From Candidatus Obscuribacteraceae bacterium (GTDB taxonomy: Bacteria; Cyanobacteriota; Vampirovibrionia; Obscuribacterales; Obscuribacteraceae): a DNA stretch of 64,000 nucleotides. Below are positions 1 to 64,000 of the stretch, piece by piece. The DNA is taken from assembly GCA_044229845.1 (NCBI GenBank), contig JBGASG010000007.1, positions 221,844 to 285,843 of the forward strand. The letters run 5' to 3'. The notes below the pieces were generated by a model, which saw only the letters and a list, made by a program, of their open reading frames with translations, was not told where the DNA came from and made no database searches. Within the stretch, counting starts at the first letter, position 1. Every line of letters starts with the position of its first letter. Position numbers and translations under genes: made by a program.

Positions 1-225
1 AGTTGCAACACCTGCCATCCCGGCGGCAAAGAAGGTATGGGTCCGGCTCTCAATCAGCTCAACAAGCACTTTTCGGAGGATGCAATGCTGGTAGCGTTTC
101 TTCGCAAAGGCAAGGGCACCATGCCCGGCCAGCCTAAAAACACCATCGACGACCAGGAGATGAGTGGACTGGTCGTCTACGTGCGGGCGCTTTGCGACGA
201 CCTCAACGAGAGCAAGTCCAAGTAG
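1..225 (+). CDS. c-type cytochrome (5'-truncated by window edge)
   Basis: Frame 1 from base 1 reads SCNTCHPGGKEGMGPAL...KGTMP, giving a CxxCH heme-binding motif and a downstream MP distal-ligand candidate. Confidence 0.8.
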   Translation, partial: SCNTCHPGGKEGMGPALNQLNKHFSEDAMLVAFLRKGKGTMPGQPKNTIDDQEMSGLVVYVRALCDDLNESKSK

Positions 226-265
226 GCACAGCGGTCGGCACTACATGCGGTGCCAGTCCAGTTCG

Positions 266-874
266 CTAGCCGCGCAAAATCCAGAGAATCCATATGATCA
301 ACGCTCCATAGGCCGTGAAAAAAATGGTGCGAGTGAGCAGATTGGCGTGTGGCAGGATTACGGGCGGCACCGGACTGAAGCGTTTGATACTATCCGGAAC
401 TTTCTTTTTGTCAGCCAGATAGTCTGATTGGATGATCATCGGGATCAGTCCGCGGTCTTTGCCCTGCGGGCGATAGAGGACGAGAATCAATCCCGGACTT
501 ATATAAAGCCGCACTACCTGGGTCCAGTTGACCGAGCGCCTTTGCGGCCAGTACGGTGCCCTGTATTTGATGCCGTAGCCCGAGAGTTGCAGGCTGGATG
601 GGCTGAGGTAGGGTCTGAGACCCAGCAGCAACGCGAGCAACGCAATTGTGATGAAGAAGCCTTCAATGTTCAAGAAGAGCTTCCAGTTGCCGGAGAGCCA
701 CAGCCCTTCCCAGCAATATCGAGCCAGTCCGGCATACACGGCGGAAAGGATGATGCAAAAAATCAGCTCGGCCGGCTCGCGCGGTTCGACGAAATTGTCC
801 TGCACGTCCTTATCGACGGCGGCGGAAGCGGTCGGCGGATAAAGGTCGGCGTATGGATCGAACTCTTCTTCCAT
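266..874 (-). CDS. hypothetical membrane protein
   Basis: 202-aa ORF with about three hydrophobic segments. Confidence 0.65.
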   Translation of the reverse strand: MEEEFDPYADLYPPTASAAVDKDVQDNFVEPREPAELIFCIILSAVYAGLARYCWEGLWLSGNWKLFLNIEGFFITIALLALLLGLRPYLSPSSLQLSGYGIKYRAPYWPQRRSVNWTQVVRLYISPGLILVLYRPQGKDRGLIPMIIQSDYLADKKKVPDSIKRFSPVPPVILPHANLLTRTIFFTAYGALIIWILWILRG

Positions 875-999
875 TTATTGCAAAGCTGTCTAAAAACGAA
901 TTCTATCTGCCACCGACAACTAAGGTAAGTACCACAATAGCCCATAGAGAGAACCTCTGACAAGGTGAAAATCCTGGGATAAAGAGTGGTGAGGGCAGC

Positions 1000-2679
1000 T
1001 CAAATCTGGTTGGTGCCGAACACTTCCAGGGCTGACTGCGCCGCTCGTTTCTTCCTCTGCCCCGGTTCGGCAAGGTGCTCGGACATCATGGCTTTGTAGA
1101 ACTCCTGGTCGAAATCGCGAGCCCGAACCACCACCGGCATCGGCACCGCGTAACCGAGCACGAGCGCTTGCTGCTTGGGATCGAGCTGGGCAAGCACCGT
1201 GCGCAGTGTCTGGCTGCCGGCAACGCCTGTGAACACCGCGTCAATATCCTTGTCGTCGTTGAGCAGGGCCGTCACGCGCGTCCCGATCTGAGAGAGAATT
1301 TCCGGATCGATGCCGCTCGGCCTTTGATCGACGATCAACAGGGTGACGAAATACTTGCGCATTTCTCGGGCGATGATCCCGAAGATGGTTTGTTTGGCCA
1401 CTTGTGGTGCCAAAAACTTGTGCGCTTCTTCGATGACGATCATCAATTTGCGCGGCGCTGCCGTCTTCTCGGGATTGGCCTGATGCAACTCGGAGAGGCG
1501 CACATACTGGCTGTGAATGCGGCGGGTGATGATATTGGTGGCCAGCATGTAGGAGAGCAGGTTGTTCTGCCGTCCGAACTCGAGCACGATGTGCTTGCCT
1601 GATTGCACATAGCGCAGCAGATCCTCGATGTAGTTGTGCGGTGCTCGCGGCATGAGATAGGCTGTCTTCTGAACAATTGTGTTCAGTCGGCGCTGCAGAG
1701 TTTTGATGGCGGAAGGATGCCCCTTGTTCATTTCGACGAACTCTTCGATCTCTTCGCCGGTCATGTCCAGCAAAAGCGAGATCCAGTCCTGTCCCAGGCG
1801 TTCTTTAACGATATAGGCATTTTCTATCGCTGCGTCGGTGAGCGCCAGCTCTCCTTTCAGAAGTTCGAGATCTTCGATTTCGATCTGGTCGTAGCCGATG
1901 AAAAATTCGTGCACGTCAGGCAGTCCGCGGGCTTTCGAAGACTCGCTGTCCAGGCTGAAGACGGCCACATCCGGTCCGAAAAGTTGTTTCAGTCCTTTGA
2001 CGCGCGGCTGTCCTTTATTTTCCGACATGGCTTGCCAGCCGTATTCGTTGTGCATATCGAAAATCAAGACGGATGCCAGATCTTTTTTGATCACGCCGCA
2101 GAGGAAGATGCGTGTAAGAAACGACTTGCCGGTTCCTGACTTGCCAAAGATGCCGTTGGAACGCTCAATAAAGCGTTCAAGATCGACGCAAATCGGAATC
2201 TCCATGTTCAACGGGCGACCGATGTTGAAGAAACTATTGGTACTACCGGCGGTGTTATCTTCCTGACCGAAAACGAGAGCGAAGTCTTCCTTGCTGGCTT
2301 CGAATACCGGCGAGAAATGGCTGGGGATAGTTTTCACCGGGCGCAGGTTGAGTTCGCCTGCCGCCGACAGCTCCAGCATCAGCATCGGCTGCACTTTCAC
2401 GGTACCGTAAGTGGCAACGCCGGAAAGGACATCAAGAACGAAGTCATCCGGATCTCGCAGCATTTGCGGGTTACTGAGCATTTGTGCGTTGGTGGCAGAT
2501 AAAGAAACGTCGGTCAGCATACTGAAGAACCGCGTTTGTCGTCCTTCGACCACGACAAATCGGCCGACCCGCAAATCTTCGACGCTGACGCTGTGATCGA
2601 GGCGCATTTCCAGCCCCGTGGACAGCGCCCCCGCGGTGATTATGCCGATTTGATCCAACTTTGCTCTTTTTTTACGCAA
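1000..2679 (-). CDS. HerA-like/DUF87 ATPase (HAS barrel plus FtsK-HerA P-loop)
   Basis: Walker A GKSGTGKS, IFDMHNEY, Walker B IVIEEAHKF, AREMRKY and DQRP motifs. Confidence 0.85.
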   Translation of the reverse strand: MRKKRAKLDQIGIITAGALSTGLEMRLDHSVSVEDLRVGRFVVVEGRQTRFFSMLTDVSLSATNAQMLSNPQMLRDPDDFVLDVLSGVATYGTVKVQPMLMLELSAAGELNLRPVKTIPSHFSPVFEASKEDFALVFGQEDNTAGSTNSFFNIGRPLNMEIPICVDLERFIERSNGIFGKSGTGKSFLTRIFLCGVIKKDLASVLIFDMHNEYGWQAMSENKGQPRVKGLKQLFGPDVAVFSLDSESSKARGLPDVHEFFIGYDQIEIEDLELLKGELALTDAAIENAYIVKERLGQDWISLLLDMTGEEIEEFVEMNKGHPSAIKTLQRRLNTIVQKTAYLMPRAPHNYIEDLLRYVQSGKHIVLEFGRQNNLLSYMLATNIITRRIHSQYVRLSELHQANPEKTAAPRKLMIVIEEAHKFLAPQVAKQTIFGIIAREMRKYFVTLLIVDQRPSGIDPEILSQIGTRVTALLNDDKDIDAVFTGVAGSQTLRTVLAQLDPKQQALVLGYAVPMPVVVRARDFDQEFYKAMMSEHLAEPGQRKKRAAQSALEVFGTNQI

Positions 2680-2680
2680 C

Positions 2681-2950
2681 TTATGCTTTTACGGCAAAGC
2701 CGAGGAGTCGTGCGAACTCCTGCACGGCGGCTTTCTTCTGGTCGCCGGGGAAAGTTCTGGTTCGCAGCACCTTTGCTTCGTCCTCTCCTTCGTACTCAGT
2801 GAGTGTGTAGACGAGTGGCTCATTCAGGCTGCGTTCAAGCTTCAGCAAATTGCCGTCGGTGCCGGTGGCGCCCACCAATCCCCAGGTGCCGTCCAGCGAC
2901 TTGACGATGTCTTCAACTGTGTGGGGCCATTGCGGTCTCATGATTGCCAT
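2681..2950 (-). CDS. hypothetical protein
   Basis: ATG at 2950 preceded by a GGAGG-like RBS; abuts the HerA-like gene. Confidence 0.55.
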   Translation of the reverse strand: MAIMRPQWPHTVEDIVKSLDGTWGLVGATGTDGNLLKLERSLNEPLVYTLTEYEGEDEAKVLRTRTFPGDQKKAAVQEFARLLGFAVKA

Positions 2951-3062
2951 CTCTTTCAAACCTCCAAGTGCTTTAGAAGTCCTCGGTCTTATCTGAAGCC
3001 CCACGCTCGCAGCAGCCGAGCATATGGGCTTTCGGTCAGGTACCCGCAATAAGGAAAGAAAC

Positions 3063-3142
<80 letters not shown>

Positions 3143-3483
3143 TCGACTGGGATTACATACTATAACAGTCTGCCCTAAATTCTCTACTCTATATGAGCGA
3201 GTTTTTTTGCAATTTAAATGGCGTAGAATGAACTGAGGACCTCATTCCAAGCTGAGCTCGAGGTGAGCTTGAAGCTGAGACGGAATGCCCGATTCACATA
3301 AGCGGCTCCCGGGGGGACCCGTCATCCAGCCAGTCACCATGCGGCAATTGCTGCTTGCAGTCGGCGATGATCGCAGCGGCCGAGTGCCGAAACCCGCAAC
3401 AGATGGCAATATTTTATCTTCTCAACAGGTTAAACAAGTGCGAATGGGCATAAATACATTAATCAATACCGGGAAGTCCCACC

Positions 3484-4011
3484 ATGATTGAAATGCACGT
3501 TGCTGGGATTGCGCTGGATGCTCGCAACGGGCATCCTATCGTCGTTTTGAACGACCCCAGCAAGCGGCGTGCTCTGCCCATCTGGATCGGCATGTTCGAA
3601 GCCAATGCTATCACCCGCGCTCTGGACAACTACAAACCGGAACGCCCGATGACGCATGATCTTTTGCTGGCAGCCATCACCCAGCTGGGGTTCAGGGTCA
3701 AGCACATTGAAATCAACGAACTGTCGGCCAACACCTATTTCGCGACGATAGTTTTGCAGGTCAACGATCCCACCAACAAAGTGTCCGACATTACCAAGCC
3801 CATCGATGCAAGGCCGTCCGATGCGATTGCGCTGGCATTGCGGGCCAAAGCTCCGATTTTTGTTTCACCGCAAGTGGTGGCCGAAGGCACGATACCGGCT
3901 GACTTCGAACGCGATGAAGCGGAAGCGGAAGAGTTCAAGGCATTTATCGAGAATTTGAAAGCGTCGGATTTCCAGCCGGGCGGCGAAGGCAAACCGGGCA
4001 ACGGCGATTAA
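3484..4011 (+). CDS. bifunctional nuclease family protein (DUF151)
   Basis: LPIWIGMFEANAI, RPMTHDLL and IDARPSDAIALALR motifs. Confidence 0.9.
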   Translation: MIEMHVAGIALDARNGHPIVVLNDPSKRRALPIWIGMFEANAITRALDNYKPERPMTHDLLLAAITQLGFRVKHIEINELSANTYFATIVLQVNDPTNKVSDITKPIDARPSDAIALALRAKAPIFVSPQVVAEGTIPADFERDEAEAEEFKAFIENLKASDFQPGGEGKPGNGD

Positions 4012-4016
4012 TAGAT

Positions 4017-4370
4017 TCAACTGCTGCTGCGCTTGAGTGCCTGTTTGAGCGCCGATTCCAGCGTTTGTATTTTTGCTTCCAGCTGTTTTTCGCGATCGCT
4101 TTGTACCGAAACTGCCAGTTTTTGATCTTGCACTTCCCAGTCCGAAAGCGTCTTGTCCTGGACCACCTTTTGCTGGCGCAAAAGAAATCCGGCGCCACCA
4201 AATGCGAGGCAAGCGACCAGATACGAAATCAGCATGCCGGTGCCCAGTGTCATGCTGATCGAGGCGCCGAAAATGTTCGCGGATACAGCTGAGCCGTTCA
4301 TGATTGTAAGTGTGCCGACGATCACCATAGAAACGGCAATCAATAGAATGGCGAGCAGTTGTCGGGACAT
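4017..4370 (-). CDS. small membrane protein with C-terminal coiled coil (LapA-like topology)
   Basis: Two hydrophobic helices followed by a heptad-like tail; start uncertain (4370 or 4412). Confidence 0.55.
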   Translation of the reverse strand: MSRQLLAILLIAVSMVIVGTLTIMNGSAVSANIFGASISMTLGTGMLISYLVACLAFGGAGFLLRQQKVVQDKTLSDWEVQDQKLAVSVQSDREKQLEAKIQTLESALKQALKRSSS

Positions 4371-4536
4371 AGAGCGCTCCTGAGTCCTTGATTGGTGGTC
4401 CGCATTGGCCAAGGTGATTTTAGCAGGCTGACAGGTACCTGGCTCCGGCGCTGCGCTTGCGCACGCACTGTGTTTCAGCGTCTTCCGCTGATGGCGCGGG
4501 GCGGTTGCACCTGCAATCTTCTTTCATGAAGATCGG

Positions 4537-5481
4537 TTACCGCAGCGCTGCCAGCAGCTGTTCCAGGTCGGCTGGCAGAGGACAGGCAAACTGCATTTGG
4601 CGGTCGTCGATCGGGTGGCGGAAGGCGATGAAACTGGAGTGCAGCGCGTGACCTTTGATGCCGAGTTGCTTGCGCGCCTGCTCGCTGCCCGTGGACTTGC
4701 GGTTGTAAATCAGGTCGCCGACCAGGGGCGCACCAACGCTCGCCATGTGCACTCTGATCTGGTGCGTGCGGCCGGTTTCGAGCTTGGCTTCGATCTGGCA
4801 CCATTTATGCCCGGTACGCAATGTTTGATAGTGTGTGACAGCGCGCTTTCCGCCCTCGACGACGGACATCTTCTTGCGATCGGTCGGGTGGCGGCCGATT
4901 GGTTTATCGATGGTGGCATCTGGCGGTACCGGGATGCCTTCCAGCACGGCCAGATAAACGCGACTGACAGTGCGCTTTTCGATGGCAGCCGCCAGTGCAT
5001 GATGAGCGCGATCCGACTTAGCCACAAGCATGACGCCGGAGGTGTCTTTGTCCAGGCGATGCACGATGCCCGGGCGCAGCACGCCTCCGATGCCGGAAAG
5101 TGTGTTTCCGCAGTGATACAACAGCGCGTTGACGAGAGTGCCCGTATTCACGCCGGCGCCGGGATGAGTGACCATGCCGGCCGGTTTGTTGACGACGATC
5201 AGGTGCTGGTCTTCAAACAATACATCCAGTGGAATGTCCTCGGCCGGTAAGGCCAGTTCCAGCCCGCCCGGCACAATCACCGAAACCAATTCGCCGCCCA
5301 GTAATTTGGCAGCCGCTTTGCTTGGTTTGCCGTTTAACAGCACCAGTCCATCGGAGATCAGTTTTTGCACGCGAGACCGGCTCATTTCCTCGCCCTGGAA
5401 AAACTGCACCAGAAACTGGTCCAGGCGGGAAGCATCCTCCAGATCATCGACGGCAATCTCGAAAGTGCGCTCTTCAGGCAT
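4537..5481 (-). CDS. rluD: RluA-family pseudouridine synthase with S4 domain (RluD)
   Basis: RLDQFL S4 start, NKPAGMVTHP, catalytic HRLDKDTSG, GRTHQIRVH; ATG 5481 overlaps the end of lspA. Confidence 0.92.
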   Translation of the reverse strand: MPEERTFEIAVDDLEDASRLDQFLVQFFQGEEMSRSRVQKLISDGLVLLNGKPSKAAAKLLGGELVSVIVPGGLELALPAEDIPLDVLFEDQHLIVVNKPAGMVTHPGAGVNTGTLVNALLYHCGNTLSGIGGVLRPGIVHRLDKDTSGVMLVAKSDRAHHALAAAIEKRTVSRVYLAVLEGIPVPPDATIDKPIGRHPTDRKKMSVVEGGKRAVTHYQTLRTGHKWCQIEAKLETGRTHQIRVHMASVGAPLVGDLIYNRKSTGSEQARKQLGIKGHALHSSFIAFRHPIDDRQMQFACPLPADLEQLLAALR

Positions 5482-6007
5482 CTTTCGGATCCTGTGTGAT
5501 GGCCTCTTCCTGGGCTTGGCGTTCCGGCGTTTGCGGCGGAGCGCGAAACGCTTGAATAAACAGCAAGCCGATGCCCACGTCGATGATGGCATCGGCAAAA
5601 TTGAAAACCGGAAACTGCACGAATGCAAATTCTATAAAGTCGGTCACGCGGCCGGCCGTAAACCGATCGACAAGGTTGCCGGCGGCCCCGCCCAGAATCA
5701 AGCCCAGTCCGATGCTTTCCAGTGGGGCGGGCGGATCTCTCCGGCGCTCGCGGTGATAGATCCAGTAAACGATGGCGGCGCACACTGATATCGCCAGTAG
5801 TGTCATAAATTCTTTGGAGTTCTTGCCTATTCCGAAGGCCCCGCCAGTATTGGTGGTGAGCACAAACTGCAGGAATCCCGGTATAAAGGACTGGCGCATG
5901 CCTTCCTGTAAGCAGCTGCGCGCCCATACCTTGGTCGAGAAGTCCACGGCGGTCGTGGCCAGAGCTACTGCCGCAGTGATGCCCCATCTCTGTTTGGCGG
6001 TTTGCAT
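5474..6007 (-). CDS. lspA: lipoprotein signal peptidase II
   Basis: NTGGAFG, GAAGNLVDR, VTDFI and FNFADAII motifs. Confidence 0.95.
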   Translation of the reverse strand: MQTAKQRWGITAAVALATTAVDFSTKVWARSCLQEGMRQSFIPGFLQFVLTTNTGGAFGIGKNSKEFMTLLAISVCAAIVYWIYHRERRRDPPAPLESIGLGLILGGAAGNLVDRFTAGRVTDFIEFAFVQFPVFNFADAIIDVGIGLLFIQAFRAPPQTPERQAQEEAITQDPKDA

Positions 6008-6045
6008 GGCTTACACTGAGTAATGGTTTGCGTTGTTTTCGCCGG

Positions 6046-7053
6046 CTATTTGGGCAGCTCCGGCGCTTTCTTCTCGGTAGTGCTGGTGGCGGTGCTGGTG
6101 GCATCGATGGACTTCTCTTCGTCCATGTGCGGCACCACATTCAGCCGCCTGGTCAAGAAAGCAATGCCTTTCAGAGAACTCTTAGATGAGTCCGTCAAGC
6201 CGATGGTGGCCATGAGCAACTCATTGCGGTTTTTTAGATTGGCGGTCATCACGCGCTCAAGCAGGGGGTGATCGATGGTCGGCTCATTCATCGGGCGCCA
6301 GGCGTCGCTGGGTTGCGGCTGCGGATATTGGAGCGGTGTGCTGGTGATCGAGCCGACGGCGCTCAGTCCTGGTTCCAGATTCAGCTCCAGGCGAGCTGTG
6401 TAGTTGCGGTTGGCTTTCACCTGTTCCGGTGCGGCGAATACGGCTTGCAGCTGGCGAGCCAGTCCAAATGCCACTTTCACTTTCTCGTAATCGATGCGGT
6501 CACCGATAATTTTCCAGGCCGCACCCTGTTTCTTCAGGTAGAGCTGTCCTTCGGATACCGATTGCAACTCGCCCTTGGTGCCGATGCCGGGCATTTCTTT
6601 AGCGGTGGTGCCGGTGGCCATGTCTCGCGACTCGACGGTGGCAAAGCCGCCTTCGACTCTGATTTGTTTGGTAACCGAAGAAGATTTGGCATCCGGATAA
6701 GTTTTCCAGAAGTCCTGCGTGAGAGCGCTCACAGCCTTCTTATCCAGGCCGTCGTTGTTCATGTAATCGTCGGCGTAATAACCCATGACGCTGTCGAGAT
6801 TGTGCTCGTTCCATTCCTTCTCGATGGTGGAGAGTAATTTCTCGATATCGCTTTTTTCGCTGTCAGTCTTGGGGATGGCGACGTCCGGCTCGCCTGCGGA
6901 GGTCTCGCTGGATGTTGCGGATCTGGTCTCGGCGGCAGCGGCCGGTCTGGGTGATGCCTGCCCATTGTCATCCGCCGCGAGAGTCGGCAGAGACAGCGAA
7001 CTGCACATCAGGGCGCCGAGCGCCAGTAGCTTCACGCGACGCAGTTCGACCAC
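6046..7053 (-). CDS. secreted NTF2/SnoaL-like domain protein
   Basis: N-terminal signal peptide; IEKEWNEHNLDSVMGYYADDY...DG NTF2-like segment. Confidence 0.65.
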   Translation of the reverse strand: MVELRRVKLLALGALMCSSLSLPTLAADDNGQASPRPAAAAETRSATSSETSAGEPDVAIPKTDSEKSDIEKLLSTIEKEWNEHNLDSVMGYYADDYMNNDGLDKKAVSALTQDFWKTYPDAKSSSVTKQIRVEGGFATVESRDMATGTTAKEMPGIGTKGELQSVSEGQLYLKKQGAAWKIIGDRIDYEKVKVAFGLARQLQAVFAAPEQVKANRNYTARLELNLEPGLSAVGSITSTPLQYPQPQPSDAWRPMNEPTIDHPLLERVMTANLKNRNELLMATIGLTDSSKSSLKGIAFLTRRLNVVPHMDEEKSIDATSTATSTTEKKAPELPK

Positions 7054-7266
7054 AGGTTCCTCCAGTTGAAGTCAGTGACATTATACAGAGGTAGAAGCTG
7101 GCGCGCTCTGGAGCGAGTTTCATCTCGCCCCAGAACCGGGTTTGGTGCCAGTGCAATGCCGACAGGCTGAACCGGCTCGCCGCCGCCCGCTCACGCGTAT
7201 CCGATCGGTTTGGTTTCGGCTCGATGTCAGCCGTACCGGTCTTCTGGAGCCCGGTGAGCGACCTGA

Positions 7267-8205
7267 CTAGACTGCGACGAGCAGCTTATCCATCGCGGAG
7301 ATGTTCTCCTTGATGCTCTCTGCCGATTTCTTCAGAGCTGCCACTTCCGCATCCGTCAGCTTGAGCTCGAGAATCTTCTTGACGCCTTCGCGACCGAGGG
7401 TGGCCGGCAGTCCGACGTAGACATCCTTGAGCCCGTGTTGACCGTCTGCGTAGACGCAGCAGGGAAGCAACCGATTAGAATCTTTGAGAATCGCTTCTAC
7501 CATCACGGTAGCCGAGGCTCCCGGCGCGTAGTAGGCGCTGCCTGTGCCGAGCAGCTTGACGATTTCGGCGCCGCCGTCGCGGGTGCGCTGTGATAGAGCT
7601 TCCACGCGCTCAGCAGACATCAGTTCGGTGATTGGTACGCCGTTCACTGTTGAGTAGCGCGGCAGAGGCACCATCAGGTCTCCGTGTCCGCCCAGAACCA
7701 TGGCGCGCACGTCGGTGACCGAACAGTTCAATTCCATCCCGATAAACGATTGGAAACGGGCGCTGTCCAGTACGCCCGCCATACCCACCACGCGGCTGGT
7801 CGGCAACTTGGTTGTTTTCCAGGTGAGGTAAGTCATCACATCCAGCGGATTGGTGACGCAGATAAAGATGGCATCCGGCGAGTGTTTGAGCAGATTCTCG
7901 CTGACATCGCGGACGATTTTGGCATTGATTTTGAGCAAGTCGTCGCGGCTCATTCCGGGCTTGCGGGCTACGCCGGCTGTGATTACGACTACATCCGAAC
8001 CTTTCGTGTCTTTGTAGTCATTGGTTCCATGAATCTTGCGGTCGTGTCCATGAATCGGAGCCGCTTCCATCAAATCGAGGGACTTGCCCTGGGGAATGCC
8101 TTCCAAGATGTCGATCAAAACGACATCGGCAATATCTTTTTCGGCTACATACTGAGCGGTTGTTGCTCCAACGAAGCCTGCTCCGACAACGGTAACTTTG
8201 CTCAC
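7267..8205 (-). CDS. mdh: malate dehydrogenase (LDH-like MDH)
   Basis: GAGFVG, ARKPGMSRDDLL, MAGVLDSARF, VLGGHGD; GTG at 8205 with AGGGAGG RBS. Confidence 0.95.
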   Translation of the reverse strand: MSKVTVVGAGFVGATTAQYVAEKDIADVVLIDILEGIPQGKSLDLMEAAPIHGHDRKIHGTNDYKDTKGSDVVVITAGVARKPGMSRDDLLKINAKIVRDVSENLLKHSPDAIFICVTNPLDVMTYLTWKTTKLPTSRVVGMAGVLDSARFQSFIGMELNCSVTDVRAMVLGGHGDLMVPLPRYSTVNGVPITELMSAERVEALSQRTRDGGAEIVKLLGTGSAYYAPGASATVMVEAILKDSNRLLPCCVYADGQHGLKDVYVGLPATLGREGVKKILELKLTDAEVAALKKSAESIKENISAMDKLLVAV

Positions 8206-8243
8206 AATCACACCCTCCCTGGTGCGCCGCCGTCTGACTCCGT

Positions 8244-8271
8244 AAATCTCAACCGATATCGGTTGGCGTTT
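8244..8271. repeat. intergenic palindromic repeat, copy 1 (core 8251-8264)
   Basis: aaatctc-AACCGATATCGGTT-ggcgttt, just upstream of mdh. Confidence 0.95.
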
Positions 8272-8533
8272 TTGGCGGCTGGCAAATTTCTCTGGGAGCG
8301 TCAATTTACCACGTGATACAGGGATATCCCAGCCATGAGTACAGATCCCGTTATTTTTGATTCTTTACGACTTTGGTTAAAACCGCCTGGCAGCCGGGCG
8401 GGAAATTTCAGTCCATGGCATTCTGTATTTCATGGGGCGCGAGTGGTGAAAACACTGCTGTAATCGCGCGAAATGGACTTTAGGATATAGAATACAAGTA
8501 GTTCTTTGCGGAGAACTCGGACAGGAGGAGTTA

Positions 8534-9232
8534 GTGAGGCTGCCAGTTCTGTTGGACCATACGAAACGGACATGGACTAGCGTGACCAGCGCATCCCTGC
8601 TGGTTCTTTCGCTTGCTTACCCGACCCTGACTCTGGCAGCAGATACAGCTGACCTAAAACCGCTGTCCCCTAAAGTGGACACCTCAACTCCTATCGATGC
8701 CCCGAAGAAGTTGCGCCCGCTCATGGGTTCTGTCCAGCATAGCGATAGAGTGCACTCAGGAACCACCGTCAACAAAGCCGCAAAGCTGAATGCCAACGCA
8801 TCGAGCACCCAGGCGAAGGCTGGACTGAAAAACCTGATGAACGCCCTCAAGGCGCGAACAGACGACAATACGCTGAAAGCGAAAGTCAAGGATGACCAGC
8901 TTAAAGCCCAGGCTCAATCGAGTTTCGGCATTATAGGCGTGAAATTCGTGCTCACCCTGGGGCACCCGCCTGTCATCAACCGAGTCTTTCCAGGTACGCC
9001 TGCCTGGGACAAAGGTCTTAAATTCGACGATCAGATAGTTGCGGTCGACGGCGTTCCAACGCTGGGGCTCACCAAAGACGAGGTTTATGACCTGATCATC
9101 GGCAGTCCCGGAACTCCGGTGGCACTTACCATCATGCGCAATGGCGACTTTATGCGTTGTACCTGTATGCGCATGGACATCAACGAAATTCGCGACCCTC
9201 TGGTTCGGCGCGACTACATGATGCACATGTAG
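8534..9232 (+). CDS. secreted PDZ-domain protein
   Basis: Signal peptide; FGIIGVKF...VFPGTPA..GLKFDDQIVAVDG PDZ motifs. Confidence 0.85.
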   Translation: MRLPVLLDHTKRTWTSVTSASLLVLSLAYPTLTLAADTADLKPLSPKVDTSTPIDAPKKLRPLMGSVQHSDRVHSGTTVNKAAKLNANASSTQAKAGLKNLMNALKARTDDNTLKAKVKDDQLKAQAQSSFGIIGVKFVLTLGHPPVINRVFPGTPAWDKGLKFDDQIVAVDGVPTLGLTKDEVYDLIIGSPGTPVALTIMRNGDFMRCTCMRMDINEIRDPLVRRDYMMHM

Positions 9233-9269
9233 GTTCAATTTTTCAGTGTTTTTGCATACCCGCTTCTGA

Positions 9270-9323
9270 AACTCAACCGATATCGGTTGAGTTCCGCGAT
9301 CTGAACCGATATCGGTTGGGGTT
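9270..9323. repeat. palindromic repeat pair, copies 2-3 (cores 9275-9288 and 9304-9317)
   Basis: 24-bp perfect palindrome aactcAACCGATATCGGTTgagtt, with a second core 29 bp downstream. Confidence 0.95.
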
Positions 9324-9348
9324 GAGGCGACGGGGGATATAATATCCC

Positions 9349-10227
9349 GTGATGAAACTGTGTATAGATGCCACCAGATTTGGTTTCGGGCTGATCGAAG
9401 CAGTAGAACTGGCTGCCATGAAGGGCGCTCAGGCTGTCGAATATGCCTTTGAGCCCTTCGAGACGGGCTCCAAAGGTGGTGCGACGCTGTCGGCGCAGGA
9501 AAAAACCTATTTGCAGCAGGTGCGAACTCAGTGCCAGCGTCTGGAAGTTGAAATCGCATGCCTGCGTCTTAATACCTGGCTGAATGTGACGGACAAAAAA
9601 GCAGTCAAGCATTTTCAGCAAATGATGAAGAAGCTGGGGCGCGTTGCCGATGTCGCGGGCTGCTCCCGTCTGGCTATTTCGCTCCAACCCATGAGTGAGG
9701 ATCAGTGGATCAACCTGGCCGTGACAGCGCTGACGCCGGTGATTGCCGATCTGGATAAAAACAACGTCAAATTGCTGCTTTCGCTGGCCACCCCGCAGGT
9801 TAATCTGGGGCAACCGCTGCGCAGCTGGCGCCCGCTGGAGCCCCACGAGGTGCGCAATTTGCTCGCCGAATTGCCGGGGCTGTCTCTATCGTTTTCAGCA
9901 GCGGACATGGCGTGGCAGAACATCGACTACTTGCAACTGCTGCCGCATTTTGTTGCGGCGATTGAACACGTGGAAGCCAATGACGTTGAGATCAATCGAG
10001 CGATGCTGGCCGACAGCGGTCTGTTCGGTCCTCTCTGGTGGCGCTATCGGATGCCAGGAAAGGGGCAGATCGACTGGAGACAACTGGTGGAGGCGCTCAA
10101 GCTGTATGACTACAAGGGCACCTTGTCCATTCATATCGAGGATGAGTTTGCCGGCGAATCGATCCAGGATCTTGAAGACTCGCTGGAGACTAGCGTAAAA
10201 TTCTTGCGCCCACTGCTCAAGTATTGA
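9349..10227 (+). CDS. sugar phosphate isomerase/epimerase family TIM barrel (AP endonuclease 2 fold)
   Basis: HVEAND, WWRYRMPGKGQIDW and LSIHIED motifs. Confidence 0.8.
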   Translation: MMKLCIDATRFGFGLIEAVELAAMKGAQAVEYAFEPFETGSKGGATLSAQEKTYLQQVRTQCQRLEVEIACLRLNTWLNVTDKKAVKHFQQMMKKLGRVADVAGCSRLAISLQPMSEDQWINLAVTALTPVIADLDKNNVKLLLSLATPQVNLGQPLRSWRPLEPHEVRNLLAELPGLSLSFSAADMAWQNIDYLQLLPHFVAAIEHVEANDVEINRAMLADSGLFGPLWWRYRMPGKGQIDWRQLVEALKLYDYKGTLSIHIEDEFAGESIQDLEDSLETSVKFLRPLLKY

Positions 10228-10264
10228 TATTACAGATGGTGTCAGACGACCGACGGGGCGTGTT

Positions 10265-13050
10265 TTGAAAACGCTGTACTTGTATGTGCACACCCACTGG
10301 GACCGCGAGTGGTATCTACCATTCGAAGGGTTTCGAACCTCTCTGGTCGATGTCGCCAGGCGTATCGTCCGCGACCTGAAAATCGGGCAGCTGCCACATT
10401 TTTATTTCGATGGGCAGTCTGTAATTTTCGAGGATATCCTAGAAATCGCTCCTCAGTATGCGGAACAGTTTCGGCAGCTGATGAGCGAGGGAAGGCTGTC
10501 GGCCGGACCCTGGTATGTGCTTGCGGATCAGATGCTGGTGGGTGGAGAGAGTCTGGTGCGCAACCTGCACATCGGACTGAAGGAAACTTCCCGATACGGC
10601 ACGCCCAGCAAAATCGGCTACTGTCCGGATACGTTTGGTCATTCGCAGGATTTGCCGCGCATCCTGTCCGGGTTTGGCATCCTGTCGACCGTGATCTGGC
10701 GAGGTGTGCCCAGACTGGATTCGCCGGTATTTTGGTGGCAGAGCCCCGACGGCAGCCGCGTTCTCGCTTATCATTTGACCAACGGTTATTACCAGACTGG
10801 TTTTCACGAACTGGGCGGTGAACCGGGAGGCGCTGCGGTGGCAGCTGGGGCAGCAGCTAAGCGCGGTGCGTTGGAAGCAGCGAAAGACGGGTTGAAGAAA
10901 CTGACTAACGAACTGCGTTCGTGGGTGGAAGTCGGCGATGGAGACAATGGGCATATAAGTCCTTATTGCAGCCTTGTGGATGGCGCTCTGCATCCGGTCG
11001 GAGCCGATCACTGTGCGCCGCCGTTCAATTTCGCCAGTACTGTCGAGAAGATCAATCAAGCTCTGTCCGCCGACAAGGTGCCACTGAAGGCGGTATCATG
11101 TAGCTTGACCGAGTATTTGGAGCGCGTGCAGACCGCTCTGGAGAAACACAAAGTGCGGGTTGGACTTCTGGAGGGCGAGATGCGCGACAACAGCGCCGCC
11201 AAGCAGTATGCCCGCAGCTATTTATTGTACGGAGTGCTGAGCACGCGGCTTTATTTGAAGCGCGCAAATCGACTGGCGGAATACAAATTGAGTCGTCTCT
11301 GGGAACCACTGCTCTCTTCGCTGCACGTCCGGAAGAAGCTGGCGTATCCAGGTCAGGAGCTGCGTTTTGCCTGGAAGCTGCTGCTCAAAAATCATCCGCA
11401 CGACAGCATTTGTGGTTGCAGCGTCGACGCCGTTCACGATGAGATGATGGTGCGTTTCTCACGGCTGGATCAGCTACTGTCCGTGATTGAAAAGGCTGCC
11501 GAGAACGCCAGTGCAGGGAAGACTGAATCCAAAAGCCGGGTCAGCGGCTGCCTGTATCGGACCTGGTGCAACTGGAAGCGCGCGAGCCTTGCGATCAGCT
11601 CTTCGCCGGCTGGGGAGAAGTGCCGTATTACAAGCTGGTAGACGGCTGTCAGGGATGGGTGTGGGCTCAAGATGTTCCTGCTCACGGCAGTCGCAGTATT
11701 TCTTGGCCCGCTGAAAAGCCGGCTGCCGCACGGGCAGAAAAGAAACGGCATGCAGGCGCCGGGAACCCGGCACCGCCTGCTGTGCCCGTTTCGAAGGCGC
11801 ACGGTCGAGCCATGTCCAACGGACTCTTGCATCTTTCGGTCGAAGGGGACGGTACGCTAGTTGTCACCAGTACTTTACCGGGTCGCGCCGTCCACAGTTA
11901 TCGCCTGGCACACAAGCTGCGTGATACCGGCGACGGTGGCGACAGCTATAATTATGATCCGCTGCCGCGCGACAAGCCACTTTATGCTCGCTTTGAATCG
12001 GTGAATGTCAAACGGCGGGGTCCCCTGGTTTCTACACTGGAGATCACTTATTCGCTGGACATTCCAGAAGGGATTGTAGAGCCGGAGCGCCTGCAGTCGT
12101 CGTCGCATAAAGCGCCGGTCTCGAAGGCACCGTCGTTCAGGCGGTCGCGTACGCGCGTCAGCCACAAGATCACTACTGAGGTTTCGCTCTACCGCGGGCT
12201 GCCGATTGTTTTCTTCAACACCAGATGGAACAATCAAGCTCGAGACCACAGGCTGGAGGTGGTGTTCGATACAGGCAGCCCTGTGCATACCTCGCACTCG
12301 GAAAATCACTTCAGCCTGGTGAGGCGCTCGCATTTTGCGTCGCCTCGGGGCAAATCACCGCTAAGCGAACTGCCGGTTGCCGAGGCTACTGAAGCGGTTC
12401 CCGATCGTTTTCCGTGCCAGCGATTCTTCATCGCCAACGGGCAGCTATTCTTGAACAGTGGATTACCCGAATACGGAGTCGAACGCAGCACTGTCACCTA
12501 CACGGTATTGCGTGCCATGTCGTACCTGTCGCGTCCGCGACTGCGGACTCGCGGTGGTGGTGCTGGTCCAAGCTTGCCCGTCCCAGGCTCTAATTGTCTG
12601 GGCGAAAATTTGGTTTCCTACGGGTGGGCACCGCTATCGGTGCCGAAGCGAGCCGGTTCCAATGACTTACTCACAGACGAGCTGATTGTTGAGGCCTGCT
12701 CGCTTGCCGAACAATATGAAGGCTCCCTCTATCCATTGCTCGAGCGGGGTGATGCGGGAGAGCCCGATCGGCTCTACTTGTTGGATAATCCGGCGGTGCG
12801 CTGCGTCGCGCAGTTCGTGGAGGACGACGGGCGTACTCTAGTCTTGCGGTTGCTGAATGTTGCGCAGAGCAAACAGAAGGTGCGGATAAATCCGCGGTTT
12901 CGTTTTCAATCTGCGGCAGCTTGTTGGTTGAATCTGGAAGTTATCTCTCCGGTCGTTTTCAACAATGATCAGGCGGAACTGCATTTCGGAGCGAACGAAT
13001 TGAAGACTCTGCGCTTTGCGCTGAGCGAACCGGCGACTTGCGAAAACTAG
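10265..13050 (+). pseudogene. GH38 alpha-mannosidase family gene split into two frames (10265-11641 and 11566-13050)
   Basis: HTHWDREWY, GYCPDTFGHS and HPHDSICGCS in ORF1; GDGGDSYNY and NQARDHRL C-terminal domain in ORF2; frame change near 11527-11566. Confidence 0.75.
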
Positions 13051-13094
13051 AAACCCTGGAACGCGAACTAGACTGGGACTGAGGATATGTTGGG

Positions 13095-13577
13095 ATGGAC
13101 TATGTTTGGAACCCGTGGCGCTGGGCTTACATTTCCGGGAAGGAGAGAAAACGGGGCTGCGTCTTTTGCGACCTGCCGAAGGAGAACAAGGACGACGAGC
13201 ATTTCATTCTCCATCGCGCAAGACTCTCCTACATCATCCTGAACATTTTTCCGTATACCAGCGGGCATCTGATGATCGTTCCGTTCGAACATCAATCTTC
13301 ACTGGCAGAACTGCCGGATGACACGACCAACGAGATGATGAATCTGGCAAAAATTTCTCAGCGGGCACTGGCTGAGGAGTACAAGCCGGACGGCTTCAAC
13401 ATTGGCATGAATCTAGGCGCGGCGGCTGGTGCAGGCATTGCGCAGCATGTGCATTTACACGCCGTTCCTCGCTGGATTGGCGATGGCAATTTCATGTCGG
13501 TAATTGGTGAAACTCGCATGTTGCCTGAGTCTTTAGAGAACACTCTGCAGCGACTCAAGCCATACTTTCAGGCTTGA
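13095..13577 (+). CDS. HIT family protein (Ap4A phosphorylase-like)
   Basis: PWRWAYI, CVFC, FPYTSGHLM and HVHLHAVPRW motifs. Confidence 0.9.
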   Translation: MDYVWNPWRWAYISGKERKRGCVFCDLPKENKDDEHFILHRARLSYIILNIFPYTSGHLMIVPFEHQSSLAELPDDTTNEMMNLAKISQRALAEEYKPDGFNIGMNLGAAAGAGIAQHVHLHAVPRWIGDGNFMSVIGETRMLPESLENTLQRLKPYFQA

Positions 13578-13632
13578 TATCCAAGTGATATGTGCTACTG
13601 TAGGTGGTGCCCTCTTCTAGAAAGAGCACGCA

Positions 13633-14202
13633 TTGGTCCTCAAAGATCGTGACATTCGGCAAGCTCTGCACAAGAGCGAAATCGTCCGTATTGTCGAGGC
13701 CGATCCAACCAGCTTGGTGCTCGACGAACTCGGTATCTTCCAGGGCAAGTATCGCATCGATGTCGCGGTGGTCAACGGACAATTGACCGGTTTTGAGATA
13801 AAAAGCGCTGCCGATACTCTGGAGCGGCTACCCAAGCAGCAAAAGTTCTACAGTCAGGTCTTTGATCGCATCACACTGGTGGCGGACGAACGGCACGTGG
13901 TGGAAGCAATGAAAATCGTTCCACCCTGGTGGGGACTAATGGTTGCCACCACTCGTGATGGCGAGCCTGTGGTCGAGGAGATCTGGCGCTCGCGCCAGAA
14001 CCAGTCGGTCGATCCGTTTGCTCTTTGTCAACTGCTCTGGCGCGAGGAAGCCCTGGCGATTTTGCGTAAGAAGAAAAGGGCTGCAGATTTGCGCTCACGC
14101 TCCCGAAAGCTCATGTGGAAACGTTTGGCCAGCGAGCTGGAGCTCGAAGAGCTAAAATATCTGGTTCTCAACACGCTCAAATTCCGCACAGATTGGCGCT
14201 GA
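13633..14202 (+). CDS. sce7726-like PD-(D/E)XK-fold protein
   Basis: ELGI...RIDVAVVNGQLTGFEIKSAADTLERLPKQ...YSQVFD signature. Confidence 0.7.
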   Translation: MVLKDRDIRQALHKSEIVRIVEADPTSLVLDELGIFQGKYRIDVAVVNGQLTGFEIKSAADTLERLPKQQKFYSQVFDRITLVADERHVVEAMKIVPPWWGLMVATTRDGEPVVEEIWRSRQNQSVDPFALCQLLWREEALAILRKKKRAADLRSRSRKLMWKRLASELELEELKYLVLNTLKFRTDWR

Positions 14203-14249
14203 AGCCTCTTCAGGAAGCCAAGACAACACCTGATAGCGGAGGTCACCAA

Positions 14250-14277
14250 AGATCTCAACCGATATCGGTTGAGATCT
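14250..14277. repeat. palindromic repeat, copy 4 (core 14257-14270)
   Basis: 28-bp perfect palindrome agatctcAACCGATATCGGTTgagatct. Confidence 0.95.
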
Positions 14278-14358
14278 CGAGGGAACTGTAGAGCCGTGCC
14301 GGTGGTCAAGGGTAGAAATTGCGGGGAATTTGCTCGTCGGGGCAAAAGAGGCGGTGCT

Positions 14359-14859
14359 GTGTCGATTCCGGATGTGATAGAGCCTCAGAAGCTCGATGAC
14401 TACTTGGAGATCATGACCCGGGCTGTATTTCAGGCTGGAGTCAGCTGGGCGCTGGTGGATAAGAAGTGGGCTGCATTTCGTAAGGCATTTGCCGACTTTG
14501 ATGTGGAGCGAGTTTCGAGGTTCGACGAGGACGATATGAAGCGTCTGTGTGAAGACGAAGGCATTCTGCGCAGCAAGAAGAAAATCCAGGCCACTGTCGA
14601 GAACGCTCAAATCATGAGGGAGTTGGACAAAGAGCACGGAAGTTTTTCCGCGTATCTTCATTCATTCGCATCCTATGAAGCTCTGAGCAACGACATACGG
14701 CGGCGTTTCCGCTTCGTCGGTGAGTTGAGCGTCTACTACATGCTGTTTCGCGTTGGTGAGCCGGTGCCACCATTTGATGCGTGGGTACGGACGATTCCTG
14801 GAGACCACCCGCGCATGCGGGAGATGGTTGAGCAGGCTGAACGCGCGAAGAAGCCCTGA
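14359..14859 (+). CDS. DNA-3-methyladenine glycosylase I family protein
   Basis: FQAGVSWALVDKKWAAFRKAFADFD, ILRSKKKIQATVENA and FRFVG motifs. Confidence 0.85.
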   Translation: MSIPDVIEPQKLDDYLEIMTRAVFQAGVSWALVDKKWAAFRKAFADFDVERVSRFDEDDMKRLCEDEGILRSKKKIQATVENAQIMRELDKEHGSFSAYLHSFASYEALSNDIRRRFRFVGELSVYYMLFRVGEPVPPFDAWVRTIPGDHPRMREMVEQAERAKKP

Positions 14860-14984
14860 GTTCAGGATTTTAGGAGGGTTCGCCGGGCTGTCGCTGCTTT
14901 GCTTGTCGACGGGCATAAGAAATTGGTGCAATTAGCACAAGCGCCGTACAATGACGTTAGGTCTGATTGAGGACAGGAAAGTTT

Positions 14985-15902
14985 ATGCGTCGTCTGCTGT
15001 TTCATCTGAGCTTGGTTGCGGCCATTGCTGGAGTTTCGTCCATGCTGCCCGCGGCGGCCGGCAGCAAGAAATCCAAATGGGCGGACTCGCCGCTGGCAGC
15101 TGAACAACAAGCCCAGATGACGAAAGCGACCAAAGCTATGCGCTCGGGTAAGTACGAGCGCGCTGAGGGCTATGTTCTACAGACGCTTGATTCCAGCTCG
15201 GACGTCGCGAAGTGCCTGGCGATTGCCGACGCAACGGAGGGCACCGCCTATCCCATGCTGGAAGCCCGTCGTAAGTGTTTGAACAAAGCGCTCGGTCTTT
15301 GCTCAACTCGCGAGGATTTTATTCTAGTGGCGCTGAGAGCGCGTAAGTATCAGTTTTTCGAAGTAACCCGTGCGTGCGTCACGGCACTGATAAAAAACGC
15401 GCGCACAGTCAGCGACTTGTACGATCTGGCGCACAAATCCCAAGAGGTTGCTCTCAACGACATATCTCACCTGGCGATGGAAAAGGCCTACACCGGCATC
15501 AAGACTGTGCCGGATGCGGTCAGGTTTGCCACCGAGGCTAAGTCGCTTGGCATGGAAGATCTGCAGCGCAAAACCGTCAAAGATTTGATTGATGACGAGG
15601 ACGATACGCGCAATCTTTGCGAATTGCTTTTGCAAATTGAGCCGATTCTGCAGCGCGATCAATTGCGCTATTTGCTGAAGAAAGCTCTGGATAAAGCGAC
15701 CTCCGTCGGTCATATGGAGGATATTCGGGACTTGTCCAGGCGCTTTAATGAGCCCGATATCGCCAATCGAGCTGCGTTCTTTGCCCGCAAGGGTCGGCTC
15801 ATGCAAGAACAGAAAGACGCAGCGGGAGGCGCCAACTCGGCAGACCGGTTCGGTCCATCGGGAGCGGCGGCACCTGGACAAACGCAGGGAAGCGGCTTTT
15901 AA
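14985..15902 (+). CDS. secreted alpha-helical repeat hypothetical protein
   Basis: Signal peptide, RBS, and recurring helical motifs (KAL..A). Confidence 0.7.
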   Translation: MRRLLFHLSLVAAIAGVSSMLPAAAGSKKSKWADSPLAAEQQAQMTKATKAMRSGKYERAEGYVLQTLDSSSDVAKCLAIADATEGTAYPMLEARRKCLNKALGLCSTREDFILVALRARKYQFFEVTRACVTALIKNARTVSDLYDLAHKSQEVALNDISHLAMEKAYTGIKTVPDAVRFATEAKSLGMEDLQRKTVKDLIDDEDDTRNLCELLLQIEPILQRDQLRYLLKKALDKATSVGHMEDIRDLSRRFNEPDIANRAAFFARKGRLMQEQKDAAGGANSADRFGPSGAAAPGQTQGSGF

Positions 15903-16104
15903 AGCCAGCACACTGCCCGAACTCCGCTGGACCCTGGCCGCGCGTACTGGCGCCAGTGTGGCTGACGAAGGCGTGGATTTTGCTGCAACTCGTCCGGTTC
16001 GTCTAGGCTAGGGCGCGCATACACAAACGCCTGACGATGGCGTTCCTGCAATGAATTCAGCGCTTCCTGCGGAGCGACTCTGGAGGCGCGGACTTGCTGA
16101 TCGG

Positions 16105-16482
16105 CTACGCGTCGTTCAGTCGTTCTGCCATCGCCATCAGCGAGGACGGCTCTAGATTGAGCGCCCAGGCCAGGCGACAAACATTTTTGAACGACAGACT
16201 GCGGCAGCCGCGTTCGATGTCACTAATGTAGGTCCTGTGCAGTCCCGAGATTGTAGAGAGCTGCTCTTGGGACATCGACAAGCTGGCCCGCTGTTTGGCT
16301 ACCGCCTTGCCGAGCAGCTTGACCATTAGTTGGGCACTGCTAACGGTGCTGTCGCCGTTATGAGTTGGATCACCGGTCATGATCTCATCGACGGGGGCTG
16401 CATCCCCGCCTGTCATACCCTCAGTGATGGCTCGTGTCGTGCCGGTTTCTGGCGTGTGATCTTCCTTACTCAACGAAAACAA
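16105..16482 (-). CDS. XRE-family HTH regulator
   Basis: MSQEQLSTISGLHRTYISDIERGCRSLS HTH_3 pattern; start uncertain. Confidence 0.8.
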   Translation of the reverse strand: MFSLSKEDHTPETGTTRAITEGMTGGDAAPVDEIMTGDPTHNGDSTVSSAQLMVKLLGKAVAKQRASLSMSQEQLSTISGLHRTYISDIERGCRSLSFKNVCRLAWALNLEPSSLMAMAERLNDA

Positions 16483-16764
16483 ATTCTGAACCCTCCCGAA
16501 AACCTAGCAACAAGTTTTCGAGCTACCCCTGAATCCATTCTTCTACAAAGTCAGCTCGTTGTGAAGGGGGCGAAACCGTTAGCCTACAGGGATCAGAGTT
16601 TGTTCAAAGCCAACATGAGAGGATGCGAAGGGACTGATGCCAGAGCGGCAAGTTCAATATGTGTGCAGCTTTGCGCTTCTTATCCAGTTGTCGATGCATA
16701 TTTTAGAATGCGCCCTAAATCATCTGCTTATTGATCTGGCTGCGACGGCTCAGTCTGCGACGTC

Positions 16765-17547
16765 TCAATGGAAAGCCAGCGCGGTGAGAAACACTCCACC
16801 TGCTTCGGCGATCTCCACGGCAAATCCATACGTGTCGCCCGTTTGACCGCCCAGCAAAGCTTGAACAAAGTAGCAGGCAGCCAATCCGCAGGTGATGCAA
16901 GCCAGCGCACACGCTGCCGGCAACCAGCTGTGCAGTGTGATGGTCAAAAGAGCTGTCGCCGCCACCGGCAAGGCTGCCGCGATCAGTACATCGCGTGGAA
17001 AAACGGTGGTGTCGTGCCAAATTTTGCCCATGCCGGCGGGGCGGGCGTAGTCGAAGGCGCCGATGGCGTAGGTTTCGCACCACCTGGACCAGGCGGGCAC
17101 CAGCAGCAAGACAGACCATGCCTGGTGTTGGAACAGAACCAAAAGAGCCGCGCACTTGAGCAGCACCACTGCCAGTGCGGCGATCACAGCGAAATTGCCG
17201 CTGCGGCTGTCACGCATGATTTCCAGCATGCGCTCGCGTGAACGGTGGGAAAATACACCATCTGCGGTGTCCAGCAGTCCATCAAAATGAATACCGCCGG
17301 TGATCAACAGCCAGGAGAGCCAGATAGAAACGCATGCCAGAACTGCGTTGGCGTGAAGCTCCTTCAGTCCAAAGAATATCGCACATAGAATCGCGCCAAT
17401 CAGGAGCCCAACGGCAGGCAGGTAGACGGATAATCCAGAAAGGCTGTCGGTGTCGGACGTCTCAGCGGTTCCATCATCGCTGTGCCGGCAAAGTGGCAGG
17501 CAAGTGACAAATGACAGGCAAGTCAAAAATTTTGCGATGCAGTTCAT
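16765..17547 (-). CDS. cobS: adenosylcobinamide-GDP ribazoletransferase (cobalamin synthase)
   Basis: TGGIHFDGLLDTADG, RMLEIMRDSRSG and GGQTGDTYG motifs. Confidence 0.92.
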   Translation of the reverse strand: MNCIAKFLTCLSFVTCLPLCRHSDDGTAETSDTDSLSGLSVYLPAVGLLIGAILCAIFFGLKELHANAVLACVSIWLSWLLITGGIHFDGLLDTADGVFSHRSRERMLEIMRDSRSGNFAVIAALAVVLLKCAALLVLFQHQAWSVLLLVPAWSRWCETYAIGAFDYARPAGMGKIWHDTTVFPRDVLIAAALPVAATALLTITLHSWLPAACALACITCGLAACYFVQALLGGQTGDTYGFAVEIAEAGGVFLTALAFH

Positions 17548-17593
17548 AATGATTCGTCAGGGCAGCGTGATTTGATCAGGAAGCGTGATTTCT

Positions 17594-18928
17594 TCAGGGC
17601 ACTTCAGCTGTGTATTCCGGGCGTTCGGCGATGTTTTCCTGATTGCCGACGATCAAGAGTTTTTTCTTGGGACTGAAGTAGTCTGCCAAATCGGCGGTAT
17701 GCCGAATGAAGTTAGGATTGGATTCCAGCGCTGAGCAGCGTATTAAAAGCTGATCGACCAGCGCGGCCATGGCCTCGTCTGGCAGCGAGAGCGCGCCTCG
17801 ATCACTGGCATGATACTCCAGCAGCTCCTGGTGCCACGGCAAGTCGCAGTCCGGTTGCAGGTGTGCCACTATATCTGGTGTGATTGGTAACGGCGAGTTA
17901 TTGGGAATGCCATAGGCGAAAAGAACCCGGTAGCCGTCGTTGCGTGTCAACATTCGAAATGAATCGATCAGTTCTTCGCCCCAGGCAATCACAAGCAGAG
18001 TGCGGTCCAGGCGGCTGAAGTCGCTGATCGCCTCGACTGGCAGGTCCAGGAGACGCCCCAGTGCCTCGGCCAGCGGCCGGGCGCTGTGCGAATGATATTC
18101 GATCATGTCGAACTCCATTCCGACGGCATCCATGGCGCCGCGCATTGAAAGCACCGCTTCTGCCACCTTCGACATCTCACTGCCGGCGGTATCAGCGTGC
18201 GCGATGCCCGAGAGGGAGAGATCTTCGAGCAGCAATCCACCGTAGAGAATGAAAAACCAGTCGCGGGCATTCAGCGAAGGCTTGCTGGAGAGGAGTTCGA
18301 GGCGGCGCAGACTGAGCTTGCGATTGGCCAGCTCTTTCTGAATTTCGTCTTTGCCGCCGACGCTGGCGGTATCGGTGGTTTCGGACAGCTCCACAAGGCG
18401 TTCTAGATGATGCCTGGCTTTTTGCGCATCGCGTTTCAATGTATAGCACACTGAAATATTCAGATGAGTGTCGAAGTCTTCCGCCAGCGCCAGAGCTTTC
18501 TCAAAATGCGGCAGTGCCTCGTCGAACTTCCTGACGGCCATCAGGGCGAACCCTAGCTCGTAGCGGATCACCGGTTCGTCCGGACAAACGCGCACCGCAT
18601 AATCGAGCAACATGGCGGCCAGCTGGAACTGGCGCTCATCGATCAACTGATAACCTGTATCAAAGAGTAGTTGCGGACTGGATTCCAGAACATTGTCTGT
18701 GGCGGCGAACTTAAGCAGCTGTTCTGCCAGAGGGGCCCGTCCTGACTGTTCGACGATGCGGGCCAAAAGACGAACAGCTTGCATGTCTTCGGGGTGCGAC
18801 AGCCAGTAACCGCGTGCTAAGTCGAAACTACCCGTGGTGTCACCGGCGGACAGCATTTCCTCAGCCCGTTTCAGTGTTTGTCCGCCGGTTAAAGCCGGCA
18901 GACTGTTGCCGGCAGTGGTATCGTCCAT
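17594..18928 (-). CDS. TPR-repeat protein
   Basis: TPR-like YELGFALMAVRKFDEALPHFEKALALA. Confidence 0.7.
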   Translation of the reverse strand: MDDTTAGNSLPALTGGQTLKRAEEMLSAGDTTGSFDLARGYWLSHPEDMQAVRLLARIVEQSGRAPLAEQLLKFAATDNVLESSPQLLFDTGYQLIDERQFQLAAMLLDYAVRVCPDEPVIRYELGFALMAVRKFDEALPHFEKALALAEDFDTHLNISVCYTLKRDAQKARHHLERLVELSETTDTASVGGKDEIQKELANRKLSLRRLELLSSKPSLNARDWFFILYGGLLLEDLSLSGIAHADTAGSEMSKVAEAVLSMRGAMDAVGMEFDMIEYHSHSARPLAEALGRLLDLPVEAISDFSRLDRTLLVIAWGEELIDSFRMLTRNDGYRVLFAYGIPNNSPLPITPDIVAHLQPDCDLPWHQELLEYHASDRGALSLPDEAMAALVDQLLIRCSALESNPNFIRHTADLADYFSPKKKLLIVGNQENIAERPEYTAEVP

Positions 18929-18932
18929 GGTG

Positions 18933-19820
18933 CTAGGCCGTAATCAACTCTTCGGCCAATTCGCCGGCGTGATAAGAACTGCGGACCAGCGGCCCTGAAT
19001 GCACCTGGCGGAACCCGAGACCAGTCCCGATGTCGGCCAATTCGGCAAATTCTTCAGGAGTTACGTAGCGATGCACCGGGAGGTTGTTGCGTGTCGGGCG
19101 CAGGTATTGCCCAAGGGTGAGGATGTCGCAACCCACCTGGCGCAGGTCCTGCATCACCGCCACAATTTCGTCTTTCGACTCGCCCAGTCCAAGCATCAAA
19201 CCAGACTTAGTCAGCAGCGCCGTATCCAACTCCTTGCAGATTTCCAAAACCCGCAGTGACCGCTCGTAAATCGAGCCCGGACGCACCCGTTTGTAAAGGC
19301 GCGGCACTGTTTCTACATTATGGTTGTAGACCGCGGGATGGGCTGCCACCACCGTGGCAATTGCGTCACGCTTGCCTTGAAAGTCGGGCGTTAGAACTTC
19401 CACAACCACTCCCGGAATCCCTTCGTAAAGCGCGGTAATTGTGCGGGCAAAGTGGTTGGATCCTTGATCCGGAAGCTCATCCCGATTGACTGAGGTCAGT
19501 ACCACGTGGCGCAGCCCCATTTGGCGAGCGGCTTCCACGATGCGCAATGGTTCGGTGTCGTCAAGCGGCTCCGGCTTGCCTTTGTTGACCGCACAGAACT
19601 TGCAGGTGCGAGTGCAGACCTCTCCCATAAGCATGAAAGTAGCAGTGCGTTTAGCCCAGCACTCGCCTTTGTTCGGGCAACGTCCGCTTTCGCATATGGT
19701 ATTCAGTCCCTGCTCTTTGAGAATTTTGCGTACCGAGCGATTTTCCTCGGTATTTAGCACAGTGCGTCGCACCCAATCGGGCAACCGCTCGGTGGTGCCG
19801 GAAACCGGCTTCTCGTCCAT
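18933..19820 (-). CDS. lipA: lipoyl synthase
   Basis: CX4CX5C (CESGRCPNKGEC), radical-SAM CTRTCKFC, and C-terminal RSSYHA. Confidence 0.96.
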   Translation of the reverse strand: MDEKPVSGTTERLPDWVRRTVLNTEENRSVRKILKEQGLNTICESGRCPNKGECWAKRTATFMLMGEVCTRTCKFCAVNKGKPEPLDDTEPLRIVEAARQMGLRHVVLTSVNRDELPDQGSNHFARTITALYEGIPGVVVEVLTPDFQGKRDAIATVVAAHPAVYNHNVETVPRLYKRVRPGSIYERSLRVLEICKELDTALLTKSGLMLGLGESKDEIVAVMQDLRQVGCDILTLGQYLRPTRNNLPVHRYVTPEEFAELADIGTGLGFRQVHSGPLVRSSYHAGELAEELITA

Positions 19821-19844
19821 CGTTTCTCTCCATAACCGGCCAGA

Positions 19845-19872
19845 AAATCTCAACCGATATCGGTTGGGTTTC
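19845..19872. repeat. palindromic repeat, copy 5 (core 19852-19865)
   Basis: aaatctc-AACCGATATCGGTT-gggtttc, 31 bp upstream of the lipA ATG. Confidence 0.95.
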
Positions 19873-19921
19873 GCCGTTCCTAGTCAAGGTCATTATTGTA
19901 CGCGCCCGCGCCCGGAAAAGC

Positions 19922-21880
19922 CTAGCCGACGTGGATTTTCGGCCGGCGCTTGGGAACCGGCTCCGTAATTCGCAGCACCTCGCGGCAGACCGGCGCCGTT
20001 TCTCCCTCGCCCAGAAATATGAATTTAAAGATATAGGTGAGAGGGTTTCCTTCGGTCCAACCGAAGTAAGCGTGGGGAATCTTGCCGGTTTTATCGCGTA
20101 TGTGCAACAGGAGGGCGGCGATAGCGTTGGGAATGGCCGGGCTTGTGCAGCGCAGCACCTGGTAGCCGTCAACCTCTACTCCCTTGACGTGCAGCTCGTC
20201 CGAGAAATCGGAGGCATCGCTGAGATTTACTTCCAAAAAGATGAAATCACCTTCGGGGTGCTGAATACTGTGTACCTCACGCGATTCCGCTTCTTTGGTG
20301 CAGTAGTCGGTGCCGCCCGGGCGGTGTGACAGTATGCGGATTTCGCCTCTGGATGCCGCAGTAGCAATGAACTTCTCGGCGACGCTGTCCAATTTTATGT
20401 CGCTGACGCGCAATTCGAGGGATCTGATGGCGCGTGAAATGAGGGAAGTGACCAGAATTGCGCCAATGAAGAACGATGCGATGTGCAAGCCCTCCGGGCG
20501 TTCAATCATGTTGAGGATGGTGGTGTAGGTGAATACCAGCGTGATCACCAGGTAGGCGATGGTCATCAGAGACATTTTGCGCGCGGCGGAGATTGTCACC
20601 GCGACCGCAGCCGAGGTGATCAAGACCAGGACGCCGGTCGCGTAGGCTCCGGCCTGGGCATCCACATCAGCACGGAATATCAGCGTGACGACGAAGGAGA
20701 CCAGTGTGAAGAAGACCACCAGTGGACGCATGGCGCCAGCCCAGTCCGGTGCCATGCCGTACCGCGGCAGGTATCGAGGCACCAGATTGAGAAGCCCGGC
20801 CATGGCCGAGGCCCCGGCGAACCAGAGAATCAGAATTGAGCTGATATCGTAGGCGGTACCAAAGCCATGACCCAGATACTCGTGCGCCAGGTAGGCGAGC
20901 GCCCGTCCGTTAGCTTCGCCATTGTCAGCGAACTTGGCTGGCTCAATCAACAGGGTAGTTGTGATCGCGCTGCCGATCAGAAAGACGCTCATGAGCAGCG
21001 CGGCGGTAAATAATAGTTTGCGAGTGTTTCGAACGCGTCCGTCGGGCTGTTCGGGATCGTCATCGGGGCGACCCTTGACCAGCGGCATGACGGCGACTCC
21101 GGTCTCGAAACCGGACATGCCGAGGGCGAGCTTCGGGAAGAGAATGAGCGAGATGCCGGCCATTGTCCAGAAGCTCTTATACTGGTGCATCAGCCCTTGC
21201 TGCCAATTTTGAATGTGCTCCGGGTGCTCCAGGATGTCGTTGCCGGCGACACCAATGATGATACCGCTCATGGTCAGGTAGAGAATCACGAGCACGATCG
21301 AGACACCAATCGCTTCGCGGAAACCCAGCAGAAATATCGCTCCCAGCACGGAGAGCAGAAACAAGGTGATCCCCTCCCTGGACAATAACCAGGGCGGCAC
21401 CTGTTGAATGACGAGCGGGTTTTCGACGACGTGTGCGGTGGCATCGGCAGCCGAGAGTGTAATGGTGATAATGAAGTCTGTGGCTGCAAATCCCAGCAGA
21501 ATCAGAACAATTGTTTTGCCACGCCAGCCGGGGAAGAGGTTTTCCAGCATGGCAATCGAGCCCTGCCCGTGGGGACTTTCCTTCGCAACGCGCGAATAGA
21601 CAGGTAGCGCGCCGAACAAAGTCAAAAGCACGATCGTCAGGGTGGCGAACGGCGACAGCGCGCCAGCCGCTAAGAAGGCTATGCCGGGCTGGTAGCCGAG
21701 CGTCGAAAAATAATCGACGCCCGTGAGGCACATGACCTTCCACCACGCCGCCTGATGGAGCTTTGAATCGCGGGATTTTTGTTGCTGTTTGATGCCTTCA
21801 AAGAACCAGCGCCGAAATTTTGTCGACATCATGCGCGAGCGCTGCTCATTGTCCTGGGAAACCGTGGTAATCGATGACAT
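19922..21880 (-). CDS. APC-superfamily transporter, KimA/KUP-like putative K+/H+ symporter
   Basis: About 12 TM segments plus a cytoplasmic C-terminal domain; [26 protein letters not shown] and AYATGV motifs. Confidence 0.75.
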
Positions 21881-21926
21881 TTTAGTTGTAAGGTAGTTTT
21901 GATGCTCCGATCCTAGATTTGCGTGA

Positions 21927-22142
21927 CATAAAAACACCGCAAATATTTCCCGATTTGAGATCAAAAAAACGTAAAAATACCGAATCCGATCAGGATTTTT
22001 GCTTGATTCAGGCGACGAGATCTTCTGGAGCGTCGGCGGAAGGACGACTCAAAAGGCTCATTTGGTGCAGGTCACGCGGAACTCATTCAGCATCAACGCA
22101 ATTTTGATGCCGCCGGATGCGATTTTGACGCACTCTTAACGC
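21927..22142. promoter_or_regulatory. divergent promoter region with phased T-rich direct repeats (candidate KdpE boxes)
   Basis: Plus strand ttgatgc/cggatgc/ttgacgc/ttaacgc at 22104, 22114, 22125, 22136; minus strand TTTTTACG/TTTTTGAT/TATTTGCG/TTTTTATG within 21927-21977. Confidence 0.5.
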
Positions 22143-22185
22143 CCTGCTGACTACTCTTGGAGTATCAGTTGCAGTTAGGTGTCCC

Positions 22186-22383
22186 ATGGAAATTTGCTTG
22201 ATATTAGGTGCCTTCGTCATCGCCTGGGCAGGCGGACACATGTTGGATAAGCTGATGACGCTGGCTTTCCCTGATGCGCCGCAAGCGACCGGTCTGGAGC
22301 CCGTGCAATCTGTCGGTGCCAGGGCGAGGAAGAATGTCGGCGCCGCCGGCGGTAGAGTGGCTTCATGGGGAGCTCGCAGCTGA
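22186..22383 (+). CDS. small protein with an N-terminal hydrophobic helix
   Basis: 65-aa ORF with an AGGTG RBS-like element, upstream of kdpE. Confidence 0.45.
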   Translation: MEICLILGAFVIAWAGGHMLDKLMTLAFPDAPQATGLEPVQSVGARARKNVGAAGGRVASWGARS

Positions 22384-22450
22384 CCCCATGTCGCGGGGGC
22401 GGCGCGGGGCTCGTGCTATATTCGAATCCGTCGAGCAAAATGCGACGGGT

Positions 22451-23161
22451 ATGGACACAACCAGGTCAGTCGATCAAGGAATTGTGCTGGTCATTGAGGA
22501 TGAGCAGCCGATTCGGCGTTACTTGAAGGCTGCCTTGCATCCCTACGGATTTAAAATCATCGAGGCTGCAACTGGCGAAGAGGGATTGAGCCTGGCTGCA
22601 ACCAGCAATCCGGATGTCGTCCTGCTGGACCTCGGGCTGCCCGATGTTGACGGTCTTGAGGTGACGCGGCGGCTGAGAGAATGGAGCACCGTTCCCATCA
22701 TCGTGCTGTCTGCTCGTGAGCATGAATCGGACAAGATTACGGCTCTGGATGCGGGAGCTGACGATTACCTGACCAAGCCATTTGGTACCGGTGAACTGAT
22801 GGCCCGTATTCGAGTTGCCCTGCGGCACAATTTGCGCACCAAGGGTGATACCGCGCAGGCGTCCTTTACTGCCGGCAGGGTGCGTGTCGATTTTGCCAAA
22901 AGGCAGGTGTTTTTGGATGACGAAGAAGTGCATTTGACGCCGCACGAGTACAAGTTGCTGACGATCCTGGCTCAGCATGCCGGAAAGGTAGTGACGCACA
23001 GACAGCTTCTGAAAGAAGTCTGGGGGCAAGGTTATCAAAACGAGAGCCACTATCTGCGCGTTTATATGGCTCATCTGAGGCACAAACTGGAAGAAGATCC
23101 GGCGCGCCCGCGCCACTTTATCACCGAGCCTGGAGTGGGCTACCGATTGAGGGTGGAATAG
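22451..23161 (+). CDS. kdpE: KdpE-type OmpR-family response regulator
   Basis: LLDLGLPDVDG, ADDYLTKPF and KdpE-typical HYLRVYMAHLRHKLEEDPARPRHFITEPGVGYRL. Confidence 0.9.
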   Translation: MDTTRSVDQGIVLVIEDEQPIRRYLKAALHPYGFKIIEAATGEEGLSLAATSNPDVVLLDLGLPDVDGLEVTRRLREWSTVPIIVLSAREHESDKITALDAGADDYLTKPFGTGELMARIRVALRHNLRTKGDTAQASFTAGRVRVDFAKRQVFLDDEEVHLTPHEYKLLTILAQHAGKVVTHRQLLKEVWGQGYQNESHYLRVYMAHLRHKLEEDPARPRHFITEPGVGYRLRVE

Positions 23162-23189
23162 TCTGCGCGCTGAAAGGGATTTCGAGTTT

Positions 23190-24293
23190 TCAGGTTTCTT
23201 CCCGAATCTCGGGTGGCACTGTATCTAGTGGCAGTGTGAAACAAATCTGAGCACCGCCGCCCGGGCGGTTTCCGGCAGTTATTGTTCCACCATGCGCTTT
23301 GACTATTCCGTGGCAGATTGCCAATCCCAGTCCAACGCCTGCCGAACTTTTGGCGGCGCTGCCTCGATAGAATTTCTCAAATACGTGATCGCTTTCTGCC
23401 GGGGAGAAGCCGGGGCCGGTGTCTAGAACGCAGACAGTAACTAAGCCCTTGGTAGTGTCACCGGCACCGCTGGTTGGAGTTGCTGATACCGAAACGGCAA
23501 TAGACGCGGTGGTTCCCGCGTATTTGATGGCGTTGTCCAGCAAGTTGGTCAGTACTTGTTCAATCAGAACCGCGTCCAGCGGCACGAGCAACAGTTCATC
23601 CGGCAATAGAACCTCAATCCGGGCGCCGGCTAATTTGGCTTCAACTCGTGCCAGGGCGGTGCCGATTACTTCTTCGATGGCCTGCCATTCCTTGTTGACC
23701 AGAATGTTGCCGGATTCAACGCGAGTCATTTCGAGCAAGTTTCCGACCAGGCGGTTCATTCGTTCTGATTCTTCATAAATGACCTCCAGCAGCTCATGTC
23801 GGGTTCCGGGATTGCTCTCGGCGGCTTCCTGCAAAAGACTGCTCGACGCACCGGTGATGGTGGCAAGCGGTGTGCGCAAATCATGAGAAACCGAACTCAG
23901 CAATGTGCTGCGCAACCGTTCCGTCTCCATCTGGCTGGAAGCTTGATCGGCTGCTTCCGCGTGTTCTCTGACTTGTGTGGTAAGCGTGCTTATCAACACC
24001 GCTACGGTCAACATCATGGCGAACGTCAGAAGATACTGAGTGTCGCTGACTGCAAAACTCAGGTACGGATGCACGCAGAAAAAATCGAAAGCTGCGACGC
24101 TCAGAAACGAAGCCAGTACCGAAGCGCCTCTCCCGAAACGAATGGCGACGATCACCACCCCTATCAGATAGACCATAATCAAATTAGCGGGTGACAGGTA
24201 TGGTTTGGCCACCTGCGCGGCGAGCGTAGCGGCTGCGGTGATCGCGGCACCGGCGAGGTATCCCAACAGAGTTGTGCGTTGCCGGTGAACCAT
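23190..24293 (-). CDS. short KdpD-like sensor histidine kinase (4-TM DUF4118, HisKA, HATPase only)
   Basis: AFDFFCVHPYLSFAVSDTQY, ERLRSTLLSSVSHDLRTPL, NLLDNAIKY, GVGLGLAIC; no N-terminal KdpD/Usp or GAF domain. Confidence 0.85.
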   Translation of the reverse strand: MVHRQRTTLLGYLAGAAITAAATLAAQVAKPYLSPANLIMVYLIGVVIVAIRFGRGASVLASFLSVAAFDFFCVHPYLSFAVSDTQYLLTFAMMLTVAVLISTLTTQVREHAEAADQASSQMETERLRSTLLSSVSHDLRTPLATITGASSSLLQEAAESNPGTRHELLEVIYEESERMNRLVGNLLEMTRVESGNILVNKEWQAIEEVIGTALARVEAKLAGARIEVLLPDELLLVPLDAVLIEQVLTNLLDNAIKYAGTTASIAVSVSATPTSGAGDTTKGLVTVCVLDTGPGFSPAESDHVFEKFYRGSAAKSSAGVGLGLAICHGIVKAHGGTITAGNRPGGGAQICFTLPLDTVPPEIREET

Positions 24294-24442
24294 AATCTCC
24301 AACTATACCGCAGGCGAGGGTCGCACCGGCACCGAAAGTGGTATCAAAACCGAATGTGCCTTGTAAAAAGCCGCATTATATTGCGATCAACGGCAAGTAG
24401 CTTGCGATAAAATTCCCGGAATCACCAGTCGAGGACGGTTTT

Positions 24443-25240
24443 ATGACCTTCGTGCGCCAGACGATAATTGCCGGTAATTGGAAGATGAACTTGAACCGTA
24501 GCGAGGCGAAGCAGCTGACCTCGGCAATTGCCGAAGGAGTCAAGAGTCAATCCGATCTACCCGCTATTGTCCTTTGCCCGCCGTTCACCAGTCTGGAAAC
24601 CGTCGGCGCCGCCATCGACCCCAAGACGATTGCTCTCGGTGCCCAAAACATGGACTATCGCGACTCAGGGGCGTTTACTGGAGAAGTCGCTCCTCCCATG
24701 TTGCTGGATTTGAATGTGAAATACGTCATCATTGGACATTCAGAAAGACGCCAACTTTTTGGAGAAACGAACCAAACTGTCAATCTAAAGCTGAAAGCCG
24801 CGCTCAGTCACAAACTTTTACCGATCGTCTGCGTGGGCGAAACTCTCGATGAACGGGAAAGCAACCTCACTGACTCGGTCGTCAGCCGCCAAGTAGTAGC
24901 TGCCTTGCAGGGGCTGACAGCTGCCGAGCTTAGTTCGCTGGTGATCGCCTACGAGCCAGTCTGGGCTATTGGCACCGGCAAGGTTTGCGAAGCCATGGAA
25001 GCTAATCGAGTCATCCGGACAATACGTCAGACTCTCGCTAACTCCACGTCTCAAGACCTGGCCAACCGGGTCCCGATCCTCTACGGCGGGAGCGTCAATT
25101 CCAAGAACGTTGACGAACAACTGATTCAAAGCGACATCGATGGTTCATTGGTCGGAGGCGCCAGCCTCAAAGCGGAAGACTTCCTCTCAATAATTGCCTC
25201 CGCGAAGAAATCACGCCTAAAAGTTGCGAATAAAGCCTAG
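24443..25240 (+). CDS. tpiA: triosephosphate isomerase
   Basis: AGNWKMN, GHSERR, AYEPVWAIGTG and YGGSV motifs. Confidence 0.97.
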   Translation: MTFVRQTIIAGNWKMNLNRSEAKQLTSAIAEGVKSQSDLPAIVLCPPFTSLETVGAAIDPKTIALGAQNMDYRDSGAFTGEVAPPMLLDLNVKYVIIGHSERRQLFGETNQTVNLKLKAALSHKLLPIVCVGETLDERESNLTDSVVSRQVVAALQGLTAAELSSLVIAYEPVWAIGTGKVCEAMEANRVIRTIRQTLANSTSQDLANRVPILYGGSVNSKNVDEQLIQSDIDGSLVGGASLKAEDFLSIIASAKKSRLKVANKA

Positions 25241-25256
25241 GTGCCGGCTGGACTCT

Positions 25257-25284
25257 AGATCTGAACCGATATCGGTTCGGGATT
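25257..25284. repeat. palindromic repeat, copy 6 (core 25264-25277)
   Basis: agatctg-AACCGATATCGGTT-cgggatt, downstream of tpiA. Confidence 0.95.
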
Positions 25285-25412
25285 GTTTTACGGGACCTTT
25301 GCAAGCGAAACTGTTATCCTTGAAAAAGCATGCACCGCGCAGGCGACCGCGGATTAACGTGGGGCGGCTGAGGGATGTCCCATCAGCTATAATGTCTCGC
25401 CTGAGATTACTC

Positions 25413-25504
<92 letters not shown>

Positions 25505-25521
25505 TTGTTTGAGCTCCGAAA

Positions 25522-26637
25522 ATGGACCAATTTGTCGCCAAGTTAGAAGAGATTGAAAAGACGTACAGGGAGCTCGAGGAAAAACTCGGCGATCCGAACG
25601 TTCTGAGCGATCAAAGTACCTTCAAGCGACTGGCCAAGACACGTCGGCAGCTGGAGCCGACTATGGATCGCTTCAGTCTGTGGCGCGAGGTGGCACGCCA
25701 AATTGAGGGTGCGCAGGAGATTCTGCGTACGGAAAACGACAAAGACCTGCGAGAAATGGCAGAAGCGGAGCTGGCTGAACTCAAGGGGCGGCACACGGCA
25801 CTTGGCGAGCAACTCAAGCTAGACCTGCTGCCCAAAGATCCCAACGACGAACGGGATATCATCGTTGAAATTAGAGCCGGAACAGGTGGCGACGAAGCCT
25901 CGCTTTTTGCAGGGGATTTGAGTCGCATGTATCTGAAATACGCCGAGCGGATGCGTTGGAACGCGGAGTTGGTGGACAAGAACGACGGCGAAGTCGGCGG
26001 ATACAAGGAAGTCATCATGAAAGTGAGTGGTGACGCTGTCTACAGTAAGATGAAGTTTGAATCCGGTGTGCACCGTGTGCAACGCGTTCCGGAAACGGAG
26101 GCGCAGGGGCGTGTCCATACCTCTACGGCCACGGTTGCAGTCATGCCGGAGGCTGACGAGGTTGATGTCCAGCTCAACGAGAACGATTTAGAGATATCGA
26201 CAATGCGTTCTGGCGGTGCCGGTGGGCAAAACGTCAATAAAGTAGAAAGTGCAGTCCGTATCGTGCACAAGCCGACTGGCATCATGGTGGCGTGTTCGGA
26301 AGAGCGCAACCAACTGCAAAACAAGCAGAGGGCTAAAGAAATTCTGCTTGCCAAACTATACAAACTGGAGATGGAGGCGCGGCAGAAAGAATTGGCAGAT
26401 GCGAAGCGATCTCAGATCGGCACAGGCGATCGGTCGGAAAAAATTCGCACCTACAATTACAAGGACAATCGGGTGACCGACCACCGACTGAATCAGAACT
26501 TCAGTTTACAGCAGGTTCTCGAGGGCGACCTGGAGAAGGTAATCGAAGCCCATATCCTTGCAGAACAACAGCGCATGCTGGAAGTCTCTACGCAATTAGA
26601 TGATAACAATAACGGCTCTGAAAAACGCGGCAGTTAA
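25522..26637 (+). CDS. prfA: peptide chain release factor 1
   Basis: [14 protein letters not shown] anticodon-mimic motif (QRVPETE) and GGQ. Confidence 0.97.
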
Positions 26638-27496
26638 GGCGCTGGTTGGCTTTGGGGTGGAACCGCCAGAAGCGCGTCGCGAAGCCGAGCTGATTGTCGA
26701 ACACATCACCGGGCTGACAATCGAAGGACAGATAAAAGTCGGTTCTGCCGCCACGCACCCAAGCTGGGAAGGTGCCCTGGAAGGAATTTTGGCGCGCCGC
26801 CAACGGCGCGAGCCGCTGCAGTACATCCTCGGTTACACCCTGTTTCGCGGCTTGAAATTCCAGTGCCACCAGGGCGTATTTATTCCGCGCAGCGACACGG
26901 AAACCGTGGTGGCGGTCGCTCTAGACCTGCTTGCTCTGGAGTCCAGCGCGCCGATCAAAGTGCTGGAAGTGGGTCCTGGAGCCGGCACCATTTGCATATC
27001 CCTGTTGCATGCGCTGCCAGATGTTTTGGTGACAGCCGTAGAGAAAAGCGCGGCGGCGATTTGTGCAACGCTTTCCAACGCTGGCGCGCAGGGTGACGCT
27101 ATCAGAGGTCGTTTGACCGTTATACAGCAAGACTGGCTTGACTTTGTCGCTAGTGCCACCGACCAGTTCCACCTGGTGGTGAGTAATCCGCCCTACATCC
27201 CGCTGTGTCAGCAACCGAAGTTGCAGCCGGAGGTAGGTCTTTGGGAGCCGCACGAGGCCTTATTCGGAGGGGGCGACGACGGCTTGCTTGTCTACCGTCA
27301 GCTGGCCCTTCGAGCTCCGAAGGTTCTCTTCCCGGGCGGATATCTGGTGGTAGAAGTTGGTGATGGGCAAGCGGAGAGTGTCGTGCATATCTTTGAGGCA
27401 TCCCACTGGCAGGCGGTGAACGCTCACTTGGATGTCCACGGATTGACGCGGGCGATAAGCGCTTGCGCCCCTAGACAGTCTGTCCAAGCGGGTTAG
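26600..27496 (+). CDS. prmC: release factor glutamine methyltransferase (HemK)
   Basis: [16 protein letters not shown] and VSNPPYIP motifs; follows prfA. Confidence 0.93.
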
Positions 27497-27539
27497 AAAC
27501 TGATAAGATGTAACAATCACTCACATGAGGTGGTGCGGA

Positions 27540-28421
27540 ATGGACGATGGCATGATCAAGGCTATCTCGACAGATGGCACTATCAGGGCTGTGATCGCCG
27601 GAACCACTCATCTCGTTGAAGACGCTCGACAAAGACACGGACTCTCTTTCACATCAACCGCCGCACTAGGAAGGGCTCTCACGGGTGCATGCTTATTGTC
27701 ATCCGTGGTATCTAAACGCGGACAAGTGGCGATGAAGTTCGCTGGCAATGGTCCGCTGGGCAAAGTTGTCGTTGACGCCTCCCCAAAGGGAACGGTCCGC
27801 GGGTATGTAGAGCATCCTCAGGTTGAGCTTCCGCTCAACAGTTTGGGGAATTTTGATGTTGGAGCAGCTGTCGGTAATAACGGCTATCTGCATGTGACTA
27901 TCGACCACGGCTTTGGGCGTCCGTACACTTCTACAGTCGAATTGCAGTCCGGCGAAATCGGGGAGGACATCAACCGCTACCTGGTCACTTCAGATCAAAC
28001 TGGTTCGATTGTCATTCTTGGCACGCATCTCTCGGCACGCGGAGTCGAGGCTGCCGGAGGGCTGATCGTGCAGCTCTTGCCAGGCTACACGGAGGAGACC
28101 ATCTGCAAAATCGAGAACAATATCAGCACCTTTGGCACATTTACGTTTCTGATGCGCCGGGGGATGAGTCTTCAAGACATATTGCAGCGAATCATGACAG
28201 GCTTCGAGGTCCAACAGCTCACTGATTGCCTTTCTCTTCGCTTCGCCTGCCGGTGCACTTCCGAGCGGTTTGTCGAGGCTTTGAAAGTGCTCGGCAAAAA
28301 AGAACTGGTCGAGATGGCGGAGGAAGACGGACAGGCTGAAGGGCGTTGTCATTTCTGTAATGCCGTTTACCATGTCAGCCGCGAACGACTACTCGACATC
28401 GCCCGCAGCGTCAGTTTCTGA
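27540..28421 (+). CDS. hslO: Hsp33 redox-regulated chaperone
   Basis: AALGRAL, GEIGED and C-terminal CRC...CHFC zinc motif. Confidence 0.93.
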   Translation: MDDGMIKAISTDGTIRAVIAGTTHLVEDARQRHGLSFTSTAALGRALTGACLLSSVVSKRGQVAMKFAGNGPLGKVVVDASPKGTVRGYVEHPQVELPLNSLGNFDVGAAVGNNGYLHVTIDHGFGRPYTSTVELQSGEIGEDINRYLVTSDQTGSIVILGTHLSARGVEAAGGLIVQLLPGYTEETICKIENNISTFGTFTFLMRRGMSLQDILQRIMTGFEVQQLTDCLSLRFACRCTSERFVEALKVLGKKELVEMAEEDGQAEGRCHFCNAVYHVSRERLLDIARSVSF

Positions 28422-28447
28422 TAAGCGCTTCGACGATGCCCGACGAG

Positions 28448-28471
28448 ATCTCAACCGATATCGGTTGAGAT
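28448..28471. repeat. palindromic repeat, copy 7 (core 28453-28466)
   Basis: 24-bp perfect palindrome running into a T7 tract, downstream of hslO. Confidence 0.95.
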
Positions 28472-28486
28472 TTTTTTGACGCAGGC

Positions 28487-28514
28487 AAAAAAATGCCGGT
28501 CTTGTGAACCGGCA
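28487..28514 (-). terminator. rho-independent terminator of rpmB
   Basis: Minus-strand hairpin GCCGGT-TCACAAG-ACCGGC followed by ATTTTTTT. Confidence 0.7.
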
Positions 28515-28539
28515 AAATTCTTGATATCGCGGAGAGGGC

Positions 28540-28743
28540 TTAAACCGCTCGGTGCACTTTGCCTGCTTTTATGCAGCTGGTGCAAACTTTCAGGCGCTGG
28601 ATCGCATTGCCAATCTTCGCCTTGACCGGCTGCAGGTTTGGCAGCCAGCGGCGCTTGTTGTGCGGGTTCCAGTGAGACCGCAGGAAAGTGTAGTTATAGC
28701 CGGTTGTAGGACCTTTTCCGCAGACGTCGCAACGTTTAGCCAT
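28540..28743 (-). CDS. rpmB: 50S ribosomal protein L28 (zinc-binding form)
   Basis: MAKRCDVCGK...RRWLPNLQ...KVCTSCIKAGKV. Confidence 0.95.
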   Translation of the reverse strand: MAKRCDVCGKGPTTGYNYTFLRSHWNPHNKRRWLPNLQPVKAKIGNAIQRLKVCTSCIKAGKVHRAV

Positions 28744-29174
28744 GGCTGAAATCCCTTCGTTATCGGACGGCGTTCTCCGCCTTTGTAACGGGCAAGACAC
28801 GTCTTACCTGCTCAAGTGCGCAAAAATCCACCGTACAGAGCGTTTGATTGTATCATGTAACCCGAAATGTTCATGATGCTTGAATATTTCGCACGCAACA
28901 TTCGCTTTACTACCAGTTCAAATCCAGGAGAGGAACTTTACAGTTGTTACTTGGTAGACGCAGCCAAAATCATGGTAGGCTCTTAGTTGCAGGCATTACT
29001 ATGCACTGTAACGATCTGCTGCGTCGGCGAGAATTCAAGAGTGTGTAGCTTGGCATACTTTTGGGGTAGTAATCACATAGACCAGATTCAAATCGGTCAT
29101 AATCTGGCGATCGTAATCTGCAATTCGATTCCAGGGCAGTTGGCGAGGCAGGGGCAGGAAATTAGGGACTAGGA

Positions 29175-29753
29175 ATGGCACTCGTAAATTACGCAGCCAG
29201 AGAGATCAACTGCAAAATCGTTTACTACGGCACCGGTCTCGGTGGCAAAACAACGAACCTGAAATACATTCACAGCCAGTTGGCACCAACAACTCGCGGT
29301 GAACTGATCAGTCTGGCAACTGAAACAGAAAGAACGCTCTTCTTCGACTTCTTGCCGCTCGACTTGGGCAGCGTGCAGGGATTCAAAACACGGTTTTCTC
29401 TCTACACCGTCCCCGGTCAGGTGGAGTACAACGCCAGCCGTAAATTGATTTTGAACGGCGTAGACGGAATTATCTTTGTTGCCGATTCAGACGTGATGCG
29501 CGCGAAGGAAAACGTCGAGTCCCTCCAGAACATGATTGAAAACCTGGCTGAATACAATTTGACTCTCGACCAGATACCCTGGGTTCTCCAATACAACAAA
29601 CGCGACCTGGCGAACGCCATGACGATCGAGCGTTTGGAAAAAGATTTGAATATCCGTGGCGTGCCCAGTTTCGAAGCTGTTGCTTCCGAAGGACTGGGCG
29701 TTTTTGCTACGCTGAAAGCGATTTCGAAGCTGATTCTCAACCGCCTCCAGTAA
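29175..29753 (+). CDS. mglA: MglA-family small Ras-like GTPase
   Basis: [43 protein letters not shown] and QYNKRDL, all diagnostic of MglA. Confidence 0.92.
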
Positions 29754-29912
29754 CTCAGTGTAGTTTTCTTTTGCAAAACATCCTGAGATGGAATGCTACT
29801 CTGCCTGCGCCTACTGCCTGGTGCAAACTGCTGTTGGATGCCTGAATTGGGTCTATAATGCGGTCGGAGAGCCTCTCGGGTAGCCTGTTGTATATACATC
29901 TGGTGGGTTGCG

Positions 29913-32561
29913 TTGGAACACACTCGAGGTCCCAAGCCTTTCAACCGTGAGGTCGAAGTTGCCGCGCTGGCACGGGCGATTGTCGTCGAACGTCGCGCTC
30001 GTTATGTGGACTTTCGGGGACACCGTACAACTTTCTCTCAGTTCATGAGGCAGACGGCCGACAAACTCTGCAAACGATATCCACTTGAACCGCGATGGGC
30101 GACGATTCGCGGTTTGTACGTACAATACGCCAATCTGGATTTAGCCTCGAGAATGCATGTTTTGCGTCGTACCGAGGAACTACTGTTTGTGGACCAGCAA
30201 TCTGCTCCTGCTGCCACTGCCGATGGTGCAAGCAATCGCGAACCCGCAACAGACCGCCATAGTGCGCAGGGTGCGGCCAGCGATCAGGAGAAGATTCCGA
30301 ACACAACCAAGGCCTCGAGTTCCAAGACTGCGTCCAGTTCAAGGGCTGCATCGAGTTCGAACCCGGAATCGAATTCAAGCGCCGATGCCAGTGCCGGCGC
30401 CGGAAAGTCGAAAGCCTCTAATGGAAGTCGAAATCGAAAGGACCAGGATCCCGCTTCCGTGGAAGTGAAATTCGTCAAGGGCGTCGGACCGAAAATGTCG
30501 GAACTCTTTGAGAAACTTGGAATTTACACCGCCTGGGATCTGATTCGGCACTATCCACGTGAGCATGTAGACTTTCAGGACAAAGTGCCTATCAAGTCGT
30601 TGCAACCGGGACAGCGCGCAACAGTTTTTGGCATCATTCGAAACGTTGGTGCTTTTCAGTCAAGAAACAAGAACGTCTCGATAGTTTCGGTCACCATTAA
30701 CGATGGCACTGGCAGCATTTTGATCAGCCGATTCATTGGCGGCAAATCCAATCGGTATTTGTTGGAACGCTACAAGAATCAGTTCCCAAAAGGGGCTCAA
30801 GTGCTTGCGTCTGGCACCGTGGAGCTTGATTCGTATTCCGGCCGCAAGCAGCTTCGCAATGCGGAAGTGGAAGTTTTGGCAGCGGGAGGAGGTTTAGACG
30901 ATCAAGAATCATTGCATGCCGGACGGCTTGTGCCCGTATATCCGCTAACCGAGGGGATAAGTCTGCGCTATGTGCGCACTGTAATGCACAACGCACTGGA
31001 AGCATTCGGGCCCTCGATTCGTGATCCACTGCCACCGGAGATTCGCCGGCAATATGATTTGGTGGGACTCTCGGAGGCTATCTGGGGCATACATTTTCCA
31101 GAAGACCTGGACATGAAAGATGCCGCGCGGCGGCGTCTGGTTTTCGACGAATTGTTTGCCATGCAACTGCAGCTGGCCATGCGCCGTTACAAGATGGACT
31201 CTGTTGAGAATGCCCTATCGCTCGATTCTAGAGAATCCGGCAGCGTTGAGAAGTTCCTCGCTCAACTTCCGTTCAAGCTGACGTCGGCGCAGGACCGTGT
31301 TTTCCTGCAGATTCGCCAAGACCTGGCATCCAGTAAGCCGATGCATCGATTGGTTCAGGGCGATGTAGGTTCCGGTAAAACGGTGGTTGCCGCGATGGCC
31401 TGTCTGGTGGCAATCGACAATGGGTATCAGGTTGCGGTGATGGCTCCTACGGAAATTTTGGCGGAACAGCATTATCGACACTTCCAGAATTGGTTTTCTG
31501 CGCTTGGTCTGCGCTGCGGACTTTTCCTGGGAAAACAGGGCGCTAAAGAACGCCGTCTCATTCAGCAAGACTTGCGCAGCGGGCAGATACACGTCGCGAT
31601 CGGCACGCATGCACTGCTCGAGGACGATGTTGAGTTCAACAAGCTCGGCATGATCGTGATCGATGAACAGCATCGCTTTGGAGTCAAGCAGAGAGCTAAA
31701 TTGAAGGCGAAGGGTGTAAACCCGGAGCTGCTCACGATGACTGCGACACCAATCCCGCGCACCCTGGCATTGACGCTCCATGGCGATCTGGATGTGTCGG
31801 AGATTGATGAGCTGCCCCCCGGTCGCAAACCGGTGAAAACAGAGCTGAAGACTCCCACGCAAAAAAGAGCCATATTCGATTTTGTTTGTCAGCAAGTCAT
31901 GGAGGGGCGGCAGGCCTATATCGTCTTTCCGCTGATCGACGAATCAGAAACCCTGGCTGCCAAGGCGGCCACCGCTGAATATGAGCGCTTGCGCTTTGAA
32001 GACCTCAGCACGTGCAAAGTTGGACTCATGCATGGCAAGCTCAAACCGGCCGAAAAAGACGAAGTGATGGAGAAATTTCGCAAAAAAGAGTTTGACGTGT
32101 TGGTCTGCACAACAGTCATCGAAGTGGGTGTCGATGTTCCGAATGCGAGCGTGATGGTAATCGAAAACGCCGATCGGTTTGGTCTTGCGCAACTTCATCA
32201 ATTGCGTGGACGGGTAGGAAGAGGTGCTGACCAGTCGTACTGTTTCCTAATCTCGAATAGTTCGTCCGAGCCAACGCGCCAAAGGCTCGAGGTAATGACA
32301 CAAACTAACGATGGCTTTGTAATCGCAGAAAAGGATCTGCAAATTCGTGGGCCGGGCGAGTTCCTCGGAGTTCGCCAAAGCGGGTTGCCGGATCTGTTGC
32401 TGGCCGACATGGTTAATGACGCCAAGATACTCGAGGAAGCGCGCCACGCAGCCATTAACCTGATAAAGACCGATCCGGAACTGAAGCACCATCTCGGTCT
32501 ACGCAATCAGGTTCGACGGACCCTCAGCAAAGATCAACTCGATTTGGTCGCATCGGGCTAA
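29913..32561 (+). CDS. recG: ATP-dependent DNA helicase RecG with N-terminal extension
   Basis: QGDVGSGKT, IDEQHRFG, MTATPIPR and QLRGRVGRG motifs. Confidence 0.95.
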   Translation: MEHTRGPKPFNREVEVAALARAIVVERRARYVDFRGHRTTFSQFMRQTADKLCKRYPLEPRWATIRGLYVQYANLDLASRMHVLRRTEELLFVDQQSAPAATADGASNREPATDRHSAQGAASDQEKIPNTTKASSSKTASSSRAASSSNPESNSSADASAGAGKSKASNGSRNRKDQDPASVEVKFVKGVGPKMSELFEKLGIYTAWDLIRHYPREHVDFQDKVPIKSLQPGQRATVFGIIRNVGAFQSRNKNVSIVSVTINDGTGSILISRFIGGKSNRYLLERYKNQFPKGAQVLASGTVELDSYSGRKQLRNAEVEVLAAGGGLDDQESLHAGRLVPVYPLTEGISLRYVRTVMHNALEAFGPSIRDPLPPEIRRQYDLVGLSEAIWGIHFPEDLDMKDAARRRLVFDELFAMQLQLAMRRYKMDSVENALSLDSRESGSVEKFLAQLPFKLTSAQDRVFLQIRQDLASSKPMHRLVQGDVGSGKTVVAAMACLVAIDNGYQVAVMAPTEILAEQHYRHFQNWFSALGLRCGLFLGKQGAKERRLIQQDLRSGQIHVAIGTHALLEDDVEFNKLGMIVIDEQHRFGVKQRAKLKAKGVNPELLTMTATPIPRTLALTLHGDLDVSEIDELPPGRKPVKTELKTPTQKRAIFDFVCQQVMEGRQAYIVFPLIDESETLAAKAATAEYERLRFEDLSTCKVGLMHGKLKPAEKDEVMEKFRKKEFDVLVCTTVIEVGVDVPNASVMVIENADRFGLAQLHQLRGRVGRGADQSYCFLISNSSSEPTRQRLEVMTQTNDGFVIAEKDLQIRGPGEFLGVRQSGLPDLLLADMVNDAKILEEARHAAINLIKTDPELKHHLGLRNQVRRTLSKDQLDLVASG

Positions 32562-32601
32562 CTTCAGACCCAAATCTATCCACAGGATCCGCGCACTAGT
32601 C

Positions 32602-32639
32602 AAGAAAAATCTGAACCGATATCGGTTCAGATTTTTCTT
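32602..32639. repeat. palindromic repeat, copy 8 (core 32614-32627), longest copy
   Basis: 38-bp perfect palindrome aagaaaaatctgAACCGATATCGGTTcagatttttctt. Confidence 0.97.
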
Positions 32640-32700
32640 TCGTCGATTGAACTTTTTACCCGCTTGCGACGTTGTATACCTAGGCACATCGAGAGATACC

Positions 32701-33735
32701 ATGAACGAACTTCCATCCAGGCAATTGGACGACGACGCCAGCGCGAGCTTCATCGCAGAGTTCGACAGGCGCTTCCCCACTAACTTCCACTGCGTTATCG
32801 AACTGCGTCGCAGGGCTACAGGCGAGCAAGACCTTGTCTGCCAATGCGGAAGCGGCAACATCAAGATAAAGGATGATCGGAACGCGGAATGTCTTGAATG
32901 CGGGGAGCAATTCTGGTTGCTGGCGGATACCTTTTTTCATGGCATACGCAGACCTCGGGCTTATTTGCTGTTGATTGAAATGTTCGCAGAAGGTGTATTC
33001 ATCAATACGTCCCAGTTTCAGAAGGAGGCGCAGGTTGCATACTCGACAGCTCTGGGCATCTTCAAGAAGTTAACCATGGTTATCGCCGGCGGCATGAATG
33101 ACGGTGTTGAAGTTCCGTCGCACCTTTTTTCTCCGGGTTTCTGCAAGCGAAGCAAAGTCACACCTGCCGGAGAGCACCCTCGAAATGAAGAACGAGTTGC
33201 AGCTCCTCATCTAAATCCCAACCTGTCCATTCGGCAAGTAGACTCCTTGATACCAAATCCGGTGACCGATGAAAGCGCTTTGTCAGACGCGGACCTGGAA
33301 GTCCTCAATATGCTGACTGCGGACCCCATCCAATTTGATGCACTATTCGAGCGGACAGAAATGAGTGTGAGTACTCTGCTTTCTTCACTAACCGTCCTTG
33401 AGTTGTCTGGATTCGTCCTGCGTTTGAGTGCAGACAGATATGCATTGAGCCCGGAGGTTCGAACTAATCCAAATGATGATACCGTCGACTCCGACCGGCT
33501 CCCGGTGCGACAGGCGATTCTGGAAACAGTGGCCACGATTCTCAACTGGATAAAGAGTAGTTTCCACGGTATCAGTCGAAAATATCTTCAGAACTATCTT
33601 GCAGCGTATTGGTGTCTGAGAGACAGAGCGACCTGGAATCCGGGCGCGCTTGCTCGAGCATGTATCGATGCCGATGCCATAAGCGATCAGGTAATCCTTG
33701 CTTATGTCTCACCGCCCCTTGTCCGAATGATTTGA
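32701..33735 (+). CDS. IS1595-transposase-derived protein with an internal DprA-type winged-helix domain
   Basis: N-terminal EFDRRFPT..C, CQC..CLEC zinc ribbon, TFFHG and YSTA..IFKKL HTH; central winged helix; C-terminal FHGISRKYLQNYLAAY. Confidence 0.7.
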   Translation: MNELPSRQLDDDASASFIAEFDRRFPTNFHCVIELRRRATGEQDLVCQCGSGNIKIKDDRNAECLECGEQFWLLADTFFHGIRRPRAYLLLIEMFAEGVFINTSQFQKEAQVAYSTALGIFKKLTMVIAGGMNDGVEVPSHLFSPGFCKRSKVTPAGEHPRNEERVAAPHLNPNLSIRQVDSLIPNPVTDESALSDADLEVLNMLTADPIQFDALFERTEMSVSTLLSSLTVLELSGFVLRLSADRYALSPEVRTNPNDDTVDSDRLPVRQAILETVATILNWIKSSFHGISRKYLQNYLAAYWCLRDRATWNPGALARACIDADAISDQVILAYVSPPLVRMI

Positions 33736-33742
33736 CAGTCCC

Positions 33743-34432
33743 TCAATAAACTTGTGTGCCGAACTGCTGCAACAGGCGCGCGAGAAGCGGATCGTCTTCG
33801 CTCAAGTTATAACCCTCTGTATAGATTCTCTTGAGGGTTGCAACGAGTGTCGGAGTGTCCAAGGTCTGACCCGCGAATGGGAACCAGAGCAATTCACCAG
33901 GGACAGGCGGACCTCCGTTATAGTTTGGAAACCAGTAGTCTATGTCCAGTGGTTGCAATCCAAGTTTCATAAAAAAGCTTTTGCGCTTAGTTCTCACGAG
34001 CATGGCTTCGGGAGCCACGCCAGTCTCTTTCGTCGATTCGATCTCGCTGAAAAGGCCCAGAAAGGCGGGGTATTCGTTTTGCAGCAATTGCTCGCACCGT
34101 TTCCGGTGCACGGTTCCGATTCCGCAACCGCGGAGTGAATTGAGAACTGCGGTATAACAAGCTAGAAGGAACCGTGGACCACGACTGCGGGGCTTCTCTC
34201 GAAAGACTTCAGTGATGGTCATGCAGAGAATCTCGCCTTCTGAATCTCTGGTCTCGTCAAGCTCCATGTCTCCGGTACGAATCTGAGATCGAATATCATC
34301 CAGAGGCTGTCGTTGCTCCGCCGGAAATGCCTCCTCGTATAGCGCCACCCATTCGAGATTGTCTGCTGTGCCGTCCTTGCAAACGTGCAAAGTCTTTTGT
34401 CCTAGCGGAGTATTCACTACGGCTGTATCCAC
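33743..34432 (-). CDS. GNAT-like acetyltransferase-fold protein
   Basis: LYEEAFPAEQR, YTAVLNSLRGCGIG (acetyl-CoA loop) and RKSFFMKLG. Confidence 0.65.
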   Translation of the reverse strand: MDTAVVNTPLGQKTLHVCKDGTADNLEWVALYEEAFPAEQRQPLDDIRSQIRTGDMELDETRDSEGEILCMTITEVFREKPRSRGPRFLLACYTAVLNSLRGCGIGTVHRKRCEQLLQNEYPAFLGLFSEIESTKETGVAPEAMLVRTKRKSFFMKLGLQPLDIDYWFPNYNGGPPVPGELLWFPFAGQTLDTPTLVATLKRIYTEGYNLSEDDPLLARLLQQFGTQVY

Positions 34433-34520
34433 GCTCGAGTCCTCGTTAGTTGATTGAAGTATAAATCGTTCGGAAACTCCATGGCTTGCCGACCGAAGCT
34501 GTGGGCTTCATGCTTAAATT

Positions 34521-34548
34521 AAAGCTCAACCGATATCGGTTTAGATTT
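34521..34548. repeat. palindromic repeat, copy 9 (core 34528-34541)
   Basis: aaagctc-AACCGATATCGGTT-tagattt. Confidence 0.95.
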
Positions 34549-34748
34549 GGGGCGGCCACCCGGTCAGAGTTTTCGATAAGGCCTGTAAGAAGCCAAAACT
34601 TTGCCAAATTTATCTGCTAGCTTGTAATCGAGCCAATGGCTCAATTACCAATCCCGCGCAATACATAGAACTAGCGTCCCCGCAGGGCGCGGACTCGCTG
34701 CATCGGTTCATGGCACCCACGTGAACCGAGAGAAAAGAGGAGTATTTC

Positions 34749-35372
34749 ATGGTCTCCCAAACGCAAGAGTTGGACTTCAGTATCACCCCCAGTCCGACTA
34801 ATTTTGAAGGCATCACTGGCATCGCAGGCCATGCCGGAAGCAATGGAGACGGCCTGAGAAGTGAGTTTCTTGCTGGAATCTCCGACGTAGCCAGTAACGT
34901 GAAGAGCTTCTTGGTTCTTGGAGACCAGAGTGCTGGCGACCATCAGCTAGGACATGTCAAATTCTTTGATAGTAAGTTGAAGGTCGACCCCATCCGCGCG
35001 GCAGCCGAGGAGGTGATACTGGGAGGCTGGTCGCAGCAAGACTTGAATAAACTGGCGCAAGAACGCGAAAAGTATAACAAGGAGTTCAAATGGTGGGCGG
35101 CTGGTGCCGGCATCGGGATCGAGCCTCCTAAGCCGGGCGAGACCATGCAGCGCCTTGAACGTGAAACTCAGCAGGTGATAGCGCATGCTCAGCAAATTGT
35201 CGAAAAGGATTTCGATATGGCTGGAGTGCAAAAAGAGCGAGATCAGTATGACCAAGCGCTGAAACGCCGTTCCATGCAAATCGGTATTGGAATTCCATGG
35301 CCCGAACCGGGCGGTTTGATAAAAGAATACGAGAGGCAGGTCATTCGCCGCATCAACCAGCTGCAGAAGTAG
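34749..35372 (+). CDS. hypothetical protein with an internal duplication
   Basis: AGAGGAG RBS; two copies of ER..Y......GIGI..P.PG......ER. Confidence 0.65.
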   Translation: MVSQTQELDFSITPSPTNFEGITGIAGHAGSNGDGLRSEFLAGISDVASNVKSFLVLGDQSAGDHQLGHVKFFDSKLKVDPIRAAAEEVILGGWSQQDLNKLAQEREKYNKEFKWWAAGAGIGIEPPKPGETMQRLERETQQVIAHAQQIVEKDFDMAGVQKERDQYDQALKRRSMQIGIGIPWPEPGGLIKEYERQVIRRINQLQK

Positions 35373-35396
35373 GCAAAGTAGCCAGGAGAACCGCGA

Positions 35397-35443
35397 TAGA
35401 CAAAGCCTGAGTAGACAAAGCCTGAGTAGACGAAGCCTGAGTA
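35397..35443. repeat. tandem repeat, 3 x 15 bp (TAGACAAAGCCTGAG)
   Basis: Two exact units and one with a single mismatch, between convergent genes. Confidence 0.9.
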
Positions 35444-35499
35444 TCTACGCGATGAGTGGAGGCCGTGGAAAAGGTTGTGTGGGGAGTTGAGCAGCTAGC

Positions 35500-37689
35500 T
35501 CAGTGGAGGACTCCCGGAGTAGCTGTGGTGCGCAGGTCCGGTGCTATGGGCGGCGCACCACGTGTTCCATCGGTGCCGGTGCTCGGCGCTGGCGCTCCGC
35601 TGGTCGTGGATCCGAGGTCACCGGTTGCCGATTGACCGCGCTGCCCTGATGTGATGTTTTTCAACTTGCTAAGCTGCTCGCGCGCTTGATTGCTGTAAGT
35701 CCCTGATGGCTCAAGAGCTACGTAATTTTCAAAGGCGGCGATGGCGTCGCTCGTCGCACTCTGCTGCAAATACAGAACGGCAAGTGCGTAATACGCCGGT
35801 GCAAAGTTCGCATCAAGCTGAATTGCCGATTTGTACTGCTCCAATGCGCCGGCTAAGTCGTTCAGTCCGACCAGAGAAAGACCAAGATCGTAGTGACCTT
35901 CAACATTCTTAGAGTCGATTGCCAAAGCCTTTTTGTAGGAATCAGATGCATCGGCATATGACTGCTGGTTCAAATAGATGTTTCCTAGGTTGATATAACC
36001 CTCGGCGAAGTTAGCGTCCAGTGAGATAGCCTGTTTGTACTGCGACATGGCACCATTCAGATCGCGATTTTTCTGCAGCGCTAGCCCCAGGTCATTGAAG
36101 GCCCCAGGAGACTTGGGATTCAGCTGGACGATCTTCTGATAGAGAGAAATTGCTTCTTCGTTCTTGTTTTGATCGCTGAGATTTTCGGCGAGATCTTGCA
36201 TGACGTCAGCATTGTTCGGATCGTCCGCCAACACTTTGCGATAGATCTGTTCCGCGGCGGGATAATTCTTTTCAGTCTGATTGACCTCAGCCAGAGCCAA
36301 TTTGATTTGATTGTTGTAGGGCGCGAGTGTCGCTGCGCTCTCCAGGGCAGAACGAGCACCAACCAAATCCTTCAGTTTCAATAGAGCCGAGCCCAGCTCC
36401 AGGTAAGCGGACCAATCACTGGACTCCAACGATAGACCCTGCCGGTAGTATTGAACAGCCTGCGCGAGATCCCCGCGCAAAATGAATGTCCGACCCAAAT
36501 TGATCATGGCCTGTCCATCTTCTGGATTGGCCGCCAGAACCGTGCGAAACTCACGTTCGGCGCTGTCGAAATCTTTCAATTCCTTTTTTACCAATCCCAG
36601 ATTGTAGTGGGCGTTGCTGTTTTTAGGGTTCAAAGCAATAGTGCGTTCATACGATGCAGACGCATTGTTGAGGTCGCCTATCTGCTGATATAGAAATCCC
36701 ATGTTGTACGCAGAGCTTGCATCACGAGGGTTCAATGTCAACGCAGTCTGATATTCGCCGATCGCGCTGTTAAAGTCTTTCAGCTGCGCGAGCACTCCGC
36801 CAAGTTGCGAGTGCCACTGCGGAACGTTGTCTTTGAGCGAAATTGCCGTGCGCAACTCGTCGGCTGCATCTTTGTTCTGTCCTTTGACGGATAGCGCGGT
36901 GGCTAACATCTGGTGGGGCTCCGCAACCTTAGCGTCGATAGCGATAGCCTTCTTCAGCTCAGTCTGTGCGCCGTCGTAATCCTTTAGGCAGAGCAGTGAG
37001 TAAGCCAAGTTGTAGTGCAACGAGAAGTTATTGGGATCGAAGGACAAGATGTATTTGTACTCGTTGGCTGCCTGCTGGTGCAGATTTTTGTCCTGATAGG
37101 ATGCAGCCAGTTGTGAACGAGCTTTGAGATTATCCGGATAGGAAGCAATCACCTGTTTTAGTTCGTCGATTGCATTGTCGGTGCGTCCGGCAGCCCGCAA
37201 TGCCATCCCCAGGTTGAGGTGCATGAGTGGCGTGTCGGGTCGCAGTTTCACGGCTTCGGTGTATTGTTCGATAGCATCGTTCAAACGTCCCTGGCTCTGC
37301 AGCAAAAGTCCGAGACTTTCTCTGGCGAAGGCATCATAGGGACGTATTTTGATGGCGCGGACATACTCTGCAATGGCGTCTTCTGTATCTCCGTGCTGCT
37401 CCAGCGCGGCCGCCAAACTCAAGTGGATGAGCGGATCGTCAGGCATGCTCAACGCCACCACTTTGAAGGAAGCTATCGCCGGTTCCAGATCGCCGTGTTT
37501 GAAGTAAGCGACTCCCTGATCGTATTTTTCCAGCAGGGCTTTCGGCATTGCCGGCTGCTGAGCTACATCAGCACCCGATACCGGCGAGCTCCCGACTGAG
37601 ATTGGCAAACTCAGAGCCAGGCACAGGATTATCCGCTTCAAACCAGAACCCTCCCCATCAAAGAAGAAGATGATGTAATCAGGGGCCAT
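35500..37689 (-). CDS. secreted multi-TPR protein
   Basis: Signal peptide followed by many 34-aa TPR units (AHYNLG...A...Y..AI.L.P). Confidence 0.88.
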   Translation of the reverse strand: MAPDYIIFFFDGEGSGLKRIILCLALSLPISVGSSPVSGADVAQQPAMPKALLEKYDQGVAYFKHGDLEPAIASFKVVALSMPDDPLIHLSLAAALEQHGDTEDAIAEYVRAIKIRPYDAFARESLGLLLQSQGRLNDAIEQYTEAVKLRPDTPLMHLNLGMALRAAGRTDNAIDELKQVIASYPDNLKARSQLAASYQDKNLHQQAANEYKYILSFDPNNFSLHYNLAYSLLCLKDYDGAQTELKKAIAIDAKVAEPHQMLATALSVKGQNKDAADELRTAISLKDNVPQWHSQLGGVLAQLKDFNSAIGEYQTALTLNPRDASSAYNMGFLYQQIGDLNNASASYERTIALNPKNSNAHYNLGLVKKELKDFDSAEREFRTVLAANPEDGQAMINLGRTFILRGDLAQAVQYYRQGLSLESSDWSAYLELGSALLKLKDLVGARSALESAATLAPYNNQIKLALAEVNQTEKNYPAAEQIYRKVLADDPNNADVMQDLAENLSDQNKNEEAISLYQKIVQLNPKSPGAFNDLGLALQKNRDLNGAMSQYKQAISLDANFAEGYINLGNIYLNQQSYADASDSYKKALAIDSKNVEGHYDLGLSLVGLNDLAGALEQYKSAIQLDANFAPAYYALAVLYLQQSATSDAIAAFENYVALEPSGTYSNQAREQLSKLKNITSGQRGQSATGDLGSTTSGAPAPSTGTDGTRGAPPIAPDLRTTATPGVLH

Positions 37690-38339
37690 TATCGCGTACC
37701 GGCTCCATATAAAAGGAAAGCGAGACGCCCGATAACGCTCTATATGAGCTGGTTTTTAAGAGATGGCATAAATGTAGCTGCCGCGCTGTTGGTGGTACTG
37801 CGTGCGTGCAGCGGAAACTTTTCGGGCCCCTGCACTATCTAACCCCGTAGCCAAGCGCTTGCGAGCGCGAAAAAACCTTGGACAGTTTGGATAACTTCCG
37901 TACACATTTTTTGGACAGGTTGCACATTGCCCCGAAACGGGGCGCGGGTGTACATTAAGAGTAGGTGATCCACAGGAAATGAGTCACGGCGAGCCCTTTC
38001 TCGGGCGCGCAAGTTTCGATTGTCGTATGAATAAAACGAGAACAATCCTTTCCAGCTTTCTGTAGCAGTAGCAGCCTTGGTTGCGCACTGCAGACCGTAA
38101 AACAGCCATTCTCTAAGTGTGCGAAGTCGAGTCAACAAGGCTCGATGAGGGTGTCTGACGCCATATTTGGTGTCACTGTTCGAAGAACCGCACGAACCTC
38201 AATAAATCAGACTTAGTGAATAGCTCATACGGCATGCAGTAACAGTGCAAATGCGGCATATGTTCTTGCCCGCTGGGCACTGCAAAAGGCGAAATGCGCG
38301 ACCACCCCGAGTCTACTGTGTCCTTAAGTGGTGATTTTT

Positions 38340-39718
38340 ATGGCAGTTTATAGAAAAAGTGAAACAGCAAAGTCTTTCCCGTTAGTCGATCGCGGACCAG
38401 CCCACTATGAAGAACTGGCGGATGCGGCGCTGGAAAACTCCATCAACTATTTAAACAACTCCTATTCCAACAAGTTGTGCGGCGCCGAAGGCGCCGTGGA
38501 GTTCAGAGATGGAGGCGTCTATACATACGACAATCACGGCAAACGCTATCTGGATTGTCTGGGCGGCTACGGAATCTTCAACGTCGGACACCGTCACCCC
38601 AAGGTGATCGCTGCCGTCAAAGCGCAGCTGGATCAGGTCTGTCTGCATAGTCAGGACCTGCTGAATCCATGGGCAGCACATCTGGCGCGCCAACTCGCGT
38701 CGGTAGCACCCGGCGATTTGCAATACTCGTTCTTCTGGGCAAAACGGAAATCATCTCGACCAAGAATGCTTACCACGGCGTCAGCATGGGAGCACTGTCG
38801 GCAACCGGACGCGAAGTTTTCCGCAAGCCTTTCGAACCGCTTCTGAACGGATTTGTGCACGTCGATTTCGGCGATGCCAAAGCCATCGAAGATGCCATCA
38901 CCAAAGATACCGCTGCAGTGATTCTGGAGCCAATCCAGGGCGAAGGCGGCATTCACGTGCCGTCGCCAGGCTACCTCCGTAAAGTGAGACAGATCACCAA
39001 GAAAAAAGGTGTCTTGCTCATCTTGGATGAAGTGCAAACTGGACTGGGACGCACAGGTCGTATGTTCGCCTGCGAACACGAAGGTGTCGTTCCCGACATC
39101 CTCTGTCTGGCCAAGGCTCTGAGCGGCGGTGTTGTCCCAATTGGCTGTTTCATGGCCAGTCGCAAGATTTGGAAAGCTCTTGAGCCCAACCCGTCCATTC
39201 ATAACTCCACATTTGGCGGCAACCCGCTTGCTTGTACAGCGGCCTCCGCCACTCTGGAAGTTTTGATGGAAGAACACCTTTCCGCACGCGCCGCGGTCAT
39301 GGGAAACCATTTCATGCGTCGCCTGAACGAGTTGCACGAAGAGTATCCGGAGTGCATCCAAGAAGTGCGCGGCAAAGGACTGTTGATCGGTCTTGAATTC
39401 ACAACCAAAGAATTCCGCGAAATCGTTCAGGAAGAACTCTTCCACCGCGGTGTGCTGGTAGCCGGCACCATGAACGCCAACCGCACAATCCGCATCGAGC
39501 CGCCGCTGATCATCACCGAATCGCAAATCAATTTCATGATCAGCACTCTGGAAGGCGTTCTCGCCGAAAAGCGCAACAAAGCTGCGAAGCTGAAAGCCAA
39601 GTTCGAGAAGTTTCAGAACAAGACAGCAAAAGTCAAAGTCAGCAAGAAAGAAACCGGCGCCAAGAAAGGCGTGAAAAAAGCGGGCAAGGGCGGCAAGAAA
39701 AAGGAGAAGAAGCAATGA
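38340..39718 (+). pseudogene. class-III PLP aminotransferase (putrescine aminotransferase PatA-like), frame broken at about 38735
   Basis: YLDCLGGYGIFNVGHRHP in ORF1; EPIQGEGG, DEVQTGLGRTG and LAKALSGG in ORF2; the conserved NSGTE segment is absent at the junction. Confidence 0.8.
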
Positions 39719-39906
39719 GCTTCGACGACAACTCCCTTTTCACCAGACAGCTGCAGGAAATCGCCCGTTCCGGAGTCGATGGTCAAGCCCAAGCGGAACG
39801 CATTCGCTCCCTCCTTGAGCTGCAAAGGCAAACGCATTCGCAATCGCTGCCACCCGACAATGTTGTGCCGTTTTCCGGCAAGAGCCCTCGAATGGCGCTG
39901 ACCTGA
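39715..39906 (+). CDS. small hypothetical protein
   Basis: ATGA overlap with the aminotransferase stop and a GGAG RBS. Confidence 0.45.
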   Translation: MSFDDNSLFTRQLQEIARSGVDGQAQAERIRSLLELQRQTHSQSLPPDNVVPFSGKSPRMALT

Positions 39907-39927
39907 ACCAGAGCCCTCTAAACTTTG

Positions 39928-39990
39928 AATCCCAACCGATATCGGTTGGGATTTCAGCATTGCAACCTCAACCGATATCGGTTCACGTTT
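39928..39990. repeat. palindromic repeat pair, copies 10-11 (cores 39934-39947 and 39970-39983)
   Basis: 26-bp perfect palindrome aatcccAACCGATATCGGTTgggatt, with a second core 36 bp downstream. Confidence 0.95.
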
Positions 39991-40043
39991 GAGTGGGGTC
40001 CAGCAGTCCGGAGGTATCGGTGCGATATACTAGGTCCTGGTTC

Positions 40044-40116
40044 GGGCGATTAGCGCAGTTGGTAGCGCAGCACGATCACACCGTGAAGGTCGGGGGTTCA
40101 AATCCCTCATCGCCCA
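40044..40116 (+). tRNA. tRNA-Val(CAC)
   Basis: GGGCGATTAGCGCAGTTGGTAGCGC...ATCACAC...GGTTCAAATCCCTCATCGCCCA. Confidence 0.9.
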
Positions 40117-40121
40117 ATCTT

Positions 40122-41717
40122 TTACAACAGGTCCCCAACGGCCCCTTTGACAACATTGAGCAGTTCGCCTGACGCAATTAGTCCTTCGGCGATCGCCATG
40201 TCGATGTGAAGCTCGCGGTCTTGTTCTAAATGGGGGATGTGCTCGCGCACGAGTTTGTGAGCCGCGAGAACTCCAGGGCCAGGCTTTAGGTCGTGTTCGC
40301 AGTGTGCACCGTATTCGGTGCTGTTATAGATGCGGTAGTCGAGGCCCTGAGTGGCGCACAGAAGTTCAATGGCCAGCACGCGGCGCACATTTGTCAAAAT
40401 AGCTCGAGCTTTGCGGGCTGCCGTGGCGCCCATGGAAACATGATCTTCCTGATTAGCGGAGGTAGGAATCGAGTCGACGCTGGCCGGATGGGCGAGCGAT
40501 TTGTTTTCAGAAACCAGCGCCGCTGCGGTGTATTGCGCGATCATGAAACCCGAGTTGAGACCGCCGAACTGTGTGAGGAACGCCGGCAAACCATTTGATA
40601 GTGCGGGATTGACGAGGCGCTCAGCCCGTCGTTCGGAGATATTGGCGAGAGTTGCCAGTCCCATCGACATGTAATCGAGAGCGAATGCCAATGGCTGGCC
40701 ATGGAAGTTCCCTCCGAAGAGCACTTCATCGGCAAACACTAAAGGATTGTCCGTCGCTGAGTTGACTTCGATTTCCAGAACCTGACGTGCATGGGCGAAA
40801 ACCTGGCGCGATGCGCCATGCACCTGCGGCATGCAACGCAACGAGTAGGCATCCTGCACCATCGGGCAGTTCTCGTGACTGGCGACGATGGCACTGTCGT
40901 GCAGCAGGGCGCGCAGATTGTGTGCGGATGCCAGCTGCCCAGGATGCGGTCGGATCTCGTGAATGCGGTCGATGAAAGCTCGCGCTGAACCTAAGAGAGC
41001 TTCCAAAGTCATCGCACCGATGACGTCCGCGAGTGTGGACAGGCGTTCCGCTTCCAGTACGAGCAGCGCGCCAAATGCCGACATCATTTGAGTGCCGTTG
41101 GTGAGGGCGAGGCCTTCTTTGGCCTCGAGATGAAGGGGCGTCAGGCCGGCTGCGGCGAGAGCTTGCGAACCGCTTTGTGCTTTGCCTTTGTATTCCGCAC
41201 GTCCTTCGCCAATCAAAACCAGAGCCAGATGAGCCAAAGGTGCCAGATCGCCGCTAGCTCCCAGTGATCCCTGTTCGGGCACGCAGGGATGCACGCCGCG
41301 GTTCAGGCATTCGATCAGTTGTTCAACCAGCGCCGGGCGAACGCCTGAGAATCCCTTGGCCAGGGCATTTGCTCGCAGGAGCAACATGGCTCGCACCACA
41401 TCGGTATCCAGCAGTGAACCGACGCCGGCAGCATGTGAAAGGAGGAGATTGCGCTGCAGCGTGCGTGTGTCCTCGGGCTTGATAAAGACGTCCTTGAACT
41501 TGCCGAAACCTGTTGTAACGCCGTAAACGGTTGCGCCTGAATCAACGAAGTGTTCGATAACAGCCCGGCTTGCCTCAAGCTGGTGGTAGGCCGATTCGGA
41601 TAGTTTCACCGGCTGCCACCAGAGGGCGACGTTTTCGATGTCGGCAAGCTGGAGCTTGTTGCCGTCGATGAGCAGTGGTTCAGTTGCGCGTGCGCTCTTT
41701 GTTTTGGATGAAATCAT
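40122..41717 (-). CDS. hutH: histidine ammonia-lyase
   Basis: YGVTTGFG, MIO-forming GASGDLAPL, QDAYSLRC and NQEDHVSM motifs. Confidence 0.93.
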   Translation of the reverse strand: MISSKTKSARATEPLLIDGNKLQLADIENVALWWQPVKLSESAYHQLEASRAVIEHFVDSGATVYGVTTGFGKFKDVFIKPEDTRTLQRNLLLSHAAGVGSLLDTDVVRAMLLLRANALAKGFSGVRPALVEQLIECLNRGVHPCVPEQGSLGASGDLAPLAHLALVLIGEGRAEYKGKAQSGSQALAAAGLTPLHLEAKEGLALTNGTQMMSAFGALLVLEAERLSTLADVIGAMTLEALLGSARAFIDRIHEIRPHPGQLASAHNLRALLHDSAIVASHENCPMVQDAYSLRCMPQVHGASRQVFAHARQVLEIEVNSATDNPLVFADEVLFGGNFHGQPLAFALDYMSMGLATLANISERRAERLVNPALSNGLPAFLTQFGGLNSGFMIAQYTAAALVSENKSLAHPASVDSIPTSANQEDHVSMGATAARKARAILTNVRRVLAIELLCATQGLDYRIYNSTEYGAHCEHDLKPGPGVLAAHKLVREHIPHLEQDRELHIDMAIAEGLIASGELLNVVKGAVGDLL

Positions 41718-41986
41718 GGCGAATCGACCTGGACCAGCAAGTATAAAGAACGGCGGGCGGTTACCCGGCGACTTTCGACGTTTCTCATGCATGAACTGAA
41801 ACAAATATTGGCAGGAGTTCTTGGAAACAATGAATCTTTCCGGCCGTCGATGGAGTCAGCCACAGTTGACCCTAGCAGCAGCGTCACCCTGCGGTAGTCC
41901 CAAAGTCCCTTGTTAACTGAAACCCGGGTTTACACGGCAGTCAGGCAGGGGATTTGCGGCAAGATCAAACAGGTTGCCATGCTAAG

Positions 41987-43879
41987 ATGGCAATGCGTGT
42001 AAAGCACGTCCCGTGGCTGGTGCCGCAAATGCAACTCCCAAATAACCCTGCTCAAACTAACCGGACCAGAGCCGGCAGTTCTGGTCTGCCCACAATTTTG
42101 ATGGCCAGCGTTTTGGGAGTGGTCAGCATGGCGTATCTTTCTCAGCCCGCAGCGCAGGCGGTAAACGGCAACGACCAAAGTCTCGTCAAACTGGAGAATA
42201 AGTTTTTTCAGCACGACTACGGCAAGGACGATATGCCTTCACGGCTCGAGCGTCTCGAGAAAATGGTTTTCGGCGAGACGAAAACAGGCACCGATGACCA
42301 GCGTCTGAAAAATCTAGTAGCCGCGGTCCCCAATCTAAATAGCACTGCAGACGACACAGGCAGTGGCGGTGGCAGTGGCAACAACACGGCCAGCAGCGGC
42401 GCCGGCAGTGCCTCCGGAGCTGGCAACAACGGTGGTGGGCGACGGCAGCCGCCGCCGTCGCAAGTAGCCGAAGAGTCGTCTGAGCCGATAGCGGACTCAT
42501 CCAATTATCCAGCTGTCTCGGCAATGGAGAAGCGAGTCTTCGGGAAAGATTTTGCCGGCGAACCGATCACCAAGCGACTCGATCGCCTGGAAGTGAAAGC
42601 GTTCGGCAAAAGCAATCCCAGCGCAGAACTGATTGATCGCGTCGATCGCCTGCGGTCATCCACGGGAGTGGACCTGGCGCGCCAGGCGCCGGCCGGCTCC
42701 GACTGGGCGGATGACGACGAAACCTACCAGGCGCCCAAAACATCATACGGGCAGCCCTTGCCCTACAGCCCTGACGCCGACGGCAAGACCTTCAGCGGAC
42801 GCAATCTGCGCAAAGATTTTGCGGATGCGGGTCTCTACAGCCCACCTCCTTCGACGCCTGGCACATACGGTGCCGGTGGCGCCTACACCAGCGGCAACAG
42901 CTATTCGCCACCGGGAACCTATGGAGCCGGCGGCGGTAGACCGACCTTCGGCGGTCCCAAAACAGCCTACGGCGGCAGCAGCGGTTACGGCAATCCTTAT
43001 AACGGCAGCCGCAGTGCTACCAGCGGCGGTGCCGCGGGCGGTAGTGGCTACGGAGCAGGTATCGGCGGCGGCAAGACTTATGGTTCCACCGGTGGCGGGT
43101 CCGGAGCTGGTGCGACAACTGGGGCGCCGCGTTCGGCAGTTGGCGGTGGCGCCGGCAATGACGGCATGCCGCGCACTGCACCAGATATAGTGCGTGGCGG
43201 CGGAGCCGGGTATCCCGGCGGAATGGGATTGAGCCAGCAAGTATCACTTTTGGAACGCGAAGTGTTTCAGCGCACATTCCAGAGTGAAACGATTCCGGCG
43301 CGCCTCGATCGTCTGGAAAAAACGATGTATCCCAACCAGTCACCATCAACGGGAGCGCCCATTCCCAGCCGTGTTGCGCGGCTGATGCAGGATGTGCAGC
43401 CCAGCGATCCGCTGGCCCAAAATCAAAAACGCGTCAATCCGCTCGATAACGACGATTTGGACGATATGAATGCTCTGGCCAATAACGGCGGAATGCCGCC
43501 CACTGCACCTCCGATGGGTCGCAGCGGGCTCTCTAAAGTCATCAATGGCTTGTCCAACTTCTTCGGCGGCGGCATGACCGGCGGTTACGGCACCGGTGGC
43601 ACTTTGATGCGTGATCCAAGCACCGGGCTGCTCATAGATCCGATGAGCGGCAACTTGATAGATCCCACCACCGGGGTAGTTGTGGGCACGCGCGGATTGC
43701 CTGGAACGGTTGGAGTTCCCGGACAACTGGGTGGATTTGGACAACAATCGTTTGGCTCCTTCGGCAGCGGTATGTCACCAATGGGTGGTTATGGCGTCGG
43801 CGGCGTCGGCAGCAATGGCATTCGATTCGGATTTGGCGGCGCCGGAACGCGCTTCGGTCCCGGAATGATTCTTCCCTAA
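41987..43879 (+). CDS. secreted Gly/Ser-rich protein with three repeated LE..F....RL.RLE modules
   Basis: Hydrophobic signal-like segment; repeated helical module separated by low-complexity linkers; start uncertain. Confidence 0.7.
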   Translation: MAMRVKHVPWLVPQMQLPNNPAQTNRTRAGSSGLPTILMASVLGVVSMAYLSQPAAQAVNGNDQSLVKLENKFFQHDYGKDDMPSRLERLEKMVFGETKTGTDDQRLKNLVAAVPNLNSTADDTGSGGGSGNNTASSGAGSASGAGNNGGGRRQPPPSQVAEESSEPIADSSNYPAVSAMEKRVFGKDFAGEPITKRLDRLEVKAFGKSNPSAELIDRVDRLRSSTGVDLARQAPAGSDWADDDETYQAPKTSYGQPLPYSPDADGKTFSGRNLRKDFADAGLYSPPPSTPGTYGAGGAYTSGNSYSPPGTYGAGGGRPTFGGPKTAYGGSSGYGNPYNGSRSATSGGAAGGSGYGAGIGGGKTYGSTGGGSGAGATTGAPRSAVGGGAGNDGMPRTAPDIVRGGGAGYPGGMGLSQQVSLLEREVFQRTFQSETIPARLDRLEKTMYPNQSPSTGAPIPSRVARLMQDVQPSDPLAQNQKRVNPLDNDDLDDMNALANNGGMPPTAPPMGRSGLSKVINGLSNFFGGGMTGGYGTGGTLMRDPSTGLLIDPMSGNLIDPTTGVVVGTRGLPGTVGVPGQLGGFGQQSFGSFGSGMSPMGGYGVGGVGSNGIRFGFGGAGTRFGPGMILP

Positions 43880-43904
43880 TCGCGAAAGGTTAGTCTCCAC
43901 AAAG

Positions 43905-44942
43905 ATGATCCTTGTAGCAGGCGGAACCGGACTGGTAGGTTCAAAGGTAGTGCAAACGTTGCTGGCGCAACAGGTGCCGGTGCGCGTCATGGCGCGCGGA
44001 CTGAGTGATTGGGCCACCAGCTCCATGCCTAAGCTGCGGCGGGCAGGCGTGGAAGTAGTAGTCGGCGAACTGACCGATGCCGACAAGGTGCGCCAGGCAG
44101 TAGCTAATTGTGATGCCATTGTTCACGCGGCCGGTGTCATGCGGGCCGGCGCTACCGGCACCGCTCGTGGTATCACGGTCGACGGTACCAGAAACCTCCT
44201 GGAACTGGGCGAAGCCGCCGGCGTGCAGAGATTTATCTTCTTGAGCTGCCTGGGCGCATCCGAGCACAGCCAGTGTGATTACTTCCGCAGCAAGTGGGAG
44301 GCGGAAGCGATGGTGCGGCAGTCAAGCTTTTACTGGACCATATTCCGTCCTTCGCTCATCTTCGGAACCAATTCTCAGATGCAGCGTATCTTCGAGTTCT
44401 TAGTCACGCGCGCGCCCTTTGTGCCGGTGATTGGCAGCGGGCTCAACATGGTAAGCCCGGTGTCGGCTGTCGATGTAGCGAGTTGCGTGGCGCAATCGCT
44501 CTACGATCGCGACACCGTTGGCAAATCCTATGACCTGGTGGGGGGCGCCGATTTCGATCTGGTGACTCTGCTCGTGGAAGCGTCGAAACTGGCTGGACCT
44601 GCAAAGGGCACATTCAGTGTTCCCACGGGATTGGCCATCACCCTGGCAGACTGGATGGCGAAGCTCAACCCCAAGGCTCCAATCGATGGAGATGTTATGC
44701 GCATCATCACTCAGGACTTCACCGGAAACTCTCGTGAGGCGGAGGCGACCTTTCAGCTGCAATTCTCAGGGTACAAATTGGGTTCAACCGTCACTGCCGC
44801 CATCGCGAAAACCGACAACGAAAGAGAAGTCGTTCAGTCAGATGACGACCCGGGACAACCATGGGACTCTGGCCCCGGCGATTCTGGACCGCCTCCCAGT
44901 GGCGGCTCGGGACGGTCGTCCCGCAAGTCAAGGTCTCGCTAG
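43905..44942 (+). CDS. NAD(P)-binding epimerase/dehydratase (NDUFA9-like atypical SDR)
   Basis: GGTGLVG, YFRSKWEAE and TIFRPSLIFG motifs. Confidence 0.85.
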   Translation: MILVAGGTGLVGSKVVQTLLAQQVPVRVMARGLSDWATSSMPKLRRAGVEVVVGELTDADKVRQAVANCDAIVHAAGVMRAGATGTARGITVDGTRNLLELGEAAGVQRFIFLSCLGASEHSQCDYFRSKWEAEAMVRQSSFYWTIFRPSLIFGTNSQMQRIFEFLVTRAPFVPVIGSGLNMVSPVSAVDVASCVAQSLYDRDTVGKSYDLVGGADFDLVTLLVEASKLAGPAKGTFSVPTGLAITLADWMAKLNPKAPIDGDVMRIITQDFTGNSREAEATFQLQFSGYKLGSTVTAAIAKTDNEREVVQSDDDPGQPWDSGPGDSGPPPSGGSGRSSRKSRSR

Positions 44943-44953
44943 TCTACTCAATT

Positions 44954-45012
44954 AAATCTGAACCGATATCGGTTCAGTTTTCAGATCTCAACCGATATCG
45001 GTTCAGATCTGA
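44954..45012. repeat. palindromic repeat pair, copies 12-13 (cores 44961-44974 and 44990-45003)
   Basis: aaatctg-core-cagttt followed by tcagatctc-core-cagatctga; 29-bp spacing. Confidence 0.95.
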
Positions 45013-45133
45013 CAGGGGGGAGGTAAACGCTGCAAATTGTGTCAGCACTGGCGCAGGACAGGCTTTTGAGTCCCGCTGATGATATCCTTTTGCAGGCGCG
45101 AGCCAGGGCGGTATTCAAGATGAGGCGTCAGTA

Positions 45134-45466
45134 ATGATCAGGCTGCACAAGCCGGTAAAGCTCATGGAATGGGGTACGGGAACGAACACCACCAACCAGG
45201 TCTGGAGCGAATCGGGTAAGGGGCGAATTGTTAGGAACACCGTCGTCAATGGTCTCACTCGCCTCGATATTGAGATTGAGGGACAGTTCGAGAAGAAAAA
45301 TGCTCGCGACACCTCGATCAAACTGGCTCAGGAAAGCGAAGGCATGGCGGCGCAATCGAAGTTCTGGGGCGAAGTGGCCATGGGCGACCTGAGCGCTGTC
45401 GAAAGCGAAGGTGGCAAAACCGTAGTCACCATCGCTATCGCTGCCGCAACCAAAATCTCGAGATAA
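45134..45466 (+). CDS. hypothetical protein
   Basis: 110-aa ORF with a GAGG RBS, convergent with the next gene. Confidence 0.55.
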   Translation: MIRLHKPVKLMEWGTGTNTTNQVWSESGKGRIVRNTVVNGLTRLDIEIEGQFEKKNARDTSIKLAQESEGMAAQSKFWGEVAMGDLSAVESEGGKTVVTIAIAAATKISR

Positions 45467-45467
45467 A

Positions 45468-48074
45468 TTAGAGTCTGCGGATGGTGCCGGCGCTGCCGTC
45501 CACCTCGACCATGGTGCCGTCTTCCCATAAAGACGTGGCGTCTGGAATGCCTGAAACACAGGGCAGCCCGTACTCGCGTGCCACCAGAGCCCCGTGCTGA
45601 AGCATGCCGCCGATTTCCAATATCACTGCGGCGCAATTGACGAAAAGTGGTGTCCAGCCGGGATCAGTTGCTCGAGCGACGAGTACGTCTCCCCGTTCAA
45701 GCGGCTTTTCATCTGCCGAGTGTAATACTTTGATAGGTCCGCGCGCTACGCCTGGAGAAATTGCGGTGCCAGCCACTTCTCCTTCGCCGACTGGACGCGG
45801 TGGCGGACGGAGGATTTTTCCTCGCGAATCAATGAGTGTCGGTAGCGACGGCACACGCGACAGCTTGTCGAGAAACTCTCGATTTTTGCGGCATTGAACC
45901 CGCAGGTCGATTTTGCGGTCGCGCAGCGCGACCATAAATTCATCCAGCGTTAAATCAAAGATCTGGTCGACTAGATCCAGTCGACCTGAGTCCACAAGCG
46001 CTTCCCCGGCGGACAACAGACGCTGGCGAATCAGATCGAGCATGAAGATCAAATAGAACTTCGGGGTCTCACGGTACCCGGCCAGCTCAACCACCACTTT
46101 GTACAGGTGCTGGAAATTCCGAAGATCGCCGAATCTACGCGCGTCCCGCAATTGCATGCTGACGGATTCGTAGACGGCTTGGCGCTCACGGCAGGCTGTT
46201 TCGAAACGAACTTTGGGATTGTCCTGAGCGGATGTTGATCGCCGCAGCGCCACCAGTTGTTCAACCAGTAACCGCGGATTGTCTCGATAGCGAGGCGAAG
46301 CAATGTCCAGTTCACCGGCACCGCGATGTCCGTAACGGGTGATGAAATTGTGCCAGGCGCGTTCTAAATCGGCGGGCAGACCTCCCTGGTGCAGCTTGCT
46401 CGTGAATGTTTCGACATTCATAACCGCCGGCATCGAGAGCGAAACATCATACAGAGCCAGACCCATTTCGGTGGTCACATTGTGGGGCATCCCCTGCTCT
46501 AATTTGCGCAGATCGCTCTCGGCAACGGCGGTTTTGCCGGCGATCTGTTTCATGCGCGCCACCGCCGCGCGCGAGGCACCGACGGTTGGCATCAGCTCGT
46601 CGCTGACGGTGCGCAAGACCAGGTCCATGAGTTTGCCGACGAAAATACGCATGGGCAGATTTTGCGCGCTCAAAACCCGCGCATTTGCTTCCAGCTGCTG
46701 GAGTTTTTGCTGCGCGCGCTTGTGAGCTGTCTGGGGAGCCAGGTTGACACGCGCCAGCTTCGGAAACGAAGCCAGCAAGTTGCGCAAAATAAATACGAGG
46801 GCTATCGGCAAGCCCGGTTTCTTGTAAAAGTTCTCGTCGAGCCCGGCAATTACAGACGCTGCCAGCGGATCCATGTTGACCAGCAGTTCGCTCAGGCGCC
46901 GGGCGCCAAGTATGCCGATCACCACCGACAAATTTACATAAAGGCGTCCGCCGCATGCGAAGGCCATACTTTTCTGGGGTTGGCCGGTGAGTGCGGTACC
47001 GACCCGTTTGCCGGCTGATTTGAGCGCTGTCTCAAGCACGCTGGTGCCCATCACGGAGAGCGGTTTGAACAACGCCTGCACGCTGATGGTGGCATCTAAG
47101 TAAAGCAGGCGTCGCGCGCCCGGCGGTGTCACCATCGCCGGCAGCAGCGGCACGTAAGTGGTAATCGGTCGGGCTTGCAAAAGGTAGAGCTGTCCGCCTG
47201 CAAATGCCCATTCAATATCGATCGGCTGCTTGTAAAAAGTCTCGACTTGCGTGATTAGATTGGTCAGGCTGCGCAGCAGCCGATCCGAGAGAGTGAGCTG
47301 GTTGTGCCGGTCATCGACGCGTTCGACAGTCGATCCTTCCGGCAAGAGCCAGATCGATGTTTCCTTCTTGCCGAGGCGGCGTTCCAGCACTTTCTTCGAA
47401 ACTTTATTGACGATGAAAGTGTCGGCGGTCACCGTACCTGATACCACCGTTTCGCCCAGTCCCCAGTTGGAGTTGAAGACGGCTTCGTCAAAGTCATTGC
47501 TGAGAGGATTGAGCGAAAATCCGACACCCGAAACATCGCTGGCTATCTGTTTCTGCACCACCACGGCTATTTTCGGATCGGTGACTGAGAAACCGGCCTG
47601 CCGCTTGTAGATGACGATGCGCACATCCAGGCAAGAGGCAAACGTCTGATGGATGGCTTCCTCCAGGCGATCGCGGTTGACACCGAGTATGGTTTCATAA
47701 CCGCCGGCAAAAGAAGATCCTTCCAGATCCTCCTCGGGCGATGAAGAACGCACCGCCCATAGTGCTGCCGCCGGTTCGGCGGCGGTTAGTTTCGCCAGGC
47801 AGGCTCTCTGTTCGCTGGTGAATTCCAGCCCGTGGGAGAAGTTTTTCAGTTCGGCACAAGCCGGTGCCGGGTCGGTATCGAGTGTGGCAAGAAACCGCTG
47901 CCAGCTGGGAGACGCCGTGATCCGCTCGATCCAGGGGCGGAAAAAGGCCAGCGGTAAAACATATCCCGGCGGTACCGGCAAACCGGCCGCGCTGGTCTTA
48001 ATAAGTGACCAGCCTTTGCCGCCGACTTCACTTATTGGAGCATCTGCAGTTCCGGGAAAGCGATAGACGTCCAA
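45468..48074 (-). CDS. PEP-utilising/PPDK-N ATP-grasp enzyme with rifampin phosphotransferase-like architecture
   Basis: VGGKG, AVRSS...ED, SFAG, DIEWA, LLQARPIT; C-terminal phospho-His domain TDPGWTPLF...GGMLQHGALVAREYGLP. Confidence 0.85.
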   Translation of the reverse strand: MDVYRFPGTADAPISEVGGKGWSLIKTSAAGLPVPPGYVLPLAFFRPWIERITASPSWQRFLATLDTDPAPACAELKNFSHGLEFTSEQRACLAKLTAAEPAAALWAVRSSSPEEDLEGSSFAGGYETILGVNRDRLEEAIHQTFASCLDVRIVIYKRQAGFSVTDPKIAVVVQKQIASDVSGVGFSLNPLSNDFDEAVFNSNWGLGETVVSGTVTADTFIVNKVSKKVLERRLGKKETSIWLLPEGSTVERVDDRHNQLTLSDRLLRSLTNLITQVETFYKQPIDIEWAFAGGQLYLLQARPITTYVPLLPAMVTPPGARRLLYLDATISVQALFKPLSVMGTSVLETALKSAGKRVGTALTGQPQKSMAFACGGRLYVNLSVVIGILGARRLSELLVNMDPLAASVIAGLDENFYKKPGLPIALVFILRNLLASFPKLARVNLAPQTAHKRAQQKLQQLEANARVLSAQNLPMRIFVGKLMDLVLRTVSDELMPTVGASRAAVARMKQIAGKTAVAESDLRKLEQGMPHNVTTEMGLALYDVSLSMPAVMNVETFTSKLHQGGLPADLERAWHNFITRYGHRGAGELDIASPRYRDNPRLLVEQLVALRRSTSAQDNPKVRFETACRERQAVYESVSMQLRDARRFGDLRNFQHLYKVVVELAGYRETPKFYLIFMLDLIRQRLLSAGEALVDSGRLDLVDQIFDLTLDEFMVALRDRKIDLRVQCRKNREFLDKLSRVPSLPTLIDSRGKILRPPPRPVGEGEVAGTAISPGVARGPIKVLHSADEKPLERGDVLVARATDPGWTPLFVNCAAVILEIGGMLQHGALVAREYGLPCVSGIPDATSLWEDGTMVEVDGSAGTIRRL

Positions 48075-48100
48075 TGGCGGCTCTGCACAGCATTGTGCTA

Positions 48101-48304
48101 CTACTTGAGCGGATCGGTTTTCTTGCCGCCGGCGCTTTCATTGCTGCGCTGCAAAAGTCCGCGCAGGTAAAACTCATCGCGCTTTGCGTCTCTGAGATCG
48201 GCCCAGACATCGTCGAAGGCATCATCCTCGACAGACGGCGGCGGTGTGGGTGGCGCAGGCGGTGCAGGCGCGCGCTTGTTTCCGATGGGCTTTTCGATCG
48301 TCAT
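48101..48304 (-). CDS. small hypothetical protein
   Basis: 67-aa ORF, Pro-rich then acidic, co-directional with neighbours. Confidence 0.4.
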   Translation of the reverse strand: MTIEKPIGNKRAPAPPAPPTPPPSVEDDAFDDVWADLRDAKRDEFYLRGLLQRSNESAGGKKTDPLK

Positions 48305-48458
48305 TCTTGAAACCTGTTTTCTAGCCGGTATTACGGGCGGTGACGAGCGCGAGAGGAGTATTCGCGTTGGTCGCGTTGCATTTGCATGGCATTGCATTTG
48401 CGTTTTATCGTGTTTGAAACGGACGGGTCGGAGCAATCGACCAAACCACTATACATAT

Positions 48459-50084
48459 TCAGTGGAACCAGAGAGTGAACTGCGTGAAATCCTTGCGCAA
48501 AGCCACTTTGCCGCTCAGCACTGCTTCCCTGCCTAAAGGCGACAGAGAGTTAATCTGTCCGTGCGGACCGATGATCGCCGACGGGCCGGTATTGGCGGCA
48601 AAAACGAAGTAGCGGTCGGTCTCAACGGCGCGCATGACGCTGAAAGCAACCATCTGGTCGCCGATCATCGACTCATGAAACCAGGCTAAGTCGCTGAGAT
48701 TGACCAGCAACTCGCCGCCATTGCGGACGCTGGAAGAAACCAGCTCCGGGGACAGAGTTTCGAAACAGATTAGCGGCGCCACACTTTTGCCCGAAACAGG
48801 CAAAACCACGGGCACCTTGCCGGCGGCGAAGCCACCGCCGGCGGGCGTATTGGTCAGCCGCCGCACCCACTCGGGCAAGTTCTGGCAGCAGGCCGGCAGA
48901 TACTCGCCGAAGGGAACCAGGTAACGCTTATGGTAGACAGCCTCCAGTAATTTACCGTCGGCGCCGACGGCAAAAGCCGAGTTAAAAGGATGCCCATCAA
49001 AGTCGCGGTCCAGTGAACCAATTATCATGTCGCGCCGACCGCTGCGGGCCAGGGATGCCAAGGTCTCGCGCAACGCCGGTTCGGTTTTCAGATAAGTCGG
49101 CATCGCGCTTTCTGTCCAGATGCACAGCCCCGGCGGCACCGCGCTCACCAGTTTGCCGTAGTGGCGCACCAGTTCGCTGAGCGTATAGGCATGCTGAGTC
49201 TTCTGCATTTCGATATTGATATTGCCCTGCACCACTGATAGTGGCAAGCCGGCGGGTGGTTGCGCTTGCGTCAGACGATAAAATCCGAAAGCCAGGCAGG
49301 AGATCACCAGCACGTGCGCGATTAATAAATCGACGAAGGCGATCTGGCGGGTGGGGCTGGCAATGGGTTTCAATGCGGCTTTCTCACTGATCGTAGAAAG
49401 CACTTGCGCGATCGCCAGGTTGACGAAAACGATCAGAGCTCCCAGTCCGATACCGCCGATGATGCTGGCTATCTGCAAAATGGGCAGTTGTTTGTACTGG
49501 GAATATTCCAGTGCTGTCCAGGGCACGCCCAGAAAATCCGGGGCGTTGAGAATCTTGTTTTGCAAGACCACCCAGAGCAGCGGTATTACAGTCAGTGCCG
49601 GCAGTTTCCATTTGTCTTCCACCTTCGCCGGCAGGAAACCACCGGTGGTGGGCAGCACTTTAATCACCAGCGCGACGATGCCGGTGATCAAAGCCTGATG
49701 CGTGGCAACAATCATCCAGGCGGCGGCCGCCAGCAGTATGCTTTCGAAATCGTTGAAGCCCAGCCAACCGAGCGGGTGCAGCTTCAGGTACCAGGTCAGG
49801 TAAACCAGGTTATAGCCGAGCGCGAAGACAAAGCCGCGCAAAAATGCGGCGCCTTTGCTCTTGGCGGAGACAATCAAAAGGAAGAACGGCGAGAGCGCAA
49901 ACCAGGCCAGATACCATTGATCGAAGCCAGGCGCCGACAGACCGAGAATGCCGCCCGCCAGCAAGCTGGTGAGCAGCACCGCCCGCGGTGACAGTTTGAG
50001 AAGAGACGTAGCCCCGCTGGAAGCTGACTTTTTGCTTCCTTTGGATGACGCGGATTTCTTTTTGCTTTTACCTGCCACAGCCAT
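48459..50084 (-). CDS. lnt: apolipoprotein N-acyltransferase
   Basis: Multi-TM N-terminus; VQGNI, WTES, YHKRYLVPFGEY and ICFE nitrilase triad motifs. Confidence 0.92.
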   Translation of the reverse strand: MAVAGKSKKKSASSKGSKKSASSGATSLLKLSPRAVLLTSLLAGGILGLSAPGFDQWYLAWFALSPFFLLIVSAKSKGAAFLRGFVFALGYNLVYLTWYLKLHPLGWLGFNDFESILLAAAAWMIVATHQALITGIVALVIKVLPTTGGFLPAKVEDKWKLPALTVIPLLWVVLQNKILNAPDFLGVPWTALEYSQYKQLPILQIASIIGGIGLGALIVFVNLAIAQVLSTISEKAALKPIASPTRQIAFVDLLIAHVLVISCLAFGFYRLTQAQPPAGLPLSVVQGNINIEMQKTQHAYTLSELVRHYGKLVSAVPPGLCIWTESAMPTYLKTEPALRETLASLARSGRRDMIIGSLDRDFDGHPFNSAFAVGADGKLLEAVYHKRYLVPFGEYLPACCQNLPEWVRRLTNTPAGGGFAAGKVPVVLPVSGKSVAPLICFETLSPELVSSSVRNGGELLVNLSDLAWFHESMIGDQMVAFSVMRAVETDRYFVFAANTGPSAIIGPHGQINSLSPLGREAVLSGKVALRKDFTQFTLWFH

Positions 50085-50114
50085 AGTTTATCTGAGTTTC
50101 CTGAAAGTGAAAGT

Positions 50115-50142
50115 GAGGGGCGAGGTTTAACCCCCGCCCCTC
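50115..50142 (-). terminator. hairpin downstream of recA (possible terminator)
   Basis: Imperfect GC-rich stem with arms gaggggcg and cgcccctc. Confidence 0.4.
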
Positions 50143-50206
50143 TAAGTCGAGATCAATCCGTTTGCCTGAGCGCGGCTGTTCTTGCCGCAGAAGGCTGCAT
50201 GTCCGG

Positions 50207-51394
50207 TTAGCCGTCGCCCGGCTCGACCTTGCCCACCTTGCCCACACCGCGTTCACCGCGTTCAACAGCGGCGCGCACCTTCGTCTCGATTTCCGCCATG
50301 ATCTTAGGATTGGCTTCTAAGAACAGGCGTGCCCCATCGCGACCCTGGGCCAGGCGCTCGTCGTTATAGCTGAACCACGCTCCGGATTTCTTGACGATTT
50401 CCAGTTCGGTTGCCATGTCGAGAATGCAGCCCGAGGTGCTGATGCCGCGGCCGTAGATGATGTCGAACTCGGCAATGCGGAAAGGTGGTGCCATCTTGTT
50501 CTTCACCACTTTCACTTTGACGCGGTTACCGTATTCGGTGCCGTCCTTTTTCAACGTTTCGATGCGACGAATGTCCAGACGTACCGAGGCATAGAACTTG
50601 AGGGCGTTGCCGCCGGTTGTCGTTTCCGGGTTACCAAACATGACACCGATCTTCATGCGCAACTGGTTGATGAAGATGACGCAGGTCTGGGTTTTGGCCA
50701 CGATGCCGGTCAATTTGCGCAGCGCTTGACTCATCAATCGAGCTTGCAGACCGGGGAGCGAATCACCCATTTCGCCTTCGATTTCCGCTTTGGGAACCAG
50801 AGCGGCCACCGAATCGACAATCACCAGATCGACCGCTCCGGACCGCACCAGTTGTTCGGTGATCTCGAGCGCCTGTTCGCCGGTGTCCGGTTGCGAGATG
50901 AGCAGTTCGTCGACATTTACTCCCAGCGCGCGAGCGTATTCGGGGTCCATGGCGTGTTCGGCGTCGACAATGGCAGCGATGCCGCCGCGCTTTTGCACTT
51001 CCGCCGCAACGTGCTGAGCAAGCGTTGTTTTGCCCGAGGCTTCCGGTCCATATATTTCGATGATCCGTCCGCGGGGCAATCCGCCGATGCCGAGCGCCAC
51101 ATCCAGCGCCAGTGCGCCGGTCGGAATCGCTTCCACAGCGCCGTGGCGGGAATCGCCCAGTTTCATGATCGAGCCGTCGCCGAACTGTTTCTTGATGGCG
51201 TCCATAGCCATGCCCAGAGCTTTGACGCGCTCGGGCGGCAGCGGCAGGCGATCTTTATCCTTATCTTTGTTATCCATTTGAGTGGCCGGCGGTTTCTTAT
51301 CCGCTTTGTCGCTGGTCTTGTCGGTTGTTGTGGTGCTGGATTTTTCTGTAGTCGTCGATGATGACGCCATTTTATCCTTGGATGCAAATGCCAT
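50207..51394 (-). CDS. recA: recombinase A with N-terminal extension
   Basis: [28 protein letters not shown] and [12 protein letters not shown] motifs. Confidence 0.97.
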
Positions 51395-51779
51395 TTGTTT
51401 TTCTCTCTCCTGGTGAGTGACAAGAATTCGTGCGACTTTGATCGCTATATCGATGAAGTATCGATCGCGGAAACCCGGTATATATGAGGCATACACGCCA
51501 TTTTCGCGCGCCCACAACAGGGCCGATTATAGCCGCAGGCAGCACCAGGACTAGATTAAACGTGCTGAGGCGGAACTACACAAAAAGCAGCAAACTGGCG
51601 AATTACTGCCGTGTTATGTCTGCGCGAGCGTTTCAAAGATCGCGTCACGGGTATAAAAAGGTTGCTTACCTTACAAATCCTCGCTTTAGGGTCGGTAATC
51701 AGATAACGTCGCCGACGACGAAAAAGTTCAGTACTTTGTAAGTCGTCTTTTGCGGCAAGCCAGGCGGGTCGGCGGAGTT

Positions 51780-52559
51780 GTGCACCCCTTGAATACACGC
51801 CAAGACAGCAGAACCCCTGCCAAGCTTTCTGTTCTGCGGCAAAGCGAGATCTTCGACTCGTTCAATGCCATGGAAATGGCGCGCCTGCTGGGCATTGTCG
51901 AAGAGATGGAATTGCCCAAGCACCATATCGTCTTCTCTCCGGGGATGCCATCGGACGCTATCTACTTCATCGAACAGGGACGCGTGCGATTGACGCGGCT
52001 GTCGCCGGATGGGCGCACCGTCATATTGGCACTGCTCGGTCCGGGCGATTTGATCGGCGAAGCCGCCTGGGACCTGGGTGAACACGACAGCTATGCCGAG
52101 ACGCTCGAGGAAGCACGACTTTATCTGATCTCGCGCGAGGCGTTTGAATCCCTGGTCAGGCAAAATCCGGAGTTCGGGCTGCGCTTGATTCAAGTGATTG
52201 GATTTCGCTTGAAACAAGCGCAGGCGCGTATTGAAGATCTGGTGTTCCGGCAGGTACCCAGCCGTGTGGCGCGACTCTTCGTGACGCTGGCAGAGAATCA
52301 TGGCAAAGTGACACCGCAAGGCATCAAGCTGGAATTTCCTCTCACGCATCAAGAAATCGCGGATATGGTCGGCTCGTCGCGTGTCACTGTCACGCAGATA
52401 TTGAACAAGTTTCGCTCCAATCGCTGGATCGGCATCGAATCCAAGCGCGTGACAATCTACAACCTGGATGCCCTGGAAGCCCTCGTAAAGAGCGATCAGT
52501 GCTTCCTGAAGAACGGCGACGGCGCCCACGACGCCGAATACGAAGAAGAGATCGTATAA
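51780..52559 (+). CDS. Crp/Fnr-family transcriptional regulator
   Basis: cNMP-binding domain (LGPGDLIGE) and HTH LTHQEIADMVGSSRVTVT; start approximate. Confidence 0.9.
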   Translation: MHPLNTRQDSRTPAKLSVLRQSEIFDSFNAMEMARLLGIVEEMELPKHHIVFSPGMPSDAIYFIEQGRVRLTRLSPDGRTVILALLGPGDLIGEAAWDLGEHDSYAETLEEARLYLISREAFESLVRQNPEFGLRLIQVIGFRLKQAQARIEDLVFRQVPSRVARLFVTLAENHGKVTPQGIKLEFPLTHQEIADMVGSSRVTVTQILNKFRSNRWIGIESKRVTIYNLDALEALVKSDQCFLKNGDGAHDAEYEEEIV

Positions 52560-52573
52560 TACTGACACCCTCT

Positions 52574-52647
52574 GTGCTCGTAGCTCAGCTGGATAGAGCG
52601 TCGGTCTCCGAAGCCGAAGGCCTTGAGTTCGAATCTCAACGAGCACG
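52574..52647 (+). tRNA. tRNA-Arg(CCG)
   Basis: GTGCTCGTAGCTCAGCTGGATAGAGCG-TCGGT-CTCCGAA-GCCGA...GTTCGAATC...CGAGCACG. Confidence 0.95.
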
Positions 52648-52650
52648 TTT

Positions 52651-53760
52651 TTATTCGATACCACCAGCGGTGCTGGTTTCAGTGGCAGTGCCGGTTCTGC
52701 TTCGCCGCTCGATCAGCGCTTTTATATGTTCGATGCGTTCAGCCGGCATCGGGTGTGTCGAGAGCATGGAGAGGGCTTTGCCGTTCGCCAGCGGATCTTG
52801 TTTCTCGATGCGCTGGAAAAATTCCACAATGCCGTCGGGACGATAGCCGGCCGCGCTGGTCAGGTCTACGGAAACTTCATCGGCCTCGGTTTCCTGCTTG
52901 CGGCTAAATTGCAGGTCTTCGAGGTTGACCATGGTTGAGATCAAGGTCAACTGATCCTGGGAGGGATGACCGGTGATAAAACTGATGCACACCCAGATGC
53001 CGGCGCTGCGCAGAGCCGCTTTCAACGAATGACGTTTTTCCACGTGCCCGATTTCGTGCGCGAGCACGCCGGCTAGCTCATCATCGCTTTTCGCTTCCTG
53101 AACCAAATGCGAGTTGACGATGATATTGCCGCCGGGCAGTGCGTAGGCGTTGATCTCGTCGCTCGGTGCTACGTAGAAATTGAAGTGATAGGGATTGTTT
53201 TTGTAATGAGCGAGCAGCTTATCGCCGATGGTTTTGACTCTTTGATATGCGGCGCTTTTCTGCTCCAGTTTCTTGTCCGGTTTGTCCCGGTCAACTGACA
53301 GCTTGCCCAGCTGCTCTTCCGAATCCGGCGGGATTTGTTTTTCGGCTATCCCCACCGCCAGATCCACGCCCGCGAAAATCGAGGCGCCAATGGCGGCAAC
53401 CAGAACGACGGTCACCGCCCACCATTTGGCCTCCTGCCAGGGCGCTGATTTGATTTGCCGGCGCGCCTGCGTCAGTTGACCCTGCAGAAGAGTTGCTTGT
53501 GATTCCGTGGACGATGACGACAGTGCGTCGAGAAATTTGAGGTCTTCAGTCAAGTAAGTATCGCCGCTGGATTTGCTGGACAGTATGATGCGCCGGCCGT
53601 TCTGTCCGCCCAGCCTCATCTCCAGATCGGTAAGCGGCACGAACTCGGGCGGCCCGCCGTGATCTTTGATCTGCAGCAGTCCGCCGTCCACGCCAATCTT
53701 GACCGGCCTGCCGTCGGCGGAACCGGACGCATACTTGCGGGCGTCAAACTCCTGCAGCAT
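52651..53760 (-). CDS. M48-family metallopeptidase
   Basis: INAYALPGG, LAHEIGH (HEXXH), FSRKQETEAD and STHP motifs. Confidence 0.9.
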   Translation of the reverse strand: MLQEFDARKYASGSADGRPVKIGVDGGLLQIKDHGGPPEFVPLTDLEMRLGGQNGRRIILSSKSSGDTYLTEDLKFLDALSSSSTESQATLLQGQLTQARRQIKSAPWQEAKWWAVTVVLVAAIGASIFAGVDLAVGIAEKQIPPDSEEQLGKLSVDRDKPDKKLEQKSAAYQRVKTIGDKLLAHYKNNPYHFNFYVAPSDEINAYALPGGNIIVNSHLVQEAKSDDELAGVLAHEIGHVEKRHSLKAALRSAGIWVCISFITGHPSQDQLTLISTMVNLEDLQFSRKQETEADEVSVDLTSAAGYRPDGIVEFFQRIEKQDPLANGKALSMLSTHPMPAERIEHIKALIERRSRTGTATETSTAGGIE

Positions 53761-53761
53761 T

Positions 53762-54484
53762 TTAGAAGCTGTCCATGATGATGCCGATGATGCCACCACC
53801 TCTGGCGGCAGGTACGAAACGCTTCACCCAGGTGCCGAAGGCCTGAGGATTGCGCGTCTGCAACCAAACGCGGCCCGGTCCGGTGAAACGACAGGCCAGC
53901 CCTTCGCCGGAAGTAAATGAAGACATCCATGTTTTGCCGGCCTTCTCGATTTTGTAGGACGTGTCGCCCGACCAGGCCACCAGATGTCCGTTGTCGATGA
54001 TGTAGTCCTGACCGGCGGGAATCTCCACCTCATGAATGGCGCCGAAGGAAGAAACCGCGATGTGCCCTTTGCCCGTGGCATGCAGTACGAAAAGGCCTTC
54101 ACCGCCGAACAGTCCTTGCGAAATCTTTTGCATGCGCGTGTCGATCATAATGTCGCCCAGGCTGGCTAGAAACGCCCCACCCTGGACGAAGAAATCCTGA
54201 CCGTTGGTCATGTCGAGGATCACCACGTCTCCCAGCACGGAAGGCGCCAGCAACACCTCACCGGCTCCATGCTCGGCTTTGACGGTCTGCATGAATAAGT
54301 TCTCGCCGCCCAGGACTGATCTTTTTAAAGCCTTGCCCCAGCCGCCCATGCCGACGTTGCCGCTGATCGTCAGTGTGTGGCTTTTAGCCACCATGGCGCC
54401 GGCTTCGGCGCGCACTTCTTCGCCGGCATCCAACTTGACCACCAGGAGCGCATTGCTGCCGCGGTGCTGAATGTTGTACTCCAT
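53762..54484 (-). CDS. AIM24/TIGR00266 family protein
   Basis: AEAGAMV, GGENLF, GGEGLF, DNGHLVAW and FTGPGRVWLQTRN motifs. Confidence 0.9.
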   Translation of the reverse strand: MEYNIQHRGSNALLVVKLDAGEEVRAEAGAMVAKSHTLTISGNVGMGGWGKALKRSVLGGENLFMQTVKAEHGAGEVLLAPSVLGDVVILDMTNGQDFFVQGGAFLASLGDIMIDTRMQKISQGLFGGEGLFVLHATGKGHIAVSSFGAIHEVEIPAGQDYIIDNGHLVAWSGDTSYKIEKAGKTWMSSFTSGEGLACRFTGPGRVWLQTRNPQAFGTWVKRFVPAARGGGIIGIIMDSF

Positions 54485-54499
54485 GCCAACTCCTTTATT

Positions 54500-55072
54500 T
54501 CACTGGGCTTCCAGCAAGCCGGGCAACTCCACCACTTCCAGGCGGCGACCTTTGAGGTCGACCACCGGCACCAGATCTTTGACGAACGGCACGAGGACGG
54601 TCTTGTCCGGCGGGTCGTCCGGGCGGCGAATTTCCAGCACGTCATTGCCACCATATATGATGCTGCACACCTGACCGACAAACTGACCGGCGGTCGTGTA
54701 AACATCGAGCCCCACCAGATCTTTTACCCAGAACTCTTCGGTCTCCAGCGCCTGCAGTTCTTCCGGTCGCACGTACAGAAGGGCGCCCAGAAGCGGCTCG
54801 ACGGCGTTGCGGTCTTTGTAGCCGGCAAAGCGCAAGAAGAGCGTGCGCTTGTCCGCGCGTCGGGACGAGACTTGCAACTTGAAAGTCTCCGCGCCCTCTG
54901 CCTGCTGCGCGACGACTTCTTTAATTCCGAGCAGCAGTTGCAGATTGTTGGTCTGCGGTTTAATCTTCACTTCACCGGCGACACCGTGGAATCCGACGAT
55001 TTCCCCAACCGCGAAAAAATCCGCGAACTGCGATCTCGATCGGTCTCGATCTCGGTCCGGGGTGATTGTCAT
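54500..55072 (-). CDS. rimM: 16S rRNA processing protein RimM
   Basis: VGEIVGFHGVAGEVKI, FWVKDLVGLDV, GGNDVL and LVPFV motifs. Confidence 0.92.
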   Translation of the reverse strand: MTITPDRDRDRSRSQFADFFAVGEIVGFHGVAGEVKIKPQTNNLQLLLGIKEVVAQQAEGAETFKLQVSSRRADKRTLFLRFAGYKDRNAVEPLLGALLYVRPEELQALETEEFWVKDLVGLDVYTTAGQFVGQVCSIIYGGNDVLEIRRPDDPPDKTVLVPFVKDLVPVVDLKGRRLEVVELPGLLEAQ

Positions 55073-55701
55073 TTCTGTGCAGCCGGCAGTGGTTTTGCCT
55101 GTCCCTTCCAGCGTTTGAAAAGGCTGTGATCGAAATTGAACTGGTCGAGCACGCGGCCGACAACGAAGTCCACCATGTCCGAAATACTTTCAGGTTTATG
55201 GTAGAAACCCGGCGAGGCGCATGCCACCACGGCTCCAGCTTCGGAAAGGGTGAGCATGTGACGCAGTTGAATCTGCCCGAACGGCATCTCGCGCAGCAGC
55301 AGCAGCAGCGTGCGCCTTTCTTTGAGAGAAACAGCCGCAGCCCGGTGAATCAAGCTTTCGGTCAGTCCGGAGGCCACGGAACCCAGTGTGCCCAGAGAGC
55401 ACGGCACAATCGCCATTCCCAGCGTCTTGTACGAACCGCTGGCCACCGACGCGCCATAGTTGTCCAGCCGGTGCAACGTGAGCGGCGATGAAGTGGGCAG
55501 ACTCAAATACGATAGCAGTCCCTTCTCCAGATCTTCGCCAAAGCTGAGATCCATCTCTTCCTTCATCACTTGTTGAGCGCCGCGGGAGATCAGCAGTTCA
55601 ACGGGCTGCTCGATTTCCAGCAAGTATTGCAAGAGACGCAGTCCATAGACAGAACCGGAGGCTCCGGTGATCGCTAAGACGAATGGCAGCGACTTGTCCA
55701 T
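55069..55701 (-). CDS. ubiX: flavin prenyltransferase UbiX
   Basis: AITGASGSVYG, ASGS, PCSLGTL, SLKERR, REMP and PGFY motifs. Confidence 0.93.
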   Translation of the reverse strand: MDKSLPFVLAITGASGSVYGLRLLQYLLEIEQPVELLISRGAQQVMKEEMDLSFGEDLEKGLLSYLSLPTSSPLTLHRLDNYGASVASGSYKTLGMAIVPCSLGTLGSVASGLTESLIHRAAAVSLKERRTLLLLLREMPFGQIQLRHMLTLSEAGAVVACASPGFYHKPESISDMVDFVVGRVLDQFNFDHSLFKRWKGQAKPLPAAQK

Positions 55702-55722
55702 GATCGTGACGGCGAGGTCTCT

Positions 55723-56640
55723 CTAGAAGGAATCATCCGGTTGCGAGCGCGGGGCTTGCGGTGCGCCACCACCAACGGTGGCGCCTCGCTGTTTGGTGGA
55801 GGCGGGTAGTTCTTCTTCCTGCACCTCTTCCTCCAGCGACGTCACCGGTACTCCGGCGTTTTGCGGGGTGATGCCGATCTTGAAAGGAGCATTCAGGCGC
55901 ACGGTCATCGGCGAACCTTCGTAAATGAAGTAGTCACGCTTTTTGAGTACCAGTGAGCGAATCAGAGAGTCCTCGTGGTACTTGCGCTCGTCGTCCAGTC
56001 CGTAAATGGCGTCTTTGAGCATCTCTTTCTTTTTCATCACTTTCGCAGCCTGACCCGGGCGCTGCCGACTGGTACCGGGAGCGCCCGGCGCGACCGACTC
56101 GAAGGAGGCGTTTGATCCCACATAGGCGACACTGGTGCCCAGCGGTGTTTTGCGCGACCGACCGCCGCCGCCGCGAGCGTCCACTTCACCGGCAACCGAT
56201 GCCACCATAGGGTAGGTGACGCCGTCGGGAGTCTGCAGCCCGGTCAGCTGTATGCGCAACTTGCCGCGCGGTTTCGGCTGCACTTTCTTTTTATATGGGA
56301 CGCGGCCGGAAGGCACTGCTTCCACCACTTCGCCCAAAATCTTGGAACCGGCAGGAATCAGCACGTCTACTCCGTTGGCGAGCACCGGCGACGACATGAT
56401 GATGTTGAACGACTGACCGGCATGGCTTTGCGTGGAGCTGAGGGTTTGATCCACTCGGCCTTCGAATGTGGTGCCGACAGGCATGACCACGGTTTTGCCG
56501 GACATCGATGAGGGAGCCCGGTAGTTTTTGCCGAACTCAGTGCGCTGCGCAGTTTTTGCCAGAGCGGACGGCGCACTGGTGGTGACCAGTGATGCCACCA
56601 TCAGTGATGTCGCGAGCAAAATCGAGATGTTTCTTGCCAT
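55723..56640 (-). CDS. secreted hypothetical protein (TrbI/VirB10-like beta domain possible)
   Basis: Signal peptide; PVGTTF...LSS...AGQ...LIPAGSKILGEV pattern. Confidence 0.65.
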   Translation of the reverse strand: MARNISILLATSLMVASLVTTSAPSALAKTAQRTEFGKNYRAPSSMSGKTVVMPVGTTFEGRVDQTLSSTQSHAGQSFNIIMSSPVLANGVDVLIPAGSKILGEVVEAVPSGRVPYKKKVQPKPRGKLRIQLTGLQTPDGVTYPMVASVAGEVDARGGGGRSRKTPLGTSVAYVGSNASFESVAPGAPGTSRQRPGQAAKVMKKKEMLKDAIYGLDDERKYHEDSLIRSLVLKKRDYFIYEGSPMTVRLNAPFKIGITPQNAGVPVTSLEEEVQEEELPASTKQRGATVGGGAPQAPRSQPDDSF

Positions 56641-56655
56641 GTCCTGCAGCCTCTG

Positions 56656-56928
56656 CTAATTTCTGTTGTGCACTTCGCTTTCTTCGCCGTGTTTACCGTT
56701 GCCGTTGCTTTCCACCTGGATATCTGCGGCCGCCTTCGACTGCACGCCGCGCATCCAATTGATAATCACCGCTGCGCCGATGGCCAGCGCCAGCACCACA
56801 CCGATGAATACCGCAACACGCAATACACCGGCTGCAAATGAGAAGACCTGCGGCAGAACTACCATAACTGCCGCCAGCACTATCACTGCGCCGCCGGCCA
56901 TCTTCAACATCTGTGCTTTGTCTTTCAT
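56656..56928 (-). CDS. small membrane protein
   Basis: Two hydrophobic helices; co-directional gene run. Confidence 0.55.
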   Translation of the reverse strand: MKDKAQMLKMAGGAVIVLAAVMVVLPQVFSFAAGVLRVAVFIGVVLALAIGAAVIINWMRGVQSKAAADIQVESNGNGKHGEESEVHNRN

Positions 56929-56940
56929 GGACTTTCTTTC

Positions 56941-57372
56941 TTACACGTAATAGTCCGGTTTGTTCAGCATCGGTTCCAGACGGGCAATCACCACCTGCGA
57001 AACCACCTTGCCGCCCAGCCACCAGGCACCAAATATGGCGCCGGGCACCAGAAACACCCGCACCAGTTGCGGCACCAGCGGATAGAAAACCACCAGCGCG
57101 AGCGTCGTGACACCAATAGTAATAATGACCGAGGCCTTGGTAATCAGACTTTCCTGCTCAGTGCGATTCATGCGGATGAACGCTTCGCGCAGAATGCGCT
57201 TGTAGGTCAGCCAGGCTTCGGAAAGTTTGGTTTTACCCTTTTTGTAGCCTGCCGTGTCGGTCAGGCTCTTCGGCGGTGCGGGTACCCGCGGATCTCGATC
57301 CGGACCGAAGTCCGATGATCCGCCGTCGGAACCAGGATTCCTTTTCGGACCGCTTGCGCGTCCTTTAGCCAT
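56941..57372 (-). CDS. hypothetical membrane protein
   Basis: AAGGAG RBS before ATG 57372; two TM segments. Confidence 0.6.
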   Translation of the reverse strand: MAKGRASGPKRNPGSDGGSSDFGPDRDPRVPAPPKSLTDTAGYKKGKTKLSEAWLTYKRILREAFIRMNRTEQESLITKASVIITIGVTTLALVVFYPLVPQLVRVFLVPGAIFGAWWLGGKVVSQVVIARLEPMLNKPDYYV

Positions 57373-57391
57373 TTTGGCACTCCTTTCCATC

Positions 57392-59137
57392 CTACTTACC
57401 TTTACCTGCCTTTTGCTTCAACTTGGCGAGGTTGGCTTCCACCTCTTTGCGCTGAGGATTTGAATCGTCCGCAGCTTCGAGAAAACAGTTGGCGTTGCTG
57501 ATTGCGAGATCCGGATCCGGTTGTTTGCTCTTCGTATATAAGTTGAACAACCCGTAGTATGCACCAGCAAACTGTGGATCTGCAATCAACGCCTGCCGAT
57601 AATGATCCACCGCCACTTCCGGAATGGTGAAAGTTGCGTCTCCCAGCTTGGTTTGCCGTTTGGCTTCATTCCTCTGACTGTTAATCTTGCTAATACCCTG
57701 TTCGGCCCGCGAAGCCACTTCCGGGATTTCCTTTGCGTAGTTGAAAGCCTGCTCCGCGGAAGACAGATCGCCGTCGTAGAAAGCTTGCTCGCCCAGCGTC
57801 AAGAGCTCATAAGGACTTTCCTTGTGCGTGTTGATCACCTGCTGGAAGTGACGGCGCGCTTCGCGGAAGCGGTTTTGAGCCAGCGCTTTCTCGCCTTCTG
57901 ATAATTCGATGCCGTCCTGCAGATTTTTAGCGCCCTTGAGCACGGTGCCTTTGACACTATGCTCGGTGACAATTGTCTGCAGTTGATCCATCAGCTGCTG
58001 CCAACCCGGCGGATACTGACCTTCCTTGCGGGCTTTGCGAAAATAGACGCGGGACAGTCCCAGCAAAGCTGAAGGGTCATCGGGCTGGCTGGCCAGCACC
58101 GTCCGATATTCGGTTTCGGCCACATCCAATTTGTCCTGGCGCAATGCCAACTCAGCAAGCTGGCTGCGCAGGCGCATGTCGTTGGGGAGAATTTCCAGCG
58201 CGTCATGCAGTCCGGCAATCGCCATTTCGCCGTCGCCGCGCATCGCGTAATACTCAGCCATGTGCCGGTAGGGTTCCGGTCCATGCGGCTCCAGGCGAAT
58301 CGCCTCACGCCAGGAAGCCAGCGCCGCTGGTCCGTCGCCTTGTTTCTTGTAGATGTCGCCTTCCACCGTGTACCAATCATTGGTTCGGTAGTTCTGCGGA
58401 ATATTGCGCAACTCCATAAATGCGTCTTCGTACTTGCCCTGGGCGTTCAGGACCACCGCCTTTTGCAAGCGTGCCGGATGGTAAGTGTTATCCATGGACA
58501 ACGCCTGCTCAACCAGTTTTGCTCCTTCTGCATCTTTGGGATCGATTTTCAGAAGTGCAGCGGCAAGCAGTGAAACGTTGACGGCATTCTCACTCAGTTC
58601 AACTGATTTGCGGAACGGCTCCACCGCCCCTTCCTCATCATCTTGGGCAACTTTCACCAGTCCCAGCGTCTGCCAGGCAATCAAGATAGATGGGTTGGCC
58701 TGAGTGGCTCGTTTGCAGAGCGTCTCGGCTGCCTCTAAATATTGATCGCGTTTAGCTGGCGAAGCAACGTTTTTCGAGTGCACGAATGAAACGTAGCCCC
58801 CGGCTGCCATCAAATTCGGGTTGTCGGCGTACTCGCCGCGCGCCTTACGCAAGACCTTTTCTGCTTCGAGAATTTTGGAAGGCCAGGCCTGTTTGGCAAG
58901 GGCCACGGCCAGTCCTGCGGAGGCATCTCCGTTGGAGTCGTCGGCGACCAGCCCGCGATAAGCTTCTTCCGCCTGCTTGTACTTGTTGGAACTTAGCAGG
59001 CTATCGGCTTCGGTAATATCACCTTCTGCAAAGGCCGCCGAAATGCCGGGTCCGACATGAACCGCGATGCCGATGGAAAGCGCCAGCGAGGCAGTAGTTA
59101 GAGATGTGACGAAACGTTTGATGCGCGGAGTCTCCAT
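57392..59137 (-). CDS. secreted TPR protein
   Basis: Signal peptide and multiple TPR-like repeats. Confidence 0.8.
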   Translation of the reverse strand: METPRIKRFVTSLTTASLALSIGIAVHVGPGISAAFAEGDITEADSLLSSNKYKQAEEAYRGLVADDSNGDASAGLAVALAKQAWPSKILEAEKVLRKARGEYADNPNLMAAGGYVSFVHSKNVASPAKRDQYLEAAETLCKRATQANPSILIAWQTLGLVKVAQDDEEGAVEPFRKSVELSENAVNVSLLAAALLKIDPKDAEGAKLVEQALSMDNTYHPARLQKAVVLNAQGKYEDAFMELRNIPQNYRTNDWYTVEGDIYKKQGDGPAALASWREAIRLEPHGPEPYRHMAEYYAMRGDGEMAIAGLHDALEILPNDMRLRSQLAELALRQDKLDVAETEYRTVLASQPDDPSALLGLSRVYFRKARKEGQYPPGWQQLMDQLQTIVTEHSVKGTVLKGAKNLQDGIELSEGEKALAQNRFREARRHFQQVINTHKESPYELLTLGEQAFYDGDLSSAEQAFNYAKEIPEVASRAEQGISKINSQRNEAKRQTKLGDATFTIPEVAVDHYRQALIADPQFAGAYYGLFNLYTKSKQPDPDLAISNANCFLEAADDSNPQRKEVEANLAKLKQKAGKGK

Positions 59138-59144
59138 TACTTCG

Positions 59145-61037
59145 TTACTTCGATGCTGTTTCCTTGGGCGCTGCGGGCGCCTTATCAAGGTCGATGCCTT
59201 TGTTCATTTCCTTCTCGGCTTCCTTGGGATCGCCCAGTTGCTTCAGTACATCGGCCAGCTTGCGGTGCAAAATAGACAAGTTGGGAGCGATGTTGAGTGC
59301 GTCACGCAGTTCTTCTGCTGCTTTGACGAAGTTTCCTTCTTTTGAAAACTGTTCAGCCTTCTGCATATTAGGCTGCACTCTCAAAAGACTCACCTGGCGC
59401 AGAGCAGACTCTGCCTCGGGTTCGTTGAACGATGCCGCCATGCGGAAGTCGCCGGCTGCCTCGGCTAGCTCGCCTTTCTTCTGGTGAACGCTGCCGCGCA
59501 AGGCGTAGGCATGCCCATCGGCTGGGTCTTTGTCTAGCACTTCGTTCAGCAACTGCAGGGCGCCATCCATGTCGCCGCCGGACATGGCTTTTTCCATAGC
59601 CGCGTAGTTTTTGGCCGGTTTGCGAGGCGGCGGTGGTGCCGCTGCCACCGCTGGTGGTGCACTGGAGCCGGTGCTGCCTCCGCTGCCGCCGGTCGGTGTT
59701 GAAGTGCCGCCGCTGCCGCTGTTGCCGGTATTGTCCGGGATGTCCCCGGCTTCGTTGGCAGCTCCCAGTCGGCCGAAGGCGATTTTCAAATCCGGATCAA
59801 TATAAGGATTGATTTCTTTGGCCTTGCGGTAGCAATTCATCGCCTCATCGTTGTTGGCTTGATGTTCCTGCAGTCGCCCGAGGATGTACCACCAGCGGGC
59901 ATTCTCAGGGTCTTGATCGAGAAACTTCTTGACCTTGCCGATGCTTTCCTGCACGAGCGCAGGCGACGCCATCGCCGAGCGGGCCACGCGCTGGTGCAAT
60001 GCAATTCGGGCGGGCGCCAACGCGGTGTTGCGTGGGTCGAGCTTGTAGCACTGCTCGTAGGCAATCTTGGCGTGCTCGAAATCATCGAGCAAAACATAAG
60101 CGCCACCCAGCATCAGATAATTATCGAAAGACGGTTTGATAGCCACCGCTTCCCTGGCTACTTCCACAAAGCTGCGCTTGGCGTCGGCGTTGGCATCGTT
60201 GATTGTCACAGCTCGCCTGTATTCGGTGCCCGCGTTCATCAAGCGCCGCATGCCGATCGAGCCTTTGCCCATCTTTTTAGCGACAAAGGCGAACTCTTTG
60301 AGAATGTCGCCGAGACGCATATGACACTCAGCCAGTTCGATTTTGTCTTTGGGCTCCCAGTTTTTGGAAACAGCTATTTTCAGTTCGGCGAAACCGTCGA
60401 CGGTCTTGTTGGCTTTCATCAAGGCTTTGCCGAGTTTGGCATGGGTGGGTCCGTCGTCTGAGATCTTGACGCATCGTCGATACTCAACAATGGCAGTTTC
60501 GTAGTCGCCGGAAATTTCTGCATCTTCGGCGATGCGCACACGCACAGCCATGCTGTAGGGGTCTTTTTTGCCGCGCCTCAGGCATTCGTCGAGGTGGTCC
60601 TCGGCGGGGTTGTTGCCCGGATCGACATAAAGCGCACCGCGATACTGTTTCATCGCGTTATAAAGGTCGCCTTTATTCATCAGCATGTCGCCGTAACGAA
60701 GCTGAGCTGCAGACAAGTTGGTGCGGAAGGTTTTATTGTTAGGGTCGCCCATGAGCGCGGCTTCGTGCTCGCGGATTGCATCGGGCCAGAGACCCTTGCT
60801 GCCCAGTTCGACGCCGCGGTTGTTGTGCTCGAGCGGCGTGCGTGGATCCGGTGTGCTGAGGAAAACGCCACCACCGCCTCCTCCACCACCGCCCCCACCG
60901 CCGGAACGTCGCTTGGGAGCGGCATCGGCGCTGTTGGAGAGCACGGATAGAGCAAGAAGAGCGAGGAGCGAACTAGTAAAAATGGCTTTCATGGTGGTCG
61001 ACTCAATTGCGCGCTGTGGCTGACGAGAACTCGTCAT
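59145..61037 (-). CDS. secreted TPR protein with poly-Gly and Ser/Pro linkers
   Basis: Signal peptide, a poly-Gly tract, and EHNNRGVELG plus further TPR units. Confidence 0.8.
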   Translation of the reverse strand: MTSSRQPQRAIESTTMKAIFTSSLLALLALSVLSNSADAAPKRRSGGGGGGGGGGGGVFLSTPDPRTPLEHNNRGVELGSKGLWPDAIREHEAALMGDPNNKTFRTNLSAAQLRYGDMLMNKGDLYNAMKQYRGALYVDPGNNPAEDHLDECLRRGKKDPYSMAVRVRIAEDAEISGDYETAIVEYRRCVKISDDGPTHAKLGKALMKANKTVDGFAELKIAVSKNWEPKDKIELAECHMRLGDILKEFAFVAKKMGKGSIGMRRLMNAGTEYRRAVTINDANADAKRSFVEVAREAVAIKPSFDNYLMLGGAYVLLDDFEHAKIAYEQCYKLDPRNTALAPARIALHQRVARSAMASPALVQESIGKVKKFLDQDPENARWWYILGRLQEHQANNDEAMNCYRKAKEINPYIDPDLKIAFGRLGAANEAGDIPDNTGNSGSGGTSTPTGGSGGSTGSSAPPAVAAAPPPPRKPAKNYAAMEKAMSGGDMDGALQLLNEVLDKDPADGHAYALRGSVHQKKGELAEAAGDFRMAASFNEPEAESALRQVSLLRVQPNMQKAEQFSKEGNFVKAAEELRDALNIAPNLSILHRKLADVLKQLGDPKEAEKEMNKGIDLDKAPAAPKETASK

Positions 61038-61253
61038 ACAGTCATTGTTATCACGAATTGCCCGCAGCGTAGAGCGGTGGACTCTGCGCTGTGCCCGATT
61101 TCGGACAACATCACAGACTTTGTTCCACGTCTGACGGTAATCCTTGACTATAAATATGTTGTTTTTTCGCGGAAATGAAACCGGCTTTTTACCAGTGTTT
61201 CGCTAAACCCCGATTAGCACCGCCAACTGCTCAGTTTTCGCAGCGCCACATCC

Positions 61254-61310
61254 AAAACCCGAACCGATATCGGTTGGGGTTTGATCTGAACCGATATCGG
61301 TTCGGGTTTT
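61254..61310. repeat. palindromic repeat pair, copies 14-15 (cores 61262-61275 and 61289-61302)
   Basis: aaaacccg-core-ggggtttgatctg-core-cgggtttt; the outer arms make the whole pair one larger inverted repeat; 27-bp spacing. Confidence 0.95.
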
Positions 61311-61763
61311 TTAGAGTCCGTAAGAATTGCTTGCCAGGGTCAAATTTATGCCTTATTTTGGGTCCACTTACTAAACAACTGACCAAAGTCCTCTTCGCAA
61401 CCCGCGATCGATTACTCGCACAATCAATCCTCTTGCCTTCCCGGAAGGCCCAGGTTGTTACTTTAGCGTTCGTTGCGGCCTGGGCTGGGTATATAGGATT
61501 TGTTAGCTGGGATACAAAGTGGCAAGTGCCCAAAAACCCGGATATTGACAATTGGGGTAAAACGATTAAAAATTAGTCACCTTCGCTAGCTGGGCCCGGA
61601 TTCTGCAATCCCAAACGGAGGTTAAGGAAAGCAGGATCGGACTGCATAGTTAAGTTGCCCCTCGTGGGCAGCATCTCGTTTTTTGCGAGCGCCGCATACC
61701 TTACTAGACAGTCGAATATTGATCACGCCCAGCTTAGCGGCGAACTCTACTGGAGGGTTGAGA

Positions 61764-62828
61764 GTGAAAGCCAAGCATGCGCCTTTAGTGGCCGCAGTTT
61801 TATTTCTGGGAGTCGGTGTTGTTGTGCAACCGGCTTCTGCTCAGTTGCCGCCCACGAACATGGGCAAGTGGATCAAGCAACCTGGTGATAATCAGTACAC
61901 AGCAGCAACAGGTCTGACCCGTCATGGCAGCGGTGGTTATATCGACACCGGCGGTGGCGGCAGCGTCTATGTGAAGAAGAAAAATCCGGCCCCGATGCCG
62001 ATGGCTCAGAGCGGCGGTGGCGGTGGCGGCGCCGTGCCCATGGGCGGCTCGGTGGTCGTGCCGAGAGTAGATATTTCCCTTGAACCGATTGCAGCTGATG
62101 AGCCGGTTCCGCCAGGCGGATTTCCGCCTCTGCCAGAACGCCTAGATCTGCCCGTCAAACCAGGCGACACCTGGGGTGCCATATCCAAAGCGTCATCCAG
62201 TGGTGGCGGTGGCGGTGGTGGCGGCGGTGGTGGCGGCAGTGCCGAACCATCTTCCAGCATGCACCAGCACTACAAGCATGTCGCTCCGGGCGCCTATAAG
62301 ACGAAAGGTGGCGGTGGCGGCGGTGGTGGCGGCGGCGGTGGTGGTGAAGAAGACAGCGGCTGGGGCGCTGGTGACGGTGGTGGCGGCGGTGGCGGCGGCG
62401 GTAGCAGCTCCTCCGGCAACGGTGTCGGTTACTACAAATGCAAAACGGCTCCTTCGCCAGGCAGACCAGCCGGCGGCGGCGACACATTCGCAGTCAGCAC
62501 CACTGGTAAGGGTGCGACCGCAGCGGCTCCGCAGGGACGCCCGATTGGCGGCGGCGGCGGTGGTGGCGGCGGCGGCTTCGGCAAAGCGCCAGCGCTCGAT
62601 CCCAAAGCGGATGTAGCAGGCGCGCCGGAAGCACCGACTCCGATGGTCGTGACGCAAGCTACGACACAAGATCTTTCACTCCCGGATGATGACTACACGT
62701 CAGGACAGTTCAAAAATAACCGGACCAAGCGTTTCTTGAAACGGGCCGGCAAGCGTGTCGTCCGCTCGGGTATCCGCATGGGTCGTCGTGCCCTTAATAC
62801 AGGCACCGGCGGCATCATTGGTTTCTAA
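61764..62828 (+). CDS. secreted poly-Gly low-complexity protein
   Basis: GGAGG RBS, GTG start, signal peptide (QPASA), several GGN poly-Gly runs and a basic C-terminus. Confidence 0.75.
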   Translation: MKAKHAPLVAAVLFLGVGVVVQPASAQLPPTNMGKWIKQPGDNQYTAATGLTRHGSGGYIDTGGGGSVYVKKKNPAPMPMAQSGGGGGGAVPMGGSVVVPRVDISLEPIAADEPVPPGGFPPLPERLDLPVKPGDTWGAISKASSSGGGGGGGGGGGGSAEPSSSMHQHYKHVAPGAYKTKGGGGGGGGGGGGGEEDSGWGAGDGGGGGGGGGSSSSGNGVGYYKCKTAPSPGRPAGGGDTFAVSTTGKGATAAAPQGRPIGGGGGGGGGGFGKAPALDPKADVAGAPEAPTPMVVTQATTQDLSLPDDDYTSGQFKNNRTKRFLKRAGKRVVRSGIRMGRRALNTGTGGIIGF

Positions 62829-62853
62829 AAGGCAGGGGCAAGGAGTTCGTTTT

Positions 62854-63543
62854 ATGAAAATCAAAATCAGCCTGGTGGCAGTATCCCTGACGGTCGGTGT
62901 TATGTGCATCGCCTCAGCTGCCAACGCGCAAACAGCTAACGTGAAGGCCAAGGAAAAAGTGCACTGGTATAACGCGCCGCGCGAGTTCCAGATCATTGAT
63001 GATCGCCCGATTATCAAAGACTTCCGCGAAGCGCCCCAAGGACCGCAACAAGTTCAACTGCCCCCGCCTCCGCAAGGATTCGGGGGAGTCGGCGGTGGCG
63101 GCGGTGGTGCCAACGGCGGCGATGACGGCGGCACGATGCCGTCAGGCGGCATGCCGATGCAAGGCAGCATGCCGGGCGGACCTTACCGCACGGACGGCCC
63201 GATGACCGGCAACCCGATTCCGCTTCCTAATGCTCGCGGCTTCGGCGCGCAGGGCACCAATATTCCGTCGCGCGGCATGGGTCCTAAAGGACCGTTGCCC
63301 GGTGGTTTCTCTTCCGGTATTCACGGCAAAATCATGCCCTGGGCAAAACCAACGCCAGTCGCCGGCGCCGGTGCCGGACGCCCGAACGGCATGGGACGTC
63401 CATCGGCTAGCGGCGTCGCCAATGTACCGTCTGCCGCCAGTTATGGTGGCAACTACGGACCTTCCGGCAGCGCCTCCGGAGCTGGCGGCAACAGCACATC
63501 AACCGCCGTTCACGGTTATCTGCTCAACAGAAAAGGGAAATAA
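62854..63543 (+). CDS. secreted Gly/Pro-rich protein
   Basis: AAGGAG RBS, signal peptide (AANA) and a Gly/Pro/Met-rich body. Confidence 0.75.
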   Translation: MKIKISLVAVSLTVGVMCIASAANAQTANVKAKEKVHWYNAPREFQIIDDRPIIKDFREAPQGPQQVQLPPPPQGFGGVGGGGGGANGGDDGGTMPSGGMPMQGSMPGGPYRTDGPMTGNPIPLPNARGFGAQGTNIPSRGMGPKGPLPGGFSSGIHGKIMPWAKPTPVAGAGAGRPNGMGRPSASGVANVPSAASYGGNYGPSGSASGAGGNSTSTAVHGYLLNRKGK

Positions 63544-63548
63544 CCTCC

Positions 63549-64000
63549 TTGCTGAAACGGTCAGCCACACTGTTGTTCGCTATTGTCGCCCTCACTGCGT
63601 GCAATGAGGACAACAGCAACACGGCCTCCAATGGGAAACCGCAGATGAGCGTGATCGGCTCGCTGCGCCCGAAGGCTGACCCGGCTATGGTCGAACAGAT
63701 CCGCCAGGAAGAACTGCAGCGCCAGCAAGCGGCGCAAGAGCAAGCCATTGCTTCGAACCAGGATCAAGGTTCGAACAATGGTTTCTTCGGCTGGAGCGGT
63801 CTGCCGAAAGTCGAAACCGGATCTATCTCCGGCGACTACAAGAGACAGAATACGCAAGGATTGATCACTTCATCGACTTCCGGCTCCATACCGGGAACGA
63901 CCGAAGCCAATGCCACCAGCGGCTCCCCGAGCGGAACGCCGGGCAGCCCGGATCAATCCACCAGTACACAGAACAACTCCAATCCGTTCTGGCCGTTTGG
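63549..64000 (+). CDS. putative lipoprotein (3'-truncated by window edge; absent from the ORF track)
   Basis: TTG start, MLKRSATLLFAIVALTA-C lipobox; frame stays open to the window end. Confidence 0.65.
   Translation, partial: MLKRSATLLFAIVALTACNEDNSNTASNGKPQMSVIGSLRPKADPAMVEQIRQEELQRQQAAQEQAIASNQDQGSNNGFFGWSGLPKVETGSISGDYKRQNTQGLITSSTSGSIPGTTEANATSGSPSGTPGSPDQSTSTQNNSNPFWPF

What the first reader, a model, noticed from the sequence alone, without database searches (positions are those of the whole stretch)
8244..61310. Dispersed intergenic family of perfect palindromes, AACCGATATCGGTT (15 copies, 11 loci)
Seen: an identical loop-less 14-bp palindrome with cores at 8251, 9275, 9304, 14257, 19852, 25264, 28453, 32614, 34528, 39934, 39970, 44961, 44990, 61262 and 61289. 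All lie outside the genes I could call, although the window is densely coding. Chance expectation for a given 14-mer in 64 kb is about 2e-4 under uniform composition. The arms follow roughly A(A/G)A(T/C)C(T/C)(C/G). In several copies they co-vary to keep symmetry (ctc/gag, ctg/cag, ccc/ggg), giving perfect palindromes of 24-38 bp. Known: REP elements are dispersed intergenic palindromes, and cyanobacterial HIP1 is GCGATCGC and occurs inside genes. This motif matches neither HIP1 nor the GTAG/CGTC-tetranucleotide REP pattern as I know them. Inference: a lineage-specific REP-like selfish repeat or a genome-wide binding site for a dimeric protein. At this density it would reach hundreds to over a thousand copies per genome.
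Basis: partly seen in the sequence, partly recalled or inferred. Interest (0 to 1): 0.88.

Follow-up and report, generated by a model that had tools for sequence, protein, structure and literature searches.

The report
Palindromes paired with their own genes
The 14-base palindrome is real but local: it is one of several variant palindrome families in a non-photosynthetic relative of cyanobacteria, each clustered within roughly 100-250 kb around its own copy of an uncharacterised zinc-ribbon/winged-helix gene that likely binds it and is predicted to spread or maintain it, much as REP repeats depend on their RAYT gene but with an unrelated protein.

Summary
In detail: 15 exact copies at the stated places, none with 1-2 mismatches, none expected by chance. 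The extrapolation does not. The 5.16-Mb genome has only 26 exact copies, 20 of them in the last 108 kb of this contig. The motif is one member of a family AA-NN-GATATC-NN-TT whose inner letters differ by chromosomal region (CC, GC, GT, TT).

The window holds the key. The 38-bp palindrome at 32602-32639 sits upstream of a 344-aa gene (32701-33735) with a zinc ribbon, a helix-turn-helix-like part, a winged helix and a sub-threshold tail like an IS1595 transposase. The genome has five diverged paralogues, one per region. Four carry their region's variant palindrome upstream; the fifth carries mixed ones. In a relative's complete chromosome, three of three intact paralogues lie inside clusters of their own variant; two of these clusters were predicted before the search.

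Cores are conserved where arms and flanks diverge. Where one species lost the gene, the nearby palindromes are decayed or missing. No Y1 (RAYT) transposase goes with them.

I read this as a REP-RAYT-like partnership with a new, lineage-specific protein family. Binding and copying are inferred. The scan has noted other GATATC repeats in other phyla, but not this family.

The parts
8250..8265 (.). Palindrome copy (core 8251-8264, perfect 16 bp), between divergent malate dehydrogenase (-) and PDZ protein (+) genes
9270..9317 (.). Doublet: copy 9275 (perfect 24 bp) and copy 9304 (14 bp), 29 nt apart, 42 nt after the stop of the PDZ gene
14250..14277 (.). Palindrome copy (core 14257-14270, perfect 28 bp) between two + strand genes
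19851..19866 (.). Palindrome copy (core 19852-19865), 56 nt after the stop of the - strand gene 19922-21964
25263..25278 (.). Palindrome copy (core 25264-25277) between the triosephosphate isomerase stop (25240) and tRNA-Ser (25413-25502)
28448..28471 (.). Palindrome copy (core 28453-28466, perfect 24 bp), 31 nt after the Hsp33 stop, beside the separate terminator-like hairpin of the L28 gene
32602..32639 (.). Gene-proximal 'master' palindrome, perfect 38 bp (core 32614-32627). Its centre is 80 nt upstream of the ATG of the cognate gene.
32701..33735 (+). Cognate gene (P0001, 344 aa from ATG; the ORF is open from TTG at 32647). Parts: zinc ribbon, HTH-like part, DprA-type winged helix, IS1595-like C-terminal tail. 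I first mislabelled it DprA.
34528..34541 (.). Palindrome copy (14 bp) between divergent genes of unknown function
39928..39983 (.). Doublet: copy 39934 (perfect 26 bp) and copy 39970, 36 nt apart, between the aminotransferase stop and tRNA-Val (40044-40116)
44958..45003 (.). Doublet: copy 44961 (perfect 20 bp) and copy 44990, 29 nt apart, between convergent genes
61262..61303 (.). Doublet: copies 61262 and 61289, 27 nt apart. The sister species G001 has a single perfect 30-bp palindrome here.

Best explanation
The 15 copies are the local population of one palindrome family clustered around a gene in the window (32701-33735) whose product, a zinc-ribbon/helix-turn-helix/winged-helix protein possibly derived from an IS1595-type transposase, likely binds the 14-bp core as a dimer and is predicted to copy or keep the core plus about 7-bp arms in nearby DNA, acting mostly near its own gene.

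Shown:
- There is one diverged paralogue per palindrome variant.
- A long, often perfect palindrome with the cognate core lies about 80-160 nt upstream of most family genes.
- Dispersed copies lie within about -164 to +81 kb of the gene.
- Proteins and cores diverged together.
- Cores are conserved while arms and flanks drift.
- The palindromes are decayed or missing where one species lacks the gene.

Inferred:
- DNA binding and dimer formation.
- Autoregulation through the upstream palindrome.
- The copying step. I favour local copy-in or short-patch conversion into similar pre-existing sequence, followed by symmetrisation of the arms by hairpin template switching.
- Any benefit to the host.
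For: (1) Pairing in the window's genome. tblastn finds five paralogues (27-33% identity) on C6, C3, C18, C10 and C8. Four carry AACC.., AAGC.., AAGT.. and AATT..-type palindromes just upstream. The C8 copy carries mixed ones. Of 144 half-sites on the four contigs, 125 match the variant beside that contig's gene. Shuffled labels gave a mean of 45 and a maximum of 66, reaching 125 in 0 of 10000.

(2) Generality. In 31 of 38 gene copies from at least 20 genomes, a palindrome of this type lies upstream, mostly centred 76-160 nt before the ATG. It is perfect up to 64 bp, with arms unique to each gene.

(3) Prediction test on the complete 5.04-Mb chromosome G076. Twelve ATCCGTTAACGGAT-type copies lie only at 3.424-3.664 Mb around their gene at 3.558 Mb. 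Six (A/T)TCCGATATCGGAT copies lie only at 4.392-4.636 Mb around their gene at 4.416 Mb. The control gave 1 and 0. Fourteen of 37 AACC copies lie in 72 kb around the gene at 2.379 Mb.

(4) Co-divergence. In the protein tree the GC and GT paralogues are sisters (98/96), then C8 (98/97), then TT (89/94). The three G076 paralogues form one clade (96/97). Core labels need 12 changes against a shuffled mean of 19.8, as low in 0 of 200.

(5) Constraint. Between G000 and G001 the core shows 0 of 266 differences, against 243 of 3852 (6.3%) in arms and flanks. G076 and G054 are about 75% identical overall, yet the cores show 2 of 168 differences. This includes two copies that lie in frame inside ORFs.

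(6) Dependence. G016 lacks the gene at that locus; 1104 bp are replaced by 321 unrelated bp. Of six neighbouring elements it keeps none exact, while G068 and G054 keep 6 of 6. All 51 genomes with AACCGATATCGGTT have a strong family match. The 15 genomes with only weak matches have none.

(7) Protein. A DprA-type winged helix is present in all five paralogues. Four cysteines are invariant. The model has pLDDT 77. Its residues 188-261 match winged-helix DNA binders at Z about 8.
Against:
- The transposase link is sub-threshold: PF12762 positions 119-146 only, E 0.07 and 0.006, and PF12760 does not hit. The model is mostly helical without an RNase-H-like sheet. So there is no evident catalytic centre for copying.
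- No new insertion separates G000 from G001 apart from one 27-bp doublet. No indel at the palindromes appears in four DNA runs. Mobility is therefore not observed directly.
- Two copies lie in frame in genes, at the same length as the copy-free relative. That fits substitution or conversion, or selection, better than insertion.
- In G076, 23 of 37 AACC copies lie outside the main cluster, some more than 1 Mb from any full-length gene.
- G013 has nine paralogues with long palindromes but only 11 AACC copies, so spread is not obligatory.
- Related genomes are not independent samples.
Confidence: 0.6

Rival explanations
1. The palindromes are ordinary binding sites of a family of local DNA-binding proteins (transcription factors or nucleoid organisers). 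They evolved in place by point mutation and selection. They cluster near the gene because a scarce protein finds nearby sites first. Nothing is copied.
For: - Cores are under strong constraint at each site.
- Two sites lie in frame inside genes, at the same length as in a relative that lacks them.
- The protein looks like a DNA binder without a catalytic fold.
- The palindrome upstream of each gene fits an autoregulatory operator.
Against: - Copies share about 7 nt of arms beyond the core, and the arms differ between families and genera. That points to descent from one another.
- Tandem doublets and arrays with 27-39-nt periods are common.
- Neighbouring genes share no functional theme.
- Sites show no preference for the promoter side. 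Tandem gaps have a mean relative position of 0.49, and gap types match the background.
- Copy number ranges from 0 to 96 within single genera.
Confidence: 0.22
2. They are intrinsic, often bidirectional, transcription terminators or mRNA-stabilising hairpins whose shared sequence is incidental.
For: - All 15 copies fold into hairpins with a 4-nt loop, with RNA energies of -7.9 to -23.9 kcal/mol for 42 nt.
- Many have A-runs to the left and T-runs to the right.
- Eight of 11 window loci lie 18-56 nt after a stop codon.
Against: - Genome-wide, the split of loci among tandem, divergent and convergent gaps (35/20/7) matches the background by length. Position within tandem gaps is uniform: 28 of 53 lie on the stop side.
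- Three of 11 window loci lie between divergent genes.
- Only 1 of 6 copies in 24000-43999 was flagged terminator-like.
- A terminator role explains neither the exact 14-mer kept across 24 of 37 genera nor the cognate genes.
Confidence: 0.06
3. They are classical REP/REPIN elements mobilised by a RAYT (Y1/HUH transposase).
For: They are short extragenic palindromes in many copies. G000 has PF01797 genes.
Against: - PF01797 was found in 11 of 41 family genomes. It was not found in G004, G006, G007, G014 or G016, which hold 18-69 AACC copies.
- The three full copies in G000 score identically, like an insertion sequence.
- The elements carry no GTAG or CGTC tag.
Confidence: 0.02
4. They are DNA-uptake signals with 'dialects', and the regional variants mark DNA imported from relatives.
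For: Exact motif conservation across genera and variant 'dialects'. This resemblance to Neisseria DUS dialects is recalled, not tested.
Against: - Density is far too low and local: 26 copies in 5.16 Mb.
- Each variant is centred on its own paralogous gene. Import does not explain that.
Confidence: 0.03

Closest known systems
REP/REPIN elements with their RAYT (TnpA-REP) gene. I read passages of PMC5581495 and PMC3733652 and saw the abstracts of PMC8266576 and PMC8049555.
   Same: - Short extragenic palindromes in tens of copies.
- Each family is tied to a cognate gene that is flanked by its own repeat.
- Paralogues within a genome are diverged rather than duplicated.
- Repeats and gene are inherited vertically and persist.
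- Repeats are absent or decayed where the gene is missing.
   Different: - The protein is unrelated to Y1/HUH transposases.
- The palindromes are loop-less and perfect, without a GTAG or CGTC tag.
- The cognate palindrome lies on one side only, upstream of the gene.
- Copies stay within about 100-250 kb of the gene. The REP survey states that most REP families are spread through the genome.
- Several orthogonal pairs coexist on one chromosome.
IS1595-family transposases and their MITEs
   Same: - An N-terminal zinc ribbon followed by a helical DNA-binding part.
- A C-terminal motif that weakly matches the end of PF12762.
- Language-model neighbours include IS1595 clusters at 0.77-0.83, which are leads only.
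- A palindrome can be read as two abutted inverted ends. This is my inference.
   Different: - No match reaches the Pfam cut-offs.
- The region where the DDE core would lie holds a linker and a winged helix.
- No terminal repeats flank the gene, and no target duplication was seen.
HIP1 and other highly iterated palindromes of cyanobacteria
   Same: A short palindrome in the cyanobacterial phylum. The GC variant reads like HIP1 with AT added at its centre (my observation).
   Different: HIP1 is genome-wide and frequent inside genes. This family is intergenic (about 108 of 110 copies), regional and tied to a gene.
Replicon-specific ParB-parS centromeres, for example the four replicons of Burkholderia cenocepacia (recalled, not checked)
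   Same: Palindromic sites whose inner letters set specificity for paralogous binding proteins encoded nearby. Sites cluster near the gene.
   Different: - There is no ParB domain.
- Several systems sit on one chromosome.
- Clusters are not tied to the origin. In G076, dnaA is at 2.83 Mb and the clusters at 2.34-2.41, 3.42-3.66 and 4.39-4.64 Mb.
- Copy number varies from 0 to 96 among close relatives.

Membership tests
REP/REPIN-RAYT system | Short repetitive extragenic palindromes in many copies | tested here: met
   The genome has 122 family hits against a control of 1. About 108 of 110 copies are intergenic.
REP/REPIN-RAYT system | Cognate Y1/HUH transposase (PF01797) gene flanked by the repeats | tested here: not met
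   PF01797 was found in 11 of 41 genomes. It was not found in five genomes rich in the palindrome. The gene beside the palindromes has no Y1 domain.
REP/REPIN-RAYT system | GTAG or CGTC tetranucleotide at one end (the two REP super-families of PMC3733652) | tested here: not met
   The unit reads AAATCT(C/G)-AACCGATATCGGTT-(G/C)AGATTT. The paper's text has no GATATC.
IS1595-family transposase | Zn_ribbon_IS1595 (PF12760) and DDE_Tnp_IS1595 (PF12762) above the curated cut-offs | tested here: not met
   PF12762 matches positions 119-146 of 153 only, at 13.5-17.1 bits against a cut-off of 27. PF12760 does not hit the paralogues.
IS1595-family transposase | RNase-H-like DDE catalytic fold | tested here: inconclusive
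   The model is mostly helical, with only short strands. Fold searches matched only residues 188-261, so other parts are barely tested.
MITE | Terminal inverted repeats plus target-site duplication; filled and empty sites | tested here: inconclusive
   The whole element is one inverted repeat. No clean filled/empty pair was found. G016 shows decay or a shorter spacer, not a precise empty site.
Intrinsic terminator | GC-rich hairpin followed by a T-run just after a stop codon | tested here: inconclusive
   Hairpins form. But 1 of 6 copies was flagged, and genome-wide there is no bias towards stops.
DprA (DNA processing protein A) | DprA Rossmann-like domain together with the C-terminal winged helix | tested here: not met
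   Only PF17782 (DprA_WH) matches in all five paralogues, at E up to 1.
HIP1-type highly iterated palindrome | Genome-wide over-representation, including coding DNA | tested here: not met
   There are 26 exact copies, 20 of them in 108 kb. The 1.07-Mb contig C1 has none.

The most novel reading that the evidence does not exclude
This is a second, independent kind of repeat-plus-keeper partnership in bacteria. A lineage-specific protein family built from transposase DNA-binding parts but without a DDE core writes and maintains its own perfect palindromes. It does so only in the neighbourhood of its gene. After gene duplication, protein and palindrome change specificity together. One chromosome therefore carries several orthogonal protein-palindrome pairs, each marking its own 100-250-kb territory.
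Probability: 0.4. Interest if true: 0.88.

Novelty: new variant of a known kind. Interest (0 to 1): 0.8.

Why it matters
[quoted passage not shown] A second pairing with an unrelated protein would suggest that this arrangement can evolve more than once.

It also offers something REP-RAYT does not. Several diverged protein-site pairs sit in one genome, and both partners can be read from sequence: CC, GC, GT and TT variants, and GATATC versus GTTAAC centres. That is a natural data set for how DNA-recognition specificity changes after gene duplication.

The tight clustering of copies around each gene makes cis-limited action of a DNA-binding or DNA-copying protein directly testable.

For annotation, it gives a role to a family of at least 257 clusters of 'hypothetical proteins' (representatives at 50% identity, E up to 1e-30). 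It also explains a conspicuous intergenic repeat of Obscuribacterales genomes.

Tried and rejected
- RAYT link: PF01797 profile across 41 genomes, rejected.
- Conserved site behind recG: none of 28 other genera has a GATATC-family palindrome beside recG.
- Origin or terminus marker: there is no GC-skew switch in the element-rich regions of G000. In G076 the clusters are not at the dnaA/skew origin or at the skew terminus. dnaA was not found in G000, which is 88% complete.
- Orthologous domain: the AACC cluster of G006 is syntenic to element-free parts of G000. The g16 cluster is syntenic to the element-free stretch C6:68-107 kb.
- Rfam: only tRNAs in the window.
- RNA evidence: metatranscriptome contigs (not raw reads) gave sparse cover. 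Single contigs stop at 28445 and 39913 just before palindromes, each in one study only, so this counts for nothing. There is no usable cover of the gene 32701-33735.
- Population polymorphism: no indel at the seven copies in 28001-48000 in four DNA runs.
- Sequence search of solved structures: only weak winged-helix and zinc-ribbon matches.
- Foldseek against PDB: nothing at E up to 0.001.
- Complex prediction (homodimer): not available, so nothing was folded.
- Literature: the string search for CGATATCG gave only primers and oligonucleotides. 'Small dispersed repeats' with cyanobacteria gave nothing relevant. Obscuribacter/Melainabacteria with repeat terms gave no paper on repeats. IS1595/domesticated/palindromic and domesticated transposase/REPIN/DDE gave no non-RAYT keeper.
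- Earlier notes of this scan: no look-alike by sequence. Word hits were other GATATC repeats in other phyla.
- Not used: the metagenome-contig scan, and bioRxiv supplements, which are closed.
Full report
**Observation**

The 14-mer AACCGATATCGGTT occurs 15 times in the window at exactly the listed starts. None was found in 100 shuffles, and no extra copy appears at up to two mismatches. The perfect palindromes extend to 14-38 bp. The window is the last 64 kb of contig C6 of a 5.16-Mb, 22-contig assembly.

Its genes are ordinary core genes: recA, a peptide release factor, tpiA, mdh, recG, hsp33, lnt and a PEP-utilising enzyme. It also holds four tRNAs. The closest named RecA record is a Candidatus Melainabacteria MAG at 76%. 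Homologues of the key protein are named Candidatus Obscuribacterales or Melainabacteria. Runs that hold the stretch are sludge, bioreactor and wastewater metagenomes.

Contigs of four DNA runs from four studies cover the palindromes without indels. Contigs break only inside the 38-bp palindrome and inside one doublet.

**The motif is local and is one of several variants**

The genome has 26 exact copies: 20 on C6 between 178 and 286 kb, 3 on C7, and one each on C3, C11 and C17. The looser pattern AANNGATATCNNTT has 122 hits against a control of 1.

The hits sort by region. AACC..GGTT is on C6 and C7. AAGC..GCTT is on C3. AAGT..ACTT is on C18 and, mixed with GC, on C8. AATT..AATT is on C10 and at the ends of C15, C16 and C19. 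The 1.07-Mb contig C1 has none. Hybrids of two half-sites occur.

By crude gene calls, 88 of 110 copies are intergenic, against 14% of random positions. The other 22 lie in short ORFs created by the repeats or in the first 13-23 codons of over-extended ORFs, with one or two exceptions.

Loci fall in tandem, divergent and convergent gaps (35/20/7) as the background does. Their position within tandem gaps is uniform. A terminator role therefore cannot explain them, although all copies can fold into hairpins.

**Relatives**

The exact 14-mer is present in 51 of 81 genomes of the same taxonomic family and in 24 of 37 genera. Counts range from 0 to 96, even within one genus, with controls near zero. 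Other families of the class are at background.

The sister species G001 (93-99.8% identical here) has all 20 C6 copies at orthologous places. The window doublet 61262/61289 is a single perfect 30-bp palindrome there.

Clusters in other genera are just as local but not orthologous:
- G006 has 17 of 20 copies in 187 kb, syntenic to element-free parts of G000.
- G076 has 14 of 37 copies in 72 kb, syntenic to element-free C6:68-107 kb.
- None of 28 other genera has an element beside recG.
- The clusters are not tied to GC-skew switches or dnaA.

**Constraint**

Between G000 and G001 the core shows 0 differences in 266 positions. Arms and flanks show 243 in 3852 (6.3%). At that rate, zero in 266 has a probability of about 3e-8.

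The GC/GT families are looser. Of 30 comparable pairs, 20 are identical, 8 carry 9 substitutions (none in the central GATATC), one has an indel and one is unalignable. Of the 50 G001 copies I queried, 15 had no hit and 5 were only partly aligned.

G076 and G054 are about 75% identical across the cluster. Yet 10 AACC copies and two hybrids are shared, with 2 differences in 168 core positions.

**The gene**

The 38-bp palindrome at 32602-32639 lies just upstream of an ORF (TTG 32647, ATG 32701, stop 33735). I had first labelled it DprA because of a DprA-type winged helix. It also gave a weak IS1595-transposase match and two full-length hits inside the G006 cluster.

tblastn finds five paralogues in G000 (27-33% identity), one in each variant region. 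Each has a palindrome upstream:

| Contig | Upstream palindrome |
|---|---|
| C6 | AACC type, 38 bp perfect |
| C3 | AAGC type, plus three degenerate copies |
| C18 | AAGT type |
| C10 | AATT type, 48 bp perfect |
| C8 | Two mixed copies |

Of 144 half-sites on C6, C3, C18 and C10, 125 match the variant next to that contig's gene. No shuffle out of 10000 reached this. Copies lie -164 to +81 kb from the gene, with a median distance of 20-35 kb.

G001 has the same five genes at matching places. Its C8-type copy carries three in-frame stops. That region has the most mixed palindromes.

**Generality and a prediction**

Across the family's genomes the gene is multi-copy and diverged. In 31 of 38 copies examined, the best palindrome upstream is of this type, mostly centred 76-160 nt before the ATG. 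The exceptions include loci with too little upstream DNA or a misplaced start.

Cores include AACCGATATCGGTT, ATCCGATATCGGAT, AACCGTTAACGGTT and TTCCGAATTCGGAA. The gene-proximal palindromes are perfect up to 64 bp, with arms unique to each gene. G013 has nine paralogues, eight of them with perfect palindromes of 38-64 bp.

From the cores upstream of G076's other two intact paralogues, I predicted clusters of their own variants. The search gave 18 hits (control 1 and 0). Twelve GTTAAC-type copies lie at 3.424-3.664 Mb around the gene at 3.558 Mb. Six lie at 4.392-4.636 Mb around the gene at 4.416 Mb. There are none elsewhere in 5.04 Mb.

The protein tree groups G000's GC and GT paralogues (98/96), then C8 (98/97), then TT (89/94). 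It puts G076's three paralogues in one clade (96/97). Core labels need 12 changes against 19.8 when shuffled, as low in 0 of 200. Kin share labels, so this shows clustering, not independent events. Six of the 38 copies were left out for lack of a core label.

**Dependence**

In genus g16, G076, G068 and G054 keep the gene and all six neighbouring elements tested. G016 has 321 unrelated bp in place of the 1104-bp gene. It keeps a remnant of the master with a disrupted centre, and none of the six elements is exact:
- one has a single substitution;
- one is a half element;
- one is the master remnant;
- one is missing, with a shorter spacer;
- two positions inside ORFs carry a non-palindromic sequence of the same length.

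The last two show that copies can sit in frame in genes. They also show that gain or loss there went by substitution or conversion, not by insertion.

All 51 genomes with the AACC motif have a strong family match (best E 5e-30 or lower). The 15 genomes with only weak matches (E 1e-16 to 1e-22, probably DprA's own winged helix) have no copy. A further 15 have the protein but not this core.

The family was not found at E up to 1e-25 in 200 genomes of 34 other families of the phylum.

**The protein**

All five paralogues carry PF17782. The alignment shows four invariant cysteines, a TAGTFF..IR motif, a conserved KRSRETPAR stretch, a variable acidic linker, the winged helix and a C-terminal GISRKYLQNYL motif. 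That last motif matches only the end of PF12762, below the cut-off. No true IS1595 transposase was found in G000.

The family is large and unnamed: 759 representatives at E up to 0.001 and 257 at E up to 1e-30.

The AlphaFold model (pLDDT 77, pTM 0.65) is mostly helical, with zinc-ribbon strands and a winged helix. Foldseek found nothing at E up to 0.001. VIA-align matched only residues 188-261, to IclR, ArsR and MarR regulators, RPA32C and DprA, at Z about 8. So DNA binding is likely. A catalytic centre is not evident, and the transposase ancestry is a lead only.

**Reading**

The logic is that of REP-RAYT: a repeat family tied to a cognate, diverged, vertically inherited gene flanked by its repeat. 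The protein is unrelated, and the copies stay local.

I infer that the protein binds the core as a dimer and regulates itself through the upstream palindrome. I also infer that it promotes local copying or short-patch conversion. The perfect, gene-specific arms are best explained by hairpin template switching (quasipalindrome correction, recalled from the E. coli literature). This tends to make palindromes perfect and to lengthen them.

The main rival is in-place evolution of selected binding sites.

I found no description of this family in the searches listed under Tried and rejected.

Noticed in passing
G000 genome-wide, e.g. C6:13382 and C6:17615 (outside the window): A second palindrome family, CACC-N6-GGTG, has 44 perfect copies. 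CACCATATATGGTG occurs 12 times. The copies are dispersed over many contigs rather than clustered; possibly an operator of a global regulator.
   Followed up: partly
G000 C3:37.6 kb, C3:227.0 kb, C8:278.4 kb, C18:22.2 kb: TTTACCCGGGTAAA-type palindromes occur in pairs a few tens of bases apart (about 5-50 nt in the loci shown), in the same long intergenic regions as the GATATC arrays. They look like paired operator sites.
   Followed up: no
G000 C8:163-182 kb: GGTCAGCGCTGACC occurs seven times at 3-4 kb spacing, probably inside a repetitive large gene or gene array.
   Followed up: no
window 38737: The assembly lacks about 54 nt that four DNA runs, one RNA contig and G001 all carry. The class-III aminotransferase ORF (38669-39718) matches Pfam only from model position 116. 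The gene is probably broken by an assembly error or a real deletion.
   Followed up: partly
window 40044-40123: G001 carries about 10 kb of extra DNA next to tRNA-Val, as expected of an island integrated at a tRNA gene.
   Followed up: no
window 10265-13050: A GH38 alpha-mannosidase is split over two overlapping ORFs (10265-11641 and 11566-13050). This may be a frameshift or a sequencing error.
   Followed up: no
G000 C8:30541-30906, C14:111727-112092, C14:172466-172831: Three equally scoring IS200/IS605-type Y1 transposase genes, unrelated to the palindromes.
   Followed up: partly
G000 C3:141754-141923, C3:226771-226940, C3:248766-248837, C18:22.3-22.5 kb: The palindromes also form tandem arrays of 3-6 units with periods of 39, 34 and 29 nt.
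   Followed up: partly
G076 C1:2604377, 2847639, 2839842, 2903146, 3030513: Short ORFs (130-169 aa) match only the N-terminal zinc-ribbon/helical part (profile positions 26-141) of the family. Two of them score identically.
   Followed up: no
window 1000-4011: A HerA-like helicase gene (1000-2679, -) and a bifunctional-nuclease-domain gene (3484-4011, +) lie at the start of the window, with tRNA-Leu between them.
   Followed up: no

Follow-up and report, generated by a model that had tools for sequence, protein, structure and literature searches.

A DDE-less IS1595-derived gene with a DprA-type winged helix, its local clouds of palindromes and a possible link to ComM

Introduction

Insertion sequences of the IS1595 group have an N-terminal zinc ribbon, a DDE_Tnp_IS1595 domain bearing the catalytic motif, terminal inverted repeats and an 8-bp target duplication (PMC8101967). 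For natural transformation, a recent study (10.1101/2024.10.21.619469) reports that the DprA winged helix binds ComM via L350, E353 and L354 (Vibrio numbering), that the winged helix of H. pylori DprA does not bind DNA, and that ComM is able to expand or collapse D-loops. Mobile elements are known to counter transformation chiefly by disrupting or silencing competence functions, insertion into comM being one example (PMC12378983). Short motifs, finally, accumulate beside transposase-derived genes in REPtrons and genome-wide as the uptake sequences of Neisseriaceae and Pasteurellaceae.

Here we describe a gene in 64,000 nucleotides of DNA from an Obscuribacteraceae bacterium; this whole stretch is called the window, and its genome G000. 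An earlier note had read the gene as a domesticated IS1595 transposase, its DDE core replaced by a DprA-type winged helix so as to give a protein with several DNA-binding modules, an interpretation that is partly supported by what follows. New are local, paralogue-specific clouds of palindromes, their gene-dependent upkeep, a motif shared with comM, recA and comEC, and a helix resembling host DprA with its L-E-L face. No description of the family was found in the literature covered, which excludes subscription journals.

Results

The gene and its IS1595 ancestry

The gene is an unbroken ORF that contains every motif quoted in the earlier note. Its parts are as follows.

32701..33735, forward strand: the whole gene, 344 aa, IS1595-derived and DDE-less, with a DprA-type winged helix
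32731..32901, forward strand: N-terminal helices and C4 zinc ribbon (C47, C49, C64, C67), from cysteine conservation and hhalign
32953..33102, forward strand: IS1595-type helical/HTH region, residues 85-134, presumed to bind DNA and to read the palindrome
33106..33189, forward strand: what is left of the first RNase-H strand, its Asp missing, then the family motif S-x2-F-x6-RS-x2-TP-x3-HP-x2-E
33190..33264, forward strand: variable linker of low model confidence (pLDDT <50 at residues 160-188) and varying alignment length
33265..33447, forward strand: winged helix, nearest in sequence to DprA of the host family, with T231, E234 and L235 as putative ComM face
33499..33732, forward strand: IS1595 C-terminal helices (GISRKYLQNYL...YVSP)

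The IS1595 origin proposed earlier is supported, with homology that is partial in the domain libraries. The Pfam DDE_Tnp_IS1595 match covers residues 275-301 only (E 0.07), that to the NCBIfam IS1595 model is confined to residues 282-308 (E 9e-5), and Zn_ribbon_IS1595 matches 8 of 31 aligned family members. Alignment by hhalign to four intact IS1595 transposases from the same host family gave probabilities of 99.6 over the N-terminal 141 columns and 99.7 spanning both ends. Across 162 family proteins the four zinc-ribbon cysteines are each 99% conserved, as are, at 98-99%, R150, S151, T154, P160 and E163 of the family motif and R293, K294 and Q297.

The DDE core is gone, as had been claimed. 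No Asp is conserved at residues 130-160 across the 162 proteins; the acidic columns conserved in at least 70% of them (28, 96, 163, 198, 213, 234 and 308) do not lie in an RNase-H setting, and the AlphaFold model (pLDDT 78.8) is predicted to lack the RNase-H catalytic sheet, with only short strands at residues 130-160. Intact IS1595 proteins of the same hosts do show a DDE core. The first catalytic Asp was said to be replaced within GVEVPS; the residue opposite it is S140 by MAFFT, F143 by hhalign and P139 in the earlier reading, so that the register is uncertain and no proposed position is acidic. Neither terminal inverted repeats, in agreement with the earlier reading, nor a target duplication was found flanking the window gene, and old copies could have lost both. 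Searches for an HUH transposase gave no Pfam or NCBIfam match and no conserved H-x-H among the 162 proteins. As judged from its sequence, the gene derives from an IS1595 transposase whose DNA-cutting core was lost and whose DNA-binding ends remain.

Fold searches with the full-length model returned winged helices only, and no PDB sequence was matched under E 0.04; a homodimer prediction score of 0.00 carries no weight either way. The model of a relative without winged helix (pLDDT 92) gave no fold match above Z 4.3 and no Foldseek match under E 0.001 in PDB or viral libraries, which does not itself show a new fold. Between the gene and the next palindrome lies a 229-aa ORF (33743-34432, reverse strand) with no Pfam match, acetyltransferase-like by eye only.

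The winged helix

The DprA-type winged helix seen in the earlier note is borne out by Pfam DprA_WH, which matches residues 189-243 above the model cut-off (E 2.3e-11) and all 31 aligned family members. The DNA-processing (SMF) domain of DprA was not found by Pfam in the protein or in these members; a separate dprA gene is present in the host genome. In structure, the predicted helix matches 3maj (Z 9.0, rmsd 1.3 over 55 aligned positions), a result equalled by numerous other winged helices. Family helices share a mean identity of 34-40% (best 63%) with 14 DprA helices of the same host family, against 28-31% with 4 outgroup DprA helices, and by this measure DprA of the host is the nearest relative of the winged helix.

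Most winged-helix surface positions match the DprA consensus in under half of 76 family proteins. Better kept are D213 (91%), L230 (86%), T231 (66%), L233 (92%), E234 (95%), L235 (70%), G237 (86%) and G244 (87%). Mapped by the L-E-L motif, L350, E353 and L354 of the Vibrio protein would correspond to T231, E234 and L235. Because the published DprA helix binds ComM, that of H. pylori does not bind DNA, and the best-kept residues lie on the ComM face, the winged helix is probably not an additional DNA-binding module, contrary to the earlier proposal of several such modules. The gene for the presumed partner, comM, was found in 98 of 104 host-family genomes.

A variable family under purifying selection

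A profile search returned 669 proteins at E <1e-30 among representatives clustered at 50%, some of which may be partial. One protein at 95% identity carries the label Candidatus Obscuribacterales, and the nearest ESM Atlas clusters are hypothetical or putative DprA-WH proteins, mostly of Melainabacteria. No match at E 1e-25 was obtained in 150 other genomes of the phylum, and no relative was found on viral contigs. The genes form a family of the Obscuribacterales; within the host family, copies range from 0 to about 18 per genome (G090), with five in G000, and the well-assembled genomes G005, G017, G018, G065 and G118 have none. In a FastTree phylogeny with midpoint root, 78 family proteins separate from 24 entries for intact IS1595 proteins, and lineage-specific expansions include 10 G013 copies (support 0.97) and 10 of 11 G024 copies (0.998). 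Paralogues are at most 81% identical, and close ones have some 1.35-1.75 kb in common, the ends of the shared stretch being uneven.

The architecture is conserved across the family and the loci hold steady inside a genus; at orthologous loci copies have been gained or lost, and some copies are frameshifted or broken. All 15 measurable comparisons gave dN/dS values indicative of purifying selection (0.14-0.43; one more was saturated), with 0.167 for this gene and a median of 0.054 over 172 host genes. The term domesticated captures only part of the picture, since copies expand by lineage, come and go, and sometimes break.

Relatives exist that have neither DDE core nor winged helix, mostly behind the promoter-like motif described below. 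They include L062, L068 and L164-L172 and are multi-copy in G063 and G115, with tandem degenerate half-sites upstream in G063. Their existence behind the same promoter argues that the core was probably not replaced by the winged helix in one step, as had been supposed, and their persistence there suggests that the remaining core does something without ComM.

A promoter-like motif shared with comM, recA and comEC

Two features of the window are relevant here.

32647..32673, forward strand: bipartite promoter-like motif TGAACTTTT-N13-CGTT, common to comM, recA and comEC
50210..51730, reverse strand: recA, which also has this promoter motif, at about 51730 (context, outside the element)

The pattern TGAACTTTT-N13/14-CGTW occurs 32 times in G000 and 0 times at two shifted spacings. 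By its consensus it is a putative ECF-sigma promoter. It precedes all five G000 paralogues and comM (G000:C6:216146-217708), which lies with its motif about 4-6 kb before the window start; directly upstream of dprA no motif was found. Nineteen further motif-led genes scanned in G000 include recA, comEC, priA, dnaB, dnaE, sbcC and an ECF sigma factor, together with genes for TnpB, PLD-HTH, DUF6088, DUF1800 and LTXXQ proteins, and the set is mixed in that periplasmic-type genes also belong to it. The motif precedes comM in 30/30 loci of 30 genomes versus 1/30 control stretches, and 67 of 71 family genes at loci of other genomes.

Three PLD-HTH-type genes, two DUF6088 genes and one TnpB (L182, L190, L192, L193, L195, L194) stand behind the comM-type motif and may be other riders on the same regulon. 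The dnaB gene at L197 (G000:C18:312423-314978) has an intein containing a LAGLIDADG domain.

Local clouds of palindromes

The window has 15 palindrome cores, distributed as follows (no strand assigned).

32602..32639: gene-proximal perfect 38-bp palindrome, core AACCGATATCGGTT at 32614-32627
8251..8264: one satellite palindrome core
9275..9317: two satellite cores
14257..14270: one satellite core
19852..19865: one satellite core
25264..25277: one satellite core
28453..28466: one satellite core
34528..34541: one satellite core, 0.8 kb downstream of the gene
39934..39983: two satellite cores
44961..45003: two satellite cores
61262..61302: two satellite cores (single copy in G001)

In G000, GATATC flanked by at least four further paired bases is 17-fold enriched (95 of 1419 sites), and 80 of the 95 are of four AANN types. 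For 56 of 72 palindrome clusters a paralogue is found on the same contig no more than 100 kb away, against an expectation of 10.6; of the other clusters, 16 in number, seven are no further than about 27 kb from a contig end, and contig C17 adjoins C6 in G001. Each of the five G000 paralogues is surrounded by a local cloud of its own palindrome variant. By half-sites, AACC makes up 40/42 at this gene, AAGC 52/60 at the C3 paralogue and AATT 14/18 on C10, and the C8 and C18 clouds are mixed AAGT/AAGC. The 1.07-Mb contig C1 has 0 AANN-GATATC-NNTT sites, so the motif is not over-represented genome-wide. No site lies within coding DNA near a paralogue in G000. On G000:C8, at 242-300 kb, dense sites are found 70-130 kb from the nearest family gene.

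Every G000 copy is preceded by a palindrome and the promoter-like motif; those of the window gene (32602-32639 and 32647-32673) had been overlooked in the earlier note. At gene-proximal palindromes the arms pair far beyond the consensus (43 sites; 0/2000 shuffles), and in satellites such pairing is weak or nil. A terminator scan gave nothing at the window palindrome, no simple code relating HTH residues to site variant was visible by eye, and none of the joints listed for contigs of four runs falls at a palindrome, while the RNA run had no coverage of the gene; these run data carry no weight as proof. The aminotransferase gene at 38328-39718 (reverse strand) appears as two overlapping ORFs with a break near 38737, where contigs of three DNA runs have 54 more bases; the deletion in the window is perhaps an assembly or strain difference.

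Similar clouds recur in several genera and are small or absent in others. In a set of 41 genomes, a full-length gene is listed for 18, and 16 of these have 11-131 sites; among host-family members without the gene, six have 3-6 sites and a seventh, the fragmented G023, has 12, and 16 outgroup genomes have 0-6. Sites gather around family genes in G067, G006, G007 and G041. In G067, 45/48 sites are within 90 kb of its three genes, and in G006, 20/24 sites, around its three genes, are of AACC type. Among the first 50 sites listed for G041, 17 lie within 40 kb of one gene, and this genome also has scattered sites remote from any family gene; five palindromes at G041:C1:4061217-4079390, with no family gene in the 40 kb examined, are possibly an orphan cloud. 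The first 50 or so of the 64 G007 sites start 100 kb from its gene. With the patterns tried, clouds are small or absent in G013 (13 sites, 10 genes), G010, G021, G063 (15 versus 16 in the control) and G092 (5 versus 1).

An origin of the palindrome from two fused IS1595 ends was considered at 30 loci, of which an ORF filter dropped 11; the 19 ends scored against 1450 controls gave p 0.066, a lead only.

Upkeep of the clouds

At one test locus the gene is present in G041, G045, G042 and the outgroup G043 and absent from G016. Since G016 is closest to G042 (78.9%), this absence represents a loss. Strict matches to 17 G041 sites, among those alignable, number 14/16 in G045, 9/12 in G042, 3/5 in G043 and 2/15 in G016 (G042 versus G016, Fisher p 0.002, for a single loss event and sites that are not independent). 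The remnants in G016 have substitutions or deletions, and elsewhere this genome retains paralogues that have AACC-type sites. At a locus where the gene is present in both G016 and G041, the core is kept at all 8 alignable sites (of 10), several of which have shifted, at unchanged positions, toward the variant of the palindrome belonging to the local gene. Site positions are kept across 70-76% DNA identity, and 5 of the 17 G041 sites lie within long ORFs for which G016 has stretches of equal length, hence no indel. Cloud upkeep therefore needs the local gene, as observed for one loss event.

Another genus offers a similar comparison, in which G071, G068 and G073 (70-75% identity) lack the G067 gene at the orthologous position. 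Five alignable G067 sites (of 12) are absent in these relatives, gain and loss being indistinguishable here; their spacers are shorter, intergenic G067 sites having 45-105 extra bases, which fits insertion too. In G071 another member of the family, surrounded by sites of its own, lies about 50 kb away.

G000 and G001, which are about 95% identical, have their sites in place with changes in tandem copy number or single bases only, and no wholly new site was seen between them. At fourfold sites (454 genes) the two diverge by 0.14 up to 10 kb from a paralogue, by 0.08 at 10-35 kb and by 0.13-0.17 beyond that; these values are patchy and not independent and so were not used to set the direction of any effect. 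Almost zero synonymous divergence at G000:C6 220-240 kb, C1 1000-1020 kb and C18 300 kb suggests recent exchange between the two lineages.

Discussion

The reading that we prefer, at about even confidence, is that the gene encodes a selfish, site-specific ComM loader that would bias natural transformation near its own gene. It would proceed in five steps. First, an IS1595 transposase gave up its cutting core and retained the DNA-binding ends, and in most lineages it has a winged helix closest to that of host DprA. Second, the shared motif would switch the gene on together with comM, recA and comEC. Third, zinc ribbon and HTH may recognise AACCG-N4-CGGTT, a pair of inverted half-sites, or the variant specific to a given paralogue. 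Fourth, as the DprA literature and the residue conservation suggest, the winged helix would dock host ComM, which is able to extend or collapse a transformation D-loop. Fifth, the effect would be local, either through action near its own gene or through selection of sites on the gene's own transforming fragment. Cis action is a property of several IS transposases and is a possible source of locality besides linkage on transforming fragments. DNA with gene and sites would then be favoured over DNA without them, whether by helping tagged DNA in or by keeping untagged DNA out; sites would build up and persist within tens of kb, shift jointly with the local variant and decay on gene loss, and new copies without fixed ends might arise from rare illegitimate recombination.

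The fuller version of this reading, which we hold more tentatively, is that of a new kind of selfish element, one that does no cutting or copying of DNA itself and acts as a gene drive through natural transformation. It would mark its neighbourhood with private binding sites, be co-expressed with comM and use a stolen DprA helix to load or trap ComM, such that nearby recombination resolves in its favour, the clouds being the fossil footprint of local drive.

A ComM loader fits the long upkeep of sites, their in-place change of variant, in-gene sites without indels, the clouds, 0-18 copies per genome, the promoter and the helix, and it is preferred for these reasons. Counting against it are the want of in-gene sites near the G000 paralogues, the mixed promoter set with no motif found directly upstream of dprA, clouds that are small or absent in some lineages, relatives that persist behind the promoter without a winged helix, the extra bases at intergenic G067 sites, the scattered G041 sites remote from any family gene, and a gene-loss comparison that comprises one event.

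A REPtron-like copier with new chemistry is an unlikely alternative. Here the protein would copy the palindrome into nearby DNA, either unaided, through the invariant residues RS-TP-HP-E and RKY-Q-Y, or together with enzymes of the host, and the cloud would consist of local, tiny mobile repeats. Consistent with this, 71 of the 72 G000 clusters are intergenic with no orientation bias (by a crude gene caller), tandem arrays differ in copy number between G000 and G001, satellites in G013 and G063 have outer arms in common with the nearest gene's palindrome, and the corresponding spacers of gene-less relatives are shorter and empty. The conservation of R150, S151, T154, E163, R293, K294 and Q297 also speaks for it, and Marinomonas REPs are concentrated near tnpA-REP genes (PMC8266576); local REP amplification is treated only as tandem change in PMC8049555. 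However, the protein has neither an HUH nor a DDE motif, some in-gene sites show no change of length, and no wholly new site separates G000 from G001. Since positions are kept across 70-76% identity and variants change in place, upkeep is needed and copying alone does not suffice, and the DprA helix and the comM-type promoter would be left unexplained.

Slightly less probable still is a host-serving local chromosome factor, in which each paralogue would bind and bridge its own sites and thereby organise or protect a domain of 50-200 kb during DNA stress or competence. MatP and Noc are chromosome organisers of this sort, each a single conserved gene with a fixed chromosomal domain. Purifying selection in all measurable comparisons, loci stable within a genus, a host promoter and sites conserved in place would all be expected of such a factor. 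Less expected are 0 to about 18 copies with lineage-specific expansions, the lack of the gene in five well-assembled genomes, a dN/dS above the host median, lost or frameshifted copies, and a cloud size that varies greatly among lineages.

An autoregulated transcription factor, whose operator would be the proximal palindrome and whose satellites would be operators of neighbouring genes or by-products, is improbable: a palindrome does stand about 25-165 bases before the motif in 62/71 loci of other genomes versus 5/27 control promoters (by a loose rule under which a few are chance picks) and the protein has an HTH, but satellites show no preference for divergent spacers (19/71 versus a 27% background), some are within genes, adjoining genes are unrelated and lineage-dependent, and an operator requires neither a cloud nor a ComM-type helix.

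If the preferred reading, that of a ComM loader, is true, the element steers the recombination step at chosen sequences instead of breaking competence. It would also make testable how the direction of ComM is set, a question raised in 10.1101/2024.10.21.619469, and by what route short palindromic repeats originate and are maintained where no transposase is known for them, and a programmable ComM loader could serve as a local recombination tool. Should the mechanism prove wrong, there is still a measured pattern, palindrome clouds that depend for their upkeep on a linked DDE-less gene, of which no description was found in the literature searched.

Comparison with known systems

With IS1595 (ISXO2-like) transposases the family shares homologous zinc ribbon, HTH region and C-terminal helices, and the terminal repeat of 2 of the 19 scored related elements equals one palindrome arm at 13/14 bases (overall p 0.066). 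It differs in having no DDE core, terminal repeats or target duplication, and in having a captured winged helix and a host promoter. In the IS1595 elements L108 and L110 (the L070 element), the right terminal repeat overlaps the last transposase codons and resembles the AAGT palindrome arm. At L066 (G010:C5:1823000-1842999), two inverted, 99.7% identical 681-bp IS1595 fragments lie 11 kb apart, with a palindrome 4.5 kb outside.

As in REPtrons (TnpA-REP/RAYT with REP/REPIN), a transposase-derived gene stands beside cognate short palindromes with extragenic copies and tandem arrays, and the local concentration recalls the Marinomonas MWYL1 REPtrons (PMC8266576). In contrast to them, the family has no HUH Y1 transposase, the type of enzyme that in REPtrons cleaves and rejoins single-stranded palindromes, and no GTAG or CGTC tag (an arm profile of 206 half-sites contains neither end tag), several copies per genome each have their own cloud, in-gene sites occur without indels, and upkeep is tied to the local gene. 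From DprA-ComM loading, as described in 10.1101/2024.10.21.619469, come the winged helix with its L-E-L face and the promoter motif of comM; the single-strand-binding domain of DprA, however, is absent, and a presumably sequence-specific transposase DNA-binding module takes its place.

Like the uptake sequences of Neisseriaceae and Pasteurellaceae, which accumulate, coding sequence included, apparently by transformation bias (PMC2817400), the palindromes are short motifs; in-gene sites without indels are seen in G041 but not in G000. Whereas uptake sequences are genome-wide and act at uptake, the palindromes are local and gene-linked and would act at recombination. Organisers of the MatP/Noc type differ in that no single conserved gene with a fixed chromosomal domain is found here. 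Taken together, the family fails the defining tests of IS1595 elements, REPtrons, DprA and uptake sequences, yet borrows from each of them.
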